Shown here: one piece after another, positions 1-64,000 of the stretch | How positions within the stretch are numbered: the first letter of the stretch is position 1 | Layout: each line of letters opens with the position of its first letter | Assembly: GCA_002633005.1 (NCBI GenBank) | Contig: NMRA01000533.1 | Span: 62,001 to 126,000 of the forward strand | DNA: 64,000 nt | Reading direction: 5' to 3' | Source of the DNA: Phoronis australis | Taxonomy: Eukaryota; Animalia; Phoronida | Made by a program: the position numbers and the translations under genes | Notes under the pieces: model-generated | Database searches by the model: none | The model's input: only the letters and a program-made list of their open reading frames with translations | Told to the model about the DNA's origin: nothing

Positions 1-469
1 TAGTTTTACATTCTTGGAAACCCAATCCTTTACCTTTTGTTTAAATTCAAAAAGAAAAATTGCTTTATCTCCTTCCCCTTGCTGAGCCCAAAGATAGCCA
101 AATCTATATTTACACAAAAATTGTGTAATACGGAGTGGTCAAAGTAGTTTTCTATGGAACGCCACTAGCGTCACCTTGTGACGGGTCTTTTCTGACACGT
201 GACAAGTCATTTTTGACACGCTGACGCGTCATTGCTGCTGTCGAACTCGTGTGGATGTTCTTAAATTAACCAATAAGTGTTAAGGTTTTACAGTGTGTTG
301 ACTAAACCAATGAGATCGTCATGTTTTGAGGTGACTGACAAGAATAAGGGCTGTCAATCATATATCGACTTGGTATTCCAAGAGACAAAAACAGGAGTTA
401 CTGAACACCGAAGTGCCCCGGAAATATGTATTGGATGACTTCAAGGAATTTGTACGATCAGCAAGTACA

Positions 470-680
470 GCACACATCACGAATTTTTGTCCGACCGGTC
501 GGAAAATGGTCGACGACCGGCCGTCGACCGGTCGTCTAGCCGACCAGCAGCCGACCAACAACGGTCGGCTACTAGGAGCCGTCTGCTGAGTCGCCTCTGT
601 GGTCGGCACTTGGGTCGGCTAAGTGGTCGCCTAGCGTAGACGACCAAAACGGATTAAGCGTGTCCTTGGTCGGCAATTAC
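470..680. repeat. GC-rich patch of CCGACC/GGTCGG motifs and palindromes, probably the terminus of a non-autonomous DNA transposon
   Basis: Perfect palindrome TCCGACCGGTCGGA (490-503), inverted repeat GGTCGACG..CGTCGACC (508-529), and further CCGACC/GGTCGG copies in both orientations in an AT-rich background. Confidence 0.45.
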
Positions 681-3599
681 CATTTTATGACTTAGCGATG
701 AACTTTGGCCAAACAAAGATTTAACTGTTCGCTGTTCGTTCACTAGTGGCAACTCCGGTCTTGACATCGATTTATCAACTTTAGTTCAACCATTGAAGGG
801 AGGTAAAATCGAATCAACCTACAAATACGAAGTGTGTGACATTGCACCAGCCTAAAACTTTATGTTGAATTAATGGCGGGGTGATAAAATCAAACGTCAA
901 GTCAGTGATATCGCGGAAGCATAATTTCTAACTTTGGATACGAGACTTTTTATATAGTACATTATGCATAAAAACAAGCACGAAGTTTAAAATTTTACAG
1001 TAAAATTGCATAAAAATCTGAATACAACGCTGGATGTTTTACAACCTCAAGTGTTTTCACAACGCGGAATGCTCAACAAACACCACGCATTTGCGCTCAT
1101 CCGTTATTGCTCTTGATCATCACTTCATCAAGCTGTATATTGCGCTTTACCACAGATAATTATTGTTTATGTCTGTATAATTTCTTAATATTCTGTTACA
1201 GCAATAGAAAACAAGTTTATTTTAGGAACAACATAAACAATGGTTTGAACATACATGTAACGCCGATGTTAAGATCATGGGCGCATGAAAACGGTAGAAC
1301 GTGATCGGTCTATAGTGTCATCCATCATCCATCATCATTCTGAATTTGTTGTCGCTTTCGCAGTAAAAATCGTTCCGAAGCTAGAGTCTTCCTATCTAGC
1401 CAGTTAGCTGAATGAAGACTATTTTCAAAATACAGCAAGGTGCCAGTGTATTGAGCTCAAACAGACCTCGAAATTTCACACTCAGCCCGGATAGATACGC
1501 TCGTGACCTCGAAGCTTCTATTAACATAAGCTAAAGACCGGCGGGGGTACATGAAAAATCTCGAAGTCAATTGACATTCAACTTGCCCGTTACGGCCGTT
1601 TAAGCGAAAAACATCCAATGTCATCTTCTTGCGTAATTGTCTGCCTTTTGTAACGAAAAAAGCGTATGTCGTCGTTTTGAAAAATGTTCATTCGGGACAC
1701 GCGCCACTTCCAAATATGTTTTCGACATCTCCCATAATATGATGACAACATCTCAGCAAAATTTGTTCTAAAATTCGGTTTACTGATATCAAAATTCCAA
1801 AAACATATAATGAAGTGAAAACAATTCTGATCATTTGTTGAGACGTTTACGCAATCTCGAGGGAGAACGTTTGATTGAAGAATCTGGGAAAAAGAAACTG
1901 ACTAATAGGTGACGCAATATTTCATTGCGTCGAAAGTCGACACAAAAGATCACACCATGACTTTAGCATCAGAATAATTGTAGAAAACCAATTTTTGCAA
2001 CGCTGGTAAATAATTTAGATTCATACTCAATCCCAAAGTCAAATCACACAGATTTTCCTTTTTTACATTGAATTATTTGGTGCAATTAGATAGGAATTAT
2101 GCAAGTTTCACTGTGCGTAACAATATTTAACATGTTGAATGGTGAGAGTTCACTTGGGTACATTGTGACCTATGACGGGGGGTATTCCAGATAGGGTACT
2201 AGTAGTGGGATCGGAATGTCCTTTCGCATTCAATAACCTAGATCTTCCCGACAAACCTGAGCAAATCAGTCCAAATAGGCAATACAATAGTTACATTGGT
2301 GATTCATAATTTTGAGAACCAGGCACATGCTCGCACCCAGGGGAGGCTCGAACGAGCACCCCCCCCACTCGCCGAAGTAGGCATGAAAAGGTCAGCCTCA
2401 TAGAAACCAAAAAAATTGAGAAAACGAGACACATGTCCACTAAAAAGCTGTAATTCAGGAATGCACTGTTTACAGCTCTGAACATACCCCATTTTTTGGT
2501 AAAAGGTCAACATGCCCAAAATTGTTAGCACCCCCCATATATTTTAGGATGGGTGCGTGGATGAGGCAAGTGAACCTTGCAAATTATTGACCTGTAGTGA
2601 TATGAGATTTCAAAATCAGGAGCTTCCAAGAATTACTACGAACATAGACATAAGCACACACAACCAATGCCAATATACCCAACTTGGGAAATGATTACAC
2701 TTTGCCTTGGTAGTCCCCCCCCTTGCATTGATCACACTGACACAACCTCAGAAGACAGAAATATAATAGATTAATAGCTTTAACTGAACGTTATGGCTTC
2801 CTCTGATGGACCTCCAGAAGTATATTACGCGTTAGAAGTTTAGATAATTCACACACAGAATGAGTCCATGTCGGTATGTGACAGCGTGACTCGTTAGTGG
2901 CTGACAATAACAACTGAACTTAACACGTTCGTTGGAAATCACACCACCCATTGTTGCCAATCGATTTTAGAACGCTCTCTGGCACTAATCTGACTTCCAA
3001 AACTTGTGAAATGTCTTCTTGCTGGCTCTGCCCGTAGTAATATCAACTTCATTGTCGCGGGCTAGCCAACACACGACTTTTTCTTCGAAGTTGACTGTCG
3101 TTATAAAATTCAAACTGTTGACTTCCGGTGGAAACTGCCTTACGAATACAACTCAACACAAAGGAAACTTGCACAATAACTACGTTTTTTTAAGAATTGC
3201 ATGAGTTCTATTGATTAGATTGTACTGACCAGGTCAGTGTCTCAGGGGATTAACACTGGGTGCATTCTTACTGCTGTTGGTCACCGGATGTTCGTCTACA
3301 TTTAAATTCACGCGCGATAATGATTACGTAATTGCACTAAATCAGTACTGGTTAAACTTTCGTCCTTTTACGGTTTGTATCTATATAAATGTTAAGGAAA
3401 CATTTGGGCAACATTTTTATGAGATGATGGGTTTTGCATGAGCAAATAATTATTTTTTGTTGGAAAATAATGGGAAAATTTTTGAACCAAAAATTAAAAA
3501 ATATCTCACTATATTCAAATTTTAAAAACTAGAAAACGTAAATTTTCATCACATAGAAACCTTAGTGTTTTTAGAAAATTCAAGTTTTCCACACATGAA

Positions 3600-4076
3600 A
3601 AAATCCAGTTTTCTGAAAAACTTAAGAAGTCAGGAAAACTTAAGTTTCTATAATTGGAAAAACTAAAGTTTTCGAAAAACTTAAGAAGTCAGGAAAACTT
3701 AAGTTTTTAAAATTACAAAAACTTAAGTTTTGCGATAAACTTAAGTTATCAGAAAAACTTAAGTTTTGTTAGTTCAAAAAACTTAAGTTTTCATGAAAAC
3801 TTAAGTTATTACTTGAAACTTAAGTTTGTTTTACACCTGAAAAAACTTAAGTTTTCTGAAAAACTTAAGTTTTCTGAAAAACTTAACATTGTGCTGAAAA
3901 ACTTAAGTTTTTGGCGAAAACTTAAGTTTTAAAAACTTAAGTTTCTTTTAAAAACTTAAGTTTTTCGGAAGAACTTAAGTTTTTCCTCTAAAACTTAATT
4001 TATTTTCCAAAAACTTAAGTTTTTTCGCCAAAAACTTAAGTTTTCAGCGAAAAATTTAAGTTCATTTTTGTAAGGG
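3600..4076. repeat. Tandem array of the palindrome AAAACTTAAGTTTT (~20-24 bp period, >20 copies), likely one arm of an EnSpm/foldback-type non-autonomous element
   Basis: Visible core AAACTTAAGTT with short variable spacers. The array ends in TTTTTGTAAGGG (reverse complement CCCTTACAAAAA), resembling CCC-starting termini of animal EnSpm-like elements. The partner arm was not found. Confidence 0.75.
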
Positions 4077-4590
4077 AAGTCTTGAATGGGCATTGAGAAA
4101 ACTTAAGTACGATGTGCATTAATAGTTCGACCATCATAATCAGAGCAAGTTCTACTTAAATGTTGGAGGCACATGTGCTCAGTTGCAGGCTGAGGAAAAC
4201 GAACATACCAAATGACGTGCGAGACAAGATTTCAGTATGTCGTATGAAATTTAATTGTGCCCAGGGCATGTAGTTTGCTCCAAAAATGAGCCCTGTAAAT
4301 TTGTTGTTTACTTTCAATATGGTTCTCAAGATGTCTTTTGAAACAGAAAACTGGAACAAAATGCTTTTAATGTGATGTTAAAACATATAAACCATGTTTA
4401 TGTCAAGAAGAAAAATGCATGCATGTGACAGCAGTAATTTTAAATGCATTTAATCTAGCCTCAAGCTGTGAATTTTTCATGTTATGTTCTCTATAGTGGA
4501 GGTACTGTTTGTTCTTTAACCAGATTTGTCATGAATGCTTTGAAAAATGGAATGTATCACGTTTTTCCCCTTGTGTGGGTGGGCGCAGGT

Positions 4591-5379
4591 TGTTACAGAC
4601 CGGTGCTAATAGCTTTCGGTGCGAAGATTGATTGAAAACTGGTTCGAGTTAATCCTTTATTAATCCCGACCGTATGTTCACAAGCCTACTCAAACAAAGC
4701 GTCCGACGTAATGTCTGTTTATGCTCCAGCCAGTGCTGCGAAGCCTTGACTTGTGATGAACTTTGAGACACTTCCAGCAAGTGTTACACTCGTAGGTTCA
4801 ATAGCCTGCTTTCTCTATAGCTGGCTCTCTATTGACTATCGCTGTAACTGCTGATTCTCTTCACTGCAACTCAACTGTAGTTCTCCTGATTAACTTTCTT
4901 GAACTTACTTGATCTTCTCTTGATCTCCCGACTTGATCTTCTCTTGAACTGACTTGATCTTCTCTTGAACTGACGTGATCTTCTCGGACTCAACTGACTA
5001 ACACAAACCCGCGCTTGTGTATTTACATCCTAATGCATTGTTCTGGAACTTTTCATCAATTCAAGCACATTCTAGAACTTTCCTGAATCTACCCAACCAT
5101 TCTACAAACATGTACTAGTCTCTAGAATATTCCAGACTGCATTAATCACTGTCATAATTAGAGTCTTCTAGAAAGTTCCACACTATACTATAGTAAACAA
5201 ATTACATCATCACTGTTCTGACCTCAGTCTTCTAGAAAGTTCCACACTATTTTATAGTAAACAAATTACATCATCACTGTACTTAACTCGGGGGTCATGC
5301 CAATCAAACAGAATAACAAAACAAAACAAAACAAAACAAAACAATACAACTAATAATACTGTCAGACTATATTCTGACA
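4591..5379 (-). mobile_element. LTR-like element (possible solo LTR) with internal tandem repeats and heat-shock-element cluster
   Basis: Begins TGTTACA and ends CTGACA. Has minus-strand AATAAA (~4656), CTTGATCTTCTCTTGAACTGA repeats (4900-4985), a ~55 bp direct repeat (5163-5217/5227-5281) and a (CAAAA)n tract. No TSD identified. Confidence 0.45.
5041..5245. promoter_or_regulatory. Cluster of canonical heat-shock elements (nGAAn inverted arrays)
   Basis: TTCtaGAActTTCctGAA (5070-5087, four perfect units), TTCtaGAAagTTC at ~5166 and ~5230, plus imperfect TTCtgGAA (5041) and GAAtaTTC (~5125). Confidence 0.6.
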
Positions 5380-5877
5380 GAATGGAACTGTCAACTGTAT
5401 ACAGATGCTGCTTAAGCCCCTGTCACATTCGTGGTATGATGCTAGCAGAGCAACAAAAATGCTGTTGTACGATAGTCTTCTGTATTGTTATATTTGCAGT
5501 CACATTTGTTGTGCAAATGTTCTACGACATTAAACCAAGGTGTTGCAAGACATATTTTATGCCTGACATCCAATGATATGTAGTCATATTTTTAATGTTC
5601 GACGGTCCCATAGCATGTACGTGATGGTAAAACGTTTGGGGGCTGTCGGTTGTCTAGTACGATTGTAGGACTATTCTAGACTCTCAGATAACCCAAAGAT
5701 CGTATGGCAGTCGTACAACTATCACACAACAAATGTGAGGCATCGCACCACAGTGTTACGATATAGATCTGTTGTAGAACTGCTGTACGACGTTGAAATG
5801 ATTTTGAACAAGTTCAAAATTTCCCGACGCTGTTCTTGGCATGCAATTTCAGACCATAATAATTGCCAAAACCGTCC

Positions 5878-6822
5878 ATTTTTATGCGCCCACATGTTTA
5901 TGTGCGTCCGCATCTGTATCTCCTAAACCCCTCACAGGATCTTGAAGAGATTTGGTAGATGTGTTTCTATGAAGCTGACGACAAATGATGACGAATCTCA
6001 GACCTATCCGACCACCGGTGTGCCCCTAGTGGCAATTTTATTTCTTACGCTTATTTCTATATCTTCAGAGATCCTCAAATGATTTTCATATAATTTGAAA
6101 TATAGGCATCTATCAGTGAGATGACGCTAACCTCTCGTTTTCAGGTATATTTGCGGTATTTTGAACCACCTAGTGGCCATTTTGTTGTCTTCGAGTCTGT
6201 TTTTTGGCGTCTGCCCCTATATCAACCAAACTACTCCAAGGATGATTATGAAAATTGGCATATAGGTTGTTACTATGACGAGGACAGCTGACGATTTTCT
6301 GACAACTTCAAGTACTGTGGCGCCTCATAGTGGCAATTTTGTTTGTTTTTGGGCCCATGGCTGTATCTCCTTAACGCTATGCAGGATCTGTACTAAATTG
6401 AGGTAGTGTATTTGTATGAAGTCGACAACAAACTACGACGGCTTTCAGACGGATCGGACTATCGGTGTGCCCTCTAGTGGCAATTTTTATTTTTTATGTT
6501 CACCTCTATCTTCAAATGTCCTCAACGGATTTTCATGAATTTTTTCACATGGGCTTCAATTAGTGGTATGACATCATTTTCCGGCAATTTCATTTTTTTT
6601 TCATTTTCCTCTGTTTCTCAGAAGTTCCTTGATAGATTTGTATGGAATTTTGTAAATAGGTTTCTATTAAAGAAGCGGTGACATTTTCCTATTTTGTTAT
6701 GGGTTGGACGTATTTTGCGCCATCTAGTGGCAATTTTTATGATAGAAGTAAATACCCTTAGATGCACTCCATTTTCTGAGCATTTGTGGGCGCATTTCAA
6801 GGCCCTGCGTTGCTCTTGTTTA
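5878..6822 (+). mobile_element. HINE/pearl-like non-autonomous element with internal tandem repeats
   Basis: Subterminal inverted repeats ATGCGCCCACA (~5884) / TGTGGGCGCAT (~6785), T-rich flanks, and five internal units sharing (C)TAGTGGC(A/C)ATTTT. Confidence 0.6.
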
Positions 6823-7363
6823 TTTTTAAAGGTTCCTAATTTTGTGAACGCTTACAATTTTTCAAAACTTTGTTTGATGGTAGCTATGGTACAAAACTTG
6901 AAAATGAGAAAGCAATAGTTTGGGGATACTAATGTTCTATGCAAAAAGCAGAAAATAAAACGTCAGTTGTGTGCCATCTGGTGTTCCAAATGTTGTACCA
7001 CGGTCTCTTCACTATCATGATTTTCCCTAACTTCTGTCGCTGACACATCATATACTGTCTCGTTAATGACAAATGTGACTGGCTTAAGTCAGCTGTAATT
7101 TCACCTCATGGTTTCTGCTTATTTGTTTAAAGGTATTTAGTATGTCTCGAATGATCAAGTTTCAACTATAATTTCTGATAACAGATAGTAACCTCTGTGA
7201 GACCGAGTGCCTTAGTGCAGTACTGCAAATGTGCTTACATGGGGTGCCACAAATGTTTGTTGCTAATGTGCATATCACATTTTTAATATTAAATACTAAC
7301 TGTTCAGAAAAATGGCTATATTTTCCTGTCTTATATACACTATAAGTACATCCTTTGTTTTAG

Positions 7364-7800
7364 ATACTGGAATAGACAGTGACACTTGGTTCCTGGTGTA
7401 TGGGAATACATCCTTTAACAACTGTTCTACAACTGTCCTTGATTGCTTTCAAAAAGCGGTAATGAAGTAAGGTGTACCCTCGCGAGTTAGATGTGACCAT
7501 GGTGCATTTATGGAAATGTTCCGTGGTCTGGACAGAGGGAGTGCCATTCAAGGAAAAAGTCTGCACAATCAGAGGAAAGAAAGACTGTGGCGAGATATGT
7601 GGCGTGGTGTCACCAATGTGTACCATGAGATGTTTAATTTTTTAGAGGAGAAACGTGTCTTGGATCCACATGATCAGTTGTCCTTTTGGTGCTTGCACTA
7701 CGTGTTTTACTTAAAATTAATCAATCATTGAAAGCCTTTTAAGGTCAATGGAACCACCTTGGTTTGTGAACAGAGAAGGGTAAGTCATCATACTGGTTGT
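7364..7800 (+). pseudogene. Degenerate DDE integrase-core transposase fragment (eukaryotic IS3/IS481-like, probably IS3EU-type)
   Basis: Translates to [28 protein letters not shown] and [42 protein letters not shown], matching the G-x-PSRVRxDxG and GxSxHNQRIERLWRD motifs of this family. Contains a stop and a deletion. Confidence 0.75.
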
Positions 7801-10714
7801 TTGTTCTGCAAGTGTTGGCACTGCCGCACAGCAATCTGACTGCTGTACTTGAGCTGTTCGAGACACATGTCTGCAAATGCTGATCTACATACCCAAGAAT
7901 GAATAGCTCCAGAATGTTCTCCATGACCTCTCTCAAGTAACAACCTATCTTGGCTTGACGAACTTGTATCTTCACTATACATTACAGAAACTCACAGCTT
8001 ACAAGTGTATCAGAAAACACTGTGATTTGTAAATTCTATTACAAGTTCATATTCTTAGGCGAGGTGCTCATGTTAATTTACCAGTTGAAATGGTCTTTCA
8101 CAAGCTAGTAACTTGTAATCTGTTATACTAGAGTTTCTGCATTGGATGGAAGGATTCATTAAGTTGTTAGTTTGTTCTGTCAATTCCTTCCTGTGTACAT
8201 GTATGTTTGACGTTGTAATTTGTAGGATTCTGCTCTTGACTGGCTTTAAATGTGATTTTAAAGCCTTGATATTTGTGGTCATGGCTGAATTGCTGTTCAA
8301 AGACCTGTGACTATGATAAAGCTTCAATTAGAAGCCTGGGCATTAATAAATTTCCAGTCATGTCAGGAAATCATGAAGCCAGTTCTACCTACATGTACAA
8401 GATTAGTAAACGTGTATAATAAATTGCAGGTTTTAATCAGCGGGATCGCACGTCAGTGATGCAAAGGGTTAAATAGAGTCTTGCCCACCAATTTTGTCAA
8501 TTAAAAGGGTCATCTTTAGGATGAAGATAATTTTCGAAAGATTAAGTTATAAATAAGGGTCAAAGTTCGGCATAATGAATGCCGGGAAGTAGTGTTGAGT
8601 TGTAAAAATAGCAAAACTACAACGCAGACCCTGAAGACATCTTAGTGCAACAGATAACTTTAGTACGATATATCAAGTTCCAGAATCAATTAAGAGAATA
8701 TAAATTAACACAGAACCTCAGCAATTCACCTGGATGGGAGTTATTAATATCGATACTGATAACGATTACATATGCAGGTACACACTATACCAGACAGAAA
8801 CGTTTTGACATCCCAAAATTGAACCAATTCAGAACTTTGGGTCATTCCTTCTGAGAAAAAACAACCTAAAAACTGTCATAAAATCGCGTGTCTCTCAGTG
8901 TCCTATACCCACGGGTCGTGAAACTAGGATGTGCTGCACTGGCACCCTAGGCATAAGATTAGTAGACTCTCCCACAGGTAAAACCTGCAGGTGCTCACCA
9001 CATCGCTGGCAACTCTGTAGTTTCAAACTTGCAGATGGTTATTATGTCAATTACGCACATTTTCAGATACTGGTTAAAAGTTTTCTGGTTTATGAATTTC
9101 GGCGTCCTTTTTCGTTCAACGACACCGAAGTAGGCCAGGCTGACATCCGGCAACTCAGAATTTGTTTAAGGTATTCGTTACCAATGATAAATTCTAATCT
9201 ACAGTACCGTGGGTGTTGGAGCAGTGCAGTGCACGCGAAACTGGCTAAAACCAACCCACTGGATGATTCATAGCAGACGGTTATCCACCGGGGATGATGA
9301 CACAATTAACAGCGAACATCTGCTGCTTTAGGTTTTTCCCTAAATTTTGTTTTGTGAGCACTTTTGGGCAAAGCAATTGGTGCAAATTGTTTAAACTAGT
9401 ACAGTATTATTTCAGGCCATCGGCTCATCACATTATGATGATGTAATGATATACAGGTAGTCTGCCCATCTATTTAGCATGTTCGGAAGATTTTGGTGCT
9501 TTATTCATATTTTTACATCTACGTTTACATCATGTATGATTTAATCTCGATATGTTCCATTAAGTCCATGTAGGAACTACTCGATAAGCCTTTGCATTCA
9601 ATCAAAAATACAAAACAATTAAATTTAATTCGGTAATGTCATATATTTTGCGAAACCGCAAAACCTGTATCATTTTACTTCACACCAGTTCACAGTTGGT
9701 TTGGTCGGTTATGTGACCATTTTGTCTTCGTTTTCGTTTATGCATTCGTGAAAGCCACATTTTGATATCCCACATGCAAAATGAATCAATAAGAAAACAG
9801 TGTCAATCTCAAGGTGGTGTGGAGAATACGCTGCAAACATTTTTGGTCTTGTCAGTGTCAGCAGAAAGTTCTGGGTTTGAGTCCCGGTCGGGGGCAAAAA
9901 CCTTTCAAGACTTACACATGCATTAGTTCACAAGATAATGACAACATATGGTATGCTGAAAAGACTATTAAGTTTTCAATTCCTATCGGCTATTTGTAGA
10001 ACATTGCTGAAAGCGCATCATCACCTGGAAGTTTTACGCGAATTTGATTAGCCCTCCCTTAGATATGATGTAACGAATACATCAAGATTTTGATTTTTTT
10101 CAATAGATCTTCAAAATATCAACATGAAGATTAATTCACACTCCATTGGGAGACTGATGTCGAACGCATATTAACATCTTCAGCGTACATGTACAGCTTT
10201 TCCAGCCTTCCAGTTTGCTTTGGAATGCTGATTTTGTCAATAACGAAACAACTGTTCCACGTACATGTAGATGAATCTGTAAAAGGCATCAAGCCTTAGA
10301 AAGATCCGTTGAGACGGCTACATGTATTGTGTCATGCGGAACTAGTCGTCTCAGATGTTTTCCAGTAACACGATTGATTAAATGTGATCAAAGCAAGGAC
10401 ACGGGTTCTTGTAGCACGCTTGGACACCAAGTTCAAAGTGAACAGAATTCATGTTACATGTACTGTAAGTCACAATAGCACATATACTGCATCAGACATT
10501 GAAAAAGCGGAATGGATGGTGACAAATCAGAGCGTGTATGCATTAAAATCGTGCATCGTTCCTTGCCAACCAGAAATCAAATTTCACTCCCAAACATTAT
10601 CTATTTTGCTATCACAGGTTTGGGACGGTGAATTGTTCCTCCTTAGTCCCCTCAAAATACAAATACGTTACCGACCAATATTAATTATTTTTATTACTCT
10701 TCCTTGATCTACTG

Positions 10715-10813
10715 TATAAACCTCAATTTTTCGTCCACAAAATTTCAGGTTTTTTATAGCTATTGACGTCACCGGCCGCGAGGACCACGTGCTATCAGTG
10801 CACTGTATTTATA
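10715..10813 (+). promoter_or_regulatory. Putative proximal promoter of the EGF-Sushi gene
   Basis: TATAAA (10715-10720), perfect CRE TGACGTCA (10764-10771), E-box CACGTG (10786-10791), Inr-like TCAGT (~10796) and TATTTATA (10806-10813), all just upstream of the ATG at 10846. Confidence 0.45.
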
Positions 10814-10845
10814 CGGAGTTGTGTAGACGGGAGAGCATAACGAAG

Positions 10846-10875
10846 ATGATTGGCTTGCTGGTTCTCTTTGTTTTG
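10846..10875 (+). CDS. Putative first coding exon (signal peptide, MIGLLVLFVL) of the EGF-Sushi gene
   Basis: AAGATG context, hydrophobic 10-aa stretch, consensus donor TTG|GTGAGT. Ends in phase 0, so a small phase 0-to-1 exon is needed before the EGF exon. Confidence 0.6.
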
Positions 10876-13800
10876 GTGAGTAATTTTAGAAAAGTGAAAA
10901 AGTGGCCCATCTCTTGTGTGTGAGTGCACGTACGTGCGTGTTTGTTCAAATGTGTAACAAGCTGGAACTTTATTTGCATCTCTTTCTCTCTCCCGGGGAC
11001 TTACTCAGTGTGCCTTGGGAATGTCGCCTACCGGTTTGTACGCATTATGAGCTTTCAAGTAGTATAGGTGTGCCATTTCATCGATTTTCAGTGAATCTCA
11101 AGATCCGTCAGAATGAGCTCGTTTGTCTCAAGAACGCAGCTTTGCCCGTTCAACCCCTTCCAAAACGTTATCGTATGCGTGATTACCACTTCATACCCTC
11201 AGATTACTTGAATCAGTACACGTACACATGTACGGAAATGAATGTAGAATCAAAACATATTTTGAAGAATGTAGGTATTTCCTGTCTGTCCTTTTTCCAA
11301 GCGCGACACGTCATGAGCTGTAGCCAAGCAGTGACGAAGTTCACAAGCCTGTGTCTACTGTGCCAGAGAACAGTCTTCGGAGTGTCTTGGGCCAGCAGTC
11401 ACCGCTTAATCACCGCTTAATCATTGTCAGTGGCGGTCATTTTGCTGGTGCGCCTAATTAAACATGTGTCGCTTACTCTAGGCTCTCAAAGGCTTAAGAA
11501 ATGTTAAATTACATGTATGTGATCGAGATCTCTATGCTCGCAGACCAATCTCTTCAGTAGTGTAAATGCTAGTCTACATGTACGCGAGTGACATACCAAG
11601 CACGCTTGAAATGCACTAAACTTTGTAGTTGGATTTTTCATGGTATTGCATGATCTCATTTTTCTTGCACTACGGAACGGCGCCGTTTTGATGTACACGT
11701 AGTTGTGTTTTGAGTACTATAAAAGGTATGACCGTTGTTGTTAATTCTAGCATGCGTGCAGCTGGGCACAGAATGCCCATTCGCTCCTCAGAGTACAAGC
11801 CAGGTTCCACGGAGAAAGATGGGCAGGCACCATGCCTTATCACATGGGAACGAACGTTTTGAACGTTCAAGCATCGGTGACAGCTGCAATGGCGACCGAG
11901 AAGTGCAAATTGCGTTTGTCATGCAGGTATGATGCTTTCCAGATACATGTAGTCAAAATGTGCATGGAATGTCAAAAATGGATAAACGAGCGTAATTTTC
12001 ATGAGACCAACAGTTTCTCTGTTAATCTAAAATGCCCAAAGCATATTTCTTGCAAAAATGACCTACATGTATAATCATTAACGTAGTATCCTAGTATAAC
12101 AATGCTGTGCATCCACAGGTTTGTATTTGGTGGCCAAACTTAAACTATTCTGTTCCATAATAGTAGTTTCTATCATTTATTTTTAGTAAACATTGGTATT
12201 CCTAGTTCACTAAATTGATGGGCATGTCAGGTACACGCAGTAGACTCAGATGCGTACACCTGTACAGAGTAGCCTCTGCTAGTTAATCAACACATATTTT
12301 AATACTGATGCAATGGTTATACCGAGCAGAATTAACTCGATGTTTCAAATGCCAGCCAGGTTCAAAAACAGACATTCACGCTGCATTCCTCATCATTAGC
12401 TTGCAAACAGCATGATTACATGTATATTGCAATCGTGCATATCACGCACGTAATCATTGTCCTGGTATTCCTGCTGAACGGTCTATCTTCAGAGTGGCCC
12501 TCAGAAATCCAAAATAACATCTATGTAAACGAAGTGTGTTCACAGACTTACAATTTATAATAACCGTTCAGTGACGGAAGACGCCACCAAATTTAACGTT
12601 GAGATGTGAGATATTCGTGGAAATATGTTCACGATTTGCTAACTCGAACATTATCTCACACATGAAGGGCGGATCGGATTCACATAAAACTTGCATATGC
12701 TATGCTTTGTCAACGTTCCCTAAACTGCTTTCAGGAATTGCTTTTAAAATGTTTCACCTATGCAAGAGAAACAATCAAATTTAGATATTTTACGATTTTT
12801 ATTTTTATACTCAAATGTTGCATAAAGGGAAAATATCTGATACTTCAAGAAACTGGAAGACGATTTTGAGATACCATTCTAAACATTTAAACTAAATATT
12901 TGTATTATTTATAACGATGTATTCTTAATAAAGTACTCTTACTTTTTGCTAATTTTCGTAAAAACCCAAGGATTCGTGAGCAAGATTACAGATTGATGTA
13001 ACGCTGAAATTGAATTTTTCAAGTTTCTACTTTCAGAAGTTTACACTTTACAACGCTATTTTTGAAATTTTCTAAGTTATTGGCTTAATATTTAATCGTA
13101 GAGTTTCGCGTAGAATCGTTATACAAGGCTACAAACAAAAGGGCTCAATTTTAAGGTGACAATCAAGCCTCACGGTCGATTTCAACCAATCAGTGACACC
13201 TCCCAAATAGCTCGTAAAGTCAGAAGCCCAGACTTGTTCGTGTACTGTTAACGTTTAAGGATGTTTCATTCCAAAAAATGTACCATGATAGAGGTTTTCA
13301 AAAGTGGCATTACACTGTGTTTTAAACAAATGCTAATATTAGTATTTCTTGCGCCTTTAATATCCGAACACTTATTTGCAGTCTCACAATGAAGTCGGAG
13401 GACTCCAAGGGGAAAGTTCTTCACAAGGAAGTTCTTTCTCAATCATTTGACGCTACAACTCAACAAAACGTCACGCGTGGAAAGGATTTCAAATTCTTAA
13501 TGCATTTCAATGAACGGCGCAATTTCCTTGGGGACATGCAGTGTGGGGCCAAATTGTATTACGGAACCAAACATGGACCAGGCCATCGCTTAGTAAAGGA
13601 AGTGAAAACAAAACGATACCGACGGGTGTATGGTTTTGTTCAAAAAAGTGAGTTATTTTGTGTTTGCCATTAAGCTCTATCATTTTCAGATAGTAATTGT
13701 ATGACATTTGTAGAAATTACAGTGCTTCAGGTCGCTCACAGGTGATATTCTCCAATGTATAAAGTGCTTCAATCTTACAAGTTGGACAAGTGAATGTCAC

Positions 13801-14206
13801 ATAGTCTGAAATTAGGAGACTGTTAAAATGAAGATTTCAGCTGTAAAATAAAAGTTTAGAAGTGTTGACTTTGATGCCATCTGGTGAGAGAGTAAATCTA
13901 TGACATATATTATGTCAAATACACCACAGAGGCTTATTGCGACGCCTTCGTGTGACTAAGTTAAAACTCCCAGTGGCAAGATACGGTTTTGATGCGTTCT
14001 TAATTTGTAAATCCACAGTTATGCTAGTTGTCAGTAAAGAGTTTAAGGATATTTGAAGGATCACATCCAGGCATAAAGTACAACAAACACGATGTGTGAA
14101 CTGCGATTACTTGAATTATTGTGGCTTGTTCTCAGTCTCAGTTTTATTTAATACAACAATGTAGTGATATCTAATTTATGTCATCCCACCTGTTCCATTG
14201 TACCAG

Positions 14207-14329
14207 TGGACGAGTGTGTAAAGAAGTTGCAGAAGTGCGACGCAAATGCCGTTTGCATCAAACCCCTGTTTGGAGACTACGTGTGCCAGTGTTCATTTGG
14301 GTACGAAGGCGACGGACTCACCTGTCGAA
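14207..14329 (+). CDS. EGF-like domain exon (xDECVKKLQKCDANAVCIKPLFGDYVCQCSFGYEGDGLTCR)
   Basis: 123 nt between CCAG acceptor and GTAAGA donor, phase 1-1. Six Cys with EGF spacing, including C-x-C-x2-GY-x-GDG-x2-C. Missed by the ORF track. Confidence 0.92.
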
Positions 14330-16353
14330 GTAAGAATTGACAACATTCAGTTTCCTCCACATTCAAGTACTGTAGCGCGCATACATGTAAGTCAACGCAC
14401 TGCCGATACGGCGTAGATACGGTATCTACACAGAGATAGACTTATTATACAAATAATGCGAGACGACATGCACCACCATGTTGTTGTTGCTCCAACTAAG
14501 CATGCAGATTGTGGGATATCGGTTCAAAATTGAATTAACTGCAAAATAGTGACCAATAGAAAGCAATAAAAGATTAACGTACGTTTCTAGGAAGATTCTT
14601 AAAAATGTGTTATAAGAAATTGATTAGGTTTCCGACAAAGCTCGGGCCTAAGTCGTACATGCAACTTAGAAATGTCGGGTTCGATGTGTGTTTTTAAATA
14701 TAACTTCGGCGATTAAATTAATGAGTCATTCACTATCAACACTATAATACATATAGAAGAGTATGGAAATGGAGAAGGCGCGAGCATACGACAAAATGAA
14801 CGTGTGATTCAAGATACTTCATTTACAATGCAACAGATCAAATTTTAAGTAAAGAAACAACACATTTTTTGCAACAAAGTATGACCGATATCTCTAACTG
14901 ATTTAAAAAATGACGGGAGGGCAGAAAAATATCACAGGAAACGCCTAAAATATTGGGTCTGAGGTCTAAAAAAATGTTAAATTTTACTTTAAGCTGCTCA
15001 ATTCAAGTGTAATTGAGCCTTACCGAAATTGACATTGCCATTAAAGTATTCACCCTGATCGTTAAATACGAGGTCTTAGTTATAGTTTTAAGTTATAGTA
15101 AATGTCATGATAGGCTGGCATTGGCACCTTGCGCTTGGGTTACTGAAGACTGGAACCGGTCCTACTGTTGTCGCCATTGGTCAATATTTTGTACTGACTT
15201 CCCGTTCGTCACCAATTTTGTGGAGACATGAGTCCCATGCGCTGCCCCGGCTGTTTCAAATTTCTAGTCGCCCTTCCGTTTTTCATCTGAAAACAACCTT
15301 TGTTACATTCGTTTAACTGAATTTGAAGAACATACATCGCTTTTGAACGTAAAGTGGACATTTTGTTCTAGACAGTCAAATTCTCTCAGATAATCGACAA
15401 TAAAATTAAACAACAGAGACTTCCAAAATAGACTTCATCTGCATACCGATGTCTTAATACGAAAATTTTTCCAATGGTGTAATTGTCTAAAATATCTTTC
15501 TAAAGAAATGCATTTGTGATTTTTTAAGACTTAATGTTACAGAGACGCTTACCATGTACTATAAATATTCATAATTGAACTTGAACACCTACTTATATAA
15601 ATATTAACTGATTTTCTTCGAAAAAATGTAATGTTGCACAAGTGTTTCACCAACTTCAAATACAGTCGTTATGCCTTAAAATAAACTACTGCAAAAGTTA
15701 CCATAAAACCGGGTACACATGCCCATGAGCGCTATATGTTAAACAATAACTAATTTATTGGAGTGTTTGATATAATATGCTATAGTACAAACTTGCCATT
15801 GAACATATGATATTCTGACTTGGTCTTCTTGGGAATAGACGGTTCACCGAGGATGTTACGCAGTCTCAAAAGCTTAAATTTGTAATAAATATAAATAAAT
15901 AAATAAATAAAAAAGATATGACATTTTGGAGCATTTAAAAAGCTACAACCTTCGATATAATTGAAATTAAAACCGAATTGAGATCCATGCCGTATCTACC
16001 GAAATAAAGTCTCTCACAATTTATTTTCTTTTCTCTCAAGGATAATCATGGTTCACTTCAATAAAGTGTGGCCTGTCCTTCAATGAAAAGTGGGAAACAT
16101 ACAAAAAATCGTATAAATTGTGATTTTGCATTTGGATTATGTTTTACATGTACGTAATTAAACGACTCCAAATATGAGACCATAATTGAATTTGATCATG
16201 CGAACGTATATTCGACATTTTTATCGCAATCCGCATGGCGTGTTAATATCAAAAGTGACACTCAACACTTAATGTACATGTAGGCTGCGGCTGCGGCCAA
16301 TTTGCCCTCCTTAAATATTAAAACCGTGGCTCATTTTTACTCAGGTATTGCAT

Positions 16354-16796
16354 GTAGGCCAAGTGAATGTGGTTTGTTTGTATTTGTGAATATGTTGAGA
16401 ATGAGAAAAGGCCACTTGCGCGGAAGTAGCTGCACTCTTGTTCAAGTTGACGGCTCCTTGTTGCAATTGTGCTTTGCTGGCTACCGACTGAGAAATTAGC
16501 CACGATTTCAGCGAACCCTCAAACAAGCCAGATTTGAAACAAATTAGTTTGTTGACTGTTACTTTTGCACAATAGGCCAAGTGAATGTGGTTTGTTCATA
16601 TTTGTGAATATGTTGAGAATGAAAAAAGGCCACTTGCGCGGAAGTAGCTGCACTCTTGTTCAAGTTGACGGCCCCTTGTTGCAATTGTGCTTTGCTGGCT
16701 ACCGACTGAGAAATTAGCCACGATTTCAGCGAACCCAGCCAGAAACAAGCCAGATTTGAAACAAATTAGTTTGTTGACTGTTACTTTTGCACAATA
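16354..16796. repeat. Two-copy ~220 bp tandem duplication
   Basis: TAGGCCAAGTGAATGTGG...TTACTTTTGCACAATA occurs twice back to back and nearly identically. Confidence 0.85.
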
Positions 16797-16939
16797 TTTT
16801 TGGAATTGGAAAGACATTTGCCTTCGGAATCTTATGTTGGCTTTAGTCTAACATGGACAGGGAAGTGATGGCTTTTTGTGTAAAAGTGCCGATTTTGAGT
16901 GTTTGCCCCTATTTTTCTTAGTCAGCTTGGTAGAAAAAT

Positions 16940-19482
16940 TAACGAGAGCGTAGCGACACTTGGCGAAATTACGCGAAAACAGGACGATGGGGAGGACGAC
17001 GACGACGACAACGACGGTGACGATGAAGGCAGAGATTACGAACAACACGATAATATTCATGGGACTAGCTAACAAATTACTAAGAAATAGGCCGCAGTCT
17101 TGTTCATGCACTCGGTAAACCGGCAACAGTGAGAGAGCGCTCGGAGGAGCGACACTTGGCGAAATTACGCGAAAACAGGACGATGGGGAGGACGACAATG
17201 ATGACGATGAAGGCGGAGATTATGAACAACACCATAACATTCATGTGACTAGCGTTTAAAACTCTATCGAACTGTACAATTTTCTTCCGAAATAACCAGT
17301 TCCCTGCAAGCACTAGAAAAGGTCTGACTACAGATTCAGAATGCCCGTCCTCTCTAGATTCTAACTACTGCATGCAGTCACAGTAAGCCCCTTACCACCT
17401 ACTTTTTGGCATATTTGATCTGTCTGACAGCCACCTGAAATCGCACCCGGTTTCTCAGACAGCAGACGACAGGGGTAGATAGCAAATGACAGCCACCCGT
17501 TTGCATCAAAAGTAGGCAAAAACTTGGCTTTTCTCATTCAAATACACAAGTAGAGCAGTTTCTTGGCAATTGTTGTCAACAATTTCCTCAAACCAACCGC
17601 CAAACCCGACACACGCCCTCAACATAAATTCTAGGCACTAGAAAATGCTCCTTGGCCGTTGCCTGCGGCCTGACTCTTCAGTGCTACCTACAACCTTGAG
17701 TGACACTAGGCAAAATTAACGACAATGATAATTGTGATGATGAAGGTGGCGATGATGAACAACATCATAACATTTATATGACGAACTTAAATATCATAAA
17801 TGAACTGCAGTCTTGTTCAATAGAAGCTAAACCAACATCAATGCAGCAAGAGCGCACAATAAAGGAACTGCGCTATCAGAAAATCTCGAATAATTCAAAA
17901 AGTAGACGTGGTAGCGGAAAATGGAAGATATCTCCTGAAAGCCCGTTCAAAACTCTATAATTTTTTGAAAAAATAAATTTTTGCGTTTTTTTGAAATTCA
18001 GTCATATAACTCGAAAACAGTTAGTCTGAGAAAAACGTAATCGCTAAACTTTTGAAAGAACATACTTCAAGGAATCCACATGCAAAAATTCTTATCATTT
18101 GCTCTTCCCGTTAAAAATGCGAGAGCAGAACAATTGAAAACGGGTGAAAATGCGCCAGAGCCGCCATCTTGAAAGTGACTTCCGGTTTAACAAAATTTTA
18201 TAAAAGCCGATTAATAGCAACAAACATGTGACCAGTTTGAAAATGATTGGTTCACCAATGTGCCCTCTACAGGCGAAAACGTTTTCCGCCAGATATCTAG
18301 GTGCGCATGGGCAGTTGCCAATATTTTCGCCTTGTTTGACTAGAAGTCAACGATTTTCGGCACAGCTGCAGCAAATGTGATCGATAATAATCGTCTTACG
18401 TTTCAGCCCTGTACGTCAAAAAATGCGGCCTCTACGAGCATTTGGCTGTGAAATCGGAAACAAAATGGCCACCACGTCCGCCATTTTGCAACCGATCACG
18501 ACGAAAAATAGTAGCTGTCTAGTACTTCCTGATCTACACGTCGTGTGCAAATTTCGTGAAAATCGGACGAAAATTGCGACCTGTAGAAAGCGAAAAACAA
18601 AAATGATTGATGAGCCATGCTTTGTTCCCACGATCCAAACTAGGTGGCGCTATGCGACAGGGTAGGAACAGCGCTATCGGAAAATCTCAAATAATTCAAA
18701 AGGTTGACGTCGGAGCGAAAAATGAAAAAAATCTTCTGAAAGCCCTTGCAAAACTCTACCTACTTTGATAGTTTTGGAACATTCCATAACTTTTTCGAAA
18801 AAATTGAAGTTTTGCGTTTTTTTGAAATTCAAATTCAAATAACTCGAAAACGGTAAGTCTGAGAAAAACTCTCCCAGAACTTCTGAAAGAGCATTGTTTA
18901 AGGAATCCACATACAAAAATCCACGTCATTTGCTCTTCCCGTTAAAAACGCAACCGCAGAACGATTGAAATGTGCGAACATGCACCACAGCCGCCATCCT
19001 GTATGTGACTTCCGGTTAAACACAATTAATTCTATAAAAGCTTATTAATATCATCAGACACGTGACCAGTTTGAAACTGATTGGTTCGCAAACGCGCCCT
19101 CTAGAGGAGAAAATGTTTTTGGCCAGATATCGGGGTGCGCATGCGGCACTACCAATATTTCCGCTATCTTTAATCGGAAGTCATCGATTTTCAGCCCAGT
19201 TGTAGCACATGTGTTCTATAATAATCGTTTTACGTTTCAGCCCTGTACGTCGAAAAATGCGGCCTCTATGAGCATTTGACTGTGAAATCGGAAATGAAAT
19301 GGCCGCCACGTCCGCCATTTTTAATCTGTTCATGACCAAAAACAACAGCTTTCGAGTACTTCACTATCTACACGTCGTGTTCAAATTTCGTGAAAATCGG
19401 ACGAAAATTGCGACATGTAGAGAGCGAACAAACAAAAAAATTGCTGTCAGACCAACATACTTGGCGAAATTTCGCCATTAAT
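16940..19482 (-). mobile_element. Composite HINE/Helentron-like non-autonomous element(s) with a ~800 bp internal duplication
   Basis: ACTTGGCGAAAT motif at ~16957, ~17154 and ~19459; perfect palindrome TGGCGAAATTTCGCCA (19462-19477); (GAC)n microsatellite; diverged units ~17865-18600 and ~18670-19430. Confidence 0.55.
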
Positions 19483-21659
19483 AAATCTTATCACTCGACT
19501 TACGATTATATAGAGATGGCTACCTTACATCTTCCTCTCGAGGACTTCATCAGCCGAAAGGCGTTGTCGACTGTGTAAACAATGCCGGGATCAAACTGTG
19601 TGGACGGCCAAACAAACAGTTGAACTTAACAATGTTGTGGATTACTCGAAGGTTAAACACCAAATTATTATGTTTGTTCCAAGACATGTACTTTTTCAGT
19701 TTTGTGGCTATTCTGTAGGCCTATCTGACTTTGAATTCGGAGTTTCACTCATGTGGGGCTTTGTCTCGGCTTCTGCTGGATCCCAGCACTAGTGTAGCGG
19801 TAGTCCCCGGAAAGTTGTTGTTAAGGACATTTTTACTTTTTTTGCATTTATTTCGACCTATGTTGGGCATCGTTGTTTGGTAGCACAGGTATTTTTTTGT
19901 TCTTCATATGCTCGTAGCCCGACGTTCAACTGAAATTGTTAGATTCGATAGGCACATGCTGGCAGGGCACTACATTACTCAATTCAAAGCCTCGTCCGAA
20001 CTTTTGTCACGAAAAAATAATCGGTTTAATTAGTTTTTGATGAGGACCCTAGTAAACACTACCCCTGTACAGTTAAGGAGAGCTCATTTTGTAGTTGTTC
20101 AAACACTATAATTGGATTTATAAAACTTTAAAAACCGTTTTAGTAATTTTTGTAAATGGTCACTTTTTGCCACTAGACCAGACCTGTCATCTTTTGTTAC
20201 CATACCAGAGCTTAGTGATCGTGTTACGTTTAAAGTTAAATGCAAACAACCTTTATGCATTGAAATTACAAAAATATGAAGTTCATCAGGAGGTTTGTCT
20301 TCATGGTGCACTGAATTACGGCCAATTGCATGCGTTAATTTGACTTTTAGACACATCCCAAGACCTACCGGATCTAACTAATTGCCTAGGATAAGATGAG
20401 TATGTGCCTGAGCTAGGAACCTGATTTTTAATCAAAATATTTCGCTCGAAGACTAGAAAAGTATAAACAGTGCTATCGATTTGACCTATTTTACTTGGAG
20501 AATACCATCAGTTTTGACCTACTTTTCATTTGACCGAATTTAGCAGACGGCAGAATAAAAATGTCGGCGAATACCCACTGATTTTGTTCGAAACATCCTG
20601 TAATCTATGGCATCGTGCAGGTAATTGGACTTAAGGTACATATCCAGCTTTACATGAACACATCGGATCAGTGGTCTTGTCTGTTTTCAAGTTAAGGTGT
20701 ACTACGTGTGGGATTCTTCTGATTTTCGATGGCTCCGAAATACTTTTCCTCGAACACTTATTTTTTCATCGTCGCAGCATTAAATATTCCCAAGTTATGA
20801 ACGTACAATTTTCAGCTGAAAGGTACCGCCTGTTGTTTTTGTCGAAGCGTTTTCTGAAAGTTCAAAAAACGTTCATGAATTCCACCAGGAATAATCGCTT
20901 AGCGACTGTTTACTTGCCTCTGACGTCTTGTTTGTTTGTCAGGTATCACGTGACTTTCCGCAAGGAAGTCAATTCCAAAAATAGTCCCGAGTTGTTCGGA
21001 AATGATGAAAATTCGGTAATTCTGACACTATTTTGCATAAAGGGACGCACGCGACATGTTTTGACTTTGTTTCTATTGACATTCAATAGTCCATCAATTT
21101 ACCTCAAAAAGTGCAATAAACAAGCTCATATTTGGCAGTATACGGGGTCATTTTCAACTTAATTTTATTAAAAAACTGAACTAACAGGAAATTGTGAACC
21201 AAGTTTTGAATCGGTCAGTGATGTGATTTATTGAGCCGGGTCATAGTTTGTTGAAATTCATTTGGAGATTTAACTTTATTTGACGCAATATTATCATTTT
21301 ATGGGATACTATGTATAGAACAGTCAAGCATACATTTCGTAAGTCTCATATGTCAATAAATGAAAGAATTCACCTCACCACGTATTGCATACCGGAAATA
21401 GTAATTACGCCAAGTGAACGATGTTCGTGATATCAAAACTCTAAAGAGCTGCATACCCGAAAATGCTTACATGTACCTCCGCAACTTGCGCCGTCCGTGA
21501 AAATATAAGACAACGATTCCAGCAATCACGCCCATGAGATTCTGAGCAACGATTTCGGTGTCACCCCAAGAACCAAACCTTAATTAAGTCTGGTTTCAAC
21601 TCAACATTTTTGACACTCAACATTCATTTTAAATACCTTGTCAACTTGAAAATTTTTAG

Positions 21660-21836
21660 GGAAAGTGTGTGGACCGCCTGATGTCAACCCCAGTTCAACT
21701 GTTAACACTACGTCCGAAGTTTATGAAGGAATATCGAGATATTCTTGTGATGAAGGATACGAAAGATTGGCTGGTGACGAAACGCGTACGTGTGATGCTT
21801 ACGGTGAATGGTCAGGATCACCACTAGTTTGTACTG
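21660..21836 (+). CDS. Sushi/CCP exon 1, divergent (KVCGPPDVNPSSTVNTTSEVYEGISRYSCDEGYERLAGDETRTCDAYGEWSGSPLVCT)
   Basis: 177 nt, TTTTTAG acceptor, GTAAGC donor, phase 1-1. Four Cys, YSC-x2-GY and C-x3-G-x-WSG-x-P-x-x-C CCP signature. Confidence 0.93.
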
Positions 21837-21964
21837 GTAAGCAAAATATTATCCACACTGGAAGTTGTAAAGGCGAGCCTAAATATTATTTCGTTGTTCT
21901 TTTTTCACAAACTGTTCTCCGATGTTCAAACACACACTCCGGGCATTATATAACCCCATACCAA

Positions 21965-22670
21965 TAAACCACAGAAAATTCAGAAACTGGTAATGGGAAT
22001 AGACCGACTGGTCTCTAGATTGACAGTCTAGGACAGTTACCACTGAGCCTTTTAGGACCTGATACCAGTGTACTTACTGTTTGCAGCCAACTGTTGTGTC
22101 ATATATCACACGAGCGACGTTTCGCCTTTTCCACACGAGATTTGAACAATTTAATAATCATAAATTTAACAGTATATATAGACTAGGAGGTTTACCTATA
22201 GTTTACTATATCAAATAAACACACAGAAATCAGAAAACCCAACTGGTAATCGGTCCATTGGTCTCTATATTGTCTGTCTTGTACTCTCACCACTGAGCTA
22301 CTGAGGACCCGACATCTGTGCAATTACTGTTTTCGGCATCCTTTTACATCATATTTCCCATGAGCAGCGTTTTGATTTTTTCAAATGGTATTTGGAAAAT
22401 TATGTAACCAGCGTATTACCAGTAGTTGTTAATTACATATAGCAAATATATAAACTCTGGGGTTGGCCAATCATGTATCACGTAAACACAGCAAAATCAG
22501 AAACCCTAACAGGGATTCGAAGCTCAGATATCTAGATTGCCGATATATTGCTCTTGCCACAGAGTTACTGCTGATCAGGTATCTGCAATTACTCTTTGTG
22601 GATCACTTGATGTTACATATCCCGTGAACAGAGTTTCGTCTTTTTTGGGTGGGATGTGGACAATTAAATA
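21965..22670 (-). repeat. Three degenerate tandem copies (~255 bp period) of a tRNA-derived, SINE-head-like unit
   Basis: Minus strand reads CAGTAGCTCAGTGGTGAGA (A-box-like, ~22290) and GCTTCGAATCCC (B-box-like, ~22515). Shared ACAGAAA..TCAGAAA and TCTAGATTG blocks occur at ~21970, ~22225 and ~22490. Confidence 0.5.
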
Positions 22671-23089
22671 ATCAACGATGATCTCGTATTTTGTTCGATT
22701 TTTTTCAGTAGAGCTATATTTTTCTGAACTTTTGCACTCCTAAATGTACAAAGTAGAGAGGAGACAACCCTGAGAATTGCTGAGAAGTAATTATTGCCAG
22801 GTTATAGTTTTTCAAAATTTGATTTTAGCCATAATAGCATCAAAAAAGGCCAATCGCACACAAAAAAGCTCTTATTAGTTAGACGTTTCATTGATTTATT
22901 AGGAGATGTCAGCATACAAACAATCATATACCATCTGTCAATGTGCGAGTCAGATTACATCCATGAAGCCACGTGAGTTCAACAACAATGAAAGGAAATA
23001 GTTAATAGATTATCACCATAGATGTAGGGTCTCTGAGGTCTGCATGTTATGCAGATATCCAGAAGCATGCCGGTCCTCAATAGTAGGTA

Positions 23090-23270
23090 CAAATGTATTC
23101 GAACGATACGTTTGCTTTACTTTCATCCAAGAACTAAGTCGACAACTTTTTCCATCTTATATGAACAATTTGCAACCGTCCATAAATTTCAATGGTGAAG
23201 TTGAGCTTGAGTCGTTTTTACCTTTACTAGATGTCTTTCTTAAACGGGAGGATACCACCGTTGTAATATC
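23090..23270 (+). pseudogene. Penelope-like retroelement reverse-transcriptase fragment
   Basis: RYVCFTF (decayed RYVDDTF) followed by MNNLQPSINFNGEVELESFLPLLDVFLKRED, matching the PLE motif LN-x2-HP-x-I-x-FT-x-E-x-E-x4-LPFLDV. Confidence 0.7.
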
Positions 23271-23749
23271 TGCCCAGTTTTTCTAGGTTTTACCTCAAAT
23301 TTGATATTTTTGTGCCGATACAGTGCAAGAGATATCTAGTCAATTTCTTCTTGTATCGTGACTGGATAATTCGTTCTACCAATTTAACCTTTGTCTGTGA
23401 CTTTCAGTAATTACATGACAATGGTTACTATAAGATTTTTGAAGAGCTGTAAAAGGTACTTCCTTCAAAATGAATGGTGATGGTAACGTAACGCTTAGTT
23501 ACAATGGGCCCAGAAGGCTGAAGTTTAAACGCGAATTATCTTGTCTTATTCATTACATTGACACAGCGGTTGAGCTGATTTTGATTTTTAACCCCTTTGT
23601 GAACTTCCCAGTATGCTATGAAATCATATATTTCTTTTGTTAAACAGAAGCGATGTTGGTCATCAGGTTGAGTGTGATAATTGTAATGATTTATATATTG
23701 CACTCACACGGAGATGTCTCAGTGACAGATTGAGAGAACATCACACCTC

Positions 23750-25690
23750 ACACAAAAGCAACATCTCAAGGCATTGTGTCAGTAACAATCACCAAGCCAA
23801 TTCAGTCAAATTTTGAGGTCAAGGTCAAGGTCAAATCCCAAAAAACAAAATGGCCGCCCGGTAACACAATCTATGGTTGCTTGAGATATGATCACACATT
23901 TTAAGGCTAGGTAATAGTGTTTTATTAACTAGAAATATATCATAATGGCATCGCAATATCTTTTCCTCATAATATCAAGACCCCTCACTTGCATAATTTC
24001 AATATGGCCACCAAAATGTAACTAACCAGCTGCAATTTTAACAAAATCATCTATTTTGATCTGATGCAAGACTAATAATACAACATCAAATAGGTTTTCT
24101 TACCACAAATTTATTAGATTTATCATTAATTTGTGCAATTGTTATGAAAATTCAGTTGACGTTATGATAAAAAGACCAATATATGCATAGAACTTGACAG
24201 ACTACCAAAAACTCAGAGGCCAGCTTTCAAAAATGTCGTTAGCATGTTTCTTCTTAAGCTCCTGTCTACATATAATCCGATTGTCATCTGCTTATAATAT
24301 CAACACAATAAAACAGATTAGTCTCAAATTGTCATTGCAGACCACATAATTCAATTAACATTATCATCTGTTCCTTTAGTCCATGTCAATGAAATGTTCC
24401 GCGGTATTTGCTAAGTGTTGTGCATGCTAAGGAATTGCTTTTAATTTATATTTCTTGCTGCTAAGTGGTATGCTCTTGCAACTATGCTTGTCACTCTGCC
24501 ATCCAAACCTCTATGGACTTGGTTTCCCGTGGATGGGCATCAGGCTGCCAGCTTGATACTAGCATTTGTTAACTTGATTTATCAGATGAGATTGGGTAGG
24601 CGATAAATTTGGCATGATCTGAATTTTTTGTTGGAAAAGCTACTTTTATAAAGTATTGACTTGGCTGGTTTTGACTATTTGATCATAAACGAAACATGTA
24701 AACGTCTGAATTGTTTTGAATTACTGACTCTCGACGGTGAGTTGCTGAAAGGAATTGATTGCCGGCACGAGAATGCCTGAGTAGCATCACGGTAAGCTTT
24801 TCATGTCTCCCATGCTGTTTTCTTCCCTTTTCCATAGAACTGGGACGTTGTGTCCAACCCTGTTAAGGCATGGAACATGGGTAGAGCTACACAAAAATCG
24901 TACCTAAGTAGTCAAACAAACTCTTGACGAAGAGTTCCCTCGCGTTCTTTCCAGCTTTAACCACTACCCGTAATTGAATTGCTGGCTGCAAAGCCTCAAG
25001 CTGATTAAAACACCAAGAAGAACGACCACAACATCAGTATCAATTGTAGAAACCAGTATTCTCTAATTAGCTTTGATCAAAGCGTCCGCAATGTACAAGC
25101 ACATACAGGTGTCCGACTCTCGGTGTTATGTCAGAACCAGAGGAAAGAACAGAGTGACCGTGCGTAACATATATAATTTGTCCTGGAGGATAGGCGATTT
25201 CTAGAGATATCTTCAGCTATTACAGCATGAATAAATTTTCGAGTTTGCAAGAAATTCTGGAAGTACAGAGACAGTTGCATTTGGTGTGAAACTTAATTAC
25301 CAAGATCACCTGTAGCTCAATCAGCGGTGGTCTTCAAGGTGTCTTCAGTGTAATCGTCAAACACAATGTCAAATCTACAGCAGTTGTGAAGGTTAGAATG
25401 TGCCCACTTAGCAGTTTTCGCTGAACTGTCCGAATGTCGCTGATTCGCGTGAAGAAAATTTTCACACCATAGCTGGCCCATCAAAGACTTTGACATCGAC
25501 TTATTCAGGAACGTCTGGATGAGAAGATTCCAACATTTTGTGCAAGTGTGACTTCTGTGAGGATAAACCGAGACTGTCGTTCTGGTTCAGGGATGGTGGC
25601 CAAGAATGATTCTCATGTATAACAAATCATCCCTCTAGAATTTGGCTATCTATAAAAACCTGACTAACTAAGCTGCAGTCTTTCTTGATG
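23750..25690 (-). mobile_element. Decayed AcademX-like DNA transposon (XPG/FEN1-like nuclease region)
   Basis: Minus-strand motifs in order: HENHSWPPSL (~25600), VKVFDGPAMV (~25480), RFDIVFDDY (~25365), HRESDTC..RILVSTIDTDVVVV (~25030-25125), ALPMFHALTGLDTTSQFYGKGKKTAWE (~24810-24890). Has stops and frameshifts. The left boundary is approximate. Confidence 0.75.
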
Positions 25691-27022
25691 TCACCCATTT
25701 CAGAACGGAATTTAAAATCAAAATTACGTTTAAACCTTTGCGAAGCTTATGCGGCCATATTCCCAACTCGGGTATCCACATGTGAGAAAGAGCACCAAAC
25801 TTTCACTAAAATATCAGCAATTTTCCCAGTGACCGAACATAGTTTCAGTCTAAAGTGAGGCATGCATGCATTTTAGACGTAGACTGCATAGTTATGCATG
25901 TGTATTCATCAGATTTTGAAGAGGTGATTATTAACCTGAGAATATATCCAAAGTTTTATGTAAAAGTCAATTACATTTGGTTCAGTCAACTGTTTTTGAA
26001 AATCACCCTACGTCTGAGGTTCATTGTTTTATTTTTGTCTCTTGTTGAAAACATTTCTTTTCAAAGAACTCAGGCACTTTCCACGAAAATGTGCAAGATC
26101 ACTCTTAAAACTGGCCCTAAACTTACCGAATCATGATAGTCCAATGAAATTTAATGGAAAGTTCTATTAAAATCCCAAGACTTATTTCAAATAGAGAAGT
26201 TCAATTTCTACATCAATTTGTTTTCCATTTCCTTTAAGCCCCTTAAACAATTTCGCTAACTAAACCTCTTTTATCAAAAACGGGCTCTCTTGGTTCAAAA
26301 CACCCATGATGTTTTAACTTCAAAAAGAAATACCCAAATCTATTTAAATAGAAGTTTTGAACATACCTCACTGCGATGAATAAACACATACGTTTTTTCA
26401 AGATCGGTGATCCTAGAGTCAAAGGTTTGGTGTTCTCGTGGAATGACAGTAAAGTTGCTGATGGAATTCATGGCTCGATAAAACATGGAAACTTAGTGCT
26501 AAACCATATTTGTAACCCAAATTCTTTACTACTTTTCAAGGAATTTTATTTTTCGAAGCAATGAGAATCGAAAAATCATAATGGTCTTAAATTTGCCAAG
26601 GAAATTTGTAGACTATGTGCTTAGTAATTGAAATTAACTTCATAGTGTCTTCATTGCCGGGAAGGTATTGTGGAAGGATACTGAGATATGATACTGTGAA
26701 CACATGTTAAAATCATATAAATTGTATATAAATATGCTAAATGAAAGTGTAGGATGTTTCAGATATTTTACCAAATATGCTCGATCTTTACTCAATGGTA
26801 GTTAAGCTAATGCGTTTCTTTCGGAAAAGGGAAATTGCTCACTGATTCGAGTACCTCTAGTTGAATAATTTGCAGGTCTCCAAACCATGTGTAATTGTTC
26901 AATCACTATAAAATTCGATTCTATTGTCATTTATAATACGGATTCTTAGACATGAAGCTAAGTTTTGGTCGATCTGCCTTGTTTTTCTAAATAAACTACA
27001 CGTCAGCATTGGATAATTATAG

Positions 27023-27100
27023 GAAAATACTGCGGAAAGCCAGACAACAACAACAATACAGCAGTTAAGGCTAACTCGGGAGTACAACTTGAATGTGCTA
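27023..27100 (+). CDS. Internally deleted Sushi mini-exon (KYCGKPDNNNNTAVKANSGVQLECA), in frame
   Basis: 78 nt with intact ATTATAG acceptor and GTAAGT donor. Equals the 177-nt sister exons minus 99 nt, with no stop codon. Confidence 0.6.
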
Positions 27101-28010
27101 GTAAGTTAATGTTATTATAAATACTAGGTAGTGTCATATTGCTATCGCTAGCTTGAACACTGATCACACATCCGATGTTTGATGACAACTGGCCTGTCCA
27201 AAGTAGTCCCAACAAAGGTGGTAGGATACACCACTCATTTCAGAACAGGGAATTTAATACCAACATTGCGGTTAAACCTTTGCAAAGGTCATGCAGCCAT
27301 AATCCAAACTCGGGTATCCACATGTGAGAAAGACCACCAAACTTACACGAAAATATCAGCAATTTTCCCAGTGACCGAACATATTTTCAATCATAAGTGA
27401 GGCATGTATGCGTTTTAGACGAAGACTGCATAGTTACATGTATACATGTAAATTCATCAAATTTTGATGAGGTGATTCTTAACCTGAGAATATCTCCAAG
27501 GTTTTGTGTAAAAGTCAAGTACATTTGGTTCAGTCAACTGTTTCTAAAACTCAAGCTACGTCTGAGGTTCATTGTTATCATTTTTGTCTTTTGTTGAAAA
27601 CGTTCCTTTTCAAAGAACTGAGGCTCTTTCCACGAAAATGTTTAAGTTCAAAAATTGCTTTAAGTTCAACTCTGGAGGTAAACATTTTTCGAGAACTGGC
27701 GAGTAGTGGGCTATGGCTTCAATCACCGGGTCATAGAAATGCTGGTAAGGGACACGCAAAATACACAATAATTGTCCACATGTATGTGGAAGGGACCCCT
27801 ATATCCATAGAAAACACAGTGATTTAAGGAATTGTGTTGAGCTAGGTATCTTTGAAATTGGAAGTCAGCGATGTTTGAAGGCCTATAGTCCGACTTAAAG
27901 AAGAAAAAAATCTTAAAGCCGTTTGAGCGGTGTTTTCTATGAAGGAAACATTAAAGGCTGTTAAGATTAAATACGTGCAAAAATTGAAGAAAAGTCGAAC
28001 GAAAAAAAAC

Positions 28011-28558
28011 NNNNNNNNNNNNNNNNNNNNNNNNNNNNNNNNNNNNNNNNNNNNNNNNNNNNNNNNNNNNNNNNNNNNNNNNNNNNNNNNNNNNNNNNNN
28101 NNNNNNNNNNNNNNNNNNNNNNNNNNNNNNNNNNNNNNNNNNNNNNNNNNNNNNNNNNNNNNNNNNNNNNNNNNNNNNNNNNNNNNNNNNNNNNNNNNNN
28201 NNNNNNNNNNNNNNNNNNNNNNNNNNNNNNNNNNNNNNNNNNNNNNNNNNNNNNNNNNNNNNNNNNNNNNNNNNNNNNNNNNNNNNNNNNNNNNNNNNNN
28301 NNNNNNNNNNNNNNNNNNNNNNNNNNNNNNNNNNNNNNNNNNNNNNNNNNNNNNNNNNNNNNNNNNNNNNNNNNNNNNNNNNNNNNNNNNNNNNNNNNNN
28401 NNNNNNNNNNNNNNNNNNNNNNNNNNNNNNNNNNNNNNNNNNNNNNNNNNNNNNNNNNNNNNNNNNNNNNNNNNNNNNNNNNNNNNNNNNNNNNNNNNNN
28501 NNNNNNNNNNNNNNNNNNNNNNNNNNNNNNNNNNNNNNNNNNNNNNNNNNNNNNNNNN
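28011..28558. other. Assembly gap; further single-N joins at 34919, 38851, 40002 and 41338
   Basis: Runs of n in the sequence. Confidence 1.
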
Positions 28559-28949
28559 ATTAACTTCATAGTGTCTTCACTTCAGAGAAGGTATTGTGAA
28601 AAGATACTGAGATATGATACTGTAAACACATGCTAAAATCATACAAACTGTGTATAAACATGCTAAATGCAAGTTTAGGATGTTTCAGTTATTAAAACAA
28701 ATATGCTTGTTGTTTACTCAATCGTACTTACGCTATTGGGTTACTTTCGGAAAAGGGAAACTGCTCACTGATTCGAGTACCTCTAGTTGAGTAGTTACCA
28801 GGTCTTCAAACTATGTGTAATTGTTCAATCACTATAAAATTCGACTCTATTGACATATATAATAGGTAAAATTAGTCATGAATCTAAGTTTTTGGTCGAT
28901 CTGCCTTGTTTTTCTAAACAAACTACACGTTAGCATTGGATAATTATAG

Positions 28950-29126
28950 GAAAAAAATGCGGAAAGCCAGACAACAACCACAATACAGCTGTTAAGGCTA
29001 ACTCGGAGCTTTATGAAGGAACGGCCCAATATTCATGCAACACAGGATTTGAGCAGTCAGGTGGTAACTCAACACGTACCTGCGACGCTAATGGAAAATG
29101 GACGGGAGTACCACTTAAATGTGCTA
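28950..29126 (+). CDS. Sushi/CCP exon, variant A (KKCGKPDNNHNTAVKANSELYEGTAQYSCNTGFEQSGGNSTRTCDANGKWTGVPLKCA)
   Basis: 177 nt, TAG acceptor, GTAAGT donor, phase 1-1, open frame, 4 Cys + Trp. Confidence 0.9.
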
Positions 29127-31482
29127 GTAAGTTAATATTATTATAAATACTTGGTAGTGTCATATTGCTATCGCTAGCTTGAACACTGATCACACATTCA
29201 ATGTTTGATGACAACTACCCTTTCCAAAGTAGTTCCAACAAAGGCGGTAGGCTACATCATCCATTTCAGAACAGGGAATTTAAAACCAAAATGGCGGTTA
29301 AACTTTTGCAAAGCTTATGCGGCCATATTCCAAACTGGGATATCTACATGTGAGAAAGAGAGCCAAACTTACACTTAAATATCAGTAATTTTCCAAGTGA
29401 CCGAACATATTTCCAGTCTTAAGTGAGGCAGGCATGCGTTTTAGATGTAGACTACATAGTTATGCATGTATATATTCAAATTTTGATGAGGTGATTATTA
29501 ACCTGAGAATATCTAAAAGTTTTTGTGTAAAAGTCAAGTACATTTGGTTCAGTCAACTGTTTCTGAAAATCAAACTACGTCTGAGGCTCATTGTTATCAT
29601 TTTTGTCTTTTGTTGAAGACATTCCTTTTCAAAGAACTGATGCTCATTCCACGAAAATGTGTAAGTTCGAAAGTTGCTTCATGTTCAACTCTGGAAGCAA
29701 ATAGTTTTCGAGAACTCGCAAGTAGTGGGTTATGGCTGCAATCACCGAGTCATAGAAATTCTGGTAAGGGACACGCAAAACACACAATAATTGCATATGG
29801 AACGGACCCCTATATCCATAGAAAACACCGTGATTTAAGCAATTGATTTGAGCTAAGTATCATTGAAAGTGTAACGAAGCAAAAACGGCCAACGCCGAAT
29901 TCAGCGATATTTAAAGGCCTATAGTCCGACTTAAAGAAGAAAAAAGATCTTAAAACCGTTTCAGCCGTTTTTTTGGTTTGAAAGAAACATTAAAAAGCTA
30001 ATATGTATGAATACGTGCAAAAAATTTGAAAAAAAATCGAACGAATAAAACCTTTAAAAGAAATAAAATGAGTGTCATTGTCATACATTTATATATTTCA
30101 ACAACGCATAGGCATTTACAGAAGTCAAAATAAATACAAATGGGGGACACTGGTAGAGTACAGCCGAATTCGAAACGCCGGCGTCCTGCTCTACGAGATT
30201 CGGAAAAAAACAAGAGTGTCATTACAAAAAGCCGAATTACCAACATAAACGACGTGTTCGCGAACTCATTTAACATTTTGCAAGGTTCAAGAAATTTATC
30301 TAAGGAAATCTGGATAAAAAGCTGCCTCCTTGGTTTAGCTGTAAGGAAACTGATGTAGAAATTGATTTGATCACCATAGAAACATATTTGCAAAAATTAA
30401 TTAAGCCTCTTTAAGAGGTTCTTCAGGTAAAACTTTGTACTGCCCGTGGTCAGGCATAGTACCTTATGCGATGGTGTGTCCACTCAATCGGCTTTTGCTT
30501 GAAAACAATAACTTTTTTCTCATTTCCGGATGGGAAAATATGATTAGAATTCACCAACGCTCTTAAAACTGGCCCCAAAATTACCGAATCATGAGACTTC
30601 AATGAATTTTAATGGAAAGTTTTATGAAAATCATAAGACTGATTTCAAATAGAGCAGTTCAATTTCTACATCAATGTGTTTTCCATTTCCTTTAAGCCCT
30701 TGAAACAATTTCGCGAACAAAACCTCTCTTACCAAATAGGGGCTGTTGTGGTTCAAAACATCCATGGTGTTTTAACTTCAAAAAGAAGGCCCCGATCTAT
30801 TTAAATATACGTTTTGAACATACCTCACTGTGATGTATAAACACCTACGTTTTTTCAAGATTGGCGATCCTAGAGTCAAAGGTTTGGTGTTCTCGTAGAA
30901 TGACCGTGAAGTTGCTAATGAAATTCATGGCACGATAAAACATGGAAACTTAGTGCTATACCATGTTTGTAACCCAAATTCCTCTACGAATATTAAAGGA
31001 ATTTTATTTTTCGAAGCAATGAGAATCGAAAAATCATAATGGCCTGCACATTTTCCAAGAAAATTTGTAGACTATGTGCTTAGTAATTGAAATTAACTTC
31101 ATAGTGTCTTCACTTCCGAGAAGGTATTGTGAAAAGATACGGAGATATGACACTGTAAACACATGTTAAAATCATATAAATTGTATATAAATATGCTAAA
31201 TGAAAGTTTTGGATGGTTCAGTTATTTTACCAAATATGATCCTTGTTTACTCAATGGTAGTTACGCTATTGGGTTATTTTCGGAAAAGGGAAATTGCTCA
31301 CTGATTCTAGTACCTCTAGTTGAGTAGTTTGCAGTTCTCCAAACTATGTGTAATTGTTCAATCACTATAAAATTCGATTCTGTTGACATATATAATAGGG
31401 AAAATTAGTCATGAATCTAAGTTTTTGGTCGATCTGCCTTGTTTTTCTAAATAAAGTACACGCTAGCATTGGATAATTATAG

Positions 31483-31659
31483 GAAAAAACTGCGGAAAGG
31501 CAGACAAGAAAAACAATACAGATGTTAAGGCTAACTCGGAGCTTTATGAAGGAACGGCTCAATATTCATGCAACACAGGATTTAAGCAGTCAGGTGGTAA
31601 CTCAACACGTACCTGCGACGCTAATGGAAAATGGACGGGAGTACCACTTGAATGTGCTA
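31483..31659 (+). CDS. Sushi/CCP exon, variant B (KNCGKADKKNNTDVKANSELYEGTAQYSCNTGFKQSGGNSTRTCDANGKWTGVPLECA)
   Basis: 177 nt, intact splice sites, open frame. Confidence 0.9.
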
Positions 31660-33394
31660 GTAAGTTAATATTATTATAAATACTAGGTAGTGTCATATTG
31701 GTATCGCTAGCTTGAACACTGATCACACATTCGATGTTTGATGACAACTGGCCTTTCCAAAGTAGTTCCAACAAAGATTGTAGGATACACCATTCTTTTC
31801 AGAACCGGGAATTTAACACCAAAATTGCGGTTAAACTTTTGCAAAGCTTATGCGGCAATATTCCAAAATGGGATATCTACATTGCACATGTGAGAAAGAC
31901 CACCAAACTTACACGAAAATATCAGCAATTTTCCAAGTGACCGAACATATTTCGACGTGTTCGCGAACTTATTGAAGATTTTGCAAGAATTTTGTCGATG
32001 GACAAGTTTTGCGTGTAAGTGTGCTGTTTGTAAAATGTTCAGTGACTCCCATGCACAACTAGAGCATTCACTGGGTAACTAATTTCAGTCAGCATACATC
32101 AGACTCAAATCATCATGATCAGAGGCAATTTGATCATCTGTTCAGTTTTTGTCCTGCAATTTGTGGCCATAATGTTACACCCTCTTATTGATTCATGTGC
32201 CATCGTTTCCTTCCAGGAAACGCTTTGACCAAAGTTCACGGAATTTCTCTAAGGAAATCTAGATAAAAAGCTGCCACATTGGATCTAGCTGTTGTGAAAC
32301 TGATGTAAAAATTGAATTGATCACCATAGAAACGTACTTGCAAAAATTAATGAAGCCTATTTATGAGGTTCTTTTGATAAACCTGCGTACTGCCCGTGGT
32401 CAGGCATTGTACCATATGCGATGGTGTGTTCATTCAATCAGCTGTTGCTTGAAAATAGTCACTATTTTCTCATTTCCGGTTGGGAAAACTTAATGTGAAC
32501 TTATCAATACTCTTAAAACTGGCCCCAAAATTACCGAATCAGGAGACTCTAATGAAATTTATTGGTAAGATTTATTAAAATACCAAGACCGATTTCAAAT
32601 AGAGAAGTTCATTTTGTACATCAATATGTTTTTCATTTCCTTTAAGCCTCTTTAAACAATTTCGCTAACTTAACCACTTTTATCAAAAATGGGATGTTTT
32701 GTTTCAAAACATCCATGATGTTTTAACTTCAAAAATAAATGCTCCAATCTATTTAAATAGACGTTTGGAACATACCTCACTGTGATGCATAACCATCTAC
32801 GTTTTTTCAAGATCGGTGATCCTAGAGTCAAAGGTTGCCTGTTCTCGAGGAATGACAGTAAATTTGCTAATGAAATTCATGGTTCGATAAAACATGGAAA
32901 CTTAGTGTTAAACCATATTTTAAACCCAAATTCCTCAATCAATATTAAAGGAATTTTTTTTTAGAAGCAATGAGAATCAAAAAAAATCATAATGGCTTGC
33001 AAATTTGCAAAGAAAATTTATAAACTATATGCTTAGTAATTGCAATTAACTTCATAGTGTGTTCACTTCCAGGAAGGTATTCTGAAAAGATACTGAGATT
33101 TGATACCGTAAGCACATACTAAAATCATATAAAGTTTATATAAATATGCTAAATGAAAGTTTTTGATGTTTCAGTTACGCTAGTGTCTTACTTTGGAAAG
33201 GGAAATTGCTCACTGATTCGAGAACCTCTACTTGAGCAGTTTGCAGGTCTCCAAACCATGTGCAATTGTTCAATCACTATAGAATTCGATCCTACTGTCA
33301 TTTAAAATAGGGATTATTAGTCATGAATCTAAGTTTTTGGTCGATCTACCTTGTTTTTCTAAATAAACTACACGCTAGCATTGGATAATTATAG

Positions 33395-33571
33395 GAAAAA
33401 ACTGCGGAAAGCCAGAAAACAAAAACAATACAGCTGTTAAGGCTAACTCGGAGCTTTATGAAGGAACGGCCCAATATTCATGCCACACAGGATTTGAGCA
33501 GTCAGGTGGTAACTCAACACGTACCTGCGACGCTAATGGAAAATGGACAGGAGTACCACTTGAATGTGCTA
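33395..33571 (+). CDS. Sushi/CCP exon, variant C (KNCGKPENKNNTAVKANSELYEGTAQYSCHTGFEQSGGNSTRTCDANGKWTGVPLECA)
   Basis: 177 nt, intact splice sites, open frame. Confidence 0.9.
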
Positions 33572-36360
33572 GTAAGTTAATATTATTATAAATACTAGGT
33601 AGTGTCATATTGCTATCGCTAGCTTGAACACTGATCACACATCCGATGTTTGATGACAACTGGCCTGTCCAAAGTAGTCCCAACAAAGGTGGTAGGATAC
33701 ACCACTCATTTCAGAACAGGGAATTTAATACCAACATTGCGGTTAAACCTTTGCAAAGGTCATGCGGCCATAATCCAAACTCGGGTATCCACATGTGAGA
33801 AAGAGCACCAAACTTACACGAAAATATCAGCAATTTTCCCAGTGACCGAACATATTTTCAATCATAAGTGAGGCATGCATGCGTTTTAGACGAAGACTGC
33901 ATAGTTACATGTATACATGTAAATTCATCAAATTTTGATGAGGTGATTCTTAACCTGAGAATATCTCCAAGGTTTTGTGTAAAAGTCAAGTACATTTGGT
34001 TCAGTCAACTGTTTCTAAAACTCAAGCTACGTCTGAGGTTCATTGTTTTCATTTTTGTCTTTTGTTGAAAACGTTCCTTTTCAAAGAACTGAGGCTCTTT
34101 CCACGAAAATGTTTAAGTTCAAAAATTGCTTTAAGTTCAACTCTGGAGGTAAACATTTTTCGAGAACTGGCGAGTAGTGGGCTATGGCTTCAATCACCGG
34201 GTCATAGAATTGCTGGTAAGGGACACGCAAAATACACAATAATTGTACACATGTATGTGGAAGGGACCCCTATATCCATAGAAAACACAGTGATTTAAGG
34301 AATTGAGTTGAGCTAGGTATCTTTGAAATTGGAAGTCAGCGATGTTTGAAGGCCTATAGTCCGACTTAAAGAAGAAAAAAATCTTAAAGCGGTTTGAGCG
34401 GTTTTTTCTATGAAGGAAACATTAAAGGCTGTTAAGATTAAATACGTGCAAAAATTGAAGAAAAGTCGAACGAAAAAAAACTTTAAAAGAAGTAAAAATG
34501 AGTGTCATTGTAATACATTTAAACATTTCAACAACGTATGCGCATTTACAGAAGTCAAAATAAATACGAATGGGGGAACTAGTAGAGTAACGCCGAAGGC
34601 GAAACGCCGTCGTCCTGCTCTACGAGATTCGGAAAAAAACAAGAGTTTGCCAGTACAACAAGTGGCATTACCAACATAAACGACGTGTTCGCAAAATCAT
34701 TTAACATTTTGCTAGGATTCTTCCGATAGACAAGTTTTGCGTGTAAGTGTGGTGTTTGTAAAATGTTTAGTGACTACCATGCACAACTAGAGCATTCACT
34801 GGTTAACTAATTTTAGACAGCGTACATCAGACTCGAATCACCATGATTCAATCATGAGGCAATTTGATCATCTGTTCAGATTTTGTCCTGCAATTTGTGG
34901 CCATAGGGTTACACCCTCNTTTAACATTTTGCTAGGATTCTTCCGATAGACAAGTTTTGCGTGTAAGTGTGGTGTTTGTAAAATGTTTAGTGACTCCCAT
35001 GCACAACTAGAGCATTCACTGGTTAACTAATTTTAGACAGCGTACATCAGACTCGAATCATCATGATTCAATCATGAGGCAATTTGATCATCTGTTCAGA
35101 TTTTGTCCTGCAATTTGTGGCCATAGGGTTACACCCTCTTATTGAATCATGGGCCATCGTTTCCTGGAAGGAAACGCTTTGACCAAAGTTCACGAAATTT
35201 ATCTAAGGAAATCTAGATGTAAAGCTGTCACATTGGGTCTAGCTGTTGTGAAACTGATGTAAAAATGAATTGATCACCATAGAAACATATTTGCAAAAAT
35301 TAATAAAGCCTCTTTAAGTGGCTCTTTTGGTAAAACTGCGTACTGCCCGTGGTCAGATATTGTACCTTATGCGATGGTGTGTCCATTCAATCTCCTGTTG
35401 CTTGAAAAGAATAACGTTTTTCTCATTTCCGGATGGGAAAATATGATTAGAATTCACCAACACTCTTAAAACAGGTCCCAAAATTACCGAATCATGAGAC
35501 TCCAATGAATTTTAATGGAAACTTTTATCAAAATCCCAAGACTGATTTCAAATAGAGAAGTTCAATTTCTACATCAATGTGCTTTCCATTACCTTTAAGC
35601 CTCTTTAAACAATTTTGCGAACTAAACCTCTTTTACCAAAGAAGGACTGTTGTGGTTCAAAACATCCATGATGTTTTAACTTCAAAAAGAAAGGTCCCAA
35701 TCTATTTAAATAGACGTTTTGAACTAACCTCACTGTGATGTATAAACAAAGAGTCAAAGGTTTGGTGTTCTCGTGGAATGAACGTAAATTTGCTAATGAA
35801 ATTCATGGCACGATAAAACATTGAAAGTTAGGGCTAAACCATATTTGTAACCCAAAATCCTCTACGAATATTAAAGGAATTTTATTTTTCGAAACAATGA
35901 GAATTTAAAAATCATAATGGCCTGCAAATTTGCCAAGAAAATTTATAGAGTATGTGCTTAGTAATTGATATTAACTTCATAGTGTCTTCACTTCAGAGAA
36001 GGTATTGTGAAAAGATACTGAGATATGATACTGTAAACACATGCTAAAATCATACAAACTGTGTATAAACATGCTAAATGCAAGTTTAGGATGTTTCAGT
36101 TATTAAAACAAATATGCTTGTTGTTTACTCAATCGTACTTACGCTATTGGGTTACTTTCGGAAAAGGGAAACTGCTCACTGATTCGAGTACCTCTAGTTG
36201 AGTAGTTACCAGGTCTTCAAACTATGTGTAATTGTTCAATCACTATAAAATTCGACTCTATTGACATATATAATAGGTAAAATTAGTCATGAATCTAAGT
36301 TTTTGGTCGATCTGCCTTGTTTTTCTAAACAAACTACACGTTAGCATTGGATAATTATAG

Positions 36361-36537
36361 GAAAAAAATGCGGAAAGCCAGACAACAACCACAATACAGC
36401 TGTTAAGGCTAACTCGGAGCTTTATGAAGGAACGGCCCAATATTCATGCAACACAGGATTTGAGCAGTCAGGTGGTAACTCAACACGTACCTGCGACGCT
36501 AATGGAAAATGGACGGGAGTACCACTTAAATGTGCTA
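36361..36537 (+). CDS. Sushi/CCP exon, second copy of variant A
   Basis: 177 nt, identical by eye to 28950-29126, intact splice sites. Confidence 0.88.
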
Positions 36538-39018
36538 GTAAGTTAATATTATTATAAATAAAAGGTAGTGTCATATTGCTATCGCTAGCTTGAACACTGA
36601 TCACACATCCAATTTGATGACAACTATCCTTTCCAAAGTAGTTCCAACAAAGGCGGTAGGCTACACCATCCATTTCAGAACAGGGAATTTAAAACCAAAA
36701 TGGCGGTTAAACTTTTGCAAAGCTTATGCGGCCATATTCCAAACTGGGATATCTACATGTGAGAAAGAGCGCCAAACGTACACTTAAATATCAGTAATTT
36801 TCCAAGTGACCGAACATATTTCCAGTCTTAAGTGAGGCAGGCATGCGTTTTAGATGTAGACTACATAGTTATGCATGTATATCTTCAAATTTTCATGAGG
36901 TGATTATTAACCTGAGAATATCTAAAAGTTTTTGTGTAAAAGTCAAGTACATTTGGTTCAGTCAACTGTTTCTGAAAATCAAACTACGTCTGAGGTTCAT
37001 TGTTATCATTTTTGTCTTTTGTTGAAAACATTCCTTTTCAAAGAACTGAGGCTCATTCCACGAAAATGTGTAAGTTCAAAAGTAGCTTCATGTTCAACTC
37101 TGGAAGCAAATAGTTTTCGAGAACTCGCAAGTAGTGGGTTATGGCTGCAATCACCGAGTCATAGAAATTCTGGTAAGGGACACGCAAAACACACAATAAA
37201 TGCATGTGGAACGGACCCCTATATCCATAGAAAACACCGTGATTTAAGCAATTGATTTGAGCTAAGTATCATTGAAAGTGGGACGAAGCAAAAACGGCCA
37301 ACGCCGAATTCATCGATATTTAAAGGCCTATAGTCCGACTTAAAGAAGAAAAAAGATCTTAAAACCGTTTCAGCCATTTTTTGGTTTGAAAGAAACATTA
37401 AAAAGCTAATATGTATGAATACGTGCAAAAAATTTGAAAAAAAATCGAACGAATAAAACCTTTAAAAGAAATAAAATGAGTGTCATTGTCATACATTTAT
37501 ATATTTCAACAACGCATAGGCATTTACAGAAGTCAAAATAAATACAAATGGGGGACACTGGTAGAGTACAGCCGAATTCGAAACGCCGGCGTCCTGCTCT
37601 ACGAGATTCGGAAAAAAACAAGAGTGTCATTACAAAAAGCCGAATTACCAACATAAACGACGTGTTCGCGAACTCATTTAAAATTTTGCAAGGTTCAAGA
37701 AATTTATCTAAGGAAATCTGGATAAAAAGCCGCCTCCTTGGTCTAGCTTTAAGGAAACTGATGTAAAAATTGATTTGATCACCATAGAAACATATTTGCA
37801 AAAATTAATTAAGCCTCTTTAAGAGGTTCTTCAGGTAAAACTTTGTACTGCCCGTGGTCAGGCATTGTACCTTATGCGATGGTGTGTCCATTCAATCGGC
37901 TTTTGCTTGAAAACAATAACTTTATTCTCATTTCCGGATGGGAAAATATGATTAGAATTCACCAACGCTCTTAAAACTGGCCCCAAAATTACCGAATCAT
38001 GAGACTTCAATGAATTTTAATGGAAAGTTTTATGAAAATCATAAGACTGATTTCAAATAGAGCAGTTCAATTTCTACATCAACGTGTTTTCCATTTCCTT
38101 TAAGCCCTTGAAACAATTTCGCGAACTAAACCTCTCTTACCAAATAGGGGCTGTTGTGGTTCAAAACATCCATGGTGTTTTAACTTCAAAAAGAAGGCCC
38201 CGATCTATTTAAATATACGTTTTGAACATACCTCACTGTGATGTATAAACACCTACGTTTTTTCAAGATTGGCGATCCTAGAGTCAAAGGTTTGGTGTTC
38301 TCGTGGAATGACCGTGAAGTTGCTAATGAAATTCATGGCACGATAAAGCATGGAAACTTAGTGCTATACCATATTTGTAACCCAAATTCCTCTACGAATA
38401 TTAAAGGAATTTTATTTTTCGAAGCAATGAGAAACGAAAAATCATAATGGCCTGCACATTTGCCAAGAAAATTTGTAGACTATGTGCTTAGTAATTGAAA
38501 TTAACTTCATAGTGTCTTCACTTCCGAGAAGGTATTGTGAAAAGATACGGAGATATGACACTGTAAACACATGTTAAAATCATATAAATTGTATATAAGT
38601 ATGCTAAATGAAAGTTTTGGATGGTTCAGTTATTTTACCAAATATGATCCATGTTTACTCAATGGTAGTTACGCTATTAGGTTATTTTCGGAATAGGGAA
38701 ATTGCTCACTGATTCGAGTACCTCTAGTTGAGTAGTTTGCAGTTCTCCAAACTATGTGTAATTGTTCAATCAATATAAAATTCGATTCTGTTGACATATA
38801 TAATAGGGAAAATTAGTCATGAATCTAAGTTTTTGGTCGATCTGCCTTGTNCTAGTTGAGCAGTTTGCAGGTCTCCAAACCATGTGCAATTGTTCAATGA
38901 CTATAAAATTCGATCCTACTGTCATTTCAAATAGGGATTATTAGTCATGAATCTAAGTTTTTGGTCGATTTACCTTGTTTTTTTAAATAAACTACACGCT
39001 AGCATTGGATAATTATAG

Positions 39019-39195
39019 GAAAAAACTGCGGAAAGCCAGAAAACAAAAACAATACAGCTGTTAAGGCTAACTCGGAGCTTTATGAAGGAACGGCCCAATA
39101 TTCATGCAACACAGGATTTGAGCAGTCAGGTGGTAACTCAACACGTACCTGCGACGCTAATGGAAAATGGACTGGAGTACCACTTGAATGTGCTA
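39019..39195 (+). CDS. Sushi/CCP exon, variant D (KNCGKPENKNNTAVKANSELYEGTAQYSCNTGFEQSGGNSTRTCDANGKWTGVPLECA)
   Basis: 177 nt, intact splice sites, open frame. Confidence 0.9.
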
Positions 39196-41970
39196 GTAAG
39201 TTTATATTATTATAAATACTAGGTAGTGTCATATTGCTATCGCTAGCTTGAACACTGATCACACATTCAATGTTTGATGACAACTGGCCTTTCCAAAGTA
39301 GTTCCAACAAAGATTGTAGGCTACACCGTTCTTTTCAGAACCGGGAATTTAAAACCAAAATTGCGGTTAAACTTCTGCAAAACTTATGCGGCCATATTCC
39401 AAAATGGGATATCTACATTGCACATGTGAGAAAGACCACCAAACTTACACGAAAATATCAGCAACTTTCCAAGTGACCGAACATATTTCGACGTGTTCGC
39501 GAACTCATTGAAGATTTTGCAAGAATTTTGTCGATGGACAAGTTTTGCGTGTAAGTGTGCTGTTTGTAAAATGTTCAGTCACTCCCATGCACAACTAGAC
39601 CATTCACTGGGTAACTAATTTCAGTCAGCATACATCAGACTCAAATCATCATGATCAGAGCCAATTTGATCATCTGTTCAGTTTTTGTCCTGGGATTTGT
39701 GGCCATAGGGTTACACCCTCTTATTGATTCATGTGCCATCGTTTCCTGGAAGGAAATGCTTTGACCAAAGTTCACGAAATTTCTCTAAGGAAATCTAGAT
39801 AAAAAGCTGCCACATTGGGTCTAGCTGTTGTGAAACTGATGTAAACGTTGAATTGATCACCATAGAACAATACTTGCAAAAAATAATGAAGCCTCTTTAT
39901 GAGGTTCTTTTGATAAAACTGCGCACTGCCCGTGGTCAGGCATTGTACCTTATGCGATGGTGTGTCCATTCAATCAGCTGTTGCTTGAAAACAATCACTA
40001 TNATTGCTATCGCTAGCTTGAACACTGATCACACATTCGAATGTTTGATGACAACTAGCCTTTCGAAAGTAGTTCCAATAGAGATTGTAGGCTACACCGT
40101 TCTTTTCAGAACCGGGAATTTAAAACCAAAATTGCGGTTAAACTTTTGCAAAACTTATGCAGCCATGTTCCAAAATGGGATATCTACATTGCACATGTGA
40201 GAAAGACCACCAAACTCACACGAAAATATCAGCAATTTTCCAAGTGACCGAACATATTTCGACGTGTTCGCGAACTCATTGAAGATTTTGCAAGAATTTT
40301 GTCGATGGACACATTTTGCGTGTAAGTGTGCTGTTTGTAAAATGTTCAGTGACTCCCATGCACAACTACACCATTCGCTGGGTAACTAATTTCAGTCAGC
40401 ATACATCAGACTCAAATCATCATGATCAGAGGCAATTTGATCATCTGTTCAGTTTTTGTCCTGCAATTTGTGGCCATAATTTTACACCTTCTTATTGATT
40501 CATGTGTCATCGTTTCCTGGAAGCAAACGCTTTGACCAAAGTTCACGGAATTTCTCTAAGGAAATCTAGATAAAAAGCTGCCACATTGGATCTAGCTGTT
40601 GTGAAACTGATGTAAAAATTGAATTGATCACCATAGAAACATACTTGCAAAAATTAATGAAGCCTATTTATGAGGTTCTTTTGATAAACCTGCGTACTGC
40701 CCGTGGTCAGGCATTGTACCATATGCGATGGTGTGTCAATTCAATTAGCTGTTGCTTGAAATTGGTCACTATTTTCTCATTTCTGGTTGGGTAAGCATAA
40801 TGTGAATTTACCAATTATCTTAAAACTGGCCCCGAAATTACTGAATCAGGAGACTCTAATGAAATTTAATGGGAAGTTTTATTAAATTCCCAAGACTGAT
40901 TTCAAATAGAGAAGTTCATTTTGTACATCAATATATTTTTCATTTCCTTTAAGCCTCTTTAAACAATTTCGCTAACTTAACCACTTTTATCAAAAATGGG
41001 ATGTTTTGGCTCAAAACATCCATGATGTTTTAACTTCAAAAATAAATGCTCCAATCTATTTAAATAGACGTTTTGAACATACCTCACTGTGATGCATAAC
41101 CACATACGTTTTTTCAAGATCGGTGATCCTAGAGTCAAAGGTTGCCTGTTCTCGAGGAATGACAGTAAATTTGCTAATGAAATACATGGCTCGATAAAAC
41201 ATGGAAATTTAGTGTTAAACCATATTTTAAACCCAAATTCCTTAACGGATACTAAAGGAATTTTTTTTCGAAGCAATGAGAATCAAAAAAAATCATAATG
41301 GCTTGCAAATTTGCAAAGAAAATTTATAAACTATATGNTTTGAACATACCTCACTGTGATGCATAACCACATACGTTTTTTTAAGATCGGTGATCCTAGA
41401 GTCAAAGGTTGCCTGTTCTCGAGGAATGACAGTAAATTTGCTAATGAAATTCATGGCTCGATAAAACATGGAAATTTAGTTTTAAACCATATTTTAAACC
41501 CAAATTCCTCAACGAATATTAAAGGAATTTTTTTTTTCGAAGCAATGAGAATCAAAAAAAATCATAATGGCTTGCAAATTTGCAAAGAAAATTTATAAAC
41601 TATATGCTTAGTAATTGCAATTAACTTCATGGTGTGTTCACTTCCGGGAAGGTATTCTGAAAAGATACTGAGATATGATACCGTAAACACATACTAAAAT
41701 CATATAAAGTGTATATAAATATGCTAAATGAAAGATTTTGATGTTTCAGTTACGCTAGTGTCTTACTTTCGGATAGGGAAATTGCTCACTGAATCGAGAA
41801 CCTCTAGTTGAGCAGTTTGCAGGTCTCCAAACCATGTGCAATTGTTCAATCACTATAAAATTCGATCCTACTGTCATTGAAATTATGGATTATTAGTCAT
41901 GAATCTAAGTTTTTGGTCGATCTACCTTGTTTTTCTAAATAAACTACACGCTAGCATTGGATAATTATAG

Positions 41971-42147
41971 GAAAAAACTGCGGAAAACCAGAAAACAAAA
42001 ACAATACAGCTGTTAAGGCTAACTCGGAGCTTTATGAAGGAACGGCCCAATATTCATGCAACACAGGATTTGAGCAGTCAGGTGGTAGCTCAACACGTAC
42101 CTGCGACGCTAATGGAAAATGGACTGGAGTACCACTTGAATGTGCTA
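41971..42147 (+). CDS. Sushi/CCP exon, variant E (as D but GGSST instead of GGNST)
   Basis: 177 nt, intact splice sites, open frame. Confidence 0.9.
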
Positions 42148-43876
42148 GTAAGTTAATATTATTATAAATACTAGGTAGTGTCATATTGCTATCGCTAGCT
42201 TGAACACTGATCACACATTCAATGTTTGATGACAACTAGCCTTTCCAAAGTAGTTCCAACAAAGATTGTAGGCTACACCGTTCTTTTCAGAACCGGGAAT
42301 TTAAAACCAAAATTGCGGTTAAAGTTTTGCAAAACTTATGCGGCCATATTCCAAACTGGGGTATCTACATTGCACATGTGAGAAAGACCACCAAACTTAC
42401 ACGAAAATATCAGCAATTTTCCAAGTGACCGAACATATTTGGACGTGTTCTCGAACTCATTGAACATTTTCCAAGGATTATGTCGATGGACAAGTTTTGC
42501 TTGTAAGTGTGCTGTTTGTAAAATGTTCAGTGACTCCCATGCGCAACTAGAGCATTCACTGGGTAACTAATTTCAGTCAGCATACATCAGACCCGAATCA
42601 TCATGATCAGAGCCAATTCGATCATCTGTTCAGTTTTTGTCCTGCAATTTGTGGCCTTAGGGTTACACCTCTTATTGATTCATGTGCCATCGTTTCCTGG
42701 AAGGAAACGCTTTGACCAAAGTTCACGAAATTTCTCTAAGGAAATCTAGATAAAAAGCTGCCACATTTGGTCTAGCTGTTGTGAAACTGATGTAAACGTT
42801 GAATTGATCACCATAGAAACATACTTGAAAAAATTAATGAAGCCTCTTTATGAGGTTCTTTTGATAAAACTGCGTACTGCCCGTGGTCAGGCATTGTACC
42901 TTATGCGATGGTGTGTCCATTCAATCAGCTGTTGCTTGAAAACAATCACTATTTTCCGGATGGGAAAATATGACTAGAATTCACCAACGCTCTTAAAACT
43001 GGCCCCAAAATTACCGAATCAGGAGACTCTAATGAAATTTAATGGAAAGTTTGATTAAAATCCCAAGACTGATTTAAAATAGAGAAAGTCATTTTGTACA
43101 TCAATATGTTTTTCATTTCCTTTAAGCCCCTTTAAACAATTTTGCTAACTTAACCTTTTTTACCAAAAATGGGATGTTTTGGTTCAAAACATCCATGATG
43201 TTTTAACTTCAAAAATAAATGCTCCAATCTATTTAAATAGACGTTTTGAACATACCTCACTGTGATGCATAACCACATACGTTTTTTTAAGATCGGTGAT
43301 CCTAGAGTCAAAGGTTGCCTTTTCTCGAGGAATGACAGTAAATTTGCTAATGAAATTCATGGCTCGATAAAACATGGAAACTTAGTGTTAAACCATATTT
43401 TAAACCCAAATTCCTCAACGAATATTAAAGGAATTTTTTTTTCGAAGCAATGAGAATCAAAAAAAATCATAATGGCTTGCAAATTTGCAAAGAAAATTGA
43501 TAAACTATATGCTTCGTAATTGCAATTAACTTCATGGTGTGTTCACTTCCGGGAAGGTATTCTGAAAAGATACTGAGATATGATACCGTAAACACATACT
43601 AAAATCATATAAAGTGTATATAAATATGCTAAATGAAAGTTTTTGATGTTTCAGTTACGCTATTGTCTTACTTTCGGAAAAGGGAAATTGCTCACTGATT
43701 CGAGTACCACTAGTTGAGCAGTTTGCAGGTCTCCAAACCATGTGCAATTGTTCAATCACTATAAAATTCGATCCTACTGTCATTTAAAATAATGATTATT
43801 AGTCATGAATCTAAGGTTTTGGTCGATCTGCCTTGTTTTTCTAAATAAACTACATGCTGGCATTGGATAATTATAG

Positions 43877-44053
43877 GAAAAAGCTGCGGAAAGCCAGACA
43901 ACAAAAACAATACATATGTTAAGGCTAACTCGGAGCTTTATGAAGGAACGGCCCAATATTCATGCAACACAGGATTTGAGCAGTCAGGTGGTAACGCAAC
44001 ACGTACCTGCGACGCTAATGGTAAATGGACTGGAGTACCACTTGAATGTGCTA
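43877..44053 (+). CDS. Sushi/CCP exon, variant F (KSCGKPDNKNNTYVKANSELYEGTAQYSCNTGFEQSGGNATRTCDANGKWTGVPLECA)
   Basis: 177 nt, intact splice sites, open frame. Confidence 0.9.
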
Positions 44054-46715
44054 GTAAGTTAATATTATTTATATGCGCTAACTGCAAAGCGATACCGAAG
44101 CTAGTTTACAGTGGAACAACACGTGTAGTTGAGATAAAAGGTCGTGTATATTATGACAAACTAAACTACTACAGAGATCAGTAATTACAAAAGTTATATA
44201 ACATGTTGCACTGTAAAGGTGGGTGACAATCTGCCTCCAATGATGGTATACGCAAGTGGTGAATAGTAAGTTAAGAAACAATGTGGAAGAATAATAGCGA
44301 CACCGGGACAGCGACATGTGAAATTTGAGAATAACAGGGAAAGAATGAAAATTGGTTTGAGGGAGGGAGGGAAAGAGAAATTGAGTGAAAAATGAAACTT
44401 GGAGAGAATTGTGGACGATAGCCCAGTGTTCAGTCAGCATACATCAGGCCTGAATAATTTTGAAGAGAGGCAATTTCATCACCTGTTTACGTATTATCCT
44501 GCAATTTGTTGCCACAGTGTCACCCCTGCTTGCTGATTCCTGTGCCTTCGTTTTCTAGAAAGAAATATTTTGGCCAAATTTCATTAAAATTCACCGAAGA
44601 AATTTAGTTAAAGACACCGCCACCGTGGGTCCAGCTGTAGTGAAAATTATGTAAAAATTGATTTGATCACCACAGAAGCATATTTGAAAAAAATAAGGAA
44701 GCTAATTGATGAGGTTGTTTTGATAAAACTGCATACTGCCCGTGATCAGGCGTTGTACCTTATGCTATGGTATTCTTCCTATCTGCTGTTGTTTGAACAC
44801 GAACATTTTTCTCAATGACATTTCCTGATGGTAAAATATTATTAGAATTCACCAGCACCCAAAAAAAACTGCCCCGAAATTACCGAGTTTTGAGACTCCA
44901 ATGAAATTCCATTGAAACTTTTATTAAAATCCAAAGACTGATTTCAAATATATAGGTTCAATTTCTACATCAACATTTTCGCTAACTAAACTTTTTTAAG
45001 CAAAAATGAGCTAAATTGCTTCAAAATATCCACGATGTTATATCTTCAAAAAAAGGCCCAAATTGTTGTAAAAATGCATTTTGAACATACCTCACTATGA
45101 TAATGTATATAAACACATGCGTTTTTTTCATGATCGGTGATCCTAGAGTCAAAGGTTTGGTTTTCTCGTGGAATGGCAGTAAATTTGCTAGTGAAGTCCA
45201 TGGCTCGATAAAGCATGGAAACTTAGTGCTAAACCATACTTGGAACCCATAGTCCTCCACGACTATTTTATTCTTCGAAGGAATGAGTTTCAAGAATTCA
45301 TTACGGCCTGCAAATTTGCCAAGGAAATTTGTAGAATATCTGCTTAGTGAATGAAATTAACTTCATGGTGTTTTCACTTCCGGGGAAGGTATTCCGAGAG
45401 ATACTGATATCTTACTAGATATTATTCCGCCTATCTACCGAGACCGAAGGGATTTATCCTAAACGCATCGAAGTTGTGAGTTTCTTTTGATTTGTTTCGA
45501 CATTTTATAAATACTTGACCCTGACTTTTTAAGTGACGAATCACAACCTTTGTTTATGTACGTGTGCGTTATCTTGCTAACTTATTATAGTAAAGGAAAA
45601 CAGATTAAATGTAAAGGTTTATTACTTGAAATTGATAAAAAGTGTGAAAACAACAGCTTTGTGCTTTGAACTTGTATCATATTTCGAAAATAAATAAACT
45701 TCGAGAATATTTATAACATTGTGAAATCCTCATCGGGTAGCTGCACTGATTCATAAAACTAGGTCATTGACCGGAGCGCGTGTCCTACACGTCGTCTGTT
45801 TTCACGAAGATGTTAAATGTTCCAGCGTTGATGACAGCTGCGGCGGATAGGCCTGTTGTAGCTTTGTTGCAGGTACGTTGTCGCATTTCTACGGATTCTG
45901 TAGCATTGGTACAAAGCTGTATGCTAAATATACGATAGTCTGTTCATACAGCTAGTTGGCTGGCTAAAAATTCTGTAGCATCGGTAGGTACACGTTTTGC
46001 TGGGACGGCCGTCGTTGCTGCTCGTGTAATACTGTCGCCGATAGTACCTGGTGCTGTCATGGCCAGTGACAACAGTGTTTGATATTGGCGAGGAATCGTT
46101 GCCTGAGTTGAAGACTATATAATATATAGGAATTGAAAACAATCCTGTTCCAGATGTTACGATTGAGACCTGGTTTCATGTTGAGTGGTATTTACACTGC
46201 TACAATTGTATTACTTTAAGCTATTTCCCGAAAGGCTGCTGGTCTAACCGTCGAATCGACATTTACCTTCCTTTTGAACATTCAATGTCAGAGGTCCTTG
46301 TTGAAATATTGTGGGAGGTAAATACGAAAAACATTATTACACGGCCGTACTTCCCTCGACAGATTCAACGCGTATGGGATAAAATACTGTGAACGCATGC
46401 TAAGAATTAAACAAATTAATATGCTAAATGAAACCTTAGGATGTTTGAGTTATTTCCCAAGATATACTCGATGTTTCTAAATGGTGGTTACGCTTTTGGT
46501 TTTCTTTCGTAAAATGGAAATTGCTCGCTGTTTCAAGTACCTCTATTTGAGAATTTTTCTGATCTCCGAACCATATGCAATTATTCAGTCAGCATAAATT
46601 TCGATTCCCTCGTCATTTAAAATAAAGTTTATCACTCCTGTATCTAAGTCTTTGTCGATCTGCCTTATTTATCTAAATAAACTACATGTACATGCTAGCA
46701 TTCGAGTAATTATAG

Positions 46716-46892
46716 GAATTAACTGCGGAAAGCCAGACAACAACCTCAATACCACTGTTAAAGTTAGTTCGGAAGTTTTTGAAGGAACAGTCCAATACTC
46801 ATGCGGCACATGATATGAGCATTCAGGCTCTAACCTAACACGTACCTGCGACACCGGTGCTAACTGGACAGGAGTACCACTTGAATGTTCTA
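46716..46892 (+). pseudogene. Dead Sushi pseudo-exon
   Basis: Homologous 177 nt with an in-frame TGA at 46811-46813 (GGA in sisters) and the donor GTAAGT mutated to GGAATT. Confidence 0.88.
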
Positions 46893-47869
46893 GGAATTCA
46901 ATAATTCTAGACATAATCAATAATTGTCATATCGTTATTGCTAGCCCTGTGTGAATATTGTTCCCAAAGCCAATGTTCGTTGACGTTTAGGAGTCTTTCA
47001 CGATCAGTTCTGAAAAATCTGGTAGGCTACGTCACCCATAGCAGATCATGGAATTTAAATGCAGTCTTTCTGTTAAACATTTGTAAAGCTTAAACGGCCA
47101 TATTCTAAGCTCAGAACTCCACATGTGAGAAAGGGCAACAACCATTACAGCGACTTTCCTTCTGACCGAACAAAATATCAGTCTTGGTGTAGATGAGGGT
47201 ATGCATGCGTTTCAATCGTATACTCCGTAAATTTTTATACATCTCATTTTCATCAGGTAATTTTTCCTGACAAAAGCTCTAAAGTAATGTTGTTTAAATT
47301 TCAAGTTTATTTGAGCAAATATATGTGGTTCTGTCAATGGTTTCTGAAACTTAAACAACGTCCAAGGTTCATTGAATTAATTCCACTTTTACTAGGAACG
47401 TCAAAATTGACACCAAAAATCTTTTTTTTTTACCTTTGGGATAAGTAGTAGGACACATAAACCATACAACTCATCATAACTGAGAAACAAAATCGTTAAT
47501 TGGGTGACCTAAATTCTAACTGTGGTGTGAAGAAGGACAGAACTGACAGGGAATGCTATTGCAGCGGTCGATTGAATATCATCACACAGAAACAAATACA
47601 TGTACGGCCCTCGATCTTTAGAACGATGTATCGTCCCTTGAAGGTATCAGCTGATTTCTACACATGCCGAGTTTCTTGACTCTGTTTGCATATGCGCAGT
47701 GTTTCATCTCCGAACCTTGGTATTGACACTTTTTTTCTGAAAAGGATTCCACCAATTTCCGGCCGGCTAACGTACATGTTCGTGTAAGTAACCTCTCCGA
47801 TTGAAGACATGTCTACCGATACCTTCATACGGATTTCAATAGATGCTCTTACAACAGGAATTATCAAAG

Positions 47870-48697
47870 AAACCGTCGACCCCTATACCTCTTCCCTTCT
47901 CGAATCCATCAACCCACGACCCCTATGACCCACAACAACCTCGGCCCACTACAAAGAACAGCTTACACAAGCTTGATTCGATCTGAGAAGAGAACAAACG
48001 GTGACTTGCAAGACTAAGTCTGGCCCTGAGTTCGGAGAGTTTTTCCCTGTTATTTGCACTTAAGAGACTGGATTCCGAAAGTTTGATTGCCAAAAACAGA
48101 AAAAACAACACCAGCAAATCAATGAAAGAACTTTCAACGTTACAAATCGTTTGTTCCCATCAGAGTGAAATTGTGTCTCTTGTTCTTCACTGACCGCAGA
48201 TTCAAGCTATTGGGAGAGAGTGCAAGAAGGCCACGAGTGTGTGATTTATTCAGTAAAAACAGTTTGAAAAAAAAATATTAACCAAAAACGCATCTCAAAG
48301 TTACATGGCGCATGTTGCAAACGAGTATACGACATAAAGTACATGTATATAGTAAAACTGTGAAACTACACTGTATATGTATACGAGTTAACGTGCCCTC
48401 TCCTTAAGCAACGATAGTACACTCATAATCCGCCATTTAAGACAGTGTTCTTACTCTACCTTTTGTTTTTAAACACATGGTCCATCCTTGAGCCAGGACA
48501 TACTCGCGTTGTTAGGTCTTCTGGGAAAGTCACTCAGCGACGTAATGAGATTATGGAATATTTAAAAAGCGCAAAGATATCTTTGTTGCCGCAGATCGTG
48601 AGTCGCGGTGGTTGTGGGTCGTGGGGGTCGTGGGTCGGGAGGGTCATGGGTCAAGGGTTCGTGAGGTGTGGGAACCGAGGTGTTCCTTAAAACTCCC
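47870..48697. mobile_element. Degenerate TIR element/MITE
   Basis: Left arm ACCCACGACCCCTATGACCCACAACAACC (~47912) is the imperfect inverse of right arm GGTGGTTGTGGGTCGTGGGGGTCGTGGGT (~48607-48635). Confidence 0.55.
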
Positions 48698-49739
48698 TGT
48701 GTTTCCACATTACCAATAACGAAATATTCAAACTTGCTTTTTACCTTTGTCACATTTCTGGTATGTTTTTTCTGATTTCCTGAATGCTTCAAAGGATAAG
48801 CTTTAAAACCTACACCCACCGCATGACGATTTGCATGAATGGATTACTTGATTCCTTGCTCTGGAGCAAAAATAGTTTAACGGAGACTCCTTTAAAAATC
48901 CGGAGATGTTCTTCTAATAAAGGGGTTCATTGTCAACGTGAACATCGGGAAGAATTTTTCCAACCCGTTCTGTGGGCTATTTTTGCCAAATTATTTAGGA
49001 AGCTCTAACTAAAAAAATAAAGGCAATATTTTTTACACAGAACATTTGGACACGTATCACCAAAATATATGAACGCATATTATTTTCAAGATCGGTGATC
49101 TTAAAGTCGAACTTTTTGGTGCTCTAGTGGAATGACAGTAAGTTGCTAATGGATGACGTCATTGGCTTGAAAACACAAGGAAATTAAATTATAAGTCGTA
49201 ATTGAAACCCAGGCTCATCTAAGGATGTGAAAAAAATCAGTTTTCGAATTAAGAAGATTCGAAACATAATTTCAGACTGCAAATTTGCTAAGGGAATGTC
49301 TAGGTATGAGTTTAGTCATTTACAATATTTGTTCATGTTTTAAATTGCAGTGAAAGTGTTTTAAATTTATACTGAAATATTATATTGTGATACGAAATCT
49401 AAATATCAAATAAGTTACATATTGCGGATAATTTCGAATACACTACATGACACTTTTGTAGTGTTCGAATTTTTTCCCAACTATTCTGGATATTTTACTC
49501 AATGGTGGTCAGGTTTTATGACTTCTTTCAGAAAAGTGAATATAGCTAAGCATTCTTATTTATTTCTGGTTGAGTACTTTTTTGTTGAGTTCCAACGCAT
49601 GTGAAACCACTCAGTGAGCGTAATTTTTTATTCTCTCGTCATTTAAAATAAAGCTTATTACACATGCGTCTTAATTTTGGTCGTTCTTCCTGATTTACCT
49701 TAAAAAACTACACCTTATGCTTATTTTTGGATATCATAG

Positions 49740-49913
49740 GGAAAAAATGCGGAAAGCCAGTCTTCAACCTCAATACCACTGTTGAAGTTAGCTCGGAACT
49801 TTATGGAGGAACAGCCCAATACTCTTGTGACACAAGTTATCTGCAGACAGGCGGTAACCTAACACGTACCTGCAACGCTGAAGGCAACTGGACAGGAGTA
49901 CCACTTGAATGCA
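49740..49913 (+). CDS. Sushi/CCP exon, subtype 2 copy 1 (KKCGKPVFNLNTTVEVSSELYGGTAQYSCDTSYLQTGGNLTRTCNAEGNWTGVPLEC)
   Basis: 174 nt, CATAG acceptor, GTAAGT donor, phase 1-1, open frame. Confidence 0.9.
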
Positions 49914-52779
49914 GTAAGTCAATAATCTCTAAGAAATAATATTTAATGTCTCATTGCTATTGCTAGACTTTGATATACATTGATTGCGAAGCCAATGAGT
50001 TATAACTTGTTGACAACATCCTCTAACCAAGTCTGTCACGAGTAGTTCCCACAATGTTGGTAGCTACTGCACACCACCCAAAGCAGATCGACGAAGTTAA
50101 ATGCAACGTTACTGAGGAAACTTTGGATAGCTTGTGCGGCCATGTTCCAAGTTCAGGATTCCACAAGGGTGGGAAAGAGTAGCAACCATTTCAGGAAATT
50201 AACTGCGGTGTTCCTGGTAACCAAACCCAAATTCCGTCTTAAGTTAGGGCATGTATTACATCGACTGTATGCCATTCACGGTTCTGTTAGCCTATTCCTT
50301 GATGTCAGTACTTTCATAGCGTTTTAACGTAGACTCCATATTTTCATATACATCATATTTCATTAGGTTATTTTGAACCTGAGAATAGTTCAACTCTATG
50401 TTTAAATCATGTGAGCAAATCCATTTGGTTGAGTCAGTTACTTCTTAAAATTAGGAAACGTGCGATATCCAATGAAATAATTTCAACTTTACTGAAAACG
50501 CTTTAGGTACAAATATACATGTACATTGCCCTTGGGAGGCGTGGTAGAAAGTGTTATACATGTACATGCAAATTTTCACGAAAGTGAGAACAAAAAGAGT
50601 CTTTCGGTTGACCCAATTTCTATTTTGTATCAAACAGTTATCAATAGGGAGGGGAAAGGTATGTAAAGTTGCACTGAATGTCATCAATCAATCACATATC
50701 CTACACTCGATCGTTAGAACGCTGCATCGTCTGCTGACAATATCAGCGGTTTTTAATGTGTAAAAAGGCGGATCTACGGCTGCTTTCAGGGGGTCTAAAC
50801 CCACCCCATTGGGGCAGGATCAAAAATTCAAAAATCGTGACCTGCAAAACAAAATGGTACCGCCAGCATATTCAAACACTAAGAAAACCAACTCAAAAAT
50901 TAGGTGGGATCACCCTGAAAACACAATATCTTGGCATTGTGATTGGCCGTTATCACGAAAAGCAGCGCATTTCAAGTTTTTGTGGCTAATAGGGAATTCT
51001 CACAGAATTTCATTGTTCGTGCCCTTCCGTCGACACTTCTAACATGTAAGTAGCCAAGAACTTAAGACGGTTCCCTCGGGGAAAAAGCTGGTCTGAAGCT
51101 GATTTTTTATAACTACCGTATTTACTCTAAGATACGTTTTGATTTAATTAGGCGAAATAATGTAGTACAACAACCCGCGACGTGCAACGTTTTTAAATCA
51201 TCTGTCTTGTGACGTCATGCTATTACACACAACACGTTTGTAACTGAATTTTGTCAGGCGTATAATAAAGTTGTCTAGTGCAATAATCATACAGTGTACA
51301 TGTAAACTGTTTTATTTAAAACACTCCTTTCCCGAAGGACTTCCGTTGTTGCGGGCGCTGTGGTCTTGTCGCGAGTCAGTTTCGGATAAACCTTAGCAAA
51401 TTAAGTCTATATAAGGAATGAATCCGGAAGAAGCATTCCATTGACAAGGTGTCTGTACTTTCTCAACAGGGTATGCGGGACTCGCACAGTATTCAATAGG
51501 CTTCTTATGGAGGCCTGGTTCCGACCTCTGCACTGACCGTCTTCCTACAGGCAATAAGCACTACTGCCGTCTTCTTTATAGGGAATTACGGCAGCACGTT
51601 ACGCTTGATGAAACATCCTTGACAACGGGTGTTATTTGACTACATTACATTTTAACAGCCAGTAAGACCGTTGCTGATTTTCTGCCAAGTAAGCGCTCCG
51701 CTAACACGTCCGGGTACTATTCACACGGCAGTTGCTTACTCCAAGGGGGTACTTTGCACCGGCTTCAAGAAATAGCAATAAAGATAACAGATTTGCTGAT
51801 GTAGAATTTTTTTTTAATGTTATTTATTACCTAAACGAATACTGTTGTCGTACTTTGACATACCCTCTCTATCGGTGAGTCATTGCTAACCTCAGTAGCC
51901 GGATGTTGGCTGCAGGAGATGCGACGTACTTCACAAACTAATGGTTATGCATTAAATAACATTCTGATATGCCACGAAGATGTAAAATTTGAGCAATAAA
52001 TAATCAACAATGTATAAAAAGAAATAATGAGCATCAAAACAGCCAAACAAAGCAACACGCTGATACATGTATTTTTGTCAATAAGTTTCCAAGGACAACT
52101 TGACTGTCTTTTAGGAATCATTACAGATCTGAAGCCCACAAACTCAAGTCACTGAAGTAGACGAGAATAGTCGATGATACTCTGATCCCGGCTGAGGCAC
52201 AAAACTTTTCTCAAAAGGGCTCTTAGGTTGATAACAGAATGGACTTGAACATGATGCCATGTGGCATATTACTTTTGAACTAGGTTTTCCTTTGAGATAC
52301 GGATTTTAAATACGCACAATCTACCGTTTACCGAGAAAATATTAGCAGAACCATTTTGGAAATGCACAATCGCCAGGAAATCTGGGACAAATGTTACGTT
52401 GCTTTCACTCAAATCGAAACACCGGTCAGGCACAGAGAAGTTGCGCATGTACACAGACTCCATTCATTCACCTAGTCGCGATAATGTTGCGTCAGCGACG
52501 AGTATATATGATAGAAAGGTCCCGTGGATAACAAAAATGGAACGTAGATTTAATCCTGAGACAGATATGTGTTTGTGTGCACGCATACGCCCATTCAGAA
52601 CCAAAGGCATAAGTCGCCTCACGTCTCTGTGACTTTTTTCACAAACACAGTTAGTTGTGAAGTTATAACAAAAACAGAAGTGCCGGAGGCGTGGTGTCAT
52701 TTGCGGCGCAACACACGTGTGCAGGCTTCATGGTTGGGCCATTGAGCTCAACATCTGGGTTAAAGCACGTGACTTTCAT

Positions 52780-53551
52780 TATGGTTCTTGGTGAAGGAAG
52801 TTTTCAAGCCCGCCAGTCTCCTTTAAGAAAACGAACAGACACTTAAATTTGTTGCCATTCACTATATGTTGTTGGCATGTAACAGTGTCATCCATTAGGT
52901 TGCTCCTTAGCATATGAAAATCTGGGCAATACTCTACCAAGTGTTTAGGGGATTCTATGTCAGTACTACACTCAGGTGACACTGTGTTCCCCATATCCCC
53001 GGTAATGCGTCTGTGTCGGGCTAGGTTGCAGTGGCCCATCAAAATTTGAATGAAGTACATGTACGTTACTTATGCCCAACCTATCTGCACTAAGACGGCT
53101 TTTTAATTTTTTTGGTTATCCTGCACCTTCAGTAAGATACCGGGATTGCAGGTTCAGGCACAAAATGTTGAACGCTTGCTATTTTCTTTGATAGTCTGAC
53201 TGATTTCCCATTGACATCATTACTCACATGAGCCCTGACTCGGTGCATGTTGAAGGTTCTTTCAATTGCAAGCTTGTTAAAGTCATTAATAAAGCATTAA
53301 CGCAAACAGAGTTGACCCTTGGTTTTTTGCTGCCTGTCTATCTGAACTTGAAAATTGGTTATTGGCTGAATACCCTGCTCGGTATAATATTGTTGTGCCA
53401 GTAGAGCAGCTTTATTTATTGCAGCGATCTCAGCCTGGAACACCGTGGCAAGATTGCCTAGCGATGCAAAGCTTTCTTTATCTGCAACAGAAAGGCTTGC
53501 AACATAGACTCCATCACCCGTCTGGCCATTCCCGTCCGTACAACAAACCAT
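52780..53551 (-). mobile_element. Decayed 3' part of an RNase H-bearing non-LTR retrotransposon (I-group, R1/LOA-like)
   Basis: TDG..G-x-GVY..LGNLATVFQAEIAAI (RNase H) and LMGHCNLARH..EC..ESPKHLVEYCP (C-terminal CCHC region). Confidence 0.8.
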
Positions 53552-54557
53552 TTCATTCTGCGAAATAAATACTCACTCAAATTCCTTAATTGGGATTATT
53601 TGAAACTTCGATGTTGAGATCTCATGCACACAACTTGTTTTAATTACCAATTCGATTTTTGAACCTACATGTATTTTGTACTTGGCTTTCATATCAATTC
53701 CCTAGCGCTTTTCTAACAAAGAACTGTTAACCTGCGTTGAGGTGGACCGCAATGCACCAGATGTCCCACTTCATACAGTGTATGCTGACTCCGAGCGATT
53801 TTTAGTTAGAGTATACATGTATGCATTAGAGATCGACTTGGACTACATGTAAATTAAATGGTTTTGTGATAATTAATGAATTGTTGAAGTAATGAACGTA
53901 CCTAAGCGAGGTATAGGTTATCTCGACCAAATACAAGGTTTCACCAAATAATTATTCGAAGTCATTGAGATATTCACGTCTTGCCATATAATTGACTTTT
54001 TCTCAGCTTCGGTAAATCGTTTTAATTTGAAATTGGGAACGTAATTTCCCGAAAACGGGATAGTGGATATGGTTCAAACTTTCCAAATTTGAATATTCAT
54101 TCATGAATCCCAAAAAATGCTGTTAAAATTTTAATACAAAGGCCCAGGTTCTGTGTAATGTAACAAAGACGAATACGACTTGTATTTTTTACCTAAATTC
54201 CTTATGTTTTGCGAACTCATTTGCCATAAATACCTAATGAAAAGAATAAACAAAAGTTCCTGACAAGGTTTTTGGTTATGAAGTTTTCATTTAAAAAGGT
54301 TTATTAAAATCGACCAAGCTGTTATTTAACTATGAGTGTACCTTTCATAAATAAGTGTTTTTTATTTCACAAAGTTATAAACGTAATAATAATAACGACG
54401 CGTAAACATCAAACACATTTGATGTTTCCTGATTTTTTTCTTTCATCAATTAAGTACTTTTACGAGTTGACAAAACTTCGTGTTTTGACTTTTGTGTTAT
54501 AATGCAGACCTCTTAGTAAGGCTTGAAGTATCCATTCGGTAAGTACTGGTCTACGTA

Positions 54558-54704
54558 TAGGCGGATCCAGGGGTTCAAGGGGTCCAGACCCTTTTCCCTT
54601 GATTTTGATGATATCAAATCTATAATTTTCAAATTGTTGACTCAGACTCTTATTTTGAAACTCCTTGACTCGACCTCCCCCTTAAAAACTATTGGTACCC
54701 CCTG
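54558..54704. mobile_element. Short hAT-like MITE (sister copy ~62923-63069)
   Basis: TAGGCGGATCCAGGGG...GGTACCCCCTG, imperfect GC-rich inverted ends, ~150 bp. Confidence 0.45.
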
Positions 54705-54867
54705 TTACGTTTGATCTTGTGTCGCCCTCAAGCTGAGTATTGAAAGTAGTCCGTTCTCGCTCAAAAACTGAGTCGTAAAGGCGCACCACAGCATCATTCA
54801 TTTGCACCTGTATCGTGCAAGTCTATTATAGCTAATAGTATTAAACTTCTGTCTGATCACGCGCAAG

Positions 54868-55078
54868 GTTAAACCTGGTTTAAGATCTTAATCCAAGTCT
54901 ACGTGTAAGTAGTATATAACCCGTTGGTGAAATGACCAGGTCTAAATTGGAGTTAAACCAGATTTTATTAGACTACTGGTCTAAAAGTTAAACCACGTTT
55001 ATGAAATGCATATTTTCTTTAAACCTGGTCTATGCCCAGATTAAACCAAGTTTAACTTTAAACCACGTTTATGGAATC
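54868..55078. repeat. Array of TTAAACC(A/T)GGTTTAA-like palindromes (sister copy ~63232-63445)
   Basis: TTAAACCTGGTTTAA, TTAAACCAAGTTTAA and TAAACCACGTTTA repeated. Probably a non-autonomous transposon arm. Confidence 0.55.
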
Positions 55079-58000
55079 AGCAGCACATTTATTCCTTTAC
55101 TCTAACGATGTCTTATGGATGAAAACTCAAAGTTCGATTTGATTACGTCAAGACAGAAGTTCGTCAGCACCGAAATAAATGGGAGGTTATGGCCCCCCAT
55201 TCCCCTATGGCGTGCTGCCTATGCACGATTATTTTTCAACAGGCATAAAATGCATTGAACGTCTTTAAGGACAACCCCATACCTGAAACTGATTAATTAC
55301 AATACAGAGACAAATCCAGCGACAGTGAATATGATTCTTGATGAACTGCCTATCGTTCAACTGAGAATTACACTGATTTTATCGCGAACAACTCTTCAAG
55401 TAATGTTCGAGACTTTTCAAGAAAAGTATTCAAGTTTCTTACTTGGATGTGCATTTCTTTTTCGTTTGCTTTTAATTTCATCAAAATCTGCGATGCCATT
55501 GATGAATAGTCTACTTATTCCTATGAGAAGTGCCCAATGAGTTGACCTTGCACCCTTCTAAAAAGGTTGAAATTGCTTCGAAATAAATCGTTTTTGATTG
55601 AAAATCCAATTTGGTGTAGGTATGATCATGTGACACTTATTCAGGCACTTTAGCCTCATAGCTTCATATCTTTATTGTCGTGCCTGTCACGGGTTAGGTA
55701 TGCGCGACATCTGTTGCTTAGAGGTAATAAAGAACAAAAAAGGGGAACAAGCAAAGTGATAGAATCAACATTTTGTCTTATTCAGTGCGCGACATTATTA
55801 CTATTTTGTTTCCACACTCGATTAGTTGAACTCTACAAGCACAATCAGTTCACCCAACGTCTTTTAAAACATCGGTGTGGAGGACAGGGCCACGCCCTAA
55901 CCTATTTGATGTCAGATATCACATGACATCCGATTTGACCTACCATGTGACACAGAAATGGGACCTTGTGGAACAATGATGAACGAAACACAGAATTCCG
56001 TGCGTGGGCATGAATGCGTATGCCAGGCCAGAAATTTATATATCACATAGCCACCACTTACTCACGCCTTTAATGCATTGTAATTGTTTGTGCTTAATCA
56101 CAGGATCGGAATTTTTTTTTCTTCGATCACTGCCCATTTTAATGATTTGCAATTATTCAAGTCAAATGAGGTCGCCATGCTAGTTACAGTAAATTGAAAA
56201 GGTTTTTCAAATATCAAGCAATGGGAATGACAGAATGTTATGACGTCGGTTTCATTATTTTAACCAGTGAGAAACCATTAACATTACACGTAGCACTGAG
56301 AACGAGTGTAGATTCGACATTGCTATCTTTCCCGACGACTTCCGGATACATCCATGACCTTGATCTTCTGTCGAGGTCGCACTCCCATCGGTCCAACTAA
56401 ACCTATTGCATAATGATTTGTGTTGTCTTTTTCACTTCCTTCGGGTAACCGGACGACGCCTCTTCCAGTTCCACACTTGACCTTTCATCCTTCACCTTTC
56501 ACCTGTGACCTTTGAACTAAGCGCCTCCCAAACGGGGCGCCTAAACAAATTACAATACCACTAACGCCCGGTTTCACACAGATCTGTGACTTTGTTGCAT
56601 TAGCACGATAAAGTATCTTTCCGGTCCTCATTTTGTGTATATACAATTATTTTCAATTACGTGTGGGCTGGGAGCGTACAGAGATTATGACCGGGGCCAG
56701 ATTGTGCTTGAGCACATGTTTCAAGTCGACAAACGACGGGGTTGTTTTCACTTGAACTGTGAGTACATTTGAAATGGAAACGTGTATTCAGAGCGAGTAA
56801 GTTGCTTAAGGAATCAAATATCACCCAGAGTAAAAGTGAGGACATGGTCTGGTCTTCAACAAAGTTGGATATACCGAAACAAAATGAAAGTTTTCAGCCG
56901 AATTCACATAAGTGTACATATAATAGAAATATGTAAAATATTTCACACCCTGTTTTGCAAATCTACAAATGTAGATGAATTCTAAAATAAGCTGGAAAAG
57001 AACAAACTATCACCAAGAAGTACAAAGTAAGGTAACTGAACACACCTGCAGATGTCTCAAGTTATAATTTAGTGTAAAACAAAAAATGTGCCGAAAATTA
57101 CATTTTAGATTTAGTTGATAATCTCGCCCTCACAAACTTTATACTTGGAAATGCAACACAGAGCTCGCATGATCACGCATTGGCTTGATGTTGTTGAACA
57201 ATGCACCTGATGGCGTACGATAGTCAAACGCTTCCTTCGGTTAGATGTTCTTCTATTAAAGGGTTCATTGTCAACGTGAACATCGGGAAGAATTTTTCCA
57301 ACCCCTTCTGTGGGCTATTTTTGCCAAATTATTTAGGAAGCTCTAACTAAAAAAATTAAGGCAATATTTTTTACAAATGAACATTTGGACACGTATCACC
57401 AGGATATATGAACGCATATTATTTTCAAAATCGGTGATCCTAAAGTCGAACTTATTGGTGCTCTAGTGGAATGACAGTAAGTTGCTAATGTATGACGTCC
57501 TTGGCTTGAAAAAACAAGGAAACTAAATGATTAGCCGTAATTGAAACCCAGGCTCCTATAAGGATATGAAAAAAAAAACAGTTTTCGAATTAAGAAGATT
57601 CGAAACATAATTTCAGAGTGCAAATTTGCTAAGGGAATGTGTAGGTATGAGTTTAGTAAATGGCATTATTTTTTTCATGTTTTCAATTGCAGTGAAAGTG
57701 TTTTCAATTGATACTGAATTATTATATTGTGATACGAAATCTAAAAATCAAATAAGTTACATATTGCGGATAATTTCAAATACGCTACATGAAAGTTTTT
57801 GGATATTCGAATTTTTTCCCAACTATTCTGGATATTTTACGCAATGGTGGTCAGGTTTTTTGACTTCTTTCACAAAAGTGAATATTGCTTAGCATTCTGA
57901 TTTATTTCTGGTTGAGTACAATTTTTGTTGAGTTCCAAAGCATGTGAAACCACTCAGTGAGCGTATTTTTTATTCTCTCGTCACTTAAAATAAAGCTTAT

Positions 58001-58081
58001 TACACATGCGTCTTAATTTTGGTCGTTCTTCCTGATTTATCTTAAAAAAATACACTACATGCTTATTTTTGGATAATTTAG

Positions 58082-58255
58082 GGAAAACATGCGGAAAGCC
58101 AGTCATTAACCTCAATACCGCTGTTGAAGTTACCTCGGAACTTTATGGAGGAACAGCCCAATACTCTTGTGAAACAAGATATCTGCAGACAGGCGGTAAC
58201 CTAACACGTACCTGCAACGCTGAAGGAAACTGGACAGGAGTACCACTTGAATGTA
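58082..58255 (+). CDS. Sushi/CCP exon, subtype 2 copy 2 (KTCGKPVINLNTAVEVTSELYGGTAQYSCETRYLQTGGNLTRTCNAEGNWTGVPLEC)
   Basis: 174 nt, TTTAG acceptor, GTAAGT donor, phase 1-1, open frame. Confidence 0.9.
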
Positions 58256-61074
58256 GTAAGTCAATAATCTCTAAGAAATGATATTTAATGTATCATTGCT
58301 ATTGCTAGACTTTGATAAACACGAGTAGTTCCGACAAATTTGGCACATGTAACTACTGCACACCACCCAAAACAGATCGACGAAGTTAAATGCAACGTTA
58401 GTGAGGAAACTTTGGATAGCTTGTGCGGCCATGTTCCAAGTTCAGGACTCCACAAGGGTGGGAAAGAGGAGCAACCAGTTCAGGAAATTAACTGCGGTGT
58501 TCCTGGTAACCGAAGCGAAATTCCGTCTTAAGTTAGGGCATGCATTACATCGAGTGTATGCCCTTCACGGTTCTGTTAGCCTATTCCTTGATGTCAGTAC
58601 TTTCATAGCGTTTTAACGTAGACTCCATATTTTCATGTACATCACATATTATTAGGTTATTTTGTATCTGAGAATAGCTCAACTCTGTGTTTAAATCATG
58701 TGAGCAAATTGATTTGGTTGGGTCAGTTACTTCTTAAAATTAGGAAACGTGCGATATCCAATGAAATAATTTCAACTTTACTGAAAACGTCTTAGGCACA
58801 AACATACATGTACATGGACATTGCCCTTTTGAGGCATAGTAGAAAGCGTTATAAATGTACATACAAATTTTCACGAAACTTAGAACAAAAAGTGTCTTTC
58901 AGTTGACCCAATTTCTATTTTTTATCAAACAGTTACCAATAGGGAGGGGAAAGGTATGTAAAGTTGCAATAAATGTCACCAATCAATCACATATCATACA
59001 CTCGATCGTTAGAACGCTGTATCGTCTGCTGACAATATCAGCGGTTTTTAATGTGTAAAAAGGCGGATCTACGGCTGCTTTCAGGGGGTCTAAGCCCATC
59101 CCATTGGAGCAGGATCAAAAATTCAAAAATCGTCACCTGCAAAACAAAATGGTACCGCTAGCATGTTCAAACCCTAAGAAAACCAACTCAAAAATTAGGG
59201 GGATAACCCTGAAAACACAATTTCTTTGCATTGTGATTGGCCGTTATCGCGAAAAGCAACGCATTTCGAGTTTTTGTGGCTAATAGGGAATTCTCACAGA
59301 ATTTCATTGTTTGCACCCTTCCGTCGACACTTCTAACATGTAAGTAGCCAAGAACTTAAGACGTTTCCCCCGGGAAAAAGCTGGTCTGAAGCTGATTTTT
59401 TTATAACTACCGTATTTACTCTAAGATACATTTTGATTCAATTAGGGAAAATAATATAGTACAACAACCCGCGCCGTGCAACGTTTTTAAATCATCTGTC
59501 TTGTCATGCCATGCTACTACACACAACACGTTTGTAACTTAATTTTTTCAGGCGTATAATCAAGTTGTCTAGTGCAATAATCATACAGTGAACACGTAAA
59601 TTGTTTTATTTAAAACACTCCTTTCCCAAAGGACCTCCGTTGTTGCGGGCGCTGTGGTTTTGTCGCGAGCCAGTTTCGGGATGAACCCTAGCAAATTAAG
59701 TCTATATAAGGAATGAATCCGGAAGAGGCATTCCATTGACAAGGTGTCTGTACTTTCTCAACAGGGTTTGCCGGACTCGCACAGTATTCAATAGGCTTCT
59801 TATGGAGGCCTAGTTCCGACCTCTGCACTGACCGTCTTCCTACAAACAATAAGCACTACTGCCGTCTTCTTTATAGGGAGTTACGGCAGAAAGTTACACT
59901 TGATGAAACATCCTTGACAATGGGTGTTATTTGACTACATTACATTTTAACAGCCAGTATGACCGGTGCTGATTTTATGCCAAGTAAGCGCTCCGCTCAC
60001 ACGTCCTGGTACTATTCACCCGGTAATTCCTTACTCCAAGGGGGTACTTTGCACCGGCTTAAAGAAATAGCGATAAAGATAACAGATTTGCTGATGTAGA
60101 TTTTTTTTAATGTAATTTATTACCTAAACGAATACTGTTGCTGTACTTTGATATACCCTCTCTATCGATGAGTCATTGCTTACCTCAGCAGCCGAATGTT
60201 GGCTTCAGGATATGCGACGTACTTCACAAACTAATAATTATGCATTAAATAACATTCTGATATGCAACGAACATGTAAAATTTGAGCAATAAATAATAAA
60301 CTATGTATGAAAAGAAATAATTAAAATCAAAACAGCCAAACAAAGCAACACGCTGAAGTTGATGTCATTAAGTTTCCAAGGACAGCATGACTGTCTTTTA
60401 GGAATCATTCCAGATCTGATGTCCAGAAACTCAAGTCACTGAAGTAGACGAGAATAGTCGATGATACTCTGATCCCGGCTGCGGCACAAAACTTGTGCTC
60501 AAAAGGGCTTTTAGGTTGATAACAGAAAGGACTTGAACATGATGCCATGTGGCATATTACTTTTGAACTAGGTTTTCCCTTGAGATACGGATTTTAAATA
60601 CGCACAATCTACTGTTTACCGAGAAAAAAATTAGCAGAACCATTTTGGAAATGCACAATAGCCAGGAAATCTGGGTCAAATGTTACGTTGCTTTCACTCA
60701 AATCGAAACACCGGTCAGGCACAGAGCGATTGCGCATTTACACCGACTCCATTCATTCACCTAGTCGCCATAATGTTGCGTCAGGGACGAGTATATATGA
60801 TAGAAAAGTCCCGTGAATAACAAAAAATGGTACGTAGATTTAATCCTGAGACAGATGTGTGTTTGTGTGCCCGCATACGCCCATTCAGAACCAAAGGCAT
60901 GAGTCACCTCACGTCTCTGTGACTTTTTTTCACAAACACAGCTAGTTGGGAAGTTATAACCAAAACAGCAGTACCGGAGGCCTGGTGTCATTTGCGGCGC
61001 AACACACGTGTGCAGGCTTCATGGTTGGGCCCATTGAGCAGAGCATCTGATTTAAAGCACGTGACTTTCGTTAT

Positions 61075-61935
61075 GGTTCTTGGTGAAGGAAGTTTTCAAG
61101 CCCGCCAGTCTCCTTTAAGACAGACACTTAAATTTGTTGCCATTCACTATATGTTGTTGGCATGTAACAGTGTCATCCAGTAGGTTGCTCCTTAGCATAT
61201 ACATGTAAAAAGCTGGGCAATACTCTATCAAGTGTTTAGGCGATTCTAAGTCAGTACTACACTCAGGACACACTGAGTTCCCCATATCCCCGGTAATGCG
61301 TCTGTGTTGGGCTAGGTTACAGTGGCCCATCAACATTTGAATGAAGTACATGTACATGTACGTTGCTTATGTAAAATCTACCTGCAATCAGAAGGTTTTT
61401 TTTAAATTTTTGGTTTGATCACGTAGGGAAAATTCTTCTTGGCCGTCTCCCTGCAGCAATGATGTGATGTCAACTGGGCTGCTGACTGGGTTTGTACCCA
61501 GTTGCGTATACTTATCCTGCACCTTCAGTAAGATACCGGGATAGCAGGTTCAGGCACAAAATGTAGAACGCTTGCTCTTTTCTTTGCTAGTCTGACTGAT
61601 TTCTCATTGGCATCATTACTCACATGAGCCCTGCCTCGGTGATTGTTGAAGGTTCTTTCAATTGCAAGCTTGTTAGAGTCATTAATAAAGCATTAACGCA
61701 AATAGAGTTGACCCTTGGTTTTTTGCTGCCTGTCTATCTGAAAATTGGTTATTGGCTGAATACCCTGCTCGGTATAATATTGTTGTGCCAGTAGAGCAGC
61801 TTTATTAATTGCAGCGATCTCAGCCTGGAACACCGTGGCAAGATTGCCTAGCTATGCAAAGCTTTCTTTATCTGCAACAGAAATTCTTGCAACGTAGACT
61901 CCAGCACCCGTCTGGCAATTTCCCGTCCGCATAAT
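61075..61935 (-). mobile_element. Duplicate of the RNase H non-LTR relic
   Basis: LMGHCNLAQH..VCPECSTDLESPKHLIEYCP. Colinear with 52780-53551 and retains ~75 bp (~61420-61510) that is missing from the first copy. Confidence 0.8.
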
Positions 61936-64000
61936 AAACCGCCTCTGTCATTCTGCGAAATAAATACTCACTCAAATTCCTTAATTGGGATTATTTGAAA
62001 TTGCGATGTTTAGATCTCATGCACACAACTTGCTTTAATTACCAATTCGATTTTTGAGCCTACATGTATTTTGTACTTGGCTTTCATATCAATTCCCTAG
62101 CGCTTTTCTAACAATGAATTGTTAACCTGCTTTGAGGTGGACCAAAATGCACCAGATGTCCCACTTCGTACAGTGTGTGCTGACTGATAGAGTTTTAGTT
62201 AGAGTGTATGCATTAGAGATCGACTTGGACTACATGTAAATTAAATGGTTTTGTGATAATTAATGAATTGTTGAAGTAATGAACGTACCTAAGCGAGGTA
62301 TAGGTTATCTCGACCAAATACAAGGTTTCACCAAATAATTATTCGAAGTCATTGAGATATTCACGTCTTGCCACATATTTGACTATTTCTCAGCTTCGGT
62401 AAATCGTTTTAATTTGAAATTGGGAACTCAAGTTCTCGAAAACGGGATAGTGGATATGGTTCAAACTTTCCAAATTTGAATATTTATTCATGAGTCCCAA
62501 AAAATACAAAGGCCCAGGTTCTGTGTAATGTAACAAAGACGAAATCTTGTATTTTTTATCTAAATTCCTTATGTTTTGCGAACTCATTTGCCATAAAAAT
62601 CAAATGAAAATAATAAACAAAAGTTCCTGACAAGTTTTTTGGTTATGAAGTTTTCATTTAAAAAGTTTTATTAAAATCGACCAAGCTGTTATTTAACTAT
62701 GAGTGTACCTTTCATAAATGAATATTTTTATTCTAAAAAGTAATAAACGTAATAATAATAACGACCCATAAACATGAAGCATATTTGATGTTTCCTGATT
62801 TTTTCTTTCATAAATTAAATACTTTTACGAGTTGACAAAACTTCGTTTTTTGAATTTTTTGTTATAATGCAGGCGTCTTAGTAAGGCTTGAGGTATCCAT
62901 TCGGTAAATACTGTTCTAAGTTTAGGCGGATCCAGGGGTTCAAGGGGTCCAGTCCCGTTTCCCTTGATTTTAATGATATCAAATCTATAATTTTCAAATT
63001 GTTGACTCAGACCCTCCTTTTGAAACTCCTTGATTCGACCTCCCCCTTAAAAACTATTGGTACCCCCTGTTACGTTTGATCTTGTGTCGTCCTCAAGCTG
63101 AGTATTGAAAGTAGTCCGTTCTCGCTCAAAAACTGAGTCGTAAACGCGCACGGCAGAATCATTCATTTGCACCTGTATCGTACAAATCTATTATATCTAA
63201 TAGTATTAAACTTCTGTCTAATCAATCATAAGGTTAAACCTGGTTTAAGATCTTAATCCAAGTCTACGTGTAAGTAGTATTTACACCGTTGGTGAAATGA
63301 CCACGTCTAAATTGAAGTTAACCCAGATTTCACTAGACCACTGGTCTAAAAGTTAAACCATGTTTATGAAATGCATATTTTCTTTAAACCTGTTCTATGT
63401 CCAGTTTAAACCAAGTTTAACTTTAAACCAAGTTTATGGAATCAGCTGTAAATTTATTCATTTACTCTAACAATGTCTCATGGAACAAAACTCAAAGTTC
63501 GGTTTGATTACATCAAGACCGAAGTTCGTCAGCACCGAAATAAATGGGGGGTTGTAGCCCCCATTCCCCTATGGCGTGCTGCATATGCACGATATTTTTT
63601 TCAAAAGGCATTAAATGCATTGGACGTCTTTAAGGACAACCCCATACCTGAAACTGATTGATTACAATACAGAGGCAAATCCAGCGACAGTGGATATGAT
63701 TCTTGATGAAATGTGTATCGTTCAACTGAGAATTACACTGATTTTATCGCGAACAACTTTTCAAGAAATGTTCGAAACTTTTCAAGAAAATTATTAAAGT
63801 TTCTTTTGTGGATGTGCATTTCTTTTGCTTTGATTTTCATCAAAATCTGCGATGTCGTTGATGAATAATCTACTTATACGTATGGGAAGTGCCCAATCAA
63901 TTGACCTTGCACCCTTCTAAAAAGGTTGAAATTTCTTCAAAATAAATTGTTTTTGATTGAAAATCCATTTTCGTGAAGGTGTGATCATGTGACACGTATT

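What the first reader, a model, noticed from the sequence alone, without database searches (positions are those of the whole stretch)
10846..58255. EGF-tipped protein gene with an actively expanding cassette array of Sushi/CCP exons (candidate variable recognition system)
Seen: signal peptide, one EGF, then at least 12 Sushi exons, each a symmetrical phase 1-1 module, so any subset splices in frame. The array includes identical twins, point variants, a deleted copy, a dead copy and two subtypes, which shows birth and death at exon level within one gene. Established: tandem CCP arrays occur in complement regulators (CR1, factor H) and selectins; homogenised repeat arrays occur in gamete-recognition receptors (abalone VERL, urchin EBR1); duplicated-exon diversification occurs in Dscam. 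I do not recognise this architecture as a named orthologue. Inference: a lineage-specific immune, allo- or gamete-recognition or adhesion protein whose length or composition varies by allele and/or splicing.
Basis: partly seen in the sequence, partly recalled or inferred. Interest (0 to 1): 0.85.

Follow-up and report, generated by a model that had tools for sequence, protein, structure and literature searches.

The report
Growing Sushi stalk, unknown head domain
An expressed invertebrate gene carries a recently multiplied run of near-identical Sushi-domain exons that its RNA joins head to tail, likely making a long spacer stalk for an unidentified front domain rather than a Dscam-like set of swappable sensors; such stalks are common in bivalves and resemble human CR1.

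Summary
The exons are real: one EGF exon and 12 phase 1-1 Sushi exons (10 intact, one internally deleted, one dead). RNA shows core Sushi exons joined head to tail (6 and 3 reads in two runs), so they are not strictly one-per-transcript. Copies differ by 0-10 of 174 bases, pN/pS 0.88, and are mosaics of neighbours' introns: unequal crossing-over, no sign of diversifying selection. The array crosses five assembly gaps, so the count is uncertain; DNA depth is about 6-7 times the flanks, meaning about 7 core copies per haplotype or 3-4 if both haplotypes were merged. Homogenised Sushi arrays are common: 47 of 150 hits have them, and one RefSeq gene is annotated with 59-residue module skipping. 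The C-terminus was not found in the window. Verdict: likely a length-variable spacer stalk of the CR1/LPA kind. The scan found similar exon-intron arrays on other DNA (e1-9839153, e1-9947902).

The parts
10846..10875 (+). Exon 1 coding part: start of a predicted signal peptide, phase 0 donor GTGAGT
   Evidence: sense RNA in its bin in run X5 (0.54)
11751..11926 (+).
   Evidence: open frame and phases; only phase-bridging chain found; sense RNA 0.57 in X5 bin
13382..13647 (+).
   Evidence: sense RNA 1.19 (X5) and 0.40 (X6) in its bin; low-confidence model with strands
14207..14329 (+). EGF exon, phase 1-1
   Evidence: PF12947 E 5.5e-10
21660..21836 (+). Sushi S1, old divergent module (63-71 of 174 nt different from the others)
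27023..27100 (+). Sdel: core-type exon with 99-nt in-frame deletion removing two of four cysteines and the tryptophan; splice sites intact
28950..29126 (+). Core Sushi S2 (identical to S5)
   Evidence: sense RNA in bin 1.78 (X5), 3.54 (X6)
31483..31659 (+). Core Sushi S3
33395..33571 (+). Core Sushi S4 (upstream intron groups with S7/S8, downstream intron with Sdel)
36361..36537 (+). Core Sushi S5, twin of S2 in a 2.9-kb block 98.4% identical; recent duplicate or second haplotype
39019..39195 (+). Core Sushi S6 on a 1150-base contig between two single-N gaps
41971..42147 (+). Core Sushi S7
43877..44053 (+). Core Sushi S8; RNA joint from exon end back to exon start
46716..46892 (+). Dead Sushi copy: in-frame TGA and lost GT donor
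   Evidence: RNA depth 0 (X5) and 1.16 (X6) in its bin
49740..49913 (+). Sushi S9, second subtype, 174 nt
   Evidence: sense RNA 4.33 (X5), 2.8 (X6)
58082..58255 (+). Sushi S10, second subtype, in the second copy of an 8.3-kb block
48904..64000 (.). Tandem block duplication, period 8339, about 86-97% identical per 200 columns, running off the window end
28011..41338 (.). Five assembly gaps (28011-28558, 34919, 38851, 40002, 41338) inside the core array

Best explanation
This gene encodes a likely secreted or cell-surface protein in which an unidentified ~140-residue head and one EGF module sit on a stalk of Sushi modules whose exons are spliced head to tail, and the stalk was likely lengthened by unequal crossing-over of 1.9-3 kb exon-plus-intron units. 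Shown: exon anatomy and phases, sense-strand transcription, core-to-core RNA joints, mosaic intron ancestry, dead and deleted copies. Inferred: phase 1-1 symmetry lets any unit be gained, lost or skipped without a frameshift, so copy number can drift; the near-identical modules, each with 1-3 N-glycosylation sequons, act as a spacer or repeated weak-binding surface; binding specificity would lie mainly in the single-copy head, EGF and S1. Ten modules would span roughly 35-40 nm (module length recalled, not measured). Length alleles and occasional module skipping are expected by-products and are untested here.
For: RNA joint 44053 to 43877 'goes back 177': 6 reads from 5 starts in X5, 3 reads from 3 starts in X6, none in the DNA contigs of X1. 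Estimated RNA depth on core exons 6-13 against 0-3.8 on exons 2, 3, EGF and S1 (bin means scaled to exon length). S2-S3-S4 lie on one gap-free contig. X1 DNA depth at three positions shared by most core copies is 45-55 against 7-9 on unique contigs. Intron trees disagree: S4 groups with S7/S8 upstream (100/99) and with Sdel downstream (99/98). Core pN 0.039, pS 0.044. 47 of 150 poly-Sushi hits hold at least one module pair at 80% identity or more; named examples include Mytilus trossulus, Solemya velum, Dreissena polymorpha, Mercenaria mercenaria and Mactra antiquata. CR1 precedent: PMC3265835 (passages).
Against: Read counts are very small (under 20% of each run read), and no head-exon joint appeared among the 15 of 118 joints shown, where repeats filled the table. 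In X6 only 3 core-core joints were seen at an estimated depth of about 13, so many junctions are unaccounted for. A single-exon circular RNA gives the same joint. pN/pS near 1 with 8 of 12 codons carrying amino-acid changes in residues 2-13 is not strong purifying selection. No last exon, membrane anchor or ligand was identified. RNA may partly come from a paralogue: X1 depth doubles over 12472-14343.
Confidence: 0.62

Rival explanations
1. The assembly merges two haplotypes: the real array holds about 3-4 core modules per chromosome, and the S2/S5 twins and perhaps S9/S10 are alleles. The stalk model still holds, but the 'active expansion' is overstated.
For: Five N gaps, three with 95-99% overlapping flanks. 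The S2 and S5 blocks are 98.4% identical and each touches a gap. A contig matching the single-copy Sdel upstream intron at 7 of 8 diagnostic sites has depth 13.9, about twice the 7-9 baseline, and depth is 14-20 over 12472-14343, so 7-9 may be haploid depth.
Against: Most unique stretches, including the promoter/exon 1 region, show one contig at 7-9 and no second haplotype at 90% likeness. The 932-base segment behind Sdel recurs at 98.8% behind S4 in a different gap-free context, which needs a recent duplication or haplotypes of different composition. S9 and S10 lie on one gap-free contig.
Confidence: 0.3
2. The Sushi array is itself a variable recognition surface: alleles and cassette skipping change which module variants are displayed, and selection favours new variants.
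For: All modules are phase 1-1. Amino-acid changes cluster in residues 2-13 (8 of 12 variable codons) and pN/pS is 0.88. Two X5 reads join a core exon end to an exon start absent from the window that continues like S9. A RefSeq poly-Sushi gene has 10 of 12 shorter isoforms lacking exact multiples of 59 residues.
Against: Variants differ by 0-8 non-synonymous changes of about 130 sites; pN does not exceed pS on average; older comparisons give dN/dS 0.39-0.68, except 1.04 for the dead copy against S9. No skip joint among the 15 of 23 joints shown. The two variant reads are under the tool's three-read threshold.
Confidence: 0.12
3. Dscam-like mutually exclusive splicing: one Sushi cassette per transcript.
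For: Tandem homologous exons of equal phase; earlier notes report mutually exclusive exon arrays elsewhere in this genome (unchecked).
Against: Core-to-core joints in two RNA runs; more RNA on core than on head exons; no dispersed docking/selector-type complement among the 25 longest of 27 inverted repeats; near-identical cassettes would add little diversity.
Confidence: 0.04
4. A complement-regulator-like protein (CR1/factor H type) in which repeated Sushi triplets bind a C3-like protein and copy number sets avidity.
For: Tandem Sushi modules; the best PDB sequence matches are beta-2-glycoprotein I, CR1, CR2, C1s, DAF; a 7.4-kb higher-order unit (S2-S3-S4, then S5) resembles a long homologous repeat in layout.
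Against: Those PDB matches are generic and weak per module. CR1's ectodomain is entirely Sushi (PMC3265835), whereas this protein has a head and an EGF. Regulatory units are three different motif-bearing modules (PMC6683126); here neighbours are 86-98% identical.
Confidence: 0.07

Closest known systems
Human complement receptor 1 (CR1) long-homologous-repeat copy-number alleles (PMC3265835, passages read)
   Same: Tandem Sushi modules; intragenic duplication of exon-plus-intron blocks changes protein length in frame.
   Different: CR1's unit is 18 kb and seven distinct modules with C3b/C4b sites, and its ectodomain is all Sushi. Here the unit is one 177-nt exon per 1.9-3 kb, modules are near-identical, a head and EGF precede them, and alleles are not shown.
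Human LPA kringle IV type 2 coding VNTR (PMC11462820, start of abstract in search listing)
   Same: Domain exons multiplied with their introns in homogenised tandem units that short reads cannot resolve.
   Different: Different domain; 1-40 units per allele are documented for LPA, while allele variation is untested here.
Bivalve poly-Sushi gene models named 'SVEP1-like' or 'CSMD3-like' (XP_063413798 Mytilus trossulus; XP_053392084 Mercenaria mercenaria; XP_053396459-71, organism name cut in the output; KAL5007819 Solemya velum; KAH3700415 Dreissena polymorpha; KAL4233501 Mactra antiquata)
   Same: Internally homogenised Sushi runs; annotated isoforms lacking whole 59-60-residue modules; several have a non-Sushi head before the run.
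   Different: Only 31-45% identical to these modules; no match to this head among the 171 proteins held; these are automatic names, not orthologues, with no tested function.
Vertebrate SUSD1, lungfish XP_043917007
   Same: Signal peptide, EGF modules, then an expanded run of 12 Sushi modules with some near-identical neighbours.
   Different: Three EGFs, no extra head, Fn3-like domain and membrane segment at the end; orthology not shown.
Selectins (recalled)
   Same: Order head - one EGF - Sushi stalk.
   Different: The head has no C-type lectin match in Pfam; membrane anchor not found.
Abalone VERL (PMC8830517, passages read)
   Same: Domain repeat expansion in an extracellular invertebrate protein.
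   Different: VERL has 23 ZP-N domains and a known sperm ligand; nothing here links the gene to gametes.

Membership tests
Sushi/CCP domain (PF00084) | Pfam match above cut-off with four cysteines and tryptophan | tested here: met
   5 of 5 Sushi exons scanned pass the cut-off; four Cys and Trp invariant in 10 of 10 intact modules
Intragenic coding tandem array (CR1/LPA kind) | Exon and flanking intron duplicated together in tandem, frame-preserving | tested here: met
Intragenic coding tandem array (CR1/LPA kind) | Copies included together in one transcript | tested here: met
   core-to-core joints, 6 and 3 reads; circular RNA not excluded
Intragenic coding tandem array (CR1/LPA kind) | Copy number differs between alleles | tested here: inconclusive
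   one DNA individual only; two reads suggest an exon variant absent from the window
Dscam-type mutually exclusive exon array | One cassette per transcript | tested here: not met
Dscam-type mutually exclusive exon array | Divergent cassettes encoding different binding surfaces (recalled) | tested here: not met
   0-10 of 174 nt differences among core exons
Dscam-type mutually exclusive exon array | Docking site/selector RNA pairing (recalled) | tested here: inconclusive
   no such pattern among the 25 longest of 27 inverted repeats at seed 11, length 20; shorter or gapped pairings would be missed
Selectin | N-terminal C-type lectin domain (recalled) | tested here: not met
   exons 2 and 3, scanned separately, match no Pfam family at E 0.01 (exon 2 also none at 0.1)
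Selectin | Single EGF followed by Sushi repeats | tested here: met
Selectin | Transmembrane segment and short tail | tested here: inconclusive
   no convincing anchor exon among candidates after S9/S10; gene probably continues past the window
Regulator of complement activation (CR1, factor H) | Ectodomain made only of Sushi modules | tested here: not met
   head and EGF precede the array; definition from PMC3265835
Regulator of complement activation (CR1, factor H) | M5-M3-M1-M2 motif order over three modules (PMC6683126) | not testable with these tools
   motif matrices are in figures and supplements that I did not see (passages only)
Gamete-recognition receptor (VERL, EBR1) | Egg-coat or gonad expression and a gamete ligand | not testable with these tools
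   tissues of runs X5-X7 are coded
SVEP1 / CSMD / SUSD1 orthologue | VWA-pentraxin, CUB, or multi-EGF plus Fn3 architecture | tested here: inconclusive
   none of these in the part of the gene inside the window; 3' end not seen

The most novel reading that the evidence does not exclude
The ~140-residue head is a new binding fold, and the gene is a polymorphic self/non-self or pathogen sensor whose reach and avidity are tuned by alleles that differ in number and kind of Sushi exons (including exons alive in one animal and dead in another) and by module skipping.
Probability: 0.12. Interest if true: 0.7.

Novelty: new member of a known kind. Interest (0 to 1): 0.3.

Why it matters
It is a compact snapshot of exon birth, deletion, death and homogenisation in one invertebrate gene, and RNA shows the copies are strung together rather than swapped. 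That places it with CR1/LPA-type length-variable proteins, which gene models suggest are common in bivalves; my searches found no paper devoted to such Sushi arrays in molluscs. The mechanism is known. The open point is the head, which has no match in any search run here and probably carries the function.

Tried and rejected
No whole genome is held for this window, so paralogues and the 3' end could not be searched. Homologue search with the Sushi alignment among longer proteins gave 1 hit in 2722 candidates, an unrelated poly-Sushi protein. Searches with exon 3 and exon 2 gave 0 of 12 and 0 of 6 candidates at E 10; these are weak negatives. Exon 3 against PDB sequences: none. Exon 3 in metagenome contigs: 0 of 171 pattern matches confirmed. 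ESM Atlas: only unnamed clusters at 0.78 and 0.87, below recognition thresholds. Exon 3 folded alone: mean pLDDT 53, five short strands; best structural Z 4.5, uninformative. The head spans two exons and was not folded as a whole, so its fold is open. No RNA holder was listed in the run search; the RNA runs came by species label. Run X7 showed no reads in the bins of exons 1-3 (apart from 0.06 in one intron bin), EGF, S1 or S2 and was left out of the second lay; X8 showed nothing on S9 or the dead copy. The first lay was swamped by transposon reads at 16.2-20 kb. My first exon-chain filter (pyrimidine fraction 0.6) missed exon 3; I relaxed it to 0.5 after seeing this and re-ran the controls. 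A frameshift reading that joins exon 1 directly to exon 3 was dropped once exon 2 was found. A short candidate last exon near 52115 has no support beyond an acceptor-like site, and the S9/S10 block shows no conservation peak marking another exon. Literature search for all six of sushi, invertebrate, concerted evolution, tandem, alternative splicing, exon: 0 papers.

Full report
Observation. A six-frame search with the first Sushi exon found 12 Sushi-type exons on the + strand. All start after AG, are 177, 174 or 78 bases long and are phase 1-1; 11 end in GTAAG, and the twelfth has a GG donor and an in-frame TGA. Pfam confirms the EGF exon and the five Sushi exons scanned. Core exons S2-S8 differ by 0-10 of 174 bases, S9/S10 form a second subtype and S1 is an old outlier.

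Two missed exons. Exon 1 ends in phase 0 and the EGF exon begins in phase 1. Exons at 11751-11926 (phase 0-2) and 13382-13647 (phase 2-1) bridge them and give 257 residues without a stop through S1. This is the only such chain in the 3.3-kb interval. A two-exon chain arose in 0 of 30 control stretches and 8 of 1000 Markov shuffles, and a one-exon bridge in 87 of 1000; the acceptor filter was relaxed after it first missed exon 3. The protein therefore begins with a predicted signal peptide and about 140 residues that match nothing in Pfam, the protein collection, PDB sequences or the Atlas when each exon is searched alone. These are weak negatives for a split, fast-evolving domain.

Is the array real? 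It crosses five N gaps. Three have flanks overlapping at 217/219, 260/266 and 728/769. The S2 and S5 blocks are 98.4% identical over 2884 bases and both touch gaps. Two more units stop at a gap before or after their exon. Against collapse: S2-S3-S4 share one gap-free contig, and S7-S8-dead-S9-S10 another. DNA run X1 matches the window without differences on its long contigs and may be the assembly's own source, so it is not independent. In it, unique contigs have depth 7-9 and three positions shared by most core copies have 45-55, about 6-7 fold. The tool warns that summed contig depth is not copy number. Whether 7-9 is diploid or haploid depth is unresolved: most unique stretches show a single contig at that depth, but 12472-14343 and the Sdel upstream intron show about twice as much. 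So there are about 7 core copies per haplotype, or 3-4.

Expression and splicing. Runs X5-X7 are raw RNA reads with the same species label, of which 18-19% was read. X5 and X6 show sense-strand reads on core and S9-type exons; X7 shows none on the exon bins covered. Laid on S8, reads go from the exon's last base back to its first base: 6 reads from 5 starts in X5, 3 from 3 in X6, none in DNA contigs. With several near-identical exons in tandem this is the expected trace of core-to-core splicing; a one-exon circle would look the same. Rough depth on core exons (6-13) exceeds that on exons 2, 3, EGF and S1 (0-3.8), though counts are tiny and 3' bias could contribute. The dead copy has 0 and 1.16. 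No skip joint and no S9-to-S10 joint was among the 15 of 23 joints shown. Two X5 reads run from a core end into an exon start absent from the window that continues like S9: a lead for allelic difference, under the tool's threshold.

How it evolves. Trees of upstream and downstream introns disagree: S4 groups with S7/S8 upstream and with Sdel downstream, and S7 groups with S3/S6 downstream (S6 left out of the upstream tree and S8 out of the downstream tree for lack of alignable flank). Units are mosaics, as expected from unequal crossing-over or conversion. Among six distinct core exons pN is 0.039 and pS 0.044: near-neutral on few changes, with 8 of 12 amino-acid-changing codons in residues 2-13. 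Older comparisons give dN/dS 0.39-0.68, and 1.04 for the dead copy against S9. This suggests weak constraint, not diversification. S9 and S10 sit in an 8.3-kb tandem block that runs off the window with no conservation peak; no anchor exon was found.

Comparison. A phmmer search with S6 gave 3447 proteins at E 0.001; the best 150 are poly-Sushi proteins at 29-45% identity, none an orthologue. Of 151 proteins held, 150 had modules by my profile and 47 of these had at least one pair at 80% identity or more among their first 25 modules. I looked up ten chosen for that property or for an EGF-Sushi layout: five are named bivalves, one lungfish SUSD1, three have the organism cut off, one is unnamed. 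In one RefSeq gene 10 of 12 shorter isoforms lack exactly 59, 118, 177 or 295 residues, so module skipping in such arrays is already annotated. CR1 alleles differ by intragenic Sushi-block copies (PMC3265835, passages); LPA has 1-40 units (PMC11462820, listing); VERL has 23 ZP-N domains (PMC8830517, passages). Selectin and Dscam features are recalled. Earlier scan notes describe like arrays in other genomes and call this genome a probable mollusc; I did not test the taxon.

Verdict. A real, expressed gene with a young Sushi exon array that is spliced in tandem and likely serves as a spacer stalk (0.62). The Dscam-like reading is contradicted; the allelic or combinatorial recognition reading is open but unsupported (0.12). 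New member of a known kind; interest 0.3, mostly for the unidentified head.

Noticed in passing
window 16200-20000: Cluster of high-copy repeats in the EGF-S1 intron (X1 depth up to 10,000; RNA on both strands), including a 218-bp tandem pair at 16355-16796 and two 80%-identical ~770-bp elements at 17863-18603 and 18664-19438.
   Followed up: no
window 12472-14343: DNA depth is about twice that of neighbouring unique sequence and contigs break inside the EGF exon: a second haplotype or a paralogous copy of the exon 3-EGF region.
   Followed up: partly
window 44054 to 49765 (reads of run X5): Two reads show a Sushi exon start not in the window, with a core-type beginning and an S9-like continuation; it could be an intact allele at the dead-copy position or a conversion product.
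   Followed up: partly
window 47912-48635: 38-nt inverted arms 648 bases apart, MITE-like, in the intron before S9.
   Followed up: no
window 44068-44430 and 45410-46385: High-copy insertions directly behind S8 and inside a decayed array unit; that unit (44429-45410) has lost its exon.
   Followed up: no
window 3533-4068: Palindromic AT-rich minisatellite with an ~18-base unit.
   Followed up: no
window 7360-7760: By eye, a decayed integrase-like coding fragment upstream of the gene; not searched.
   Followed up: no
P0001, P0069: Long EGF plus poly-Sushi proteins that look bacterial by sequence style (inference), among the hits.
   Followed up: no
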